Shown piece after piece: positions 1-64,000 of a DNA stretch of 64,000 nt. Both the position numbers and the translations under genes were made by a program. This DNA is from Octopus vulgaris (taxonomy: Eukaryota). Each line of letters begins with the position of its first letter. Positions within the stretch are counted from its first letter, which is position 1. The stretch covers positions 3,968,001 to 4,032,000 of the forward strand of contig OX597834.1 of the NCBI GenBank assembly GCA_951406725.2. Direction: 5' to 3'. The notes under the pieces were generated by a model, which ran no database searches, was not told where the DNA came from, and saw only the letters and a program-made list of their open reading frames with translations.

Positions 1-827
1 ACTCGAAAACCTATTCCCGCAAAATTTAATTAGGAAAACAAAAAGTTTTCGAAAAGTTACGAAGAAACAAAATCGGCGCATCGACCCATAGTTTTGCCAA
101 TAAACATAGAACGGTTTTATGATACAAAGAATCAATTCTGTTAATAGAATCTCTGAAAAATATTCCATAAAAAATACAAACCTTTAAAGGGAGGTGTGTC
201 GAGGAATTAGAGTGAGGGACGTAGGAGCGGTTGTTTCCCTTGGAATACAAACCTTGCACCACCTGCTAGAAATAGCAGCCAAATTTACCGTCAAACTACA
301 CCCTACTGTCTCAAAATAAAAGTTCGGACTACCCACAACATACCCCATACTATTTTACACGTGTAGTCTGGTCAGGTGAGAGGAGGAATGGTTATATCTA
401 GGAAAATAGATCTTGATTAACACCTCATCTCAGTTTCACTTTTGACCCGAATAATTCCGCTTTGTTTCCTTTCTAGTTTGACCGCGATTTTGTACAAGGA
501 AAGATATTTTAATTTCTTTTTTCTTCCAATTCATGTTGCCACCTGTCTTCGAAATGTTTAAGAGGAATAGGTAGTGACTCGATGGTACCATAGCATTTTA
601 AAAGAAATTTCCTATCACCTTTACCTGTTGCTTAATTAAGGTAAGGCGTGATGCGATCAAACTCAGAAATGAAATGACACTAAAATGTTGTATTTTTTTC
701 TATAAAACTGAAATATTATTTCGATATTGTTTGGATATAGAAAAAATGGCTGGCCTTTTTACATGGCAAAGCACCCGAGACAACAATTGCCATCATTGAT
801 TGCAAGGGATTATGTCGCACAAGATAT

Positions 828-891
828 TTGTGCATGGCCTAGTGTTTGCAGCGTTGCACACCGGATCGTGGGTTCGATTCCCGCACCGGAC
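828..891 (+). mobile_element. tRNA-derived SINE head fragment
   Basis: A-box-like TGGCCTAGTG and B-box GGTTCGATTCC, but no complete cloverleaf; followed by a T run. Confidence 0.5.
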
Positions 892-1749
892 TTTTTTTTT
901 TTTTTTAATCAAAACACTTCATTTTACCGTTGCCCCGCGATCATTTCGGCGTCAGACATGTGGCACTCGGTGCCCCTGTAGAGGCAGAGTTGATTTGATG
1001 GATAGATTGTTTTTTTATGTGCAATATAAACACCTAATCATTATCAACAGTCACCTGTGCAGGTTTTTCAGTTATAAAATGCAGAACCGTCTTTCTTGGG
1101 CTCGAAAGACTACCATTTTAGGTTGTTTATTTTTTGCTTTGTTTTACTTTTTTAAGCATCGTTGGTGTTTAATTCATAATTCAGAGGTATTCTCTGAGGA
1201 ATCGGTGGAGAATCGTCAAACATTGCCCAGTAAAGTTTATGTCTTTGTGGGTAGCAGCAGCAGCAACATACATTCAACAGTAGGGTCCTTGGCTAATCCT
1301 TAGATTTTGCTTCATTATTAAAAAGATTATAATGAAATATATCAAAAGTATTTTATTTAAGAAAACTGGATTTTATAATTACCATTTTGTAACATTACGT
1401 TTGGGCTTCGATTCATTTCAAAAAATTCTTGCATCTTTATTTCACCAAATTACGATACCTTTTGATTTCGGTAGTTTCACTTTCGGATCATTAAACGAAA
1501 CATCGCCTCTACTCTTTCCTTCTTTCTTTCTCCCCTCCCCCTACCGACTGCATTAAGCAATGTATACTATATTTTCAAATTTCAAGGAAATGTAGCTGCT
1601 ACTTCTTGCCAACATAGGCGCTTAGTTGTTTCTTCGTTAATTAACCCCGATAAAACAAACAGATGTGATTTGAAGAAATTTGGCTGCTATTTCTATTTGA
1701 GTCAGCGACTACATGGTAGCTGTCACGGTGACTCGTGAAGGCTTTGCGA

Positions 1750-3215
1750 AAAGTTAATCCTTCCTTAGAAAAAAAAGGAAGTGAAGGTTAGAAACTGGGG
1801 GGAGTGGGGTGGAATTTCGTCCTACGCGGGTACATGCATGTGCCAGGGTGCCCTTGGTAGCAGGCAGGAGTGATGAAAGGGTTTTTTGTGGACAATTAGT
1901 GAGGCGTATGTATGTGTATAGCAGTATGTTTAAGTACTTGGTGTTGCTTAGTGTGAGTGACTAAATGTTTTGGGGATGCGTGTAGGATGGTGGGAGAGAA
2001 TGTACAATTCAAAGTGTGGCATGGAAGGAAAGCCTAGGAACAAATTCCAAGATAGTAAATGACCAAGATATTAAAAGTCCAAGAAGATATACTATACCTC
2101 AAAAGAAGGTTAGAAAGAACATTTTTCTTTTAAATGTTGGAAGATAGAAAGGTTTGAGTGGTGGATTGGAGTGATACAAAATGGCTGGAAAGGAAAGAAA
2201 GCTGGGACAAAGGGAAGGACGGGGCTAAAGAAGATGGACATGATCTAAGTGGTTATAGAGTCGGTAGAGGTCAAGCAATCGACAGACAGGTGGAAAAGAA
2301 AGCAGGGTGTGATTCAAAGGTGCAAATCAAAATTCCTCACAAGACAGTAGATGTGTGTGTCCGTTTGCTGATTTGGATGTGTGTGTAGCTCAGTGACAAA
2401 AATGGTTGGTGAAGGAAGATGTCTACATAAGTGAAAGTTGTGTGTCTATATAAGAGGGACAGGCGGCAAGCTGGCAGAAACATTAGAGCGCCGGGCGAAA
2501 CACTTAGCGGTATTTCGTCTGTTGTTATGTTCTGAGTTCAAATTCCGCCGAGGTCGACTTTGCCTTTCATCCTTTCGGGGTCGATAAATAAAGTACCAGT
2601 TTTGCACTGGGGGTCAATGTAATCGACTTAATCCCTTTGTCTACCCTTGTTTGTCCCCTCTGTGTTTAGCCCCTTGTGGGTAGTAAAGAAGTATATATGA
2701 GAGGGACGGTCAAGATCGGCCGGATAATGGAGCCAGTATGTAAAAATGATTAGCCTAAAACTGGAGCCGGATGAAGGGTGCAAAGAGGAACACAAGTGGG
2801 ATTCTTTAATAGGCAGTAGGGAAACTGGTGAGGAAGGACTGGTTCAAAAGATATCTAACGTGTCTGTTCTCTCTAGACACAAGAGGTTGGACACCAAACT
2901 GAATCAAGAGAGGCCTTTGGTTAAAGTGATCAGAATGGAAATTTTAAGTGACAAATGGTCTTTCACAAAGTTAGGTGTATTCTGAGGTTCACTGCAAACT
3001 GGATGAATAGTTGACAGTCAGTTTACATAATTTAGATAGAATTGCAAAAGGAGGAACTGGAGTACATAGACCATGTTGGAAGAATTTTCAAAAGGGTTGG
3101 CATATACAACCTGATCACCTCTGCCGATCAAACTCCCAACCCATGCGCTCCCGTCTGGACACTGATTCTGCAGAATTAGGTTGGGGTATGAAAACCAACT
3201 TTAAAGTATAAATAT
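1750..3215 (-). mobile_element. possible highly decayed Penelope-like retroelement remnant, interrupted by a SINE
   Basis: Only scattered peptide hints on the minus strand (G.MG..YAN-like near 3.1 kb, RIPLV near 2.8 kb); no open frame. Confidence 0.2.
2462..2690 (+). mobile_element. tRNA-derived SINE family A (Meta/MESC-like core), near full length
   Basis: Head GGCGGC.AGCTGGCAGAA, B-box GAGTTCAAATTCC, core GCCTTTCATCCTTTCGGGGTCGATAAA..AAGTACCAG; near-identical copies at 31637 and 35102. Confidence 0.85.
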
Positions 3216-3239
3216 TGATGTTTTTGAATCAGCAATGTT

Positions 3240-3715
3240 GTGTCCTATTTGGAGTGAAAAATCAATTAACTGATTCCTAATGGGGTTTTCTAATTAATGA
3301 GGAGAAAAAAAAATCAAAAAAAAAAAAAAAAAAAAATCGACAAACCGATTCCTTATAGGACTTCCCACTAAAATTGGCTACACCCCATTCTCAACCATAA
3401 CTTTTACCAATTTTGATGTATTTTGTTCAAACTTGATGCCAGCATTACTTGGGACTCATGGGATCTTTGAATGCTTTAAGTTCTCCAAAAATGAAATAAA
3501 AAAATTCGATGAGTAGAAAAATAATCGATAAACCGATTCCTTATGGGATTTCCCAATCAAATTGTCAGCAACTCATTTTCAGCCAAAAGTTTACCAATTT
3601 CAATGGATTTCGCTTAAATTTGACGTCAATGTTACTTAGATTGGTTTGAAATAATGAGCTTGATTAGCTTAATAATCCTAACTTAATCCCAAGCAAAGCC
3701 GGGCTATACTGCTAG
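3240..3715 (+). mobile_element. non-autonomous Helitron-like element, 3' part with an internal ~180 bp duplication
   Basis: Ends with a CCC..GCAAAGCCGGG hairpin followed by CTAG|T; AAACCGATTCCTTAT.GGA.TTCCCA occurs twice (about 3342 and 3531). Confidence 0.6.
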
Positions 3716-3759
3716 TATATATATATATATAGAATGGTTGTATACAGTCAATCTAACGT

Positions 3760-3990
3760 GAACGTGACAGTAGGGGGTTACACCACCACTGTTTAGCCCG
3801 AGGAAGCATCGACGCCTCCTGATGGCTTTGACACATTTTTCCTGTGTCCTTATATATTTACGAAGGGGAGACAAACACCCCCAGCAGCCAGGCCTGCATC
3901 TAGAGACACGCATGTTTCAGGGTCTTTGTCCATCATCGGTCTAGAGTAGCAGGCGCCTGTCAGCCGTGGATATCTGTCCCGATTCGCAAA
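3760..3990 (-). mobile_element. short non-coding element with a hammerhead motif, related to the 41343-41651 element
   Basis: Shares the block order TTTAGCCC.AGGAA.GCATC / GACAC / TGTGTCC.TA / AAGG..AGA / hammerhead with the 41.5 kb element. Confidence 0.55.
3899..3945 (-). ncRNA. type I hammerhead ribozyme motif (U4C core variant, decayed stem II)
   Basis: Minus strand reads TCTAGA-CCGATGA-TGGACAAAGACCCT-GAAA-CA-TGCG-TG-TC-TCTAGA: 6-bp stem I, stem III and a GUC site. Confidence 0.65.
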
Positions 3991-5264
3991 GGTATATATC
4001 TAATTTCAGTGAAGTTTATTCACTGATTACCAAAATCAGAAATATTAGATGGTAACAAAATGTCTTCATTATGGGATGTGTAAATTAATTGAACAGGGAA
4101 TCGTTTGGCAATATACATAATACACAGTACTAAAACAGAAACAAACAACATCAATGAACCTAAAATACATCAACAAAACTGACATTAAGAAACCCAATTT
4201 TATAAACAACTATTCATTTGTCAGCCTTTATAAAAAGAGATATGGCTGGGTTGAAATTTATATGGTTCTTGTGTGAAGTAAATTGCCTTGAATTCAAATT
4301 TACCTGGTTGATTGCAGATATGGCTTGATCATAGGAAGAAGGGAAGCTTCAAATCAAAAATATAGTATGACCTTTGTTTGAAACAAAAATTAAAGAATTT
4401 TGTTTTCAAGGAAGCAATGGTCCGAACAAAAAGAACTGAACTGCTAGCAACTTGTATGCACTGAGCTAAATATCTTTTGTATAAGTATCAGTCTCTCAGA
4501 CTTTCCACTTGGTTTGGCAATAAAAATATTGATTTCAAAATATTTCAAAAACTTGTATTTAAAATATTGCTTACAACAATGCAGTTTCATAAGGAGTTCT
4601 CAGAATGACCTCACTTGCATGGCATTTAAGACATTTGGTGTATTCCCACAAAAGACAATATTCCCACAAAAGATATAGAAATGAAATGAAATGCTAGAGC
4701 TTGAAGCAGCTTCTTTTACAGGTATTCTTCACATGATTCCTTTGAAGGAAAAAAGAAAAGCATTTTCTTGATAACTTGTGTACATATCAAAATATAATCA
4801 AAGAGATAATTCGATTCTAACGTACAAAAGAGTATTCTACAGTTATGTATTGAGTTCGTTAATTTATCGATTTTCTGTGAATAAAAAGAAATTTACGTTT
4901 ATATGAGGAATGGATTTTAAAACAAAGTAGTTTCAAGAAGTGTGGAGGTTGACTGGTGATGTACAATGGATATGGAATAAGGGCAGGTTCTGGTTCCATA
5001 TGAACACTACAGGTGAATATGAGTGAAGTTAGAAGAGTGGAGCAATGTATGTTAGGAATATGAGGAGGTTTGACAGGCAGAGAGAGAGAGAGGGACTGGG
5101 TGCAAGAGCAGGGCCCATACATACACATTCACACACACACACACTGGTTTTTATATATACAAAGGCACTGGCGATGAAAGCTGGTGCTATGGCTACGACC
5201 CAGAAACGAAGCAGCAATTAAGTCAATGGAAGAATTCAATGTCACCACACCCACAAAAATTGAC

Positions 5265-5430
5265 ATTTCGTTCATCTTTACGTTCTGAGATCAAATTCCA
5301 CCAAAGTCGACTTTGCCTTTCATTCTTTCAAGGTCGATAAAATAACAGTTGAACACTGGGATTAATGTTATCAATTCACCCTTTCCCCTGAAATTGCTGG
5401 CCTTGTGCCAAAATTTGAAACCAATATTTA
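5265..5430 (+). mobile_element. SINE family A, diverged partial copy
   Basis: GTCGACTTTGCCTTTCATTCTTTC core as in the copy at 2462. Confidence 0.7.
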
Positions 5431-6053
5431 TTGATTATCACATAACTCTCCAATGATATGTTTTGAGTGAACAGACCATAAAAAAGTTATAAATTATTAC
5501 TTTTATGAGAAAGACTATGATTTTGAAGTTAGTTTGTTAAGTGCTACAAATGAACCTCTCAGTAAATCGGTTCTTTCGTAATTTTCTGCCGATTTAAAAA
5601 AAATCATTAAAATACATACACGAACACATATAGTCATATAAATGTATACACACACATACATACATATAGATGTGGCTAGCTAGGGGTTTGTATCGAATGC
5701 TACACAAGTAAGCAATACACAGGGGTATTATCCAATCCAAACCAACATTACATATATATATATACACACACACATACATACACATATGTATACACACAGT
5801 GAATTTGAACTAGAACTACTTGGGAAAGTAATAACCTGTCCAAATCGTGCAAGCATGAAAAGCGGTTTGTAAAACGATGATGATCTTTAGACAGACAGAC
5901 AGATATACACATGCCTATATACATGCATAGGCACGCACACACACACACACACATCCATCCACACATACATTTTCATAAAATTTATCAAAAAAATAAAAAG
6001 AACTGCTGAAATATTTTATAGACATATTTATTATTATTTTTTGTATATCGGAC

Positions 6054-6055
<2 letters not shown>

Positions 6056-6103
<48 letters not shown>
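6056..6103. repeat. (TA)n microsatellite, representative of many (also about 12625, 13665, 39230, 43460, 48820, 48960, 52755)
   Basis: Direct reading of the sequence. Confidence 0.95.
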
Positions 6104-6106
<3 letters not shown>

Positions 6107-7320
6107 TTATTTGATTTTGCAGAATATTTGACAATTCTGACATTAAAAAAAAATTTAGACTGATACATGCATTGTGGGAGGAGGCCTGGAAGCAGTAGAG
6201 GAAAGCTATAAATATTTGCATTAATCCTGTGATCCAATAAATAACTACAAAATAAAGTGGGGATGTGTGGGGGACTGAGCAACTGATGGTGGATGTGGAA
6301 ATGCATTTAGACACGTTGGAATCATTTGATTTAGTCAAGCCATATAAACTATTCTTATAACCAGAAAGTATATGACCCCAGTTAGATAACTTGTACAGAT
6401 TTTCTTAAACCAGAAAAGGGGAGAAGTAATGCCAACCATGGCAGGACCGCAACTCTGAACTGGAAGAGAAAAAATGAAATCAAGCAAAGTAATTTGTCCC
6501 AAAACTGTGGCCTTCGCTATAACCACTGCCTTTATTAACAACAATAACAACTTGTAAAATATGCTAGCACAAGGTCAGAAATTTGTAAGGGAAGGAATCT
6601 ATCACCTGAATCAACTCGGGTGAGATAAAGGAAAACAATTAATCCAGGCTGGATTTAAACACAGAATGCATCAGGACGGAATTAAATAGTTAAAGGCATA
6701 TAATCTATTTCTGTCGATCCACTGATGTTTTACTACAACAAAAATGCACTCTTATTTAGGCAAATGAAATTGTGTCACATATATGCATTTTCCAAGAGTG
6801 GTAATTGATTTCTTATATTGACAGTGACATAGCAAAGGTGCACAGTGCCGTGGAGCGAAGACCCCTTTGGCATTCCCATCATAATTAACAAGTATGATAA
6901 GTCATAGGAAATTTTGAGCCTTTTCACATTTGTACTTAAAGAATAGGTGGGACTGTTTTCACTCCTAATTCTCTTGTTACACCTTGGGTATAAAGCCTCA
7001 AGTTTGAAAGGAATTATTACGGACAGCTTTATCGACCACAGAAAGTTTTTATTTTATCAAATCTCCAACGTATCAGAAGCAACATGATAAGGAGAATGAT
7101 AATTTCTAACTTAGATTCAAGGTCAAGAAATATGGGAGAGGTGAGATGTTGATTTAAATCAAGGATTCAGGTTTACCAACGCTGGAAGGATGATACACCA
7201 AGTGAGTCTTGAGTTTTTAACTCTGAATGCATATGGACATAAAAATATTGCAGAGTAATTTGTTTGTTACTCTATTGATTTGCCAGTCCTCTGTTCCAAC
7301 AACAACAACAACAACATATA

Positions 7321-7814
7321 TAGATGTTTTCGATCTAATTTGGATTGTTTGCTTTGCAATCAATGCTCAAGCCTTGAAAAAAGAGAGTTAAACTACATCA
7401 GCCGTAAGGAAATACATGTCTATCTTATCTAACTCGTCCAGTAGAGCCCACCAATTTATATCTGAAAAGTTCGATGAAATAACTCATGAACACTGGCGAT
7501 AGCTTCTACCAAAAGATGCTCTGTTCTGAACCGGTCTGAACAAGGGGAGATAATAAACGAATGATTCTTTTTCTATTATCTCCCCTTGTTCAGACCGGAG
7601 CATCTTTTGGTAGAAGCTATCGCAGTGTTCCTGAGTTATTTCATCGAACTTTTCAGATATCAATTGGTGAGCTCTACTGGACGAGTTAGATAAGATAGAC
7701 ATGTATTCCCTTACGGCTGATGTAGTTTAACTATCTTTTTTTTTCAAGGCTTGAGCACCAATTAAAAAATTCAAATTTGATGGCAAAGAATCCAAATTAG
7801 ATCGAAAACATCTG
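7321..7814. mobile_element. ~490 bp fold-back (palindromic) element, MITE-like
   Basis: Arms 7321-~7555 and ~7573-7814 are reverse complements with few mismatches and indels; termini TA-(T)AGATG...CATCTG-TA. Confidence 0.8.
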
Positions 7815-8348
7815 TAATATAGATATATATATATATATTCACACACACAAATAGTGATACAGTACTCTCCATGAATTTTCTTTCGCAAGATCTAGGCATG
7901 ACGATAAGATGTTAAGTGTGTGTATGTGTTGTGTGTTATCACTTTTCCATGCTTGCATAGATGAGATAAAATTCACTGAGGGAGATTTTGTACGACTGGA
8001 TGCTCTTCCTGTCATCAACTTTCACCTATTTACAAACAACCTAATATTTCCCTCGACCTTTGAACATGAGCAATAAAATGGCCTTCACAGGAGATAGCAA
8101 CGAAAAACATTTGTATGACGGTGGCATATATGATAGCAAGATGAAAGAAAATAAACACACACACACAACAGGCTTTTTTAGTTTCTGTCCACCAAATCTA
8201 CTCATGATATTTTGATCAGCCCAGGACTGTACAAAAAGACACTTGCCTAAAATGCCATGCAGAAGAACTGAACTTGTAACCACAGAGTTGGAAAGCAAAC
8301 TTACTTGACCACACAGCCATGATTGCTTCCAAACACACAAACGTATAT

Positions 8349-8764
8349 CTCTTTTACTCTTTTATTTGTTTCAGTCATTTGACTGCGGCCATGCTGGAGC
8401 ACCGCCTTTACTCAAGCAAATCGACCCCGGGACTTATTCTTTGTAAGCCTAGTACTTATTTTATCGGTCTCTTTTTTGCCGAACCGCTAAGTTACGGGGA
8501 CGTAAACACACCAGCATCGGTTGTCAAGCGATGTTGGGGGGACAAACACAGACACACAAACACGCACATACATATATATATATATATATATAGATATATA
8601 CGACGGGCTTCTTTCAGTTTCCATCTACCAAATTCACTGACAAGGCTTTGGTCGACCCGAGGCTATAGTAGAAGACACTCACCCTAGGTGCCACGCAGTG
8701 GGACTGAACCCGGAACCATGTGGTTCGTAAGTAAGCTACTTACCACACAGCCACTCCTACGCCT
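8349..8764 (-). mobile_element. tRNA-derived SINE family B (octopus OR-type), full length
   Basis: Minus-strand head GGCGTAGGAGTGGCTGTGTGGTAAG, B-box GGTTCAGTCCC, tail GACTGAAACAA.TAAAAGAG; near-identical copies at 24815, 47043 and 49670. Confidence 0.85.
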
Positions 8765-9295
8765 ATATATATATGGTACTGCTCTATTCAATTTACCAAC
8801 AACTCACAGTAATTTTTTTCATGGCACCAGAAGAGTTGCCTTGTGGTACACAAAGTGAAAGGAAGAAACAAATTTATTATAGTGGAGAGAATAGCAGGGG
8901 GGGATAATGGAGGAAAGAGGGAAGACAGGAAGGAAAAGAGTAATGTCAGGGACCAATATAGAAGACAGCAGGAGACAAAGTGGTGAGGTGGATTGAATAA
9001 GTGGATCCAGTAATAAGACAAGCTGGTTGGCTTTCCATACTTGCATGGGTTGGGCAGTTTGGTCAAGGATCCATGTCAATTCTTATTGGAGTTATCATAG
9101 GTTTATCACTGAAAGACGGAATTGAGGGACAGACTAACAGAGACAGTGCTTGGGAAGTGCATAATAGTTGAGAGAGGGAAGAAGTAGTGCCAGGGAGAGA
9201 GAGAGACAGAAACAGAGAGAGAGTTAGAGAATGATGAAGATGGGGAGGTAGGTTGAGTAGCAAGAGGGGTACTTGTAACACATGCTATATAAGGG

Positions 9296-9650
9296 TGGGA
9301 TGGAACCTACACTTGCCTCCTTATGAGAGCTCAAAACCTCGTGGAAGCGTCATCCAACAAAAGGACAAATATATGGGAAATTACCACCTGTATCATCTCT
9401 TGTGAAAGGTAGAAGAAGTCCAGTTTGCTGGACATTGTTGTAGAGCTGAAAACGAGGTAATTTCTACTCATCTCCTCTGGAAGCCATCTGCTCGCGATAC
9501 CAGAGGGTGCATACTCTCCTACCCTGATGTAATCTCCAGGGATACAGGCATCCAGCAACAAGGACCTCCGTAATGCTATAATGGACTGTGAAGTCTGGCG
9601 TAGCATGGTAAATTCCATTGTCTCAACCACGGTCAAACAATGATGATGAT
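9296..9650 (+). mobile_element. RTE-like LINE 3' end, frameshifted
   Basis: Same family as 37960-38370; (TGA)n tail. Confidence 0.8.
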
Positions 9651-11454
9651 AAGGGTGGGTAGTAGTGTATGGGGGAGAGGTTATGTGATGAAGAGGAATC
9701 AGAGCATGTCCTCAAGGTAACATGTCTAAGAGAGTGTTAGAACAGAAAAATCAGGGAGGGTGGTTAAAGATTGCCAGAGTGCAATCCTTGCTCGCTCAAA
9801 CTTCAAACTTCAGAAAGCTGGAGCAAGGAGGGGCCAAAAGATATGAATGGTTAAGGTAGGGGTTAGGGATATTTATAAATATCTGAATATATAGAAATAC
9901 TTAAATACACACATTCACACACATAAATACGTTAATGCTTGATTTTATGCCAAGTAACAACCCTCAACATGAATCTGATGGATTGCTCAAAGCTTTTTAG
10001 AATACAGGTTTATTAAACTTTTACACAGAAAAGGTTGACAATGGAGTTTCAGCTTGCTCACCAACAGGTATGGTCAGCTCACCAACAGGTAAGGTCAGCT
10101 ATGCCTCACCTCCTTTCAAGGATGAAAAGAAGTACCAATTCAGGATGAGAGACTATTGGAAATTGCAAAGAAATCAGACCAGATGCCTTGTAGTATTTGT
10201 TTCTGATCTTCCTGTTCTGAGATCAAATCCTGCCATAGCCTAATTGGGTGGTAGACTTAATCAGTTGCACAATTAAGACCACCACCACCTAATACTATGG
10301 ATACCTTTGGTCTGCTCTATTGCAAGTAGTCTCTACTTTGAGGACATCTTCCCCGCCGTCACTAGTCATGGGGTGATTAAAAGGTCTTGGGCAGAACCTA
10401 CCCACTTGACTTTAAAAAAATTTTTTAAAAAGACACAAATTTGAACAGGTTCGACTGACTTTTGGAAGAGTTTTCCCTTACGATTATTTCCTTCTTTCGT
10501 TTCTTTTTTATTTAGATGTTTTGGACAACAGTGATGAACTGTTTTTGTTTTTCTTTCTTTTTTCTTTTCAAAATTTCATTCTTTCACATTTTTGGCCCCA
10601 TTTTTGGCCCCATTTCAGTCTGGTCCCCTTTTGTTGGAAGAACTGGATTTTTCTTCCTTTTGTGGTATTCTTATGGTTGGAACTATTGAAATGTCCATTC
10701 TTTAAAAATAGAACAATTGTAATTTCATTCTTTCATATTCTACCCTCCATCCACCCCCACCCCCCAGTACCCTCATAATTTTCCAGAGGTTCTCTCCTGG
10801 ACAAAGTACATACTCAACACATCCTAAACACTGGCATTTCTCATTGGAGTCAAACAATATTTCAAATCCTGACAACTTCTGGCACACTACAAATATCAGT
10901 GGGGTATGTAACGACTCCATTATGCACCCACAATCTGAACTGCCCCTGAGAAGGGCCCCTCTAGTGATTTGCCTTAAGATCAGATGGATATGCTGCGGCC
11001 CATGTGCCCAAGCATGCTCTTTCTCTCTCTCTCTCTCTCTCTTTTGTATCACTACCGTAATGGCCCTTGTTCCTTGGAGGAAACTGGTTTTATAGCTTTC
11101 CATGGGTGATGGGAGATGGGGTGGTTAAAATGTCAAGAAATAGAATTTTGGAAACTTTTTTTTTATAGAATAATCCCAGTTGCCCAACAAAAGACTGGGA
11201 GTAAAACCAGACCAAAGTTCTGGAGTTGAGGCAAAAATGTGATAAAATGGATTTTTCAAAAGAAGTAAAAGAGGAGAATTATGAAGTGTATAAAAATATG
11301 GCTTTTGTTGAAATATCGAAATAAAAAGAAATTATTGCTTTGACATTTTTAATTAAAATACTTAGATTATTAAAATGTTTTGGTTTTTTTAAAAAATCTT
11401 ATAATAGACAAGCTTTTCAAATGAAAGCATAGCTCACTTGTACATCATTGGTCC

Positions 11455-11675
11455 TTAACCATTAACACTTAAATCAGCCACATCTGATCCAAATATCCCA
11501 CCTACCCTACAATGCCATATCTGGCCTCTCACACCTACTCTACAATGCCATTCCAAAATTATACACTGACATCAGCGAAATCGCAATGCTAAGAAGATAA
11601 TGCACGATTAATTCAAGACAGTTTGAATAAATAAGGACTACATTTGATAGAGTAAGCGGAATGCTAAAGGTTTAA
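11455..11675 (+). mobile_element. piggyBac-type MITE, diverged copy
   Basis: Homologous to 31176-31397; decayed TTAA-CC and AAAGG-TTTAA ends. Confidence 0.6.
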
Positions 11676-12621
11676 TTAATGTTTTTTTTTTAAATGTTTT
11701 TAATTAAATAAATTTAAATGGTCATCAAAATATTTCATTTATCCTTGTAATACTTGTTACTTTTAAAATGAAAATATTTTTTCTCCCTGAAATAAATACT
11801 ATTTCATTTTCATTTTAACACTTAGAGAAAACCACAATATTTACTTAATGTATTCTTATACTTTATACATGTATACGACACCCAAATATAAAAAAATATG
11901 CTGCAATTCTCTACATTTCCTTGAGAAAAATTTTTCTTATCAGAATGGTAAATTAGAAACTCATTTCGAAAAGTAAACAGAAAAATTATTTGTAAGTTTT
12001 CAGAAAAGAAATTTATGAATGAAGATGTCTGGCTATTGCAATGATATACAAAAATCGAAAGGTCGCTAGCTCTGAGGTACCTTCACAAGGTAAATGGATT
12101 TTGCACTTACATAAAATTACTTAGCTGATGTAAATGTCACACGATGGGGCCTCACTGTGGTTGCCCAATCTGCTAGAAAGTGGGGCCAAAGCTATTTTTA
12201 ACAACATTAATGGACAAATGTTCTGATACAATCACACACTTCCATATTAAATAACACAACAGCATAAATACAAACAACATCTTGAAAGGTAAGACAAAAA
12301 TAGGGGATTCTAGACGTTTAAAACAAAAACAAAAGAAAGTCAACATCAAAATTTGTTTTCCCAAAACATGAGTAGACAAGAAGTAAAGATCACAGTCGAG
12401 ATGCTACCATTTGATTTGTTGGAAGAAGATGATGGCCTTGCAGAAGCCTTCAAAACGGACGCTTGAAAATCAAGTTGTTTCTGAAGCTATATTCAAATTG
12501 GAATCATTAGAGTTTTTGCAATATTGGTTTTAGACCAAACTTGACTGCCCCAAAGATTTGCTGACATAGAAATACAGGACCCTGTTTTATGATCACTTGC
12601 TCCTACAAGATACATACACAG

Positions 12622-12660
<39 letters not shown>

Positions 12661-12662
<2 letters not shown>

Positions 12663-13038
12663 GCTTGCAAAGACCTGTTGAGAGCAAGTGAAATCGAAAT
12701 CGATCAAAAAATCAATGGAAATTGTAGTTGTGATACCAGAGCTGGTGGCACATAAAGAGCACCATCCAAACATGGCTGTTGCCAGCGCCTCCTCGACTGG
12801 CTTCCGTGCCAGTGGCACGTAAAAAACACCAGCCGATTGTGGCCATTGCCAGTGGCACGTAAAAAGCACCCACTACACTCACGGAGTGGTTGGCGTTAGG
12901 AAGGGCATCCAGCCGTAGAAACACTGCCAGATCCGACTGAAACCTGGTGCAGCCTCCTGGCTTCCCAGACCCCGTCAAACCGTCCAACCCATGCTCGCAT
13001 GGAAAACGGACGTTAAACAATGATGATGATGATGATGA
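12661..13038 (+). mobile_element. SINE-like repeat family C with (TGA)n tail
   Basis: GGCGTTAGGAAGGGCATCCAGC...CCAACCCATGC...GGAAAACGGACGTTAAAC(ATG)n; about ten copies in the window. Confidence 0.85.
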
Positions 13039-13146
13039 AAGTATATGATTTAACTTATTAAACAAAGTTCAACAAATTCAATCATATTTTACGTAAATGG
13101 AGGAGATTAAATGTTAAAATGGATGATCATTTTTTTTATTCATGTA

Positions 13147-13221
13147 GCTGTACAATCGTTTCATACAGAAAGACAAATTCATTTTAAGAATTTGAGATGT
13201 CAAAAAGTACTCGTCAGTAGC
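13147..13221 (-). ncRNA. type I hammerhead ribozyme motif, left arm (host-transcript orientation)
   Basis: GCTA-CTGACGA-GTAC..GAC..AAATTC-TTAAAAT-GAATTT-GTC..GTAT-GAAAC-GATT-GTA-CAGC; core intact, one mismatch at the first stem I pair. Confidence 0.7.
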
Positions 13222-13428
13222 CAAAAAATAAGAAAAAAGCTAATAAAACTTTAGGATTACACAGGTATGGTGTTCTTACTCATTTTTGTAATGTGTTATT
13301 GTTCTTGGAATCATGTCTGTTTAAAACAAGTCTTGTTTTAAATAGACACGACTCCAAGAACAAAACTGAGTAAGAACATCATACTTATGTAATCCTAAAG
13401 TTTTATTAGCTTTTTTTTTCTTATTTTT

Positions 13429-13508
13429 GCTACTGATGAGTACTTTGGCTACTGACTCAGATTCTTAAAATGAATTTATTGTCTTTCTGTATGAAACGAT
13501 TGTATAGC
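13429..13508 (+). ncRNA. type I hammerhead ribozyme motif, right arm, intact core
   Basis: GCTA-CTGATGA-GTAC...GTAT-GAAAC-GATT-GTA-TAGC; stem I GCTA/TAGC, long stem II, predicted cleavage after GUA at 13504. Confidence 0.75.
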
Positions 13509-13657
13509 TACATGAATAAAAAAAAAATCATCCATATTAACATTTAATCTTCTCCAAAGTAAAGTATGAAGAAACAACGTCAGAAATCTTTTGGAAACTA
13601 CTCCAATTAAAGGAACGAATTCACATTCAGCCTTTCAAAATATATATATATTAACTC

Positions 13658-13706
<49 letters not shown>

Positions 13707-13707
<1 letters not shown>

Positions 13708-13872
13708 CATCGCCATTTAACATCCAACTTTTATGCTGGCATGAGTTAGATGATTCAAGAACTGAGTCTACTGTCTACTTCGACATTGTTTCTATGACCA
13801 GATATTCTTCCCAATGTCAGTGACTTTAGAGATGGCACTGGATGCTTTCTTTCTTGTGGTGCCAGCACTGGG
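13707..13872 (-). mobile_element. repeat family C, diverged antisense copy
   Basis: ATCATC..TTTAACATCC..CATGAGTTAGA..GATATTCTTCCCAATG matches the reverse complement of the 12863-13038 copy. Confidence 0.65.
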
Positions 13873-14519
13873 CCACCAAATTATCCCTCCTTCTCCACCA
13901 CGACACCTCTTTCTCTTTCTCTCATCCTTTCTTTGACTCCTGTATTCCGCTGCTCTTCACCTTCTCTGTACTGGCTGTCATCACTTACTCTCCTCTAACT
14001 TCACTCCAACTCATACTCAACATTGACCCCTCCTCCTCTACCCTTGTTCACCATTCACCATCCCACCCTTCAACTCTAACCGTCCCTCGCTGGCACCCAA
14101 CATTCTTACAGCCCTTACCCACACACCCACCCTTCCTGTTTTCTGTCCTCGCTCTCTCTTCTGTTCACCTTCCAGCACCCTGAAAGCTCACACTTTCAAG
14201 CACCTGGATAACTCCCACCTGCTCATTAAACAAGGAAGCTGTGCATCTTCTCTACAGCAAGACACTTGTCCCACCCCTTTCACATTTTAGCTCTCAACAC
14301 CCAACGAAAAACTTCTTCCCTCTCTACTGTAGTCCTGCTCAGTTGAGATGGATCATAATCTTGTGAGCTCCATGGCAACCTCACATCTCACTACCATGTA
14401 GCACTGCAGCTCTCTAAACTTTCTCCAGTATATTCTAACTCTGGTTACAATCTTCCAGAGCATCTTCCTCCACTGCTAATTAGGCCACCTAGATAACAAC
14501 CTCCCACCTCATAACTATC

Positions 14520-14800
14520 TGCCACATGTTCAGGTACGGACAGGTCTTGTCTCCAGCAAGATCATCCTACCAGGGCTTTACTCTCATTCAGCGCATTAGC
14601 TGCAGGCTGGAAAAGGCCTCATTGCGAGCCTTGGATGTGATTGGGGAAGATCTCCAGAGGCTCGACATCACTTTGGAGGATGCAGAGGGGCTAGCAGGGG
14701 ACTGCCAGCGATGGAGAGCACTGGTGGTCCTAGTCAGCTCTACGCATGATGATGTCACTGGGACCACTACCTTGGAATGACCCCAGCCACATCAAGCAAG
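14520..14800 (+). mobile_element. RTE-like LINE C-terminal fragment
   Basis: ORF 14526-14780 peptide LDVIGEDLQRLDITLEDAEGLAGDCQRWRALV is typical of the RTE C-terminus. Confidence 0.6.
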
Positions 14801-16873
14801 AGTATGAAGCCAAGCCAAGCTAAGATAACAAAAGCTATCTACGACCTCTAAAGATCCTCCTGGGTGTTTGAGAACATTTATTTCCGGCATGTTCTTAATA
14901 TTCATTAGGAACATTTTGTGCATGTACCACATACAAAGTCTATTTTCTTGTTTGTCAACATGTCAATAATATTACTTGCCATCAAAGTGCAACGCAATGG
15001 GACAAGACCCAAAGCCATGTGGTTGGGAAGCGAAGTTCTTAACCACACAGCCATGTCTGCACAGCTCTCTCACTCTCACTCACTCTATATATATATATAT
15101 ATGCAAAGTCTGCCAAAAAAAAAAAAAAAAATGTATACACACATCAGGAATGGAAAAAATCTGTATAAATGTTTAACTTGTATAAATACCTCTATAAATA
15201 TAGACAACTCTTTGGATGTTTTATCAAATTGTGATAACACTGAATAAACTGCAACAATATTGAATTAAAATATTCATGAAGATTTTTCCTTTCCTGAAGT
15301 GTATATACATTTTTTTGGCAAACTCTGTGTATATATATATATATACATACATACAAACACAATCACATATATACATGCACAAATAGACAACCTGTAGAAA
15401 GAGCCAAACACACTTTCAGGTTCTCCTAGATGGGTGAGGCGGATGTTGTTTGAACTGTTGCAGAATTACCTGCCCGCAGGAAAAATAAGAACAGGGTGCC
15501 TGAGTGGTGGAGGGGCAAGACCAGCCAGCTCCAAGGGCCAAAAGTCATTACGGTAGGAATAAAAAAAAGACACACATGGAAGAAACACGCCACACTCAAG
15601 ACATTTTTTTTCTTTCAAAATATTAATAAATATAATTAAAAAAAAAACTTGGTTAGAAAATCAAGCTAATTAGCAGATTAAATTAACAACTCTTTACATC
15701 TGTGCAAGGTTACAAATTTTTCCAGGTAACTGCTAATTAAAGTCTATCCTTCTATCTTAAAAGATAAAGTCAGCCAATTGCAATATGTGAACACTAGATT
15801 GTTAATAAATACCACTAGGTATGATCCCTCTATTGATTCTGCCATCTTCAATAAAAATCCTGATAACGATGAAGAATGATATTCAGGACGGACACCAAAA
15901 TAGCATTTGAGACCAGGCCCCTTGAGAACCTCCCCACTCCCCTACAGTCTTTATCACAGTTGTAGTTAACAGCCACACAAGCTCACAAGTTAACCCAGTA
16001 CACTTCTGTTATTTTGTTTTATTATCAAAGATGGATGGTGTTGATTCCGGCAGGATTTGAACTTACAAACTTTAGAGAGAGACGACTAACAGACTCCGCA
16101 TCGTTTATCTAACTACCTCACCTTTTAGTTACTACTCCACTGGCCATTCTCAAAACAATGGTGATAATGATAATAATTGATAAAGTAGAGCCCAAAATTT
16201 TGTAATGGAGTATGATAGAATGAAACAATCCTTTACATTACAGATACACACTGAGGTCGGGGGGGGGGGGTCAACCAAAGAATCTGTCCTGCATCTCAAA
16301 GAGGGAAAAAGAAGGAAGCAAACTCAAATAACAAACATAAAATATCTAATATGGCTCTCATTCTGTCATTTCATACCAAAAAAAAAAACAAAAAAAACCT
16401 TTCTTAGGAAATAAAAATATGAAATTATCATTATTGTTGTTGTTGTTGTAGTAGTAGGATATATAATTATGCCGATTTTGTCTAATTAAATATGGGAACC
16501 ATAAAAGCAGGGAAAACAAAACAAAAAAATGGAAAAATAAATTTCTTCTGAGTTTGATTAATTTGATATTTTCAAATAAAATAACTAAAAGTTGGGTTTG
16601 TGTAAAAAAAAACCTTAATATCTTTTATGTTCTACACCCATATTTTAGACATGCTTCCCTCACTCATTTAGTAGGGTTTTACAAGATCACAGGATTTAAT
16701 TCCCCATTATTCAACTGCACAAGCTCTTGTCACACCAGCATAATGTATTATGTTAAATGTGTGTGAGTGTGTGCACATGTGCATATGTTTTGACGCATAT
16801 GCTGAGAGAAGCACACATCAAAGGCATTGTGGATGACAATGACAAAACCAAAAATGCTTCATTTAAGCATTAC

Positions 16874-17584
16874 TTACCAAGAACTTTCGCCAGATATTGT
16901 AGTTAACTCCACTTTGTCTTTATTATCCAAGTTATTGTCAACTAAACTACCAATGGCAGACTCACTGCTCAGTTCCACAGATCTACCAGTTCCGTTCACG
17001 TCTACTATCTGCGGTGTCTTTGTACTGCCATTCGAATCAGCGAAACCTGAGTCGTCCATACCAACAGACTGATCAAAAGAAACGGATAATCTATTATTCT
17101 GAGATTTATCTTTGTCCACGAGGCTGTTTTCGGCTAGGTTGACCTCTGCATTCGTATCAACATCATTCTTCTGTCTGCTAATGTCCTTCGAAGATGTGCT
17201 GTCTTCAGCAAAGGGTTGATCCAAGCTCTCTTGGCTGGAAGCCAGCTTCTCTGATGAATCTGTCTTTAATAACCTGTTGCCTAGGTTTGTCTTGCTTTTA
17301 CCAAGGATATTCTGCAGAATTGGTGACTTGAATTTTGCACTGGATTCCCCACTGGAATCATCCGACCGTTTGTCCATCAACTGTTTCAAGAGTGGAGACT
17401 TGAATTTCGCAGCTGTCCGATCTTCTTCCATATTTTGCATGTCCTCTTGAGACGAAGCCTTCTTCATGTCGTTTGCAACGAGAGTTGTAGAAGCTTCCTC
17501 TTGGCGCTCATCAGGTGAAAGTTCGGTTGATGAGTTGCTGCTTCGGCTTGGGGAACTCTGAGCAGATTTTGTTGAGGATTCAAC
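16874..17584 (-). CDS. MAP7: MAP7/ensconsin-family protein, large Ser/acidic C-terminal exon
   Basis: Acceptor ttttgttttacaag|GTT, phase 0; open 236-codon frame VESSTKS...SGESSW with a duplicated AKFKSP motif; ends either at TAA 16874-16876 or at the donor TG|GTAAGT after 16878. Confidence 0.85.
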   Translation of the reverse strand, partial: VESSTKSAQSSPSRSSNSSTELSPDERQEEASTTLVANDMKKASSQEDMQNMEEDRTAAKFKSPLLKQLMDKRSDDSSGESSAKFKSPILQNILGKSKTNLGNRLLKTDSSEKLASSQESLDQPFAEDSTSSKDISRQKNDVDTNAEVNLAENSLVDKDKSQNNRLSVSFDQSVGMDDSGFADSNGSTKTPQIVDVNGTGRSVELSSESAIGSLVDNNLDNKDKVELTTISGESSW

Positions 17585-18689
17585 CTTGTAAAACAAAAAA
17601 AAAAAAAGAAATTAAATTTAAAAAGAAGCAAAAAAAATGTATTTCTCAATTATGGAACACAGTCAGGTGTTGTTGGAAAAATGTATAATCACCTGCACAT
17701 AACCTGCTATATTAATTCTGCTGATTAAAAAGCCTAATATAGAACTCACAATATCGTCATTTTGACAGTTTTTCCAGGTTGGTGTGGGTTGGAAGTGTAT
17801 TCGTTCAGTAAATCACGAATCATCTTGACTGTCTTCTGTTAAGAGCAGCATTTTTTGATCTTTCTTTACTTCTTCTAAAATTTTTTTTTATTTTATCTAG
17901 TTTTTTATTTTATCTAGTTTCAGCTCACAAGCTGTGGCCATGCTGGGGCACCGCCATTTCTGATTTTTTTTTTTTTTTTTGTCTGAAACTCCTTTGGGGT
18001 TAAGGATACATTTCCACAACTATCACTAAAAAGCATCTATTTAGCAATCAATATACCCCAGCTCTTTATCCTGCTGAATTTAATATTTTTTTTCAATTTA
18101 AATTTCATAGAACATTTCTATTTCATTACTTTGTGCTTCGTTCTTCTTGCTTTGTTCATTAACTTACAGCAGCTGATGACTTTTACGATCTTAACACCCT
18201 GCCCCACTCCTTCCCCGATCAATCTGGTCTCTTTTGATGTCACCAATTTCATTAAACAGCTGCTGCACAATCAATTCTCCTAGTCTGTTCCTTTTAGCTC
18301 ACAACCTACATTCTACAATCGTGTACACGTGTCTCTAGCCCAGCGCATTTGAAGAGTACTACTGTTTTTATTTTAGAAATAAAGGTTTCTGTTTCAAATT
18401 TATTCCGACGCTATGTACATGGCTACAGAGGTGGGAGTAAGAAGTTCACTTAGCAACCACAGTTTTGGGTTCAGCTCATTGTATGTGTGTTACTCTCATA
18501 CCACTTGACAATCAGAGCTGGTTTCTTATGTCCGCCCTGACATAATGCTTCAAGAAAAAGGGTAATAGAAAACATACCAAACGTTGATTTGATTGACTAA
18601 ACCCTTCAGAGTGATGCCCCCAACAGGGCTGCAGCCCATATGAGAATAAGGCATCTGATGATGAGTGGAGATCAAACTCATTGAAATGC

Positions 18690-19085
18690 AGTGTAAATGT
18701 AAATATGAGGCTTACTGGCTTCCGTGCCAGTGGCACTTAAAAGGCACCATTCGAGCGTGATTGTTACCAGTGTCACCTTACTGGCGCTTCTGCCCCGTGC
18801 TAGTAGGGTGCTAAGAGCACCATCCGAGCGTGATCGTTGCCAGAGCGGCTAACTGGCTTCTGTGCCAGTGGCATGTAAGAGGCACCATTCGAGCGGCCCC
18901 CATGCTGGTGGCATGTAAAAGCACCCACTACTCTCTCGGAGTGGGTGGTGTTAGGAAGGGCATCCAGCTGTAGAAACTCTGCCAGATCAAGATTGGAGCC
19001 TGGTGCAGCCATCTGGCTCGCCAGCCCTCAGTCAAACCGTCCAACCCATGCTAGCATGGAAAACGGACGTTAAACGATGATGATT
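18690..19085 (+). mobile_element. repeat family C with internal tandem units
   Basis: Repeated CTGGCTTC.GTGCCAGTGGCA..TAA.AGGCACCATTCGAGCG blocks and a (TGA)n tail. Confidence 0.8.
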
Positions 19086-19196
19086 GTTCTTCATATCCAA
19101 TAAACCATAAAAATACATAGACTAGTGTTCTCAACACAGATACACATTTTTTGAGGTCGGTGAGTGTAAGAGAGATAGATAAAGCAGAAAACTCAC

Positions 19197-19256
19197 TTTT
19201 ACTGTATCAACTACATTTGGTTCGGTTTTCACCCGTTTCATTATCATCTCAAGGCG
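19197..19256 (-). CDS. MAP7: MAP7-family exon RLEMIMKRVKTEPNVVDTVK (end of MAP7 domain)
   Basis: ttctttgtctccag| ... |gtgagt, 60 nt, phase 0-0; completes the RKKRLExIMKR signature; not in the ORF track. Confidence 0.92.
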
Positions 19257-19559
19257 CTGGAGACAAAGAACGAAAGACAAACACGTGAATAAACAGACAA
19301 CAAATCCAATTATTTCCTTAAATTATTTAATTTTCAAGAACTGATTTACTTCAGTTGTTTTTTTTCTTTATTAAATGGGGTTTTGTAATATCAGACTTTA
19401 AAGAAAAAGAGAGATGAACCTAATTCCTGAATCGACAAAACTGCACAGACAACAACTTAAGCATTGAGCCAAACATCAGACCGTTCTTCCTCAGTTCATT
19501 CCACAGTTTCAGATATTTGCTGACAGAACATTATTAATTTCTTTGGATTCCACAGTTTT

Positions 19560-22480
19560 ACATGGTTAGACAAGAATGGAATATCTATTTCGTACTCATA
19601 GCAAAATATGTATGCACAATACAGGAGGCAAAGAGAGGGGAGATGGTTAGAAAAAGGAGAAAATTGAGAAATTGTTTAAAAAAACGGGAAAAGAATTGCA
19701 CTACTCGTGACCTTTGCAAACTCTACCAAGTCACAAATTTGTACGATTGAAGCAGATGATGTTCAGTTTGGAAATGTGAAGGTCGGAGTCTGCCAGAAAA
19801 ATTTGGAAGGGGTTAGGGTTTTATCAAGAGCGGCAGTTTTGAGAAGGAAAGACTGCAAGAGTAATTAGTGAGACACAGTAGCATGTTGAAAGGAAAGAGA
19901 TATGGCACGAAGGGCCTGAGAAAAGAGTGTGAAGTTAACTGGTTTTGAGCTTGTAATAGAAGTGAAAGAGAGAAACAGAGGATATTGTATTAATAATAAT
20001 AATAATAATAATTGTGTACAGTGCTCAGGTGCACTACAACTCATCTAAAGTGTATATATAATCAGGTGAAGTTTCGGCGGATTTCGGAAAGCATGAGGGC
20101 CTTAAAAGATGCAGTGTCATGGCAGTCAACAACTGACGCAGGCAGTTTATTCCATGCTTCAGCAACTCTGAGCGTGAAAAAATGTTTCCAAAAGTCATGG
20201 GAGCTGTATTGTTTTCTGACTTTGTAGGCATGTCCACGTGTGTTAGACACATGGAGATCAAAAAGGTGTTCAGTGTTGTTGTTGGTGAGGTGGTTGATAA
20301 CTTTGTGGGTGTTTACCAAGTCCGTCGCCAAACGCCGGAGCTTCAGTGAATGGCTGCATGCTAATGATTGTAGTATATCTATTGATTAAGGAGTCTTTGT
20401 TAGTCAGTCTTCTTTAAAAGCAATTTGGGATGCTTGTGTTTGTAGAAGCAGCACCGTGTATGCCAGCGGTAGTTCGATCTGAGCTGTAATTTACATGTGT
20501 TTCATAGAGGACTAACAAATAGTCAGAGCGAAAGACTTTGCTGATGTCAAAGTACAATAATATTGCTTTTGCACAAGATAGATCTGGCTTTCCGAAAGCT
20601 ATATTGATGATTACTAAAGTGGGAGAAAGAGAGATCCAAGGTAACTGAAGATGTGATTGTTAACAAACTTTTCCCCAATATCAACTGAATTGTTGGAAGT
20701 GAGTGCAATAAGTTGGTAGTAAACAGAGTCAAAAGGCTTCCTTCTGAGTTGAAAGTAATGTGAGACACTACAACATGTTTTCTTACAGTGGGAGAGATCC
20801 AGCAGATAGAATAAGAGTCTGACAGTGAGAAGCTAGCTTTGATGTGGACTGTTAGAGAGTGATGAAGGGGTTGATATAAGGACCAGTTACCTTGCAGAGT
20901 TAGACTGATTGGAAGTGGTTTCCATGCGGTAGCTATGTCTATCAGTGATGAGACTATAGGTGTAAAAGAGGAGAGTGTGAGAACATAGTTGGCAGTCATC
21001 TTCACTGAGAAATGAATCAAAAGAAGATTATGGAAAGTGGTAGAATCCCTCTTGGCAAGGAACCAGAAGGCTCTGCTGCAATTTGGGAAGCAAGAGTTTC
21101 AAACCATGTGATACATGAAGGCACCGTTTGCTCGTTTGATGACAGCCTTACAGGCATTGTGCTGCAGGTGAAAAACCTCCAGGTGTTACAGGTAATGTCA
21201 TTGCTCATATAGATGCAGCACAGAGTTCAGAGGCTTTACTTGTCTGCATTGGTCACAGTCTAATATTTATGCTATAACTGATGCAAAAGGCTAACTGTAT
21301 CATCATGACTGTGGATATGCGTGAAGGATCTCCAGATCTGGCCAAGTGGATGCCAGCAACACCAATGGCACAGAGCCATGGTGGCTGCCAAACACTGTTT
21401 CCCAGCTTCTGCCGCATGTACAGGTATATCTAGATCTGAAACAGCTTGGCTGTCAGAATGATGCTGACAGGATTCTGGCCAGTTAGTGGACTTGAAATGC
21501 TAAGGAAACTAAAGAGAGGAATGCAATAGGAAGAAATGTAGTGTGAAGTTTTAATTCAGCTGCGATCAAGATGTGTGCAGGGATGGTGACGGGCAGGTTT
21601 GGGAAATGAAAAAGATCGACGATACTTTGAGAGCAAATGTATATGTCAGGGATATGGGTAGCTTGGGATACAAACTGGTGTGGGTAATTAAGAATGGGAA
21701 ATGATGCAACGTTTACATCCACGATGTTGGTATGGGAGGTGTGCATATTGAAGTCAGCAAGGATGATAACTTCAGAGAGAGAATCAATAAGAGAGATATT
21801 TTCAATGCAGGATATGAGATAGTCATATTGTTGGAGTATTTTGGAGTTTGTAGATACAGCAGAGGACTTAATGAAGAGAACCAGTGTAACCGAAATCACT
21901 TTTTGCTAAAATTCAGGGAAGAGACTTGAATAAAGGGAAGAGTGAATTCTACGTGGGTCCAGGTGCCACCTTTTGGAGAAAAGATAATACACAGAATATA
22001 GCTTCAATAGTAAAAATGGGTTAGAATTAGAGGTTCCAGAGAAGAATGCATGATTTACCTTTTAGCAAGAGGTGGTTGGGGAAGATTCACATACGTTTGT
22101 GTAGCGAATACAGCCATCGTCCATGTATTTATTGCCATTTAATATAATTGTTTTATGTTTATAGAAGGGAGTGGAAAGAAGAAACCCTATTTTGTAAATT
22201 GCAGTTAAATATTAGATCAGTTTTTGGAAAAAGCTCACTGGAAGTCAGTGACAGTAGGTGGATCTCTCAAAATCTTGTGCTTGCTTTAGTACCAGTCATG
22301 AACTGGGGTAGCTACCCACAAGGCTATTTCTACCTCCTCTGGTGATGAACCTCTGCAGGAAAACTTATTCCATCTGTACCCTGTGACAAACAGAGACACA
22401 ACACAAGAGAAAGTCATTGGTGACTTGATGTTCACGAAAACAGCCATTAGTCCTCAAACCAGTGGTTGAATGTTTACAAC
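19560..22480 (-). mobile_element. old degenerate CR1/Crack-like LINE
   Basis: APE-like ILADFNMH and ATHIPD in ORF 21483-21899; fragmentary downstream frames with many stops. Confidence 0.55.
19988..20345 (-). mobile_element. younger CR1-like LINE 3' end nested in the older LINE
   Basis: TRGHAYKV...FFTLRVAEAWNKLPASVV C-terminal motif and (TTA)n tail; second copy at 30615. Confidence 0.85.
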
Positions 22481-23054
22481 AGAATAAACTCTGCTAAAGA
22501 TACCCACAGACACTTATTCTGAGTCAATCAATTGCCGAGTTTAATATGACCACCTGGCCCTCAAGAGACTTTTGGACACGTCTGTTAGAAGCGAATCGTG
22601 TCCAGTTTTAGGATAACTCATGAGTTATGGCTGCTCTTCCCTTTTCCCCGACAATGAAGTCATGGGAGCTACTCTTTCTTTTTATGATTAAACTAATCAA
22701 AAGAATGGGTCATGAAGGATGAAGGGCAAGGTCAGATCTGTTGGATTAATAAAATGAGTTTCTTATTTAGATACAAGTCCGGAGGGATTACGGTGAGGGG
22801 AAAGAGATGATCTTCTCATTGGTATTTGCGGCAGAAGTTAAGTAACTAGACTTGAACGAGAATTAAAACCATTACTATTCTCTACAGAACAAAATCCTGA
22901 AATGAGTTTGGAACAGTTCCTAGAAACATAATGATGATATTTAACACCAGGTTGATAGTCTGGAGATATTAAGCCAGAACCAGATGACAATTCAAAATGT
23001 AGATATGAAACAACAAGTCTTTGGAAAATAAAAAAACACAACAAGAGGCCATAC

Positions 23055-23159
23055 CTTCTTTCTGGCTAGCCTTTCTTCTTCTTCTTTCTTGGCTCTTTCT
23101 ACACGCTCCTTTTCAAGGCGTTCAGCCTCTTCCTTGGCTTTCCTCTCAGCTTCTTCTTT
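23055..23159 (-). CDS. MAP7: MAP7-domain exon KEEAERKAKEEAERLEKERVERAKKEEEERLARKK
   Basis: attttgtag| ... |gtatgg, 105 nt, phase 0-0; not in the ORF track. Confidence 0.93.
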
Positions 23160-23264
23160 CTACAAAATAATATATATAACTTTTAGTAGACACAAACCAG
23201 AGATAGGAATTGAAGAGATGTGGAGAGACATTGGTCAGCAGAATACTGTTTATTTATGACTCCT

Positions 23265-23410
23265 ATGAATTTAAGAGTCAATATACTGGAGTCACTACCA
23301 GAACTAGAGAAGTTTCAGGGGTTGAAGCAAGGTCTAGAATCAAAGGGCCTTAGAGTCACTCTAGCAAAAACCAAAGTTTTAGTAAGTGGGAAGGAAGACA
23401 AATCTCTTCA
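23265..23410 (+). mobile_element. RTE-like reverse transcriptase fragment
   Basis: KFQGLKQGLESKGLRVTLAKTKVLVS resembles the RT segment GLKVNxxKTKVM. Confidence 0.65.
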
Positions 23411-23759
23411 GTAAAACCATTTTTTAATGCCCTGTTAGTGATGGAAGTTTCCCTTATCATCATTTGAGGATAATTTAGAAATTCCTACTGAGTATTTATA
23501 TTCTTTCTTTTTCTTTTTTTCTTTTACTTGTTTAAGTCATTTGACTGTGCCCTTGTAACTTTGTAATAAATGTAATTCCTAAACTGAATCCACATAACAC
23601 AGCACTTGACAAGACCAGTCTTTTGAATTATGGTTGCTATTTTCTGGTGGGATTTGGCTTACCCCAACTTTATTTACATCATATAGGTTGACACATATTT
23701 TGGGAGTAAAAAGTAAAACATTAAAAAAAAGTGAGTAAAAAGTATCACAAAAGAATATC

Positions 23760-24450
23760 AAATTCCTAAAGGAAGGTGACAAGGCTCCCAAGGCCAAAGC
23801 AATGACAGGGGACCCATTTTCTGTTTTGCCTTCAGCCCCAGACTGGGAGATGCAAGTGGACCTGAAGGGTAGACTTGTCTTCCCACCAGAGGAGATAGTA
23901 GTAAGATCACTCCAACCAGACATGCTTCTGCTCTCCATAAGTATGGAAACAATAATCATTGTCAAATTCACAGAACTCTCAGAGGACAGACTCGTTATTT
24001 CCTACCAGGTAAAGAAACCAGATATCAGGTCTTAGCTCTCTGTCAAGGGATGGCATGCAGCCTCGTATCCCATGGAAGTCAGCTGCTGTGACTTTTCAGC
24101 TAGATCAGCCGGTGGCACGTAAAAAGCACCAACCGATCGTGGCCGTTGTCAGCCTTGCCTGGCACCTGTGCCAGTGGCACGTAAAAAGCACCCACTACAC
24201 TCATGGAGTGGTTGGCGTTAGGAAGGGCATCCAGCTGTAGAAACACTGCCAGATCAGGCTGTAGCCTGGTGCAGCCTCCTGGCTTCCCAGATCCCCGGCC
24301 AAACCGTCCAACGATGATGATGATGGTGATCAGCATGCTATTTCCTGCAGAAGATAGGTCTGAAATACAAACAACTGAAGGAAGCCATATAAGGAGATAG
24401 GCAAAGCAGCTGAATCCAGCTCAAGATTAACTATGATTGATAAGACCAGA
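23760..24450 (+). mobile_element. HERO-like non-LTR retrotransposon 3' fragment (restriction-like endonuclease), split by a family C repeat
   Basis: DWEMQVDLKGRLVFPPEEIVVRSLQPDMLL then GWHAASYPMEVSC match HERO RLE motifs DW.L.VDL...FP..I....RPD and GW....P.EVG. Confidence 0.7.
24106..24325 (+). mobile_element. repeat family C
   Basis: Same core and (TGA)n tail as the copy at 12661. Confidence 0.85.
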
Positions 24451-24814
24451 CGTGGAATCTTTTTGCAGGTAAAGACTGGTTCAATCCCTTGCTGTCCCAC
24501 TCAGGCAAAGCATACAGGCTAAGGGGTAAAATTCTTCTGACCCTGAGATATCTGATGCTATGGAAGGGTTTCCAGCATTGCAATGGACTTAGAAGAGCTG
24601 GCAAAACCTCTAAGCAGCCCTTGCAGCTTCTGCATTGGGCAAAGGGTCTCTGAGGTTTATATTTCATCTCACTTTGCTCAACATGTCCTGTAGTGGTGGT
24701 ATGACTGTGAAGCAGGTTTCTTAATTTCCCCAGGTAAGCCTACATCCACAGGTGGGATTTGCTTTAACTCCTACAAAATGTCAATCCAAAAGAATGCAAG
24801 CTCGTTGATATATA

Positions 24815-25016
24815 CTCTTTTCTCTTCTACATGTTTCAGTCATTTGACTGCGGCCATGCTGGAGCACCGCCTTTAGTCGAGCAAATCAACCCCAGGACTT
24901 ATTCTTCGTAAGCCCAGTACTTATTCTATCAGTATCTTTTGCCGAACCGCTAAGTGACAGGGACGTAAACACACCAATAAAGGGGGACAAACACAGACAC
25001 ACAAACATACACACAC

Positions 25017-25047
<31 letters not shown>

Positions 25048-25210
25048 CGACATGCTTCTTTCAGTTTCCGTCTACTAAATCCACTCACAAGGCTTTGGTC
25101 GGCTCGGGGCTATAGCAGAAGACATTTGCCCAAGATGCCACGCAGTGGGACTGAACCCGGAACCATGTGGTTGGTTAGCAAGCTACTTACCACACAGCCA
25201 CTCCTGCGCT
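24815..25210 (-). mobile_element. SINE family B, near full length, about 60 nt from a splice donor
   Basis: Near identical to 8349-8764. Confidence 0.85.
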
Positions 25211-25272
25211 TATATATATATATATATATACATACATATATTATACGATATGTGTAGAAATTCAATATTTAC

Positions 25273-25453
25273 CTGCTTTCTTTCTAATTCCAGCCGATCA
25301 GCTTCTTCCTTCTTGCGTTGCTCTTCAGCTTCGATGGCCTTACGAAGCCTTTCTTCCTCAGCCAACCTACCTTCGGCTGCAAGGCGTATGGATTCTTCTT
25401 CCATACGACGCTGCTCCTCCTCCTCTAAACGAATTCTCTCCTCTTCTTGACGC
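25273..25453 (-). CDS. MAP7: MAP7-domain coiled-coil exon RQEEERIRLEEEEQRR...ELERKQ
   Basis: ttttgtcccag|G ... CAG|gtaaat, 181 nt, phase 2-0, joins both neighbours in frame. Confidence 0.93.
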
Positions 25454-25931
25454 CTGGGACAAAATAACAATCGTAAAACCTTTATGCCATACAAATTATA
25501 CTCATACATATTCCTATTGTTCTTTCAATATGCCAAAGAAAAATTTTAGTGACAATTGAATTAAAACTATACTTTAAGCTATAAAACAGGTACATGGAGA
25601 CAACAGTTTCCAACTAAAAGCAAAATAAATGCAGTGAAGATTGATTAAAAGTTTGAGGGTCACAGATCTGAAACCATGGAACAATTTACCAGCTGGAATA
25701 ATTTGTGTGTGCATGCTATCATTAGTGTCATGCTGTATGCTTGGTAAATACCTTTTAACGATCAAATACTTCTTACTGTAAAAAAGGTACCACAGAACTG
25801 AGACAGTAATGAGAAACTTCTTGAATATCATTTCTTGATCTTCCTCATTAAGTTTCTAATAAATCTAAATGACTATAGGATACAACTGACTTAATTACAC
25901 AACTATGGAGAGAAGCAAATTCATAACACAC

Positions 25932-26140
25932 CTGAGTTCCTCTTGTCTTTGCCGCTCTAACTCTGCTTCCCTTTCAGCCTTTTCTCTTGCCTGGCGCCGT
26001 TTCTCAGCAAGTTTAATCTTATACTCCTCTTCAGTAATATCTTGGGTTGAGCGTGTCATTTGGTCTTCAGGAGCTGATGGAGTTGGAGTACCTTCACGAT
26101 TAGGGGACTCACGTGGCCCTTTGTCTTTGGTAGATTTGGG
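25932..26140 (-). CDS. MAP7: MAP7-domain start exon PKSTKDK...EEYKIKLAEKRRQAREKAEREAELERQRQEELR
   Basis: catttcacttcag| ... AG|gtgtgt, 209 nt, phase 0-2; LAEKRRQARE is the conserved start of the MAP7 domain. Confidence 0.93.
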
Positions 26141-26699
26141 CTGAAGTGAAATGGGAAAGTTGATGAAAGGGTCATGAAGGGAATGGTTGATATATAACAT
26201 GTGAACACAGTGAGAAATTGCTGAGTCAATGAATGGATGCAAACCAAGGAAGATTTGGAAAAGACAGACTCAAGGATATTTAGCTTCACAGATCAAATTA
26301 TACAAGAACAGAAAATAGGAAATTGTACTCCGCAATAAACTTAGCTCATACCAGTATGAAAAATGGCAATGATGATAATGAAAAGGGAAGTGAGATAGAT
26401 TTAAGAATAAAGTATCTAATTAAAATTAGGAACCACTCAACTTCAACCTATATATTACAACTAATTAATTAAAGGTACTGGATCACTGACCTACCTATCA
26501 AACCTCTTATGTGACTTGACAGAAGGAAAAAAAAAAACCTTCAAATATTACAAAAATTAAAATAGCTCTAACATTAAAGAGAATGATGTAGATGAGAAGG
26601 AAGATGCAAATCATTACAAAACAAGAAAGCATTTAATAATACCCTACAGTAAAGGTGGGAAAGGAAACCACTTTAGGGTAAGGATAGTCTTTCTGGTCA

Positions 26700-27100
26700 T
26701 CTATCAGTTCTGACTGTAGAACATGGAGTTGAGATCACAGCTGTAATCATGCGTTTATGAACATCATAAGCTTAATTATTTTGCCAGACACCCTGACAAC
26801 CTCGATTACAGTATCTATTCCTTTCTCTCCCAACAGTATATCTACTCCATCCACTTCTGAGCTATTAATCACCAATATGAACTCCTGTTTCTTGCAAGTG
26901 GGGAGTCCAACCAAGGATCTAACCATCTCACCTCACGTACACAAGGTATATTGAGTCATCTCTCTAACATTTTCTCATCTACTCTTCATTAGGCCAACAT
27001 CAATGGTGGTAGCCCTAAAGTCCTGTGCTTCAAAGGAAAAGAGTTGCTAGGCACACACCAAGTGAACTTGACGACATGCCCACCACTAACAAAACAAGTC
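26700..27100 (-). mobile_element. degenerate RTE-like LINE fragment
   Basis: Decayed RT C-terminal peptide hints on the minus strand; no intact frame. Confidence 0.35.
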
Positions 27101-28493
27101 TCAGTCCCACTGATGCATTTGGTGGTTTTCATTGATGTTTGGCACCATTTTCACAGCTGAATGCCCTTCAGTTACCAATCAGCTTACAATATGCATTGAG
27201 TACATTTTAGCATGCGGTCAGTACTAGAGACAGTATTGAAGAGAACTGAATTTTCACTTAAACTTTTCTTTTCCAATGTCACTGTATTTCCAAACAGGTT
27301 GCCTTTGTTGCTTCTTCTGAGTGCTACACTCGTATGGGACTAGGGAAGAGGCCTTTTCCATACTGCTGGGTTTTGCTCGCAGTAAGCAACCTCTCTTAGG
27401 TGACTGTCACTATGGCTGAGACAGCTGAACATAAAAGTTGCCACTTTTATGTAGACATAAAAAAAGAAGAAAGTTTAAAACATCAGTCTGAGGTGACTAC
27501 ATCGGGCTGTCTTCATGGCACAAGTAGAAGGGGATCTTCACTAGAGACCCTATCATGAGACTAACAGCAGATGTACCTTTAGTTTGTCAAAGTCAGAGGG
27601 TTTAGCAGAATTGGTATTTCATCCAAATGTTGCAACACCTATAAGGATCATAATTTCTAAATATATAATTCCAAATACTAGATCGTAGGTAAGTCTCTAA
27701 ACATTTACTTTACAGAAGGAAGAGAGCCAAAGAAGAGAATAAGAAAACAGTGTTAAAATAAGTGATGCTGTATGGTAGAATCCGGGGCAATGCAATACTA
27801 TTTGGTGTTGTGTATTCCAGCTCAGTCATGTATGTATCTATGACATAAGAAATAAGTAAGGTTAGGAACAGGAAGAGCATCCAGTTGTAGTATGGCTCAT
27901 AAAACTCTTATAACCCATGCCAGCTTGGATAAGCAAATGTAAGACAATGATGTAGAGATGCTACATGGTGTTAATGTGGCAGGATATGTTATGCTGGTCG
28001 TATAAGATAATAGGATAATGTGAAATGTTGCTTTATGAGAGTTAGGGTATCATCTGAAGGAGGGATTGACCACTTTACCAGCAAGTAGAGCAACCACATA
28101 TAAATTCCTTCATTTACTAGTATTGTGTAATGTTGTGTAAGGGTGTGTACTGTAGTGCCATAGGATCCTAGTTAGTACAGTGAAGTACTGTTTGGTATGA
28201 TGGGGTGTGGTGTTGTACAATACAATGTGCCCTGGCAAAGCACTATGTTCCATAATGTGATGCAATTTAGAGTAGTATTCACGAGACATGATGGATGTGA
28301 TGCAACCACATCTGTGTTTATGCAGCACCATTTAGCCATGTAAATTGTGTCTTGGCTAAGAATAAACCCAGTGGGAAATCTAACTCTTTGATTCCCTGTA
28401 ACTCTGATACATGTGACCAACAGTTCAGTTTAGATGAAAGTGGCATTAAAAAAAAAAAAGAAAAAAACACAAAGCAATTAATGTGAACTGTAC

Positions 28494-28553
28494 CTTTCTT
28501 GGAGTAGGAGTTGTAGTTCCTGAATTAGGGGCTGAGGATTTCTTCTCAGTTGA
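28494..28553 (-). CDS. MAP7: MAP7-family exon STEKKSSAPNSGTTTPTPRK
   Basis: ttttcag| ... AAG|gtacag, 60 nt, phase 0-0; Ser/Thr/Pro/Lys composition like its neighbours. Confidence 0.85.
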
Positions 28554-28611
28554 CTGAAAAATCAATCAGAAAAATGAATTAAAATACAGAATACATATAT
28601 TTTCCACTTTG

Positions 28612-29720
28612 CAGGGCTGGCAAAATAAATACCAATAAATCACAAGAATATTTCTTTATAAACAATTTGGCTGTAACTGGAAAAATTCCACGGCTGAAGC
28701 CAAAGATCTTGCCAACAAATTAATGGAAGTGTAGAACATCCAAACAACAGCAGCAGACACAAAATGCAGAACCACAACCAGGAGAAAGAGTTCAATATTG
28801 GGCCAAAGTTGCCAGACTTAAAACTAGAGGTTCTCAGCCACCAACCAAGACCCTTCTCAACCTGCCATGAACACAGATCAGAGATCACTCTCTGAAGATC
28901 TTTGCAAAATATTACACAAATTTTAGGCAACAAAAGTGAATGAAACCTTATAAATTTTCAGGAAATGACACAAATGATATTTCACTGATATTTCTTGTGT
29001 CAGCATCTTGTCATGGCGTAATTACTGGAACACTCATGGATTTAACATCTCCAAAAGTTAAAAAAAATTATATATATATATATATATAAAAAAAAAAGAT
29101 GAAATATTTCCTTATCAAAAATGATAATGATTCTACTGCGCATCGTTCCCTGACCGAAAGTGTCTACCAATTCAAACATACAGTTTGACATTCCATGTTT
29201 GGTAGATATTCAATATGTAGGCACATTCACTGTCACACTTTTATCTTATGGTTGATTATAAACAGTTGTTACGAAATAAGAGATTTCTTCAGCCATAGCA
29301 GTCATTCTATTCAATGGTTTCAACTTATCTGTTGTACAACTGGATTAGGAAACATTCAAGAAAACCAGCTGGGTCTGCCTGAAACAATGTCAGAATATTG
29401 TGACAGGCACCAAGTAGAAACCTTCATCTTGCCAACTTCATTGTGTAGAAAATTCTCAACCCTCTCGCAGGATATGCTAATAGCATCGACTCTTTGATTT
29501 ATAGCCATTGCCTGTCATCCAACACCATGTGGTAAACATGGTCAAAGTCTTCCTCAGTGGTGCCAGTTGCAAGACATCCAGATGGTGGGTCATCTTCAAC
29601 ACTCTCTTCTTCTCCTAAATTCAGCTGCCCACTTTTGCTCTGTTAATAAAACTGGAGTCCACCTATGAACTTTTCATCCCACTCTCGCATCAAGGTTCTT
29701 GATGCCAGGTTTATCCCAGC
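28612..29720. mobile_element. degenerate Tc1/mariner-like remnants
   Basis: CAGGGCTGG terminus-like start, PKLPDL-like motif and decayed mariner-like segments. Confidence 0.4.
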
Positions 29721-29816
29721 TCTAAACATCAACGATACCTCCACTGCTACTATAATTATTATCGTCAGTCTCCATCATCATCATCACTACTGTCCCATCA
29801 CCGAATTTATTCACCT

Positions 29817-29963
29817 GATTGGCGTTAGGAAGGGCATCCAGCCATAGAAACACTGCCAGATTTGACTGGGCTTGATGAAGCCTTCTGGCTTCACAGACCC
29901 CAGTAGAACCGTCCAACCCATGCTAGCATGGAAAACGGATGCTAAATGATGATGATGATGATG
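29817..29963 (+). mobile_element. repeat family C, 3' part
   Basis: Core plus (TGA)n tail. Confidence 0.8.
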
Positions 29964-30614
29964 AGAGGAAGTAGAAAAGCAGTGAACGAAAAGGAAAAAT
30001 AACCAAATAACTGAAACCAGCTGCTTTTCGTAATTTTCCCTTTTCTAATTTTAAATTTGAAAACGACACACTTTTTTGTTGTTCCTAATAGATTGCATTA
30101 ATTAATCTCAGCACAAATGAATAGAGATAAATACAGAGAAACACCAGCCAAAAGGATTAGTCTGGCTATTTTATGCTAATCTTATAAGCTACTTTAGTGT
30201 TAATGTTACATCAGCCAAATGACAAGAAATTCAGAAAAAGATACCCATTTAAAACAATCCACACACCCAAGCCATCACAACATTCTATATTAAAAGATAA
30301 AAATCCGTTGTTACATAAGAGTTCTTTATTTCTGATTCAAGAACGCAAAGTAGATCTGCTTAAGACAGTAGTGTGGTTTAGTTCCAAGGTCCCTCTGATC
30401 GAGCAGAGAGCTATGATCAAAGACATTCCTGTTATGACTACCCTATCTTTTTCCCCATGTGCAGGGAACTGAAAACCTCGTTATCCAATGTGTCCTTTCT
30501 AAGACATCATCTAACGATGACATAATGGCATAATATAAGATAATTTTCTCCAGACCTCAACTCCACTAGCTTCAATGACTTACTTGATAGTTTGAAAGAT
30601 GAATTAGTCATTAA

Positions 30615-30890
30615 GGATTTCACGCCGAGAGTTGCTGAAGCATGGAACAAACTGCTGGCATCAGTTGTTAGTTGTCGGAGCACTGCATCCTTCAAGACTT
30701 CCATGCTTCCTGAGATTCGCCAACACTACACCTGATTTTCTCCCCTCCATACACACGCAAGCATGTATCTGACACATACACTGTTCACTTCCCAGACATT
30801 TGTACATTACTGCAGATGCTTTATACGCACTTTTGACAAGTTGTGGTGCACCTGAGCACTGCATACAATAATTTCATTATTATTATTACT
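30615..30890 (+). mobile_element. CR1-like LINE 3' end
   Basis: Reverse-orientation homologue of 19988-20345, with a (TTA)n tail. Confidence 0.8.
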
Positions 30891-31175
30891 TTATTTTTTA
30901 ATGTGATTATTGCAAATAATTTGCAAATATTTGCAATCACTGCATAGTAACATGGCACAGATGATACAAAGATACTATTGCACGGACTGTTTTACTTTGG
31001 TATAGCAACCTGCAGAATGACAAAGTGGCCAATTCAAAGATGATGTGAAAGGAGAAATATTAGTGTTAGAAAATAACAATGATGCCACAATGTGAGGCCA
31101 GTTTTATGACAAACAAAGCAAGTGGTGTCCTCAACAAGGGTATTGAATTTTTATGCAGGTTATGAAAGCACTTAA

Positions 31176-31397
31176 CCCTTTAGCATTTAAACCGGCCATA
31201 TCCGGCCAAAAGTATTCTGCCTGTTTTATGTTCAAACTGGCTAGATCTGGTCTCTCACACCAACCCTACAATATCGTTTTAAAAATTAACAGCTACCTCA
31301 TCAAAATCTCATAGCTACAAGGATAATGCATGATTAGTTCAAAACAATGTGGATGAAAAAAAATTAATTTTGGCAGAATAATGCGACCACTAAAGGG
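31176..31397 (+). mobile_element. piggyBac-type MITE
   Basis: TTAA|CCCTTTAG ... CTAAAGGG|TTAA: TIRs with a TTAA TSD. Confidence 0.85.
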
Positions 31398-31636
31398 TTA
31401 AAATTGCTTTTGGCTGTGTTAAGAACATCCCATTTGGTAGAAGAGGGTTTCAGCCACACCAGTCTCTTGCTATGTCAAAGTAGAAACAGGTTGAATATAC
31501 CATGGTAAGGTGACTGATTTGAAACCCAATATCTCTGTATTGCTGTTGTTACACCAACCACAGATATTTAAAGAATCTTGTAACATGACAACTTCTCATA
31601 TTTATTGTATTATTTTGGTATAGGAATGTTAATTAT

Positions 31637-31863
31637 GAGCTGGCAGAATGGTTAGCATGCCGGGCGAAATGCTTAGCCATATTTCATTTGCCATTACGTT
31701 CTGAGTTCAAATTCTGCCGAGGTTGACTTTGCCTTTCATCCTTTCGGGGCCAATAAATTAAGTACCAGTTACGCACTGGGGTCGATGTAATCGACTTAGT
31801 CCGTTTGCCTGTCCTTGTTTGTCCCCTCTGTGTTTAGCCCCTTGTGGGTAGTAAAGAAATAAG
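31637..31863 (+). mobile_element. SINE family A
   Basis: Near identical to 2462-2690. Confidence 0.85.
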
Positions 31864-32830
31864 TTTGAATGTATTTTTCTATTTCTATATCTTGTCACTC
31901 TGTTAGTCAGAAGATGAAAGGCAACAAATTATATGATACATTTATATTTAATGGCCAATTTATGAGGTAGAAAGTGTTTTTCGATCAATTTGTTAGAAAA
32001 TGAAAGATAACATAAAATAGCCAATTTGTTTTTGTCTTTTTTGATTCATAAAATAAAAGATAACAAAAATTATAAGATACATTATGTATATGCGATAATA
32101 ATGTGTTATAGAGAAAATTAATTAGATCAGAGAGTGAGTACTGGTCCATTTATCATCAAAGAAACTCTTACACATATACAGTGAACAAATTATCTGAAGT
32201 GCCTCTCATTGATCTGCATTTAGTGAAACAGAAAAAAGAAATGGAACTAGATACAACAAAAGTACAATAAAAAAAGTGAATCAAAACAACAAACTAACCA
32301 CCAAGTATGAAACTAATGTGCAGAATGTGATATTCAATAAACATACCAAAACAAAACAAAATACCTAAATTGTTTTATAAGAAATAACAATTTTTTGGCA
32401 GACTTTTGGATATTTTCTAAGCAGATGGGTGATGGAAATAGTTTCTGTGAGAGTGAGTTGTGATGCCAAAAGTGTTTGAGAACCCCTGGTTTAGATGGTC
32501 ACTAATGAGGATGCACTAACAAACCACACAGAAATGCAAAACATTGGTTCAGCAATTGAATTCCTGATTACTTTACACACCATCATATAAATCCCCCCGG
32601 TTCATAAGATGCATCCTGTCCTCCCCACCCTTTATATAGAGCATTCTTCATTCAGTATTTGACTCGCTATAACTCATGGGTTGTGTTTATCGATACTGCT
32701 TTGCTGAAATTCTCCTCAAAATATTTAGAACTAGATATATTTTTCCTTGTAATATAACTAATAAATTACAAGTAAATATATCATTGTGTAGCTCTTAAAT
32801 TAAATAAAACCCATATTAAATTAAATTAAA

Positions 32831-33003
32831 TCATCATCATCATTTAACGTCCGCTTTCCATGCTAGCATGAGTTGGACAAAGAGGTCTTGTTTCATGAAG
32901 ACGTACCAGATCATACTGGAGCAACCTCCTGGCTTCCCAGACCCCGGTCGAACTGTCCAACCCATGCTAGCATGGAAAGCGGACATTAAACGATGATGAT
33001 GAT
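32831..33003. repeat. inverted pair of family C tails
   Basis: TCATCATC..TTTAACGTCCGCTTTCCATGCTAGCATG..TTGGACA and its reverse complement about 75 nt away. Confidence 0.85.
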
Positions 33004-33140
33004 TTCAAAGATGACTCAAGCAGATATAAAGCAGCCACTCAACTTTAAACAACAATAGCAACTAGTGTAGCTACCCCAGTAGCCATAATAAATCAGAATG
33101 CTTTGAAAACAATGTAGAAAGCAGAATGTTGTGTACTTAC

Positions 33141-33289
33141 TTTGGGGGGTGTGTCTGTAGGTTTCTTGGGTGTAGACAATCGATCGAAAATGGCCTTCCT
33201 ACTATTTTTCGACTGAGTAGATGCGGTTGAGCTAACAGACTTGTCAGACTTTGCAGAGTCAATTGTAGAAGATCGATTCCGAAGTTTAT
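33141..33289 (-). CDS. MAP7: MAP7-family exon DKLRNRSSTIDS...FDRLSTPKKPTDTPPK
   Basis: ccatatttag|AT ... AAA|gtaagt, 149 nt, phase 1-0; DRLSTPK is a MAP7-type linker motif. Confidence 0.9.
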
Positions 33290-33859
33290 CTAAATATGGT
33301 AAAAGAAAAATAATAATAGTCAAGACAGATTTATATTTTGTTTCATTCCAAATCAAAGAGAACATGCAAACTGTGTTACCTAAACTAATCCTGAAACCCC
33401 AAAACCAACCATAAAAGACGCATGCATACACACACACACACAATACATATATACTTTTTTTTATTATTTTCCAAGTCAACCAACAAAAGTTAGACTGGAG
33501 CACTGTGATATGCCATTGCTTGGAAGTTCATTAATTGGCTTAAACAATCACAACTGAAGCCATGCTGGAGCAGTGTTTGCATTTTATTCTTATTTTCTTA
33601 GTAAAAGTTTGTATCAATATTGTAAGTTAAAAACATGCTGAATGACAACCTTCACTGCTGTTTGTACTGCTGTGCATATTTGGGTTCAATTTCATCCTTC
33701 CTCAAAGAGACTAGGCTAAGGGGGAAATGTTACCTCCAAACAACATTTGAAGTGAAAACAGAGAAATGAATCAGATAAGTTAAGCCTTTACATTTATAAT
33801 AAAACTCAACCGATTTAATGAGAGAGGCAAGAAGAAATTTCAATTGAATAGCAAACTTT

Positions 33860-34215
33860 TCTAATCTGATTAGCTTTATCACCATTGAGAAAAAAGTAGT
33901 ATGTAGATTATCATCACCATTACTGTTGACAACACAACTGTTACCAAATTTTCTATTGGGCATTCTGCACTGTGTTGGCTGTGATGTTGTTTCCAAACAA
34001 GTCTCCCTCAAAATACCACCTAAAAAGTGGGGACAGTCTATATTAGGCACAGAATTATTGATTTTCTTAATAGCATTTCAAGACATTCAATAATCCGCAG
34101 CTCAGAGTACTACCAACGTCCTCTGTCGACTGACTGATGCCCAAACGTTTGCGCCAAGAGCACCTGCATTTTCAATGGGATTAAGATATTAGCTTCAAGC
34201 TAGGTGCCCTTTCTC
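33860..34215 (-). mobile_element. degenerate Tc1/mariner transposase 3' fragment
   Basis: PNIDCPHFLGGILRE resembles PDLNPxDFFLWGxLKE. Confidence 0.35.
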
Positions 34216-34450
34216 AGAGTTGTAATGACTCATCACTGTCGTAATCATCATCTCCATCCTTTAATTTAATGTCTGTTTCGTAAAGCTGTCATTGCATGCT
34301 TGTCATACAACAACCACCTACATGTTTTGATGCTGCCCTACCCCCCTCTCTCGAGCTGACTACATTTTCATAAGCCACAAGAAGTAAAATAACAGTCAGT
34401 ACATACTGCAACCATTATTATAATCTCTGCTAATGGTAGCAAAAATAGGC

Positions 34451-34690
34451 ATCATCATCATCATCATCACTATCATGATTTTTCATGTTTGCTTTCCGTG
34501 CTGAAATGTATTGGGCAGGTCACAGACCAGAGTCGTTTCTTATTAGAAGCCACTGCTCTCATAGAACTGGTGTTTCTACATGGCATTTTGGCTTGGCTTC
34601 TAAGGTTGGATGCTCTGGCTTATGCCAACCACTTTACACTGTACTTTCTTGTGGCACCAGCATCAAAGAGGTTGTCAAGTCCTTGTTGAG
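34451..34690 (-). mobile_element. repeat family C, diverged antisense copy
   Basis: (ATC)n start; GGATGCTCT..TATGCCAACCAC core. Confidence 0.6.
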
Positions 34691-35101
34691 ACAAGACTAA
34701 AGGTACCTCTCAACCCTACATCTTCTCTACTCATTTGCCATCCATTTTATAATGTGTACTGGTTAAGGCGAAACCAAAGTGACCCCTCAACCCTACTTTT
34801 TCTCTGTTCCGTCATCATTCACAATGACATCAGCATAGAAGGCAAGATGCCTTGCACACTGTAAATGTAGAGAGTAAGGAGTGGGAAAATGGGAGAGACA
34901 GAGAGATGAGAGTGACTGGACGGAGGGAGCAAGAGTATAGTGATAAGGAGAGGGTTGTTGAGGGGAAGACAAGAAAGTGATGGACAAAAAGTAGCCCAAA
35001 GGAGAGAGAGAGAGAGTGATGGTTGATAGTAGAGAAAGGGTGAAGCGAAAATGTAATGGATAGAGACGGGCTGATGCAGATGGCCTCGAGAAGGGTGATG
35101 A

Positions 35102-35330
35102 GGATGGTGGTAGAATCGTTAGCACGTCGGGCGAAATGCTTAGCGGTATTTCGGCTGCCGTTACGTTGTGAGTTCAAATTCCACCGAGATCGACTTTGCC
35201 TTTCATCATTTCGGGGTCGATAAATTAAGTACCAGTTACGTACTGGGGTCGATATAATCGACTTAATACCTATGTCTGTCCATGTTTGTCCCCTCTATGT
35301 TTAGCCCCTTGTGGGTAATAAAGAAATAGG
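35102..35330 (+). mobile_element. SINE family A followed by (GTA)n
   Basis: Near identical to 2462-2690. Confidence 0.85.
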
Positions 35331-35463
35331 TAGTAGTAGTAGTAGTAGTAGTAGTAGGAAGAAGAAAGATGGAAGGATATGAGTGATAAAGATGAGTGGA
35401 GGAGGGAGGAGGTCAAGGATGTGAAGGGTAGCAGTAAACGTAACCTTGGTAGGATACGAATAT

Positions 35464-35494
<31 letters not shown>

Positions 35495-35544
35495 TACATA
35501 TGCATGTATACTCACGCACATACATGAAAACACATCACTAACCT

Positions 35545-35990
35545 CATTTCAATATAAGTTTGTTTGGCTTTTTGTGTGGCTGCATCTTCTGCAGTACTGT
35601 GTATTGCCAATCAATACCATCCTTTGGCATCTCTGTGAATTGCAGCAGCTTCAAGTCAACCTTCACCACTTTGCTTAGACTCCCCTTTTCACAGATCCCA
35701 TTCACTTGGAATACACAGCACTTACTAATACAGCCACCACCCCATCATATTCATCACATGCCTACACCAAAGCAGCCTTCTCTTTGGCACTTTATATACA
35801 ATTCCCCTTATATTGGATTTCCTCTCAGCTTATTTATATTCTAGCATCTTACAGGCCCATTAGAGTAGGTTTGTTTCATTTCCTTCTAGCTTCTGCAAGT
35901 CTTCTAAACCCAAGGCCTACATCTCCCAGCCATGCAGTATTGCAGTTTGAACACAGGCATCGTACAATATGCCCCTCGCTCTGAAGAAGA
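35545..35990 (-). mobile_element. degenerate RTE-like LINE fragment
   Basis: Decayed YALVCSTA.LHG.E.W-type and RW.GHV-type RTE motifs on the minus strand. Confidence 0.4.
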
Positions 35991-37874
35991 AGAAGACCGT
36001 TTAACAAAGATGGGTTGGTATCCAGCAGTATTTGATGCTTAAGACACAACATAACTGCAATTATTTAATGTTTGTATGCAATTTTTGAGTCTGCCTGGTT
36101 AAGATAGACGGGAATGATTTAGGTTGTTGGGTTTAGTGTTCAGAAATACAGTTGCTGTATTTAGAAGTTTGTCAGCAATGGAACATTTGGTCGAAGATCC
36201 GATCTATGTGCGATGGAAGAAGTTTTAACCATGAACCATGCTTAAGATGTTTGTATATCTGTGTAAGTAGCCCACAGCTGTGGCTATTTCATACATTATT
36301 TAACTGACTTGTAGATGAACCTGGTCAACTTAACAAAATCCAAAAGACATACACAGTCTATATTCTTTCTCTGTTGTGTTTAGCATTAAAACCTGTTTAT
36401 AGGATATATCTCATCATTAATTCAGCAACTTTCCAAACACTGAAATGACTAAGACAGAGATGAAAAGCAACCAGGTTCCTTCTATCTCTTTTCTCAATCA
36501 TTTCTTTCAAAATTGCTACCTATGAGCAAATCCCCATTGATTTATGTCCAATATCTGCTCATAGCCATCTTTGCCCTTAGTTTTCCACTATCTTCCCTTA
36601 AATCCTCTTGGTCAACTTCTCAGAATATATTGTACATTCAAAGTATTGATGTTATTTCCCTCGCAAAAACAAAATGCTCTAATCTGTTTTTACATTTCTA
36701 TTTTTTATGTATAAACCAATGCCCTAGTGTTATCCATCTTATATAAACAAACCAGTGCTCTGGTGTTGTCTCTCCTACATCTAGAAACCAATGTTTTTGA
36801 CACACAGCAGTAAATAAATTTATCCAGCCAAACCGATTTGCTGAGAATCCCAAAATAAAACCCCACACATAGAAACAAACATTGAAAAAAATTACACATC
36901 AATTTTTATGGTAAGTAAAATATCATATTATATCATGTCATAACAAATATCAATGCATATAAAATGTGAATTACTGTGTTGGTAACCACAACAGGCTGCA
37001 AAAGACAACAACAACAAACATGGTAGACATGAAATCAACTCATGCTAGAAAAATGTAAAACATGGAACATGTGAATGCTGAATATGGATTCCAACTTGAT
37101 TAGTTTTGAAAACATTACAAATACAAACATTTCATCAGATCTTGACACACAAACACAATGTAAATATTTTCACCAATGTTTTTATGTAATAATTACCAAA
37201 GCAAAAACTGAAATAAATAAAACAGAATAGATGGGAATTTGATATCATCTATTCTTTGTTTATGAATAACAAGTAACATGGTATGGTAAATTGACACCAA
37301 AAAATGTTAATAATATGCATCAAGGGTTTCGTTTTAAGAGAATTTTCAATGGATGGTCAATTCAATACAAGTTTAAGATTAAAAAAAAGTATTGTTGAGA
37401 TTCCAGTGTTCACATGCTTTGATGGTAACTGAAAAATACAACAAGTGCATTTGTGCTTGCTTCCACAATGACAAACTGTCCCATCAACAAGCATAACATA
37501 GCATTGAGCAAGAGAGGCTTTCTGACTGAGGTCTACAAAACTCTACAGGTAACAGAACAAGGCAAACATCGAGCGTATGGATAGAAGAGAGTAACAGAAG
37601 TAGAGGAAAGAGTCTAAAGATCATGCCACTGCCTTCAAGTGATGGAAGTATCAGCTATAGCAAGAGAGAGAGCATAATTGGACAGTTATTCAGACAAACA
37701 GCATGCTTCTGTATATGTGCCAGTGCATCACGTAAGTGGTGAAAGGGAGAACAAAAACCCAGCAGCCGTTAAGAACTTTGCTGCAAAGTAACCAGGTCAT
37801 ACATAGACATCTCCCTTTCTTTGTCTATGTATGTATGGTATATATAATGAATATATAATGATAATGATAATGAT

Positions 37875-37919
<45 letters not shown>

Positions 37920-37954
37920 GTGTGCATGTGTGTGGTTTGTGGTTCAGTCTCACA

Positions 37955-38371
37955 GTATAGCACTACTATATGGCTCAGAAACCTGGACGTTATCAAAGAA
38001 GCTTGAGAGGTGGTTGGATGGAACCTACACTCGCCTCCTTATGAGAGCTCAAAATCTCTCGTGGAAGTGTCATCCAACCAAAATGCAAATATATGGGAAA
38101 CTACCACCTGTGTCATCTCTTGTGAAAGGTAGGAGAGTCCGGTTTGCTGGACATTGTTGTAGAGCGGAAAACGAGGCAATTTCTACTCTTCTCCTCTGGA
38201 AGCCATCTACTCACAATACCAGAGGGCACACACTCTCCTACCCTGATGTAATCTCCAGGGATACAGGCATCCAGCAACAGGACCTCCGTAATGCCATGAT
38301 GGACCGTGAAGTCTGGCGTAGCATGGTAAATTCCATTGTCTCCACCACGGTCAAACAATGATGATGATGAT
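37955..38371 (+). mobile_element. RTE-like LINE 3' end with open frame
   Basis: LLYGSETWTLSKKLERWLDG...RVRFAGHC...MDREVWRSMV followed by (TGA)n. Confidence 0.9.
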
Positions 38372-38932
38372 GGCACTTTGGGCAAGTGCTTTCAACTATA
38401 GCCCCAGGTCAACCAATACCAGGTCAACCAATACCTCATGAGTGAATCTGGCTGATAGGAACTGAACACAGACTATCATACACACACACATATATACAAT
38501 GCATACATACACATACCTATAACTATATGCACACAATATATACAGACACACATACATACATACATACATATACACATACCTATAATTATATACATGCACA
38601 CATATACACTGTTATATGCACATGTGATTGTGCAACTGTTAACATTTGTAGTTCTTCAAAAATTGCTGAGCAATGGGGTAGCGATGCCCTGTCACTTCCC
38701 TGTCAACAAATTATCTACTGGCTGCCCTTTTGAAGACATATGCAATACAGCATCCCTTCACTTGTAAAACAAGAAGGGTTAATGACAAGAAGGGCATCTA
38801 GCTGTAAAAACAAGGCTCCATTGTCCAACCCATGCTGGCATGGAAAAACAGGTATGAAAATAAATATATCATATATTTCAGCATACCTTGCCTGTTTAAT
38901 TCAGACTCACTTTTTCTCTCTCCTCGTCTGTC

Positions 38933-38968
38933 CCTTCCGTAGAAGAACATAAGCTCGAAATGTTAAGG
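38933..38968 (+). ncRNA. decayed minimal hammerhead-like motif in a short repeat (about 38905-39050)
   Basis: CCTT-CCGTAGA-A-GAAC-ATAA-GCTC-GAAATGTT-AAGG: stem I CCTT/AAGG retained, core mutated. Confidence 0.4.
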
Positions 38969-39094
38969 AATTCTTCCATTTTTCCTGAGCACAAAACTAA
39001 TACACCCTGTCTGTTGTTCTTTCATTCATCTTTGTGTTGTTTTTTATTTTATTTTTGAACCACACACATATTTTATGTATATATATATATATAT

Positions 39095-39197
39095 GATCAG
39101 ACTGGAGCCTGGTGCAGCCTCCTGGCTTTCCAGACCCTGGTCGAACTGTCCAATCCATGCTAGCATGGAAAACGGACGTTAAATGATGATGATGAAG
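39095..39197 (+). mobile_element. repeat family C tail inserted in (TA)n
   Basis: Family C 3' end with (TGA)n. Confidence 0.8.
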
Positions 39198-39222
39198 ATA
39201 TATATATATGTATGTATATATG

Positions 39223-39278
<56 letters not shown>

Positions 39279-39695
39279 GAGAGAGAGAAAGAGGCATAGT
39301 ATACCATGTTTAACGTAGAAAATTACGAAGATAAACTGCAGGTAATTTTGAAATACTTATAACTAAGTTTAGGTTTATTTCACACAAATTTTAATACAAT
39401 CTTTTATATATTTTCTTAAGCCTTTTCTACACCTGCAAGTCTACATTTAAATCTGAAAAATCAGGATGTATCACAGTTTGAGGTCATATATGGTAGTGAA
39501 TGTGTGAATGGAGATAGATTATTAAGAAAAAATATTCAATGCATAATATCATTTCAAGAAAATTTTCATACCAGTTTTGGATATATTCTGACAGATTTAA
39601 TCTTAACAGGAGCAGAATATACTAGAAATATTTCTCACTAAACCTTCAAGTTAAATAAAAGCAATAAAAATAGAGTTTATTTATTTATTTATTAA

Positions 39696-40766
39696 CCCTT
39701 TCGTTACAATATTTCTGACCAAAATACACCCCTTATGTGTTTCAATTAATTTCTAACGTAATCATAAATTTAGTCTGGTTTCATTAAACAACTATAACCT
39801 TTTTATTTATCAATATATTAACTTGAATTTTGGAAGATAATTTAATGAAATGTTCTCAACCAATTCTATACTATAATTTTTGTCACAAAGTGACTCTAAT
39901 TGCAGGTAGATACAGGTAAATTCAACAATATATAAAATTATTAAAATTTTGTTCAAACATCGCTATAGAAAATGGGTTATTAGCTAATATTCAATTGGGT
40001 ATACAACAAAATTTTACGATAGAATTTGTTATTCTGGGTAACTTTCTGATACCCATAATAATATTTATGGCAAAATAGGCCTTAATTTCATTTAAGGTTG
40101 TGGGAAATAACAAACTATCCTTTCTTTCGCTTTGTTTACGTTTAGCGTAACAGTTCGTTTCCGCCGTAATGATTTCAAATAGGCTCATTCGAAAAAGTAA
40201 AAAGAAATAGTTTAAGGCTTTACTCTTCTGGGAAAGTCTGTGGCTTGGTCCAGTTTCTTCAGAAAAATCACCGAAAGAAACAATTTTTAAATTTTCACTC
40301 CATTCAGGTGCCAATTCATTTTCTTTATTGCTGTCGGAGCTCTCGGATTCACTGTTTTCACTTTCAGAGAATGAAACATCAGATTCATTATCAAATACCA
40401 CATGCTTTTTTTTTCAGTCATAGAGTTAGATTTATGAAGGTCTTCAGTAGAAAATCCTTCGAATTCTGGCTCGCTGCTTGATATAATGAAATTCGTATCC
40501 ATTTTTTGTCAGAATTACAAATTTTGAAAACACAATAGGAACAAATTTCGGAAAAAAATCTCCCCATAATTCATGGAATTAAAATTACACTTTGATTTTT
40601 GTACAAAACTGTAGTTGAACTGTTTACGAAGTATAATACGTGTTTTCACGAATGTACTAAAGAGATTTGCTCTGATATTCTCATTTAAATATGAATAGGT
40701 AAATATGAATAGGTAAATTGGTCACATTAACCAAAATTTTTTTCGGGTGGTTTGGTAACGAAAGGG
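39696..40766 (-). mobile_element. internally deleted piggyBac transposon with an N-terminal transposase fragment
   Basis: TTAA|CCCTTTCGTTAC ... GTAACGAAAGGG|TTAA; ORF 39991-40401 has an acidic N-terminus and YFFLLF..IITAETNCYA..TTLNEIKAYFAINIIMGI; frameshift in an A run; no DDD domain. Confidence 0.92.
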
Positions 40767-40819
40767 TTAAAGCAGTATATTTCCCACCATAACCAAGAGA
40801 TCTGGCTATATGTGTTTTT

Positions 40820-41125
40820 AACTATTTAGCATTTGAATCACTTGATGTTAGGAAGGGCCTCAAACGGCAGAAACTGAGCCAAAAAGAAGACTGGAGCTTG
40901 GTGCCGCTCTCCAGCTCTGGTCAAACCATTTAACCTATACCAGCATGAAAAATGGACTATGATGATGATGATTGCTTCGAATTAATCAAGCATTATCTTG
41001 TAGCTTTGAGATTTTGATGATGTGATTGTTCACCCTACATTGTAGGGTAGGTGTAAGAAACTGGATTTGGCCAGTTTGAACATAAAACAAGTGGAATATT
41101 TTGGCCAGATATGCTGAAGGGTTAA
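40820..41125 (-). mobile_element. piggyBac-type MITE copy interrupted by a family C repeat (40846-40972)
   Basis: Reverse homology to 31176-31397; ends AAGGG|TTAA. Confidence 0.7.
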
Positions 41126-41342
41126 AGTAATAACTTTAATAACTTATTCTGTTGAGAGATTATGAAGAGCTACAAAAATGGAGAGAGAGTAAAAATAAGG
41201 TAGAACAACTCACTAACAATAACTTCTACAGTTTAGGTGTGTATTTCTAGTTTATATGTAAATAGGGTAGATTTGATATGATGGTAGGCAGTGATTTGTT
41301 ATAATTTATTTTAAATCTCTGAGTGAGGTATATACAGTAACA

Positions 41343-41651
41343 GTGGCAGTCCTATATAGGATGATGTTACTGTTGTTTTAGCCCCAGGAATTGTTTTTCT
41401 CTCTATGAGATCAGCAACTGTGTCGCTTATAGAATATATAGCATTTGCGAGTGGAGAAAGCTTTCATCACTAGCTTGTGATTATCTCATACTGAGGATGG
41501 GTAACCACCCAGAAACCTATGGGCTTGAGATGGGAGCGATGATCTCCTTTGCAAATTGCTATACGGACACAAAGTGTGTGTCGATAGCCAGCTGGAAGAG
41601 ATGCTTTCCTGGGGCTAAAACAACAGTAAGTGCCCTTTATAGGGCTGCCAC
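41343..41651. mobile_element. imperfect fold-back element with a central hammerhead motif
   Basis: Arms 41343-41390 and 41606-41651 are inverted, with weaker inverted homology continuing inward to about 41457/41543. Confidence 0.75.
41483..41531 (+). ncRNA. type I hammerhead motif with a mutated cleavage triplet
   Basis: ATCTCATA-CTGAGGA-TGGGT-AACC-ACCCA-GAAA-CC-TAT-GG-GC-TTGAGAT: stems I-III present, GUC reads GGC. Confidence 0.65.
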
Positions 41652-42059
41652 ATTCTGTTGGCATCTAAACATTACTGATTTGTTATTTAGGGTAAAATTC
41701 TTCAAGCAGAAGAGATTAAGGGTCTTTTTTTTTCCCCCTAACAAAAGACACTGGACCATGGCTGGTAATACACACAAGGAAAACTAAGCGATTGCCTAGG
41801 GTACTGAAATTTAGGGGCCCCACATAAGTTCAAAACAATTAAAATAGAAGTTCTTAAACTACAAAAAAATCACAGTACTAAAGAGAGCAGGGATGGTTAC
41901 CCTTGGAACAGAGTAGGATGGGGGGGGGGACAGGCTTGAGGAGGGAAAGGGAGGAGGAGGAGAGGGTTGTGTAGTATCTTGAACTACAGTTCTTGTTTGT
42001 AAGGTTTTTCAATTGCATTTTTCAGCTGGTGTAAAGATGATGATGGCAGAATTTCTAGA

Positions 42060-42355
42060 AACTGCAGGGCTGAGAGAAGTGGGTGCATGTTATCCAGCTG
42101 AGAGACGGGGAGCACATTGTAAGGGTAGAAGGGTGCGAACATGGGGGAGACGCGCACATTATAGAAGTCGGGGGTGGTGGATTGTAGGGCTTGGAGAAGG
42201 GAGGGGGGGGGCATTGTATAGTTGGGAAAAGGGGGCATGCACCGCAGAGCTAGGAAAAGGGGGAGCACACTATAGGGCTAGACGAAGGGAGTGGTAGGAG
42301 AAGGGGACACATTTTGTAGGGCTGGGAGAGGAGGGACGAATTGTAGAGCTGGCCT
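42060..42355 (+). repeat. degenerate G-rich minisatellite (about 28-30 bp unit) within a probable MITE (about 41770-42385)
   Basis: Recurrent GGGGAGCACATTGTAGGGCTGGGAGAAG-like units. Confidence 0.7.
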
Positions 42356-42700
42356 AGGGTGTTGAATATCCTGACACTGGCCCTACACAGACCAGAAGTT
42401 TTTTTACTCCATGTCATGTACCAATATACTTCAACTTTTATTGAATTAACTTCTGCTGATGCATAGTGCAAATAAGTTAACTTGAATTTAGTAATGTTAG
42501 GAATTGCTGGAACATGTTAATTACACTCAGTGTAGATATCAACTTCGAATAGTATAAATATTCGTTGGATTAAAGCAACCCAAGATTTGTGATAGGGAAA
42601 ATTGAAAAAAAAAAAAATTATTGATAAATAAATAGAAATTGATAATACCAGCTTCCAGCTGCTTTTTTTTAGCCAATTACAGCTTGGTAAATATCCTTAC

Positions 42701-42946
42701 CTTTGGAGATTCTTTCTGAACTCTTACTCCTTGGTGTGCTGGCTTTGGGTACTTCCAAGGGAACAAACCCAGGCAGCGTCCCGGCTAGACTGGCTGGGCG
42801 AGGTTTTCGAGGGGTTCGCATTTCTCGTGGCTTGACTGGAGCAGATGCTGATGGTGAGGACATGTGCAATCCTGTGGTACTTTTGGTCCGGTGAGGTGTA
42901 ACTGTAGCTAGAAAAGAGCGACGTTTTTCGGGGATGGTGTTGAGGG
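42701..42946 (-). CDS. MAP7: MAP7-family exon LNTIPEKRRSFLATVTPHRTKSTTGLHMSSPS...PRKPRPASLAG...ERISK
   Basis: ccccacag|CC ... AAG|gtaagg, 246 nt, phase 1-1, joins the 33289 exon as G|AT; alternative in-frame acceptors at 42907 and 42901. Confidence 0.85.
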
Positions 42947-43513
42947 CTGTGGGGCCGCCATAGGTGGTGGAAAAGAGAAAAATTTTAATTAAGGGTGTTC
43001 ATTGGAACTAATTTAGTTCACTTTTTTTTTTTTAATTCTTTTTAGTTTGTTTCTAACTGGTATAAGCGCTAGAAACTACACCAGCAGCCCTCCACCATCA
43101 GCAAGATTTTAGGGGTAAGAAGTACCGCCGAATAATTAGATGAATTTCCACTTTAAAAAAAGAAGCAGTGTTAATTGATTGTCGCTGAAATATTTCACTT
43201 TAAAGAAAAGGATGAAATATTCAACATTTTTGAGTAAAAGCAGAAAAAAGTGCAAAAAAGAAATTTATGCTACCAAAAGGAGAGGAGGAAAAGGAGATAT
43301 TATTTAGCTACAATTTGAACCCACAAAAAATTCTTCCAACAATCACCACCACCACTGTTGACCACTTTTACAATCAATAAATAAACAACAGATGCAAAAA
43401 CATAAATGATAAAAACAGTATATATATATACACACACATATATAGTATATGTATATATATATATATATATAATGTGTATGTATATATATATATATATGAT
43501 ATATAGTGTACAA

Positions 43514-43546
<33 letters not shown>

Positions 43547-43650
43547 TATACATAAGCACACAAACACGCATGTATGTATATGGAAAGACAACTATATACA
43601 AAAAGAAATAATGGTAATAAGTAAAAATGAAAAAATCGCAAATCACATAC

Positions 43651-43686
43651 ACATGCACTTCATTATAGAACGCCTCTGCGAAGCAG
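43651..43686 (-). CDS. MAP7: candidate 36-nt microexon ASQRRSIMKCM
   Basis: tttttattaatcacacag| ... |gtatgt, phase 1-1, no stop. Confidence 0.6.
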
Positions 43687-43724
43687 CTGTGTGATTAATA
43701 AAAAGGAGTAGTAGTAGCAGCAAC

Positions 43725-43790
43725 CGTGCCACGCCAATGGTCTCACAATATCTGCAGAATGCTCCGAATCGGTTAGAAAAGCTCTGCTGG
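43725..43790 (-). CDS. MAP7: candidate 66-nt cassette exon SRAFLTDSEHSADIVRPLAWH
   Basis: tgttctaaaacatcag| ... CG|gttgct (weak donor), phase 1-1, no stop. Confidence 0.4.
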
Positions 43791-44819
43791 CTGATGTTTT
43801 AGAACAACAATACGAGAAACTCAATGTTGGGAAGTTATAAAGTCCAGAGAAAGAAAAAGCGAAAAGAAGGAGCAAAGTATATATATTCAGGAGAGAGAAT
43901 TTCAATTCCTAGTGCGCATAGGGGTTAATGGATGGGTAGGAGAGAGAAGATGCTCTACAGTTGGTCATACATTGACATCTCTATTAGCTAATGACTGGTG
44001 CCCGTCAGGAAATTAAATTAATTTGAAACAAGAATAAAAAGTATAACATCAAGTCTAATAAGAGAATATGACTCATAAATATGACCTATATTTACTGTAA
44101 TTATTGCTAGAATTTACACGATAATGTTACCCAGTTACTGATGGAGATTTTCGCAAAATAAAGTGAGAAAACTCGAGGGTAGAGAGCAGAGAATAGGGAT
44201 CAGCTTAGATATTGTATTTTTTTTTACCATCCTTTGTTACTGCTGTTTTGAAGAATCATTCAATGTCTTATATAAATTTATTTTCAAAAGTACAAGACCC
44301 TGTTTTCTACTAAACTTTGAAGAAATATAAAATCTGCCAGCTACCTTAACCATTCATAGTTAATAATTACGGGGGTTTTTGTGTTTATTTTATAGTAAAA
44401 AAAAAAAAAAAAGTAGATTTGCTAAATATTCAAACACTTTCAGTGAAAGAAATTTCAGGATCAAAACCAGCTGTTTCAGTTCTTAGGAAATTTGAGAGTT
44501 TATATTTCAAAGAAGAACAGGAAAAGAGTTAGTGTGAAGTCTCAAAGTAACTGAAATGAAGAGTTTTCTAAACGAGAATCAAAGATAGAGATGATGCATA
44601 GAGAACATACCAAACAAACTGTGTTGACAATCATAATAAGCTTCCACAGGCATTAATTTAAACAAGAGCAAGATTAGAAGAGGAGAGAAATAGTCAACTG
44701 ATTTCACTTGTAATATATCAGATTTATTAGATTTTACTGGTTTCCCACCTTAATTAATCTGGTGCTTAATTATATCCGCAACAGTGAAAAGAAACCGAGT
44801 TTCCTTTACCATGAATTCT

Positions 44820-45251
44820 TTCTTTTATTCTTTTATTTGTTTCAGTCATTTGACTGTGGCCATGCTGGAGCACCACCTTTCTTCGAATAAATCAAACCGA
44901 GGACTTATTCTTTGTAAGTCTAATACTTATTCTACCAGTATCGTTTGCTGAACCACTAAGTTACGGGGATGTAAACACACCAGCATCGGTTGTCAAGCGA
45001 TGTTGTTGGGGGGGGACAAACACACACACAAACATATATATATACATATGTATGTATGTGTGTATGTATATATATATATATATATATATACTCTTTTACT
45101 TGTTTCAGACATTTGACTGTGGCCATGCTGGAGCACCGCCTTTAGTCAAGCAAATTGACCCCAGGACTTATTCTTTGTAAGCCTAGTACTTATTCTATCG
45201 GTCTCTTTTGCCGAACCACTAAGTTATGGGGATGTAAACACACCAGCATCA
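44820..45251 (-). mobile_element. two tandem 3' halves of SINE family B
   Basis: GACTGTGGCCATGCTGGAGCACC..GGACTTATTCTTTGTAAG occurs twice (about 44850 and 45115). Confidence 0.8.
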
Positions 45252-46182
45252 GTGTGTGTGTGTGTGTCCGTCTGTCTCATCCCTGTAAAACTAGAGTACA
45301 GATGGGACAGGAACTGGTAAGTTCAAGATATCCAACTTTCAAATGGTCAATCCAGCTATCTGAAGACTGGTAGCAAAAAATAGGAACAACTTGTTGCAGG
45401 CCACAGTAAAACTGATGTGTTTGTTATGCCTTGCACTGCAAAAATATCTTTGGATTGTCTAACTTGAAGAGCGAGTGATCTCCACAAAAAGTCATAAAAT
45501 TTTGATACTTAAACTTGTAAAGTCCCACTCATGCTTTCTCTTATCCAACATTAAAATCACAGAAAATAATAATTATCGTATGAAGTTTGCTTACATGGCA
45601 TAACGATCTATGGTGTACATTGTGAATGTAGGTTTTACCTGTTGCTGATCATTATTACCTATTAACATGTCACTTTAACCAGCCCAGGTAGGTTGAATAC
45701 AGGTAAGTTGATTACATGCAGGTGTATTCACATGTATTCCTATCAATTCCTAGACATTAGTTTCCTGTCTCAGACCTTGTGTAATTAGCATCAGAAAACA
45801 TACTCTGAGATGTGCCTGCATCCCTTCCAGAGATGCAATGAAGGTATTTGATTACTTATTCCTCATTTTTTTTTTGCTTTCTTCCCTCACCAATAAACCA
45901 ATAGATTTTCACGTTCAGTCAACAGACAGTTGTCATTTATAAGTAACGAAGTATAACCACACTCCTGGAAGAAGAAGAATTCAATTCTATTTCTTAGGTG
46001 GATTTTCATCAGAGTAACATTTTTGATTTTCAAAAAATTCTCTTCTGAGATTGGACACTATGTTATGATTTCCATCCCTGTGAGAAAAGTTGGAAAAAAA
46101 GAGAGCAGCTGTAATCCTTTTTCCTTATTGTAAAAGTCAGTTTGTTATATTCACTCAGTAGACAGTTGTCGTTTATAAGTAA

Positions 46183-46649
46183 CTAGCAGTATCGCCCGGC
46201 GTTGCGGTTTGTTTAGACCCTTTAGAATTGGAATTTTTGAAAAGTAAAAATTAGGCAGTATTTAGCTTGTTTATTCTCTTTAAGTGAAATACACCGAAAA
46301 ATGGCGACAATGTTTCCGGCGATTCGTTTTCATATCTTGATTTTTTAAAATTTTTCATGCAATTTATGCATGCTTGCACGCGTGGTGAACACAGATCACG
46401 TCAAACAGCTGACTGAGTAAAGTTCACTATTCAATGCATGGGATAAGGCCTAAACAAACACATTGTCGATTTTTGCACTTGCGAGATGAATTTCGGAACA
46501 GAAATAGCGCAGTTCAATTTTCATTCGCCTAAACTTTAAGTGACCCATTTTTGGTGGTTCTACGATTTGTTGGCTAGGAGGAGATGTGCCGGGAAGTTAA
46601 ACACACAGATACACACACAGACACACAAGTTGAGTTTTATATATATAGA
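46183..46649 (-). mobile_element. non-autonomous Helitron
   Basis: Minus strand A|TCTATATATATAAAA ... GCAACGCCGGGCG...CTAG|T: 5' TC, 3' hairpin plus CTAG, inserted at A-T with no TSD. Confidence 0.85.
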
Positions 46650-47042
46650 TTAAGTATATTCATAATGTGAAGAAGAACAAAAATTATCTCTTATTAGCAT
46701 CAATAGTGCCATGGTCCTTTGTATTGACAGTGGTCACCATTGAGAAATAGACAAAAGACAATGTATATTAAACACCTGCTCCACACACACGTGTATGCAC
46801 ACGTACACATGTATGTGTGTGTGTGTAAAAGTCAGAAACAACAGTCGAAAGCCACATTCATAATGACCACCAAACATCATTATACTGTATTAGCAAACTT
46901 CATCCAAATTAAGACAAAAGCTATATTTTTATGAATTCTTTAAAATGCTGAACGGATTGCATATCAAAAATTCTCTAAGAGGACTGGGAGATTTATGTAG
47001 AGAAAGCATTTTAACAAAGCTACCTAAACAGCTATTTTGATA

Positions 47043-47432
47043 CTCTTTTACTCTTTTACTTGTTTCAGTCATTTGACTGCGGCCATGCTGGAGCACCGCC
47101 TTTAGTCGAGCAAATCGACCCCGGGACTTATTCTTTGTAAGCCTAGTACTTATTCTATCGGTCTCTTTTGCCGAATCGCTAAGTGACGGAGACGTAAACA
47201 CACCAGCATGGGTTGTCAAGCAATGCTAGAGGGACAAACACAAACACACACACACACACGCATATATGTATATATACAATGGGCTTCTTTCAGTTTCCGT
47301 CTACCAAATCCACTCACAAGGCATTGGTCGGCCCGGGGCTATAGCAGAAGACACTTGCCTAAGGTTCCACGCAGTGGGACTGAACCTGGAACCATGTGGT
47401 TGGTTAACAAGATACTTACCACACAGCCACTC
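47043..47432 (-). mobile_element. SINE family B, near full length
   Basis: Near identical to 8349-8764. Confidence 0.85.
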
Positions 47433-48575
47433 ATTCAAAATACTTTTACATGAAGTAATCACTTAGAAATGTTTTAGGCTGGTTTTATAGTTGAAATATG
47501 CCCTATTTAATGGCACTACGAGTTACCAATCTTAAACTTGTTTCTATTTGCAGTTTCATGTAGAAAAACAAAATAAGGAAAAATTAAGCATTAAACAAAA
47601 ACAAATAAAAAATATATACATTTTGCTCTTACTTTCTGGACTTCAGAAATTCCCAAACAATAAAACATAGCATACAAGGAATACAGTTATTCGTATTAGT
47701 AACAGATGTTAGCTAAAGCAAAAACATGCAGCTTATGCTAAAAAATAAACGAGAAAATACAATAATCAAGATTAAATTTGAAAACAAAGTCGTCGTGTAC
47801 CACCTTCACCCTTGCATGTACATTTGTGCTGCAACAAATAGTTCACTTATTTTTGAACAATCAAGTAATTTTCAAACTGAATATAATCTATTCATAGCAA
47901 ATCAAAGATCAAGGAACTCAATTGTCCAATTCTTTCCTACAATTAACCGTTGTTATGATTAAAATTCCCTTTCATAATCTTTACTAAAACCTCTTCGATG
48001 TAGGTTAAATGATGAACCAATTTCTTTAAAATACAGTCCCGTTTTATTCACACTCCTCAAGCCTAAGAAAATTCTAAAATCTCAGGTTTGTTAAAAATAA
48101 AAATAAAACTAAATAAAAATAAGATTTAACTGGATGAAATACAACTTCATACCTACTGATAAAACGATAAAATTCCATCTACTCTAATGTCTCCAAGCCA
48201 AACTATACATCTACATCAAACATTTATACATGTGTGTGTATGTGTGCACGCTGTTTGAATCCCAGGTTTTAGAATATGAACAACATAAGCCTGTGTTATA
48301 AGGGGTGATTAAAAGGGTTAGCATCAGGGAAAGCAACCAATCATAAAAGTCCCAATTAACCAAAGCCAATTTGGGGTGAAGCAGATGTAAATGCTGATAT
48401 GATATTGTTTTTATGTTCAGTGAAAAGAAAAACAACCCTTACATTAATCTGATGGGTTACTCTATACTTTTGTAGGGTACAAATTTACTGTTCTTAAACA
48501 AGAATGTTATTGATAGGGGTTTCAAAGTTTCAGCCAGCTACTGCAATGCATCGAAGTTAAACTTCGAACCTTTGA

Positions 48576-48645
48576 GGTGGCAAGCTGGCAGAAACATTAG
48601 CACACCGGGCGAAATGCATAGCCGTATTTTGTCTGCCGTTACATT
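48576..48645 (+). mobile_element. SINE family A 5' head only
   Basis: GGTGGCAAGCTGGCAGAAACATTAGCACACCGGGCGAAATGC. Confidence 0.75.
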
Positions 48646-48952
48646 CAGTTTTAAAATGAAGTAGCATGAAACGATTGTACTACACTACCTTGGATATCCT
48701 TATTGCTTATTTTGATTATAATCACCCCATTTGATTTATATGGATCATACCATACAGAATTCTGGTACCTTTGACTTAAGTACCATATTCATCTGAATCT
48801 AAATTTTGCTGATCTTATATATATATATATATATATATATCATGTGACGTGACTGACCAGACCATCAGATGTTGTTACACATCGCTGGTCACAATGCGTT
48901 CGCATTGTTTTAGCCTTTGAATGACGCCACCCCGCTGGCTAAGCGAGCAGGC

Positions 48953-48996
<44 letters not shown>

Positions 48997-49304
48997 CATA
49001 TGTGTGTGTGTATTATATTATTTAGATATATGAAATAGTTTTTAAAAATATATACTGTATTAAATTTTAGTGTGAAGATTTAACGGCAATTTACCTGACA
49101 GGAAAAGAACTATGTATATTTGCTTTTCTACAGATGCCTGATATTTAATAAGTCATACACATACGCACACACACAACACACAAATGTGTGTGTGTGTGTG
49201 TGTGTGTGCACGCAAATATATACGCATTGAGTTTATATGTAAATTTTGAGTCATCACTCCATATGTAAATTAATAATTAATAAAACACATAAAAAGCATC
49301 CAGT

Positions 49305-49452
49305 TCACTGTATAAAGTGGTTGGTGTTAGGAAGGGCAACCAGCCACAGAAATCATACCAAAACAGACAACGGAACCTGGAGCAGGTTGCTAGCTCCTGT
49401 CAAACCATCCAATCCATGCCAGTAAGGAAAATGGATATATGATGATGATGAT
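49305..49452 (+). mobile_element. repeat family C, diverged
   Basis: GGTGTTAGGAAGGGCAACCAGC...(TGA)n. Confidence 0.7.
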
Positions 49453-49669
49453 ACAAGACAATTGTAAATGTCTGTCATGTTTATTCAACCTCACCACAGA
49501 CTGGAGAAGAGGGATCAAATGAATGTCGTTATCACTATACCTTCACCATTTGCCTAAATTTAGTTCGTAACATAAATCCATGCACCAACACTCGGATCTT
49601 TCAGTCGTGTCCCACCCGGAACTACTCTAATCGAAAGTCTTGTTTATATTTCTTTTAAAGGAAGTTATA

Positions 49670-50053
49670 CTCTTTTACTTGTTTCAGTCATTTGACTGCG
49701 GCCATGCTGGAGCACTGCCTTTAGTCGAGCAAATCGACCCCAGGACTTATTCTTTTGTAGGCCCAGTACTTATTCTATCGGTCTCTTTTGCCGAACCGCT
49801 AAGTAACAGGAATATAAGCACACCAGCATCGGTTGTCAAGCAATGCTAGGGGGACAAACACAGACACACAAACACATATATATATATATACGACAGGCTT
49901 CTTTCAGTTTCCGTCTACCAAATCCACTCACAAGGCATTGGTCGGCCCGGGGCTATAGCAGAAGACACTTGCCCAAGATGCCACGCAGTGGGACTGAACC
50001 CGGAGCCATGTGGTTGGTTAGCAAGCTACTTACCACACAGCCACTCCTGTGCC
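49670..50053 (-). mobile_element. SINE family B, full length
   Basis: Near identical to 8349-8764. Confidence 0.85.
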
Positions 50054-50519
50054 TATTGAAGTAATTTCAGAGAAAACTTCAATCCCATCCTCTTTTTTAT
50101 ATTCTGTAATATTTGCTGTTAAAACTGATGCGTGTGTTGTACAAATTTTGTGATTTGTTTTAGGAGGTTTTTTTTGGGGGGGGGGGGTATCAAAGATTTC
50201 ATGAATACCCAGATCATCTTTTTACTGAAAGGACAGAGCTTAATAGTAAATTTAATAATGAAAAAACTGCAATAAGGCCAGTAACTAATTGGTTGGTACT
50301 AATTGCATTTTGTCACTCCTATCTTTCTTTCTATTATCTTTTTCTCGTTTGTGCTAATTCATTATAATGTAATAAATTAACTATGACACATGCAACTTTT
50401 AAGACCAAATGACTATTCACACTATGAAGACAAAAAAAGTCTTCTCTTTAACGCTACCAATTTTCACAATAAGGTGACAAGTATATACACTGGAAGCCTA
50501 TGAATACCTAAATTTTCAA

Positions 50520-51477
50520 CAGGGTGTTAAAAGTTAACTGCTGCTGTTGTTATGGTCCTTCTTTTCCTGTCCGTTGTTTACGATTGTCTTCTGCATCCAG
50601 TAAATTTTAATTAATTCAAGCAATCTCAGCAGGTCAATGAATGCCGCTGCCCATCATCTCCATGTGTTAAGATCAATGCTTAGATGTGTGGTACCCAGAG
50701 ACATCAAGTAGAGATACAAGGTTATGAGAAGAGTGAAGTTCATGTCCAGTAACACCCAGGAGAACTGTGTCATCCGGTTGAACCCAAGTGCCTGTTGAAT
50801 AAACCCAAGCACCCCCGAGGAGTCCAACATGCTCGGATTCTCAGGTGAGAACTTTGTCCAAGATCAAAAAGGGAACAAGAGAAATAATGACTCTGTGCCA
50901 GCCCCGCTGAAGTCCCTACAGTTATACACACCAAGTTCCCATCATCTTTGATGGTCTGGGGGATCGTGAGCAACAAGGACCATGACATGCCCCCACTCAC
51001 GTTTTTGAGTAAGGTTTAGGGTCAATGTGGCAGCCTACATTGAGGCAATAGAAATGATTGTCAGGACCTGGATCAAGAGGCCTGTTCAGGAGGGACAGTA
51101 CATGTTCCAGCAAGACCCCACTCCCTCTGACACAGGAGTGGATGGTTCGAAAATTCTCACCATCATGTTTTCCCTGATATCTGGCTGCTTATCTCTCCTG
51201 ATCTACAGCCACAGGACTACTATGTCTAAAGTGTCACTGAAAGGGAGATCAACAAACACAGCCCACACATACCAAAGCCTCACTGATGTCTGTCATTGGT
51301 GATGGTATAATCAACAGGAATAAAGATCACCTGGTCAACACAGTCGTTTCAGAAGCTGTATTGAGGCTGACGGCAGTTTTACTGAATAGCCTTTTGCTAT
51401 GTGCATGTAAGAATGCGTGTACCAAATACTTATTTGCCTTTAATTAAATTTTGTTTTCAAACAACTGATGCACCCTG
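50520..51477 (+). mobile_element. degenerate Tc1/mariner-superfamily transposon
   Basis: CAGGGTG ... CACCCTG ends; transposase remnants KFPSSLMVWGIVS, YMFQQD and SPDL.P.DYYV. Confidence 0.8.
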
Positions 51478-52149
51478 TTTATTTACAGAGTATTTACTAA
51501 GAACAATGAAAAGGAAGACAGAGGAAGAATAAAAGTTGGACAAGTAGGGTATTCGCTTACTGCTTTAATGGAAATAAAAAGCATGTTTTGGACATCGGTC
51601 CTGCATCAAAAGAGAGAGATTACAGGGAGGGGAAAAGAGTCAGAGAAGAATGTTGTTCCATGGGAGAGTGGGGGGATAAGAGAGAAAGGGGCAGGAATGT
51701 GAATGTATCTGCCATTGTCCTCACCTTTTGTCACTCATAATATTTAGCCCTATATGCCTTTGACCCCTATTACTGTGCATCTCTCTCCCAACACTACACA
51801 ACATTCCCCCTATTTCTTAACTGTCTAAGCAACCAGCTCTCCAACCCCAAACATTTTATGCATTACCACCCATCACCTCCTCCTCCTCCTCCATGACCCA
51901 CTCTTATCTTCCTACCATTCCTCCAAATTTGGATTCACCATTATCCATGCTTCCATCCATGTTCACCATTTTCTGCATTTCTGCCAACTGTTACTCTCCT
52001 TTCACACTCTTGTGAACATACCCCACTCACCAGCCATTCTAAATTCTCAGTTCCTATTCTCTCTTTATCCCTCTTCTTGGATTTCGAGAGAATGCCCTGA
52101 AACCTCTTCTTTATAATCGCTTCTCCCCTTTCACCTGGGGTAGCAGCCA

Positions 52150-52700
52150 TGCATCTCCTCTGCATGAACATGTAGTATCTCAAGGATACTACATCTGATG
52201 TTGAGGAAGCCATTTCAATAGTCCCAGAGTTTCCAAATGAAGGGGTCCAGAGAGGTGGGGTTTTTTCCTATCCTTACACCTGAAAGAGTTCATGTGTTGT
52301 GCTATCTTCCCTTAAAGTCATTGGTTGTCATGCCTGTGTAGTTTCTTGTGATGTGTAGCGTCTTGTGATGCTATCAGATGGTGTGAGGGTGGCCTTATAA
52401 ACTACAACCTTTGAGGGGGGCAAGTTCCCTCAAGTGGGCAGTTGGTAGAATTCCAGCACTTACAGCTTGAGGCATAGAGTGGGAGCTGTTATAGGTGTGC
52501 ATTTGTGTCTAATGCAGTATGTGATGTTTGAAGTGATATTATATAAGAGCAGATAACCTTGACATTATCAGTTGAAGAGTTTATAATATCTATGGCTCAT
52601 GAAATGCTTTGTAATTAACAGCAGGAAGCTCCCGGTCATATTATTGGAAATGTTTACATTGTATAGGGGGGATTGAACCAGATTATCTTCTTTCTATTTC
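52150..52700 (-). mobile_element. Penelope-like element remnant: linker plus GIY-YIG endonuclease, frameshifted
   Basis: Successive motifs RKKIIWFNPPY, ITKHF, CKC..STNCPLEGTC, VVYKATL, YTGMTTNDFKGR, HMNSFR, FIWKL. Confidence 0.8.
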
Positions 52701-52744
52701 TGTTTGGGTTCAGGATGGTGGGAAAGTCTTATGTATGTATGTAT

Positions 52745-52796
<52 letters not shown>

Positions 52797-54577
52797 ATCA
52801 TTTGATAAGTTTGCAAGAGTGTGAAAGGAGAGTGACAGATGGGGAGAGGGCTGAATGCAGTGAATGGTGAACACAAGAGGCAATGTGGTCAATGATGAAT
52901 TTCAGGTGAAAGGGCGAGGGGGACGAAAGGATAAGTAGCAGCGTATATGGAGAAGTGATAAGGGAGACAAACATTATAAGACACTAGAGAGAAAGAGAGA
53001 GATGAAAAACAGAAGGGTTGATAAAGTGAGCCAAAAAAGATTGGGGGAAGGGGCTACTGCTGGTAGGCATGAGAAGGCATTCAGTGAGAAATAAAATAAG
53101 GGATAATATTGAGAATGCAGAATAGGTAAATGGGTCCAAGTAGTAGGAAAACTTGTACCACAGAAGAGAAGGGGTGGGGGTTAAAATATGTGCAGTTCTG
53201 GCTTCATATTACAACAGTTGAGCAAAATACTATTGTAATAGGAAGTGTGATAGGGGGCACAAGTGTTATGAAGGTGTGATGTGGACAGGAACAGCCTGGG
53301 TGTGAGGAGGGCATGGACATGGATGATATGCTTTCAGGACCTCATTTTCACGGGTCTTTTGTCTTCTAGGTGAGGCTCAACAACTTGAGGTAGTTCATTA
53401 TATACAAAATATAATGAAATGTAAACAACATTATTGGCATCCTTAAGTATTATAAATAGTTGTTTCCAAAAGTTAGTGGTTGGGTTTTCTCAATATTTCA
53501 GTAAAAAAAATACAATATTGTAATTGTGATCTGCCCTCGTATATCCATAATCATGCAAATTAAACAAAAGCAAAGTGATAAAAATAGCAAACAAGAGATA
53601 ATAAAACAAAATAAGGAAGTGGTACTAGCCAGATAGAGAGAAGGTTAGAGAGAGAAGTAGTGAGAGGAGGAAATCATATTAGCAAAGAGGGAAAAAAATA
53701 CATACCAACAACAGTCTTAATGTATACATCAGAGAAAACAACAACAACAACAATCATGGGATATTAGAGAGAGAAATAAGAGTGGAGATAGTGCAAAGTG
53801 AGCAATTAAGGTTGAGTAAAGTTATAGTCAGGCCATAAAATTGACCAGTAAGCCCTGACAGTTGTTATGTGGAGCTTCAGGTCCAGAGATCTCAAATAGG
53901 CAGACAAATTGCACATTAGTGGTTTTGTTATATCGTCATCAGTAGCTTTCATTATTTATAAAGACCATGTTTGAACTATTTTTGTTTGAAGTTTGCAACG
54001 AATCAAATACATACATTCACGTATGTATTGTGTACACATGTGCAGGCAATCTCTCATACTGATTGGAACCTGTCTACACACTGTTCCAAAACACATATAC
54101 GGGTTTACACCAACATATGAAAATTATAGGCACAGCAGGATGGATGTCTGCTGCTGCTATCTCTGACCAGACAAAGACACTGTTCCTTCTTTCCAGACTA
54201 AATTGTAATAGTTTCTAAACAGCCCCATTTTTTTGCAACACCTTTCAAATACCTTGCTTACATTCACAAAACTGGTCAATGGTCTCAAACTGATGAACCT
54301 ATCCTAAATCATTATGCAAATACCCTGTCTTTGTATCTCTGTCCTATTTGTAGTACCATGTGGAAGCTGGTCTATATAGATATATATACACACACACATC
54401 ATTTATTCAGTTACATGTGTATACAAGTTACGAGTTCTATATGTGTGAGTATAGATTTGTACCATTGTCACACATTGTACACCACTGCAGAGTTACGGAA
54501 AACACAAATGGCTGCCTTGAGACGCAAATATACGAAAGTAGAAGTAAAATGGTGTCTATATATGTATAGTGTCTTAC

Positions 54578-54709
54578 CAAGAAGTGATTCTGGCCGGTTG
54601 CTTGAGTTTAGGGTTCCTGAAGAGGAAAACTCAGGGCTTCGTTTGTAATAAAGAGCACTGGTTGATACAGACAGATGTTTTGATGGTGGAACACTTGCTG
54701 GATAAGAAC
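54578..54709 (-). CDS. MAP7: MAP7-family exon GSYPASVPPSKHLSVSTSALYYKRSPEFSSSGTLNSSNRPESLL
   Basis: tcattgactccag|GT ... TTG|gtaaga, 132 nt, phase 1-1. Confidence 0.8.
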
Positions 54710-55586
54710 CTGGAGTCAATGACACATAACAATCCATGCAAATCGATTGACAAAAGACAGGACATGGCATGCAAGCTAAACGGAGGCATTCGTTTGTTGG
54801 CAAACAAAATATATATAAAGTAAAAATAAAATTAACATTTCACATTAGTATACGGTTTAATTCTTAATACATGCACAGCCATTTTTGAAAAATAATTTTA
54901 GGGATAAAAACCAACAATACAGCATAAACCAATTTTTGTTGTGCACTTCAAGAAAAAAAAAGAAAAATCTACAGAGCTGAGAGAAAAATCACACATCAAA
55001 ATCAAGGTACTTTGGTTGTAAAGCTTACATGCTGTATTTAGGGCTTTTCATCGCAAAATTATTTAAGAAAATATGCATATTCTTATATAGAATTAAAATA
55101 AGATATATATTAAGGAGGAGGAGATTATAAAATAAAATTCAAATTAGAGAAAAAAATGTATATTAAGTGTATACAATGGGAGATATACAACTAAAGGATA
55201 TCCAAAATACATCAAGCCGCAACTTGAGACATGTCATAAAATATACTGCCTGAATGACAGGTGTCACAAATGCAAAGATAAAAGTCTCCCAGTCCTAATT
55301 CTACATGTTAATTTATTCTCTTTTTAACATTCAGTTAATTCAGTTTCTTTTGAAATCATTTTTTGTTACTCTTCTTGGTAAGTACCAATAGTATCTTTTA
55401 TATCCAATCGGAAGCAATCATGTCAAGCAAAGAGGAGATAGAGTATATATCTGTGTGTGTGTATGCAGATACACACACATATACACACTCTTTTCGAGAG
55501 AAGAACAAGAGAAAAGAGCAAGATTGGAATGAAGGTTAGTTCTTGTCTAAAAAACCTCACGCAACACAAACGCTTGAAATACATAC

Positions 55587-55619
55587 CCTGACCTGTCGGT
55601 GCATTATCAGAACTGCCTT
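55587..55619 (-). CDS. MAP7: candidate 33-nt microexon GSSDNAPTGQ
   Basis: ccatttctatgtag| ... AGG|gtatgt, phase 1-1, strong sites, no stop. Confidence 0.7.
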
Positions 55620-56559
55620 CTACATAGAAATGGTAAATGATAGAAAATTATGAGGATTGTAAAAAAACAAAAATTTTGTGTCATGATGTCAGTATCATAC
55701 CACAACCACCACCACTATTATTATTATAACACCACAACTAGTTTCAACCAATAAAGATTTCTCACCCTCTTAAGAACTGTATAAGTCAATTAAGACAACC
55801 AAGCACATGCATGCCCGGTACATATCTTATTGACCTCAGAAGAATGGAAAATAGAAATGTAGAACTTTAACTCAGAACTCAGAGAAATAAACAAGGATGT
55901 CACAAAGTGCCAGGGTTCTGCCATTTCTGTGCCACCACCACTGCTGCTATCACTGAAGCCAGGCCCACCACCACTGATTATAATAATTTTAAGTCAAGTT
56001 ACTAACATCAGGAAAATTAATCAATTCACTTTGTAGGGCAAATGAAAATATAGAGGTTTTCTTTGTTTGGTTTAGGAAGGAGGAAATGCCCATAGCCTTG
56101 AAGGATTGATATGGTTGGTGCTCTCAGGTTGTAACTTGGTGTCTGAAGGTAAAATGGACATTTGGAGGGAATGCCAGACAACTGACATTATTAAGAGGGA
56201 TTAGAGAAAGTGAGTGCAGGGCCAGGGACGAGGCATTGTAGTGCTAATAAAGGAAGGAGGGATGAAGGGTCAGCTAGGCCTGAGAGGAGGTGGCATACAA
56301 TAAACTGGTTCAGATAAACAAAGGCCACTTTGGAGCAATAATAATAAGAAAAGAACGCAATCTAGAACATGGACAAGAAGTTGGAGTGAGATGCCAAATG
56401 TTTGTCTGTCACTCATACGACCTTCATCTGGAAGTGGTGTAGAATGTTTATGTGAGCAACAGTACTGTTTCATATATAAGAATAGCACTACATTGCTGGC
56501 TTATTGCATCATAGAATTCTGTAACTAATCAAAGGAGAATTGATATTCAGGCTCTGAAA

Positions 56560-57130
56560 AGAAAATTAAGCTTTTACAATGCACTTTTGGCAATGTTACA
56601 TGTATGGCATCTTCAAGATTGCTACAAATGATGACATTTTGTAGGAATGAAGAGTAATACCGTCCGTATAAAACTGAGCTTTGTTGGATTTGATTTTCAA
56701 AAGGAGAGCAAGAGAGAAAACCAGACCTTGGAACATACCAGAGTTGATTGAAAGTGATTTTAAGGACTGTTTATAGTTCAAAATGAAGAAGGTTCAAATG
56801 ATTCTTTGTCTTTGGTATAAGTAATGATTGTGTCTTGATGCTCGATAAAGAGACTAGATTGTCACACCTCTGTTTGAGGAGTTTTGAGGTGCATATATTC
56901 ATGTGGGTGATACAGGTTTTGCATGAAGGAATGATATTATCTGCATAGAGCTGAGCATTGTTAGTAGCAACAAACAGCAGCAGGTTAATAATACATATAG
57001 AACAAAGTGAGTCAACATTAGAGTTGAGAGAATATGCGTTAGGTAAGGCACTGTCAATATATTTGGTCAGTGGTTGCCAACACGAGGAGAGCATCAGCAA
57101 ATGAATACCTTCTTTGAATGTCCACAGAAA
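56560..57130 (-). mobile_element. degenerate CR1/Crack-like RT fragments
   Basis: INSGMFQG, YADNI and YTDG motifs; about 56640-56760 duplicates about 58090-58195. Confidence 0.6.
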
Positions 57131-57689
57131 TACTGTTTTGAAACAAAACACTATCGACATACAATTTATTGACTTAATTATCTACCAAGAAAGTAATATG
57201 CTAACTGGTCTCTCCAATCTAGCCCTTGATAACAAAGGGTTCATAAGCAGTATCACCACTGCCAGTTAAAGAGAGTAGTCAATTACTGAGGAAATCCCAG
57301 CAGGATTGAAACTAGCTCAACTGATCCTCTTTCTCTGTTCATGAATAAATCGTACATATAAAGACAAGGTGGTTACATCTGCCTACACTTAGTGTTGGCT
57401 GAAAATCTATAGATATATTCCATAATGTAGTAAAGTAGCAATGCTATACTATAGCATACAGTCATAAAAATTTACTAAGAGATATTAAAGGGAATCACAA
57501 ATAAAGATAGATAACTTCCGAGGAGGAAACTAAAAAGAGATGAAATAAGGTTAATAAACACTATTTAAAAGAATAACACTATCTTTATAAAGAGATGTAC
57601 AGTGAATTAATTCTAAAGATTTATCTGTACCCATACAAAGGTTCTACTGAAGGTGATACAAAAGTGAGGATAACTATTTAATTAATTGC

Positions 57690-58430
57690 ACAAGTTGGTA
57701 GGGTAACTTCTCCACAATACAAAAAAAAGTATCTCGATCACAAATGATACCATCACTCAACTCAATTTTTGAATCCTCTTTGAGAAAAAATTCAAATGTG
57801 CCTTGTTGTAAGCACTCACCACAGATATGGTCCTAGCTATGATGTGCAATTTGCCTGGAGGAATCCTAGATGTTGGTGAGGTGCAGAATTTGGAGTAACT
57901 GTGGAGGCTTTGATTGAGGTATGTGGTGTAATGATAGTTTCTTGAATTTTTTTTGGTGGTTGTTGAAAGAGAGATTGTCATGGATCTACATGAGAATGTT
58001 TCCAAAGTCAGTGTTCATAGAATCAATTGAGGCATGTAGTATTCAGATTACATGTGGATGCCACATGACTAGGGAAGGAGATTAGGGAGGAATGAAGAGT
58101 AATACTGTCTGCATAAAAGTGGGCTTTGTTGGATTTGATTTTCAAAAGGAGAGCACGAGAGAGTTTGGAACATACCAGAGTTGATTGAAAGTGTAAGAGA
58201 AAGGGCTTTGTCAACAGCAGCGGTGCCGTCTGATATGAAGTTACCAATCCAAAAGTTGAAGAATGGATGAAGCCCATAGGCAAGAAGTTTTGAAAGGAAA
58301 TTTGCATGCTGGACATGGTTGAAAGCTTTGCTGATGTCTAGGGCAGTAATATTGCTTTCACCAAAATTCTTTAACATGAGGGCCAACCTATGGGTGACAC
58401 GACAGAACAGATGTCCAGTATATCTGAAAG
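57690..58430 (-). mobile_element. CR1/Crack-like LINE RT and 3' remnant
   Basis: ALDISKAFNHVQH..LSKLLAYG, WIGNFISD, INSGMFQ, YADSITLHSS. Confidence 0.8.
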
Positions 58431-58569
58431 CTGAACTTGTGTGTGTGAGAGAGAGAGAGAGAGTGAGAGAGAGAGTGAGAGAAAGAGAGAGAGATAAGGT
58501 GTTGAAGATTGCCAATGTTAATGGCTGTTTCTTATTTTTCTTTATGTCTTGTTTTCATAAGTTTTGAAT

Positions 58570-58721
58570 TAAAATCTTCCACCAAACCTTAGTCACAATT
58601 TATGTTCCTAACACTTGCTTAATGATAACCAAGTTATTTTACTAAATTCTTTGTTATATCCAAAATAATTGAGAGAAAGACAGAGTATCTCAAAAAAAAA
58701 AATACAGAATTGAAAGGGTTA
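58570..58721. mobile_element. piggyBac-type MITE end fragment
   Basis: Ends GAAAGGG|TTAA. Confidence 0.45.
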
Positions 58722-59808
58722 AATAATATACAAAGGAAAACAAACCTACAATATAATCAATCAATCAATCTATTAACCTCTGAGTAAATGTTTAGCAAAA
58801 ATTTTAAAAAAGATTTCAGAATATGAACATAAAAATAAGGTTGAAATTGATTACAATCCTCAAATAATTATCTCAAGGCAATAAAGATATCAAATGTACG
58901 ATCAAACACTCACACATTCATGTATTTAGGAAACAAATTTCCTTTTCAGCATATTATGCTTGAAACATGATTATGTTCAACTTTAATCTTTTCGTTAAAT
59001 ATTTTTCTTGTCATTTCTTCCTGCTTAATCTGAAACAATAACCTTCTTAAGCTCGTTAACATATTTGGAGCTTTCTGGATTTCATTCACTGAATGAAGTG
59101 TGACTGATAATGGTGTTCCTGTAGTTGGCAGCAAATGGTCATAGGAATAATATCGCAAACTGCTAAATTTTTCATCAATGGATGCAAAAGCCTTACCTGC
59201 ACATACACCCCACCCACACTCCACAAACACAAAATATAAAAAAAATTTCTTTTTAAATTAACGAACAATCTTTTGAATCCCAATTAACAGAATGTCGCAC
59301 AACTTACAAAAGTGGATTCCAAACTGACAAACACCAGTCCCAATCAACATCCGTGAAACTGTTTGTCTCTCACCCCAACCATACTATATTTCTTTACTAC
59401 CCACGAGGGGCTAAACATGGAGGGGACAAACACATATCATTAACAAAAAGACAATAAAGTTTCCACCCACATAAGTCTTCTTTCGTAACTACGGTACTGG
59501 CCAAGCTAAAAGAAAAAGTTTCATGTGGTGGTTGCATATGTGACATTGTAGACCTCACTCCAGGGAAACAAATGGTGGTGGGTGGGGCATGGATGCTATT
59601 TCTCTCTACAAAACACCTGCCCTGTAGTATCACCAAATCTCATCACAAGTTTTACACTGTCACTTTGCAAAAACAACTGAACCCTTGCTGACCTAATGCG
59701 CCTCTCCCTCACTTGTCAATAGGTGCCTCGACAAGTTGCATATTTCACGATTCTTGGCAGCATGCGAGAGGAGATACTATATAATTGACGAGTGAATTCA
59801 TTAGAATG

Positions 59809-60027
59809 CAGTGGTTTTCAACCAGGGTTCCACGGAACTTTAGGGTTCCGCCAGTACAGTCCAGGGGTTCCGCAAGAAGTTACAAAACTGCTAAAATCAG
59901 CAGTTATTTTTAATACTCCTGTGCAGATATGTGTGCATAAGACTATTAAATTATTGCACAGGGGTTCCTCGAGCCAGTGGAGTGTTTCCTTGGGGTTCCA
60001 CTCCAGCAAAAAGTTTGAAAAGCACTG
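59809..60027. mobile_element. hAT-type MITE
   Basis: TIRs CAGTGGTTTTCAA / TTGAAAAGCACTG; repeated internal GGGTTCC motifs. Confidence 0.75.
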
Positions 60028-61828
60028 CTCTAATGAGTCACAAGGCATATAATGAAAAACATCTAGGGCACTAGAATCCTAACCACAAGAACCAAACAAA
60101 TGAATAACACTTGGTAAACCAATATGTATTCCAGAGGGATGTGGAAGCCCCAAAAGAAATCTGAAGATAAATGGCAATATTCCTTTCTTTGTGATGTCTT
60201 GTCGAAATAACCCCATGAGGAAGACTGAGAAGGATTGAGAAAAGTAAGGGAAAGGATTCATTAAAATACAACACTCCAAATGACTGTAAATGCCCCCCAT
60301 GTAACCATAGTAATTTGGGTAAGTGTGCATGTGTGTATAAAATAAAAAATACTAAATAATGTGATTCAAGGGCTGAAAGATCAAAAACATCCAAAGTATA
60401 ATGTGCAGCTGAAATCTCCATCCTGTTACCCAAAGATTAAGTGCCTGGTGTTTTCCCCCCAACAACCTTGCCCCTACTGTGTGCTCACCTCATTTCATGG
60501 TCCCTATTGTATGTGTTTATCACCACCAGCAACAGAAAGTCTTCATTTCCATTAGACCCCTGCTTCCACACAAACTCCCTGCTAATACTGATTAAATAGA
60601 CTTGCAATCTGTGGGTCCTCTGCTTCTCAGAAACAAACCAAAACACCCAGAAGAAACCTGAACTTATTCCCCCAAACGCATTTATGCACACACGAAAACA
60701 ACGATGAAAGAAGCTACTTTGATGATATTCCTAATCTAAGTTTCCGTTTCATTTCTGAGTAGTGAAACAACCAAGCAGAAGCATGATCCATGTGCTCTTC
60801 CACTGCAGCACTGTGTACCGTCAGAGAGAATTATAAAGAAGTCATCCAAGTGAATGGAGTCACGATGGTCATTAGGGACACAGTAAAGTCGTTATTGCAA
60901 CTAATTTTACAGAGAGAAAAAGATGTTACGAAACACGAATGATTTAATTTATATTAACATTTTCGAGTTTATGCATAAGGGTGGGAGAGAAGAAATGGCT
61001 GGAATGGATAACAAACAGGTTCTATGAAGTGCGAAATTAATGAAACACAGAAGGGGATTAGATTTGAAGATGACCCACCATATCTACATTGGCTACACTT
61101 CATCAGAAAAAGCACGGTGAGGGGACAGTAGGGTCAGGTGTTTTTGTTTTTCACTACTTACATGGAAAGATGGATTGGACAGGAATAGGAATATTATGAA
61201 GCAGAGAAAAAGTACAGGCACTGCTGTGTGGTTTAGAAGTTTGCTTCACAACCAACTGGTTGGTTGCTAGGCACAATCCTACTCATAGCCTTGAGTTGGC
61301 CAGTGCCCTTGTGAGTGGCATTTGGGAGGTGGAAACTGGGTAGCTATCCACTGTGTGTGTGTACTTTGATTTTAACAAAGAGGAGGGAAAATACTCAATA
61401 TCATAGTAGAGAGCAATAGTTTAAGGCTAATACTGTTTGAAGAATGACAACATACTGGGGAAATAATGACCACTAGTTCGAATCAGAAGGAGAGAGTGAG
61501 AGAGAGAGTGTGTGTGTGTGTGTGTGTATGTAAGAGACAGGCAGACTGTGTGTGTGAAAGAGACAAGCAGACACTGTGTGTGTGTGTCTTTTAATGGTGA
61601 ATACTGGAAAGAGATTTAAACACTGGTGAATCAACCAATAAACAGACGCTTTCAAACAAATTGCCAAGAGGTATTTGTTCTGCTTTAGTTGTACAGATAA
61701 TTTTTCTTGCTACAATAGCCATTGTAAATGAAGTGAAATAGCAACTGGCCTCCTGGAAACCTGTAACCAATGGAGATATTCACATTATTTACATTTGACG
61801 GATATTTGTCCTCATCTTGTTTGTTGTT

Positions 61829-61872
61829 AACATGTTTCAGCTGATATACCCTCCAGCCTTCATCAGGTTTCC
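61829..61872 (-). ncRNA. minimal hammerhead motif, left arm
   Basis: CTGATGA-A-GGCTG-GAGGGTATAT-CAGCT-GAAACATGTT; stem II intact, small deletion at stem III/I relative to the right arm. Confidence 0.6.
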
Positions 61873-62115
61873 TGGGGAAATTTCGAACCTGGGTTCTAAT
61901 CTCTAAGGTAATTTTCAATGTTATTATTAGTATTATTATTATTATTATTATTATTCAGGTCATTGCTTGGAATCGAACTTGGAATCTTAGGGTTAGTAGC
62001 CCATACTCTTAACCCCAAGATTCTGAGTTCGATTCCAGGCAGTGACCTGAACAATAGCAACAACAACATCGAAAAATACCTTAGGAATGAGAATCCAGGT
62101 TCGAAATTTCTGCAA

Positions 62116-62144
62116 GACACCTGATGAAGCCGAAACGTTGTGTT
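62116..62144 (+). ncRNA. minimal hammerhead motif, right arm (stem II deleted)
   Basis: GACAC-CTGATGA-AGCC-GAAACGTT-GTGTT: stem I GACAC/GTGTT, palindromic AACGTT stem III. Confidence 0.6.
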
Positions 62145-62411
62145 AACAACAAACAAGATGAGGAGAAATATCCGTCAATTGTAAATAATGTACATAATTC
62201 CTCATCTCTTAAATATAGAACTGAATGATGTTTACAAAAATGGACATAAAAAGAAGAAGGCAAAGTCAAGAGAAAGAAAGAAAGAAAAAAAAGAGAGGAG
62301 GGTGTGTGTGTGTGTGTGAAAGAGAGAGAAATGCATGGAAAATGAAGAAATTTTAGATACTAATAGAATAAATACTATTCTGTTGACAAATAAAGCTAAA
62401 CAGAAAAATAC

Positions 62412-62504
62412 TTTTATCTTTTTCTGACTGTTCAAGGTATGAGTCATTAAAAGTAATCTCCCTCGGATATCGTCTCATTTCCATGTATATTAGTACCACC
62501 ATCA
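62412..62504 (-). CDS. candidate alternative first or cassette exon MVVLIYMEMRRYPREITFNDSYLEQSEKDK
   Basis: ATG at 62502 (or acceptor tag| at 62504); AAA|gtattt phase-1 donor is compatible with the downstream MAP7 exons. Confidence 0.35.
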
Positions 62505-63733
62505 CTATATCGTTATCCGTAAGGTAATATATGTAAATGAAGACAACGGTCAACAGAAGATTGCTTTATACAAACAACAACAAACATACACACACATGTG
62601 CACAAATAAAAAACAAAAAGATAACATAATACAAATAAAAATAACAGTAAATAAAAAAAACGAAAGCATGAAATAGAAAATGTTTCTTTTTTGAAAAGAA
62701 AGGCAAAATAATGGCAAAAAAAAAAAAGTTTTAAAAAATAAATTAAAAAATATACAACAAAAGAAACAAAATAAATAAATAAATGTACAAACAAGCCAAA
62801 AGTGCAAGAATCATTTAAAGGAAGCTGAAGCAAAGCGAAGCAATAGAAAAAAACAAGCTACAGGCAGGAAGAAGATAAAAAAACGTAAATAAGGGCAATA
62901 ATTGCAACAAGATTATTATCATTATTAAATAATAATAATAACAATAATACTAATAATAATACTAATTATGATATTCAGCCACATGCAGTTCTCTTTTCTA
63001 CGAGGGGAGCGGGGCGTATTTTGGGCCCATTTGATCACAACATCACAAGCGGCACAAATACACAATGCTACAGACGGTAACACAACAGGCCCAGATGTCT
63101 TGGAGACACATCAGCAATGCAATACAAACTGAAGATTGTCCGGCTGGCGGTGGAACGCCTGTCCTATGTCTTGGACAACTGAAATTCTCCGGTTTCGACA
63201 TTTCCGAATATGCGCGCGCGTGTGTGTGTGTGTCAGCACACATGCACTCATACATATAAATGATTTCGGCATGTTGGGTTGGTAGTTAATAATTAGTAAT
63301 GTTTAGTAGTGTTTAGTAAGGAAAGCAATAAGAAATCATGCAGTTTCAAATTTAGGGGATTTTCTTAGGGTACAAAAAAATTAAAGGAAAAAAAAAAAAA
63401 AGAAGAAGAACCTAAATATAAAAGGAAATTATAAAAAAATACCATACCTATACCAAGCACATCTACGGTGGAGTGCGTGTGTGCATATGTATATCTGTGT
63501 GTGTATATATATACATATATATACACACACACACATGCATACACGCACACACATTCACACACGCACACATATATTATTTATTCATTTATATATATATATA
63601 TATATATGTATGGGTGTGTGAGTGTGAGGGAACATGCATGTAACCTTGATAAATATGTATCCATCAAAGAAGAAATAAAGAAACACAACCACTAAAACAA
63701 AACAAGCAGAGAAAGAACATTGAAAATAGAAAC

Positions 63734-63769
63734 CCGGAGAGAATTTCGGCTCTAGATCCCTTCCAGGAA
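63734..63769 (-). CDS. candidate 36-nt microexon PGRDLEPKFSP
   Basis: Strong acceptor gctatttctgcag|, weak donor GG|gtttct, phase 1-1. Confidence 0.35.
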
Positions 63770-64000
63770 CTGCAGAAATAGCAACAACAACAGCAACAGC
63801 AAAAATCAATGCCATTCTGAGTGATGACTTCTAAGAAGACATCAGGCCAGGTGTTGCGAAGAAAAAGAAAATAGGTGCAACCGCTTCCAAACAGAATTGG
63901 TAAGTAAGAATTTAGAAGGACGAAACATAACGATGGGGCTCGACTAAGCTGGTCCCAGTGCTTTTGATAATAACGATCGATGGTACATCACAAAACAGTA

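Follow-up and report, generated by a model that had tools for sequence, protein, structure and literature searches.

The three hammerhead fold-backs in the window, by which we mean the whole 64,000-nucleotide stretch of Octopus vulgaris DNA analysed here (contig OX597834.1, positions 3,968,001 to 4,032,000), are very probably separate insertions of three unrelated families with hammerhead motifs, each made once at integration by a Penelope-type RT-endonuclease and not moved as a hairpin. They are likely to be one-off scars of Penelope-type insertion, a pattern already known for PLEs, with an RT-endonuclease of this type as the likely maker, once per insertion. One of the families, F3, likely rides Penelope machinery as a SINE, and we lean towards the reading that it is a putative Pol III SINE with a PLE partner, built from a tRNA-derived promoter and the last ~180 nt of a PLE terminal repeat and present in ~10^4 copies. 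An earlier note on this DNA had given the three fold-backs one architecture. The families are indeed unrelated, but the architecture is not common to them: F1 is the end of a coding PLE, F2 a tandem-forming unit and F3 a tRNA-headed monomer. A further hammerhead family, F5, is represented by a single copy. The copies are as follows.

3729 to 4050, minus strand: one copy of F5, a tandem-forming hammerhead unit of 364 nt; the copy is 5'-truncated and 96% identical to the family majority sequence
13039 to 13333, minus strand: F1 left arm, a truncated piece from the 3' end of a coding PLE, ending in the short 3' form
13329 to 13649, plus strand: F1 right arm, with the long 3' end and an internal deletion
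41303 to 41390, minus strand: F2 inverted piece of 88 nt, monomer end and tail, no hammerhead
41391 to 41681, plus strand: forward copy of F2, a hammerhead unit of 356 nt that forms tandems, with its core at 41491
61777 to 62014, minus strand: F3 left arm, with a tRNA-derived head that lacks its 5' 17 nt, followed by (AAT)n, a minimal hammerhead and the short 3' end
62010 to 62223, plus strand: F3 right arm, made up of the 3' half of the head (tRNA-derived), the spacer, a hammerhead and the long 3' end, which bears the tail

The arms do not form the perfect hairpins of the earlier note, with identities of 81% in the F1 inverted repeat (13082-13569) and 72-73% in that of F3 (61782-62191), and the inverted pair of F2 (41343-41390/41606-41651) measures 48 nt. 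The F2 unit is not duplicated with a hammerhead in each arm either, as it consists of one forward copy and the 88-nt inverted piece with a single hammerhead. Nor are the units 150-230 nt long: F2 measures 356 nt, F5 364 nt and F3 ~310 nt, and in F1 we see the end of a >5-kb element.

Among 23-30 genomic copies per family, an inverted piece was found in 37-70% of loci. It is adjacent, 5'-truncated and variable in length, and its presence in 10/27 F1, 14/27 F2, 21/30 F3 and 12/23 F5 loci, with a variable joint, shows the inverted arm to be optional and the hairpins not to be fixed. The 3' ends point outward, as the earlier note had described, and the joints are spread along the unit and mostly locus-specific in all four families. 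By comparison, three ordinary SINE families used as a control carry an inverted piece in 1/48, 12/122 and 6/96 cases (pooled 19/266; p 1e-14 for F3 against the pooled SINEs). A 3' tail is optional, and 15 of the 18 F3 fold-backs that could be measured have it at one end exactly, as do 9/10 of those of F5; two alternative 3' ends are also seen in F1 and F2. Target duplications of 8-14 bp enclose whole insertions; non-microsatellite duplications of at least 8 nt were found at 11/30 F3, 6/23 F5 and 3/27 F2 loci, against 0.2-0.3 expected, and a TA run lies at one end in 12/23 F5, 9/27 F2 and 2/30 F3 loci. Described PLEs likewise show 5' truncation, partial tandems, an adjacent inverted 5'-truncated copy, an optional tail at one end and a hammerhead in the terminal repeat (PMC8557442, 2021; Frangieh et al. 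2024, PMC11167929; Cervera and de la Pena 2014, PMC4209133), and minimal hammerheads paired on opposite strands at distances of 100-700 bp were noted in Schistosoma in 2014 (PMC4209133). The tails differ from the 30-40 bp described for PLEs, measuring ~30 nt in F3, 60 nt in F2 and F5, ~140 nt in F1 and 67 nt in a young PLE of the same genome. As for the idea of non-autonomous RNAs mobilised by PLEs, Penelope-type machinery is the likely mover of these elements, and F2, F3 and F5 are non-coding, but F1 belongs to a coding PLE.

The insertion patterns observed here, together with published in vitro work on a lizard PLE, suggest how such structures may arise. The enzyme would nick both strands a few bases apart, each nick would prime one cDNA from one of two start sites close to the RNA's 3' terminus, and the two cDNAs would be joined at their stopping points. 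The rule of one tail per insertion, counted in two non-coding families, is a testable prediction of this model of two-ended priming.

Pairs of this kind can pass for MITEs, and a true MITE in the same window shows how to tell them apart.

7319 to 7816, no strand assigned: F4, MITE whose 36-nt centre is fixed; its ends are TA-flanked, it has subterminal repeats and it contains no hammerhead

F4 is an ordinary MITE, with fixed termini and no strand polarity. Both arms are present in 32 of 39 distinct places, and the other seven lack one arm (three the left, four the right). The earlier note had overlooked this fixed fold-back, as well as the tRNA-derived head of F3. That the hammerhead fold-backs are also MITEs, moved by a DNA transposase, is suggested by their long inverted-repeat look and by the company of F4, but this explanation is extremely improbable, as it is already contradicted by the distribution of joints. 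Whereas F4 has a fixed centre and ends and loses either arm at random, F1, F2, F3 and F5 show variable joints, 5' truncation, tandems and variable-length duplications; fixed termini and centre with a constant short duplication were found in none of them. The distinction from transposase-type MITEs drawn in the earlier note was borne out.

A second alternative is that the palindromes are themselves the mobile units, a master copy with both arms being copied as a hairpin RNA. The head-to-head centre is indeed almost identical in five F3 loci (L066, L067, L078, L079 and L083), whose left arms differ in length, and joints are shared by two F5 loci (at 235) and by two F2 loci (at 312). Most joints are unique, however, and 30-63% of copies have no inverted arm. 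A test of arm similarity covered F3 and F5. In F3 it also points away from a common hairpin: at a given locus the two arms resemble one another no more than they resemble other loci (0.083 vs 0.080, 17 loci), and the arm differences in 12 loci are mostly recurrent changes at CpG sites, often seen in both directions. In F5, shared variants were slightly more frequent than expected (11 vs 4.7, 9 loci), mostly because of one locus. Finally, the promoter boxes of F3 lie at the centre of the fold-back and would fire outward, giving RNA of a single arm. We consider the mobile hairpin very unlikely and retain separate insertions as the explanation.

The F3 monomer of ~310 nt comprises the tRNA-derived head, an (AAT)n spacer and a minimal hammerhead tail, in roughly 10^4 copies. 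It is short, non-coding and dispersed, with a defined 5' end and target duplications. The head has an A box at 9 and a B box at 54, neither of which occurs in the other four families. Its best match is tRNA-Arg, with a score of 65.5 against 35.5 +/- 4.5 (maximum 51) in 300 shuffles and 41.5-45 for the other families. Head and tail are joined in 28/30 loci, chosen by a query that contained half of the head (three of seven unselected matches include head sequence), and ~20 start within 6 nt of one point. The exact A+B pattern is kept in 8/30 loci. Rfam and ARAGORN at normal thresholds did not call the head a tRNA; on the family majority sequences ARAGORN returned nothing down to the 80% threshold and only noise at 70%, and at 85% it placed a call over the head in 5/30 loci, among 19 calls in all. 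The sense strand has no run of four T, which is compatible with Pol III transcription but weak as an argument. Two fixed points, ~30 nt from each other, serve as alternative ends of F3, with one on each side; neither a poly(A) or simple-repeat 3' end of LINE type nor, in 30 loci, a head-to-tail tandem was seen.

SINEs have been described as partners of LINEs, and F3 could be a tRNA SINE of the ordinary, LINE-dependent kind which took up part of a PLE, with the hammerhead as a passenger. Its tRNA head, length of ~310 nt, duplications of 8-13 bp and high copy number would fit, as would the fact that a search of the Hydra-like clade found no PLE partner. However, an inverted piece in 70% of F3 loci contrasts with 2-10% in the ordinary SINEs examined here, and the paired alternative ends replace the 3' end that a LINE would leave; we regard LINE dependence as quite unlikely. 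Conversely, F3 could be the 5'-truncated end (pseudo-LTR) of a coding PLE that holds an old tRNA-derived piece, without being a Pol III SINE. F1 likewise looked short until it was walked upstream, and the partner search covered the best 40 of 2768 candidates. Still, F3 stops sharply just upstream of the A box in about 20 of 30 loci, with nothing common further upstream except its own inverted arms, unlike F1, whose starts extend over 2 kb, and we find this origin unlikely. A Pol III SINE dependent on a PLE remains the reading that we prefer for F3. If it is true, F3 represents a class of PLE-dependent SINEs in which a PLE protein acts in trans on a 310-nt RNA, and it would provide a minimal natural substrate for the unexplained inversion-and-tail reaction of PLEs. 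A tRNA-headed element with a PLE signature would also extend the Pol III hitch-hikers to a third class of retroelements and narrow the cis-acting signal for PLE mobilisation to ~180 nt.

Octopus SINEs named OK, OR1 and OR2 were reportedly described by Ohshima and Okada in 1994. F3 resembles these and other tRNA-derived SINEs (SINE2) in its head with A and B boxes, shortness, lack of coding capacity, high copy number and target duplications, but differs from them in having a PLE-like tail and no simple-repeat 3' end, and it matches none of the three abundant SINE families in the window. OR2 has been listed as a CORE SINE (PMC4758252). Another system that is similar to F3 is Sm-alpha/Sj-alpha of Schistosoma, also a short non-coding retroposon in which a Pol III-type promoter precedes a type I hammerhead motif. 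According to the parts of two reviews cited here (PMC6765202, PMC8490949), Sm-alpha has an active canonical hammerhead and forms tandem repeats, whereas F3 is monomeric, with a minimal motif that lacks helix III; the signature of PLE inversion and tail that F3 carries is not mentioned for Sm-alpha in the same parts. The literature searched contained no tRNA-headed SINE with a PLE insertion signature, although the supplements of a 2026 preprint may list related families.

F1 belongs to a coding PLE, of which it forms the long 3' untranslated end, and is not a non-autonomous unit. A broken RT-endonuclease ORF lies upstream in the same sense at one locus (C10) and an endonuclease piece at another (C1), a PLE ORF stands inverted beside F1 at two more (C12 and C24), the parent element exceeds 5 kb and the starts of copies are scattered over 2 kb. 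No head-to-tail tandem copies were found in 30 loci. Compared with described PLEs, its hammerhead has a 50-nt helix II and its 3' untranslated part is ~3 kb long. Read cover thins over the fold-backs at 7.3-7.8 kb (F4) and 13.3-13.7 kb (F1), which is not taken as evidence, and no editing signal could be separated from alleles in the cover over the fold-backs.

F2 and F5, both non-coding, form partial tandems, with up to three monomers at one locus (L124), and have an optional tail of 60 nt. They appear to be non-LTR retrozyme-like units of ~360 nt, and their hammerheads are predicted to release monomers or circles. They resemble metazoan non-LTR retrozymes, which in mussel measure 350-390 bp in the part of the report cited here (Cervera and de la Pena 2020, PMC7229834), in their GC content below 45%, type I hammerhead, short palindromic helix III, lack of coding capacity and tandems. 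The dependence of retrozymes on PLEs is, as a broad idea, already in print (PMC7229834; Li, Clavereau and Pollet 2026, bioRxiv 10.64898/2026.07.22.740005); in the cited parts of these reports it is drawn from co-occurrence and similarity of terminal repeats, while for F2 and F5 it is drawn from the anatomy of insertions. F5 departs from metazoan retrozymes in having C at core position 4 (25/26 copies). The single-copy motif reported at 3899 is a member of the F5 family, although its core, which starts at 3939 on the minus strand, reads CCGAUGA and not CUGANGA; the 3' end of the copy lies within a TA run. F5 sequence is present in contigs of runs guessed to be RNA, which cannot show strand, ends or circles, and no RNA holder of F5 is on record.

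Type I hammerhead motifs lie near the 3' end in the family alignments of F1, F2, F3 and F5, in agreement with the earlier note at the level of families; most copies in the window are broken. A motif that is complete, with stems of 4 bp, survives only in the right F1 arm (13433; its helix II is long), and the left F1 arm (core 13217) has a stem I mismatch next to the core. An 18-nt deletion removes the cleavage site and 3' stem I from F2, the left F3 arm (core 61866) has a 3-nt deletion at the cleavage site and the right F3 arm (core 62121) has lost stem II. The hammerhead copies in the window are decayed, and they are probably inert. Pairing of the arms, proposed to mask the ribozyme, is predicted for F1 and F3 (81% of bases paired) but would be of little consequence, because most motifs are already broken. 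When 4-bp stems I and II were required, a scan of the window gave one motif, and 60 resampled windows averaged 0.03; a strict scanner found nothing in the window, and a relaxed one picked up both right arms along with two chance matches. At relaxed E-values Rfam found no hammerhead and no tRNA in the window or in 14 loci, and folding of single window motifs gave no significant z-score (7/7). Stem covariation, which had been put forward as a check, was seen as a compensatory G-C to A-U change in helix II of F2 (7/24 copies) and is limited to that pair. Whether the F3 and F5 motifs would cleave is uncertain, because position 4 of the F5 core is a C, and in F3 helix III is missing and the cleavage site carries a U.

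Three further features had been associated with the hammerhead system.

38925 to 39020, plus strand: decayed copy of an abundant repeat, with a minimal-hammerhead-like motif, core CUGUNGA
51540 to 51620, minus strand: weak hammerhead look-alike, three core changes
52000 to 52720, minus strand: broken PLE endonuclease region, CxCx5C linker, Hydra-clade-like, frameshifted

The motif at 38933 is not a CUGANGA hammerhead but a decayed one whose family core is CUGUNGA (13 related stretches among the fetched loci), and that near 51580 lost its support, because it has three core changes and matches none of 172 loci except its own. The endonuclease remnant is real, at ~52220-52470 on the minus strand, with a tblastn E of 3e-6 to a relative that matches a PLE RT-EN protein (E 3e-29). 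Like F1, it falls within the PLE group. A Nematis-like reading of the remnant was revised, and it now appears Hydra-clade-like by its CxCx5C linker only.

No coding partner of F2, F3 or F5 was found in the Hydra-like clade, including 32 endonuclease loci, among the best 40 of 2768 candidates. The only matches were one of 43 nt and 84% in L167, where an F3-like hammerhead follows a PLE ORF, and an F3 insertion in L143. No other F3-like hammerhead was next to a PLE ORF, and the ORF in L167 is incomplete at its end and without a second copy. The F3 and F5 loci contained no PLE ORF, and neither of the two matches at F2 loci had a link to F2. A weak test, in which the short reading frame of the F3 tail was used to search proteins, returned nothing. 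Pfam and PDB sequence searches did not recognise the PLE proteins studied here.

The same genome contains an intact young PLE of 3356 bp, with copies 98-100% alike. In a comparison of the kind suggested in the earlier note, the tails of F2, F3 and F5 did not match this element, and its terminal repeat matched none of the three. Its 727-aa ORF has RWK, DKT and CxCx5C motifs and a C-terminal endonuclease, and the element has a hammerhead and TA-run targets, all shared with the Hydra clade (PMC8557442, section 11), in which the motifs alone would place it. It shows tandems, inversion and the 67-nt optional tail, with an inverted piece in 19/30 stretches, and it could supply a protein for tests of mobilisation in trans.

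The fold-backs of this window had been interpreted in the earlier note as three perfect hairpins, fixed as such, each carrying a type I hammerhead and mobilised by Penelope-like elements (PLEs). Gapped self-comparison upholds two of the three sites, reduces the third to a mere 48-nt inverted pair and adds one that had been overlooked:

7319-7816, fold-back, family F4
13082-13569, fold-back, family F1
41343-41651, 48-nt inverted pair only, family F2
61782-62191, fold-back, family F3

A small fold-back at 32828-33005 comes from the 3′ end of an ordinary SINE (a 49-nt inverted piece and an 88-nt piece). The window occupies positions 3968001-4032000 of contig C21 in an assembly of 2.8 Gb and 227 contigs. 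This assembly was searched with one arm per fold-back and with the element located at 3.76 kb in the window, and the families were named F1 to F5, the last of them (F5, 3.9 kb) being that of this element. The first look gave 303 (F1), 1648 (F2), 2768 (F3), 162 (F4) and 2046 (F5) candidates, and the best 40 of each were scored. Duplicate stretches (L014, L017, L023, L038, L057, L131, L139) were removed from the locus counts, and the window's F2 copy was listed separately.

The fold-back itself is not the unit. Among the best 40 candidates per query, an inverted piece adjoins the 5′ end in 10/27 F1, 14/27 F2, 21/30 F3 and 12/23 F5 loci, and the joint at which it meets the forward copy is scattered in all four families, so that the hairpins are optional and variable rather than fixed. 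In 1 Mb of fetched sequence, three ordinary SINE families had an adjacent inverted piece in 1/48, 12/122 and 6/96 copies. Each of F1, F2, F3 and F5 has two alternative 3′ ends, and the longer one lies on exactly one side in 15 of the 18 F3 and 9 of the 10 F5 fold-backs with both ends readable. Duplications of 8-14 nt flank the entire insertion, inverted piece included, at 11/30 F3, 6/23 F5 and 3/27 F2 loci, against a shuffled-flank expectation of 0.2-0.3; TA runs are frequent at F5 and F2 ends. Within a single F3 insertion, the two arms resemble each other no more than arms of separate loci do, and their differences recur chiefly at CpG sites, frequently in both directions. Five F3 loci share a nearly identical centre, which a minor palindromic master could have given; we read it as a fold-back at the natural 5′ end. 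Most full-length F3 copies (e.g. L062, L064, L083) have a short self-complementary leader upstream of their tRNA-like head, which may seed fold-back at that end.

The appearance of a genuinely fixed fold-back is illustrated by F4, a MITE with a constant 36-nt centre and constant TA-flanked ends, in which both arms are present in 32/39 places and either arm is lost at random in the other 7 (best 40 of 162); the alignment of its copies shows no hammerhead motif. The window copy has 21-nt subterminal repeats and 90% of its bases predicted to be paired, and several of the family's roughly 160 first-look candidates lie close to chromosome ends. A young PLE family, located with the PLE protein query P0001, provides the opposite control:

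L233-L262 (fetched loci), e.g. G000:C4:132441570-132446036, young PLE with an intact 727-aa ORF in a 3356-bp unit

Its copies are mostly 98-100% alike, with at least 87 near-identical ORF matches and TA-run targets, and it has probably been active recently; its motifs match the Hydra clade as described in PMC8557442. It carries a hammerhead near the 3′ end, two 3′ ends separated by 67 nt (an optional tail), and inverted pieces with varying joints in 19/30 fetched stretches, some of them overlapping. A young coding PLE thus shows the inversion and a pair of alternative 3′ ends as well, so fold-backs of this build are what PLE insertion generally leaves in this genome. Insertions of this type, and hammerhead pairs on opposite strands, are already described in PMC8557442 and PMC4209133, respectively. 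The fold-backs overall are thus a known by-product and, like the hammerheads and the PLE dependence of retrozymes, already published.

At the family level, the proposed hammerheads are borne out: alignments of copies (best 40 per query) show a type I motif in F1, F2, F3 and F5, with core positions conserved in 27-31/31 F1 (best 40 of 303), 22-24/24 F2 (of 1648) and 41-47/47 F3 copies (of 2768). In the window itself, however, the motif is complete in the right F1 arm alone; the cleavage site is missing from the F2 copy, and both F3 arms have deletions inside the motif. Helix III is short and palindromic in F2 and F5 and missing in F3, like the minimal PLE motifs of PMC4209133; helix II of F1 is ~50 nt long. 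Stem covariation is limited to a single compensatory pair in F2 helix II (G-C in 11/24, A-U in 7/24), and Rfam recognised no hammerhead in any of the four families. Core position 4 of F5 is C rather than U in 25/26 copies (best 40 of 2046; window 3939, minus strand, and L116-L140). F5 is nevertheless the youngest non-coding family (~97% identity), so its spread may not depend on a canonical core. An abundant repeat at 38925-39020 and in 13 further stretches (e.g. L059, L115, L122) has a predicted minimal-hammerhead-like motif with intact stems and the core CUGUNGA (U at position 6). Another hammerhead family with a palindromic helix III, F6 (L264-L287; L167:2130-2240), is absent from the window and unrelated to F1-F5 by BLAST.

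F1 is not the non-autonomous unit it had been taken for. Its copies share sequence extending at least 2 kb upstream. On contig C10, a broken RT-endonuclease ORF in the same sense is followed by ~3 kb of AT-rich sequence terminating in F1; on C12 and C24 this ORF is found next to F1 sequence in the opposite orientation, and C1 has an endonuclease piece upstream. This linkage identifies F1 as a coding PLE truncated to its 3′ end. In one insertion (L222, G000:C12:46685500-46692500), the ORF part is inverted relative to its own downstream untranslated part, a layout closer to twin priming than to the inversion usual for PLEs. At L258:4190-4341, a sequence related to the F1 end (71% over 167 nt, same long-helix-II hammerhead) indicates a second F1-type family.

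In F2 and F5, which are 72% alike over 79 nt, the monomer end runs into its own start, partial tandems occur, and neither family has an ORF. Both fit the non-LTR retrozymes of PMC7229834, and by this likeness the hammerhead would release monomers or circles. In their 2026 preprint, Li, Clavereau and Pollet already treat non-LTR retrozymes as non-autonomous PLE derivatives, and 8/9 dimers tested there did not cleave.

The one family that appears to hold something new is F3, in which a putatively tRNA-derived head is combined with the PLE insertion signature. Its 5′ start is sharp and is followed by A and B boxes at positions 9 and 54, respectively, both absent from F1, F2, F4 and F5; after the head come an (AAT)n spacer that varies in length and ~180 nt closing with the hammerhead and tail. 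Compared with a sample of 40 tRNA genes of this genome, the head scored best (65.5; shuffles 35.5 ± 4.5) against a tRNA-Arg, while the other families reached 41.5-45 in their best windows. The sample spans eight amino-acid types, and tRNA-Arg, the best match among them, is a candidate parent; standard tRNA finders made no call on the head. Head and tail are joined in 28/30 F3 loci, selected by a query favouring the head (one is headless, one rearranged), and head sequence is present in 3/7 unselected hits. These 7 hits in 0.77 Mb suggest, as a rough estimate, some 2.5 x 10^4 copies. A tRNA-Cys gene cluster at L293 (G000:C12:25267077-25270148) includes variants with other anticodons.

The succession of Pol III-type promoter boxes and hammerhead, both predicted in F3 from sequence, recalls Schistosoma Sm-alpha, whose Pol III promoter precedes a hammerhead (reviewed in PMC6765202 and PMC8490949). 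Our literature search, including the accessible portions of PMC7761336, PMC4758252 and PMC10886601, found no description of a tRNA-headed SINE with a PLE insertion signature, and a term search of the available text and supplement of the 2026 octopus repeat annotation found no mention of hammerheads. F3 may already carry a name in Repbase, Dfam, SINEBase or the 1994 paper on octopus SINEs.

According to PMC11167929, both strands are cut and extended by a PLE protein purified from a lizard element, which begins reverse transcription at two RNA-internal sites delimiting the tail and does not require hammerhead cleavage. Our counts are most simply read as one cDNA being primed by each nicked strand, with the two cDNAs usually beginning at different start sites and being joined at their stopping points; the product would be two copies head to head, their 3′ ends facing outward and only one of them bearing the tail. 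F3 would be transcribed by Pol III from its head, and its tail recognised by a PLE protein. No coding partner was found for F2, F3 or F5 in searches covering the Hydra-like clade. F3 is seldom found in TA runs (2/30), unlike F5 and the young Hydra-like PLE, and its partner therefore probably belongs to a clade other than the one sampled. At L167:1960-2130, an F3-like hammerhead and tail immediately follow a PLE ORF missing its end; a search for a second copy of this stretch found none, and it could be an ancient relative of the element from which F3 arose.

Exons of a minus-strand gene lie at 16877-33527 of the window, with coding stretches at ~33.1-33.5, 25.9-26.3, 25.2-25.5 and 16.9-17.6 kb and a weak match to MAP7 (E 7e-4, below the Pfam cut-off). 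Unique sequence at 7-14 kb is covered by long contigs (two runs guessed to be RNA), so the fold-backs there, F4 included, may sit in a long 3′ untranslated region of this gene. Pairing in a host transcript, as had been proposed, is predicted over 81% of the length of the F1 and F3 pairs, which makes long double-stranded RNA plausible; the accompanying idea that pairing masks the ribozyme is moot where the copies are already broken. Downstream of the gene, a long transcribed-looking region extends at least as far as the 7-kb position of the window.
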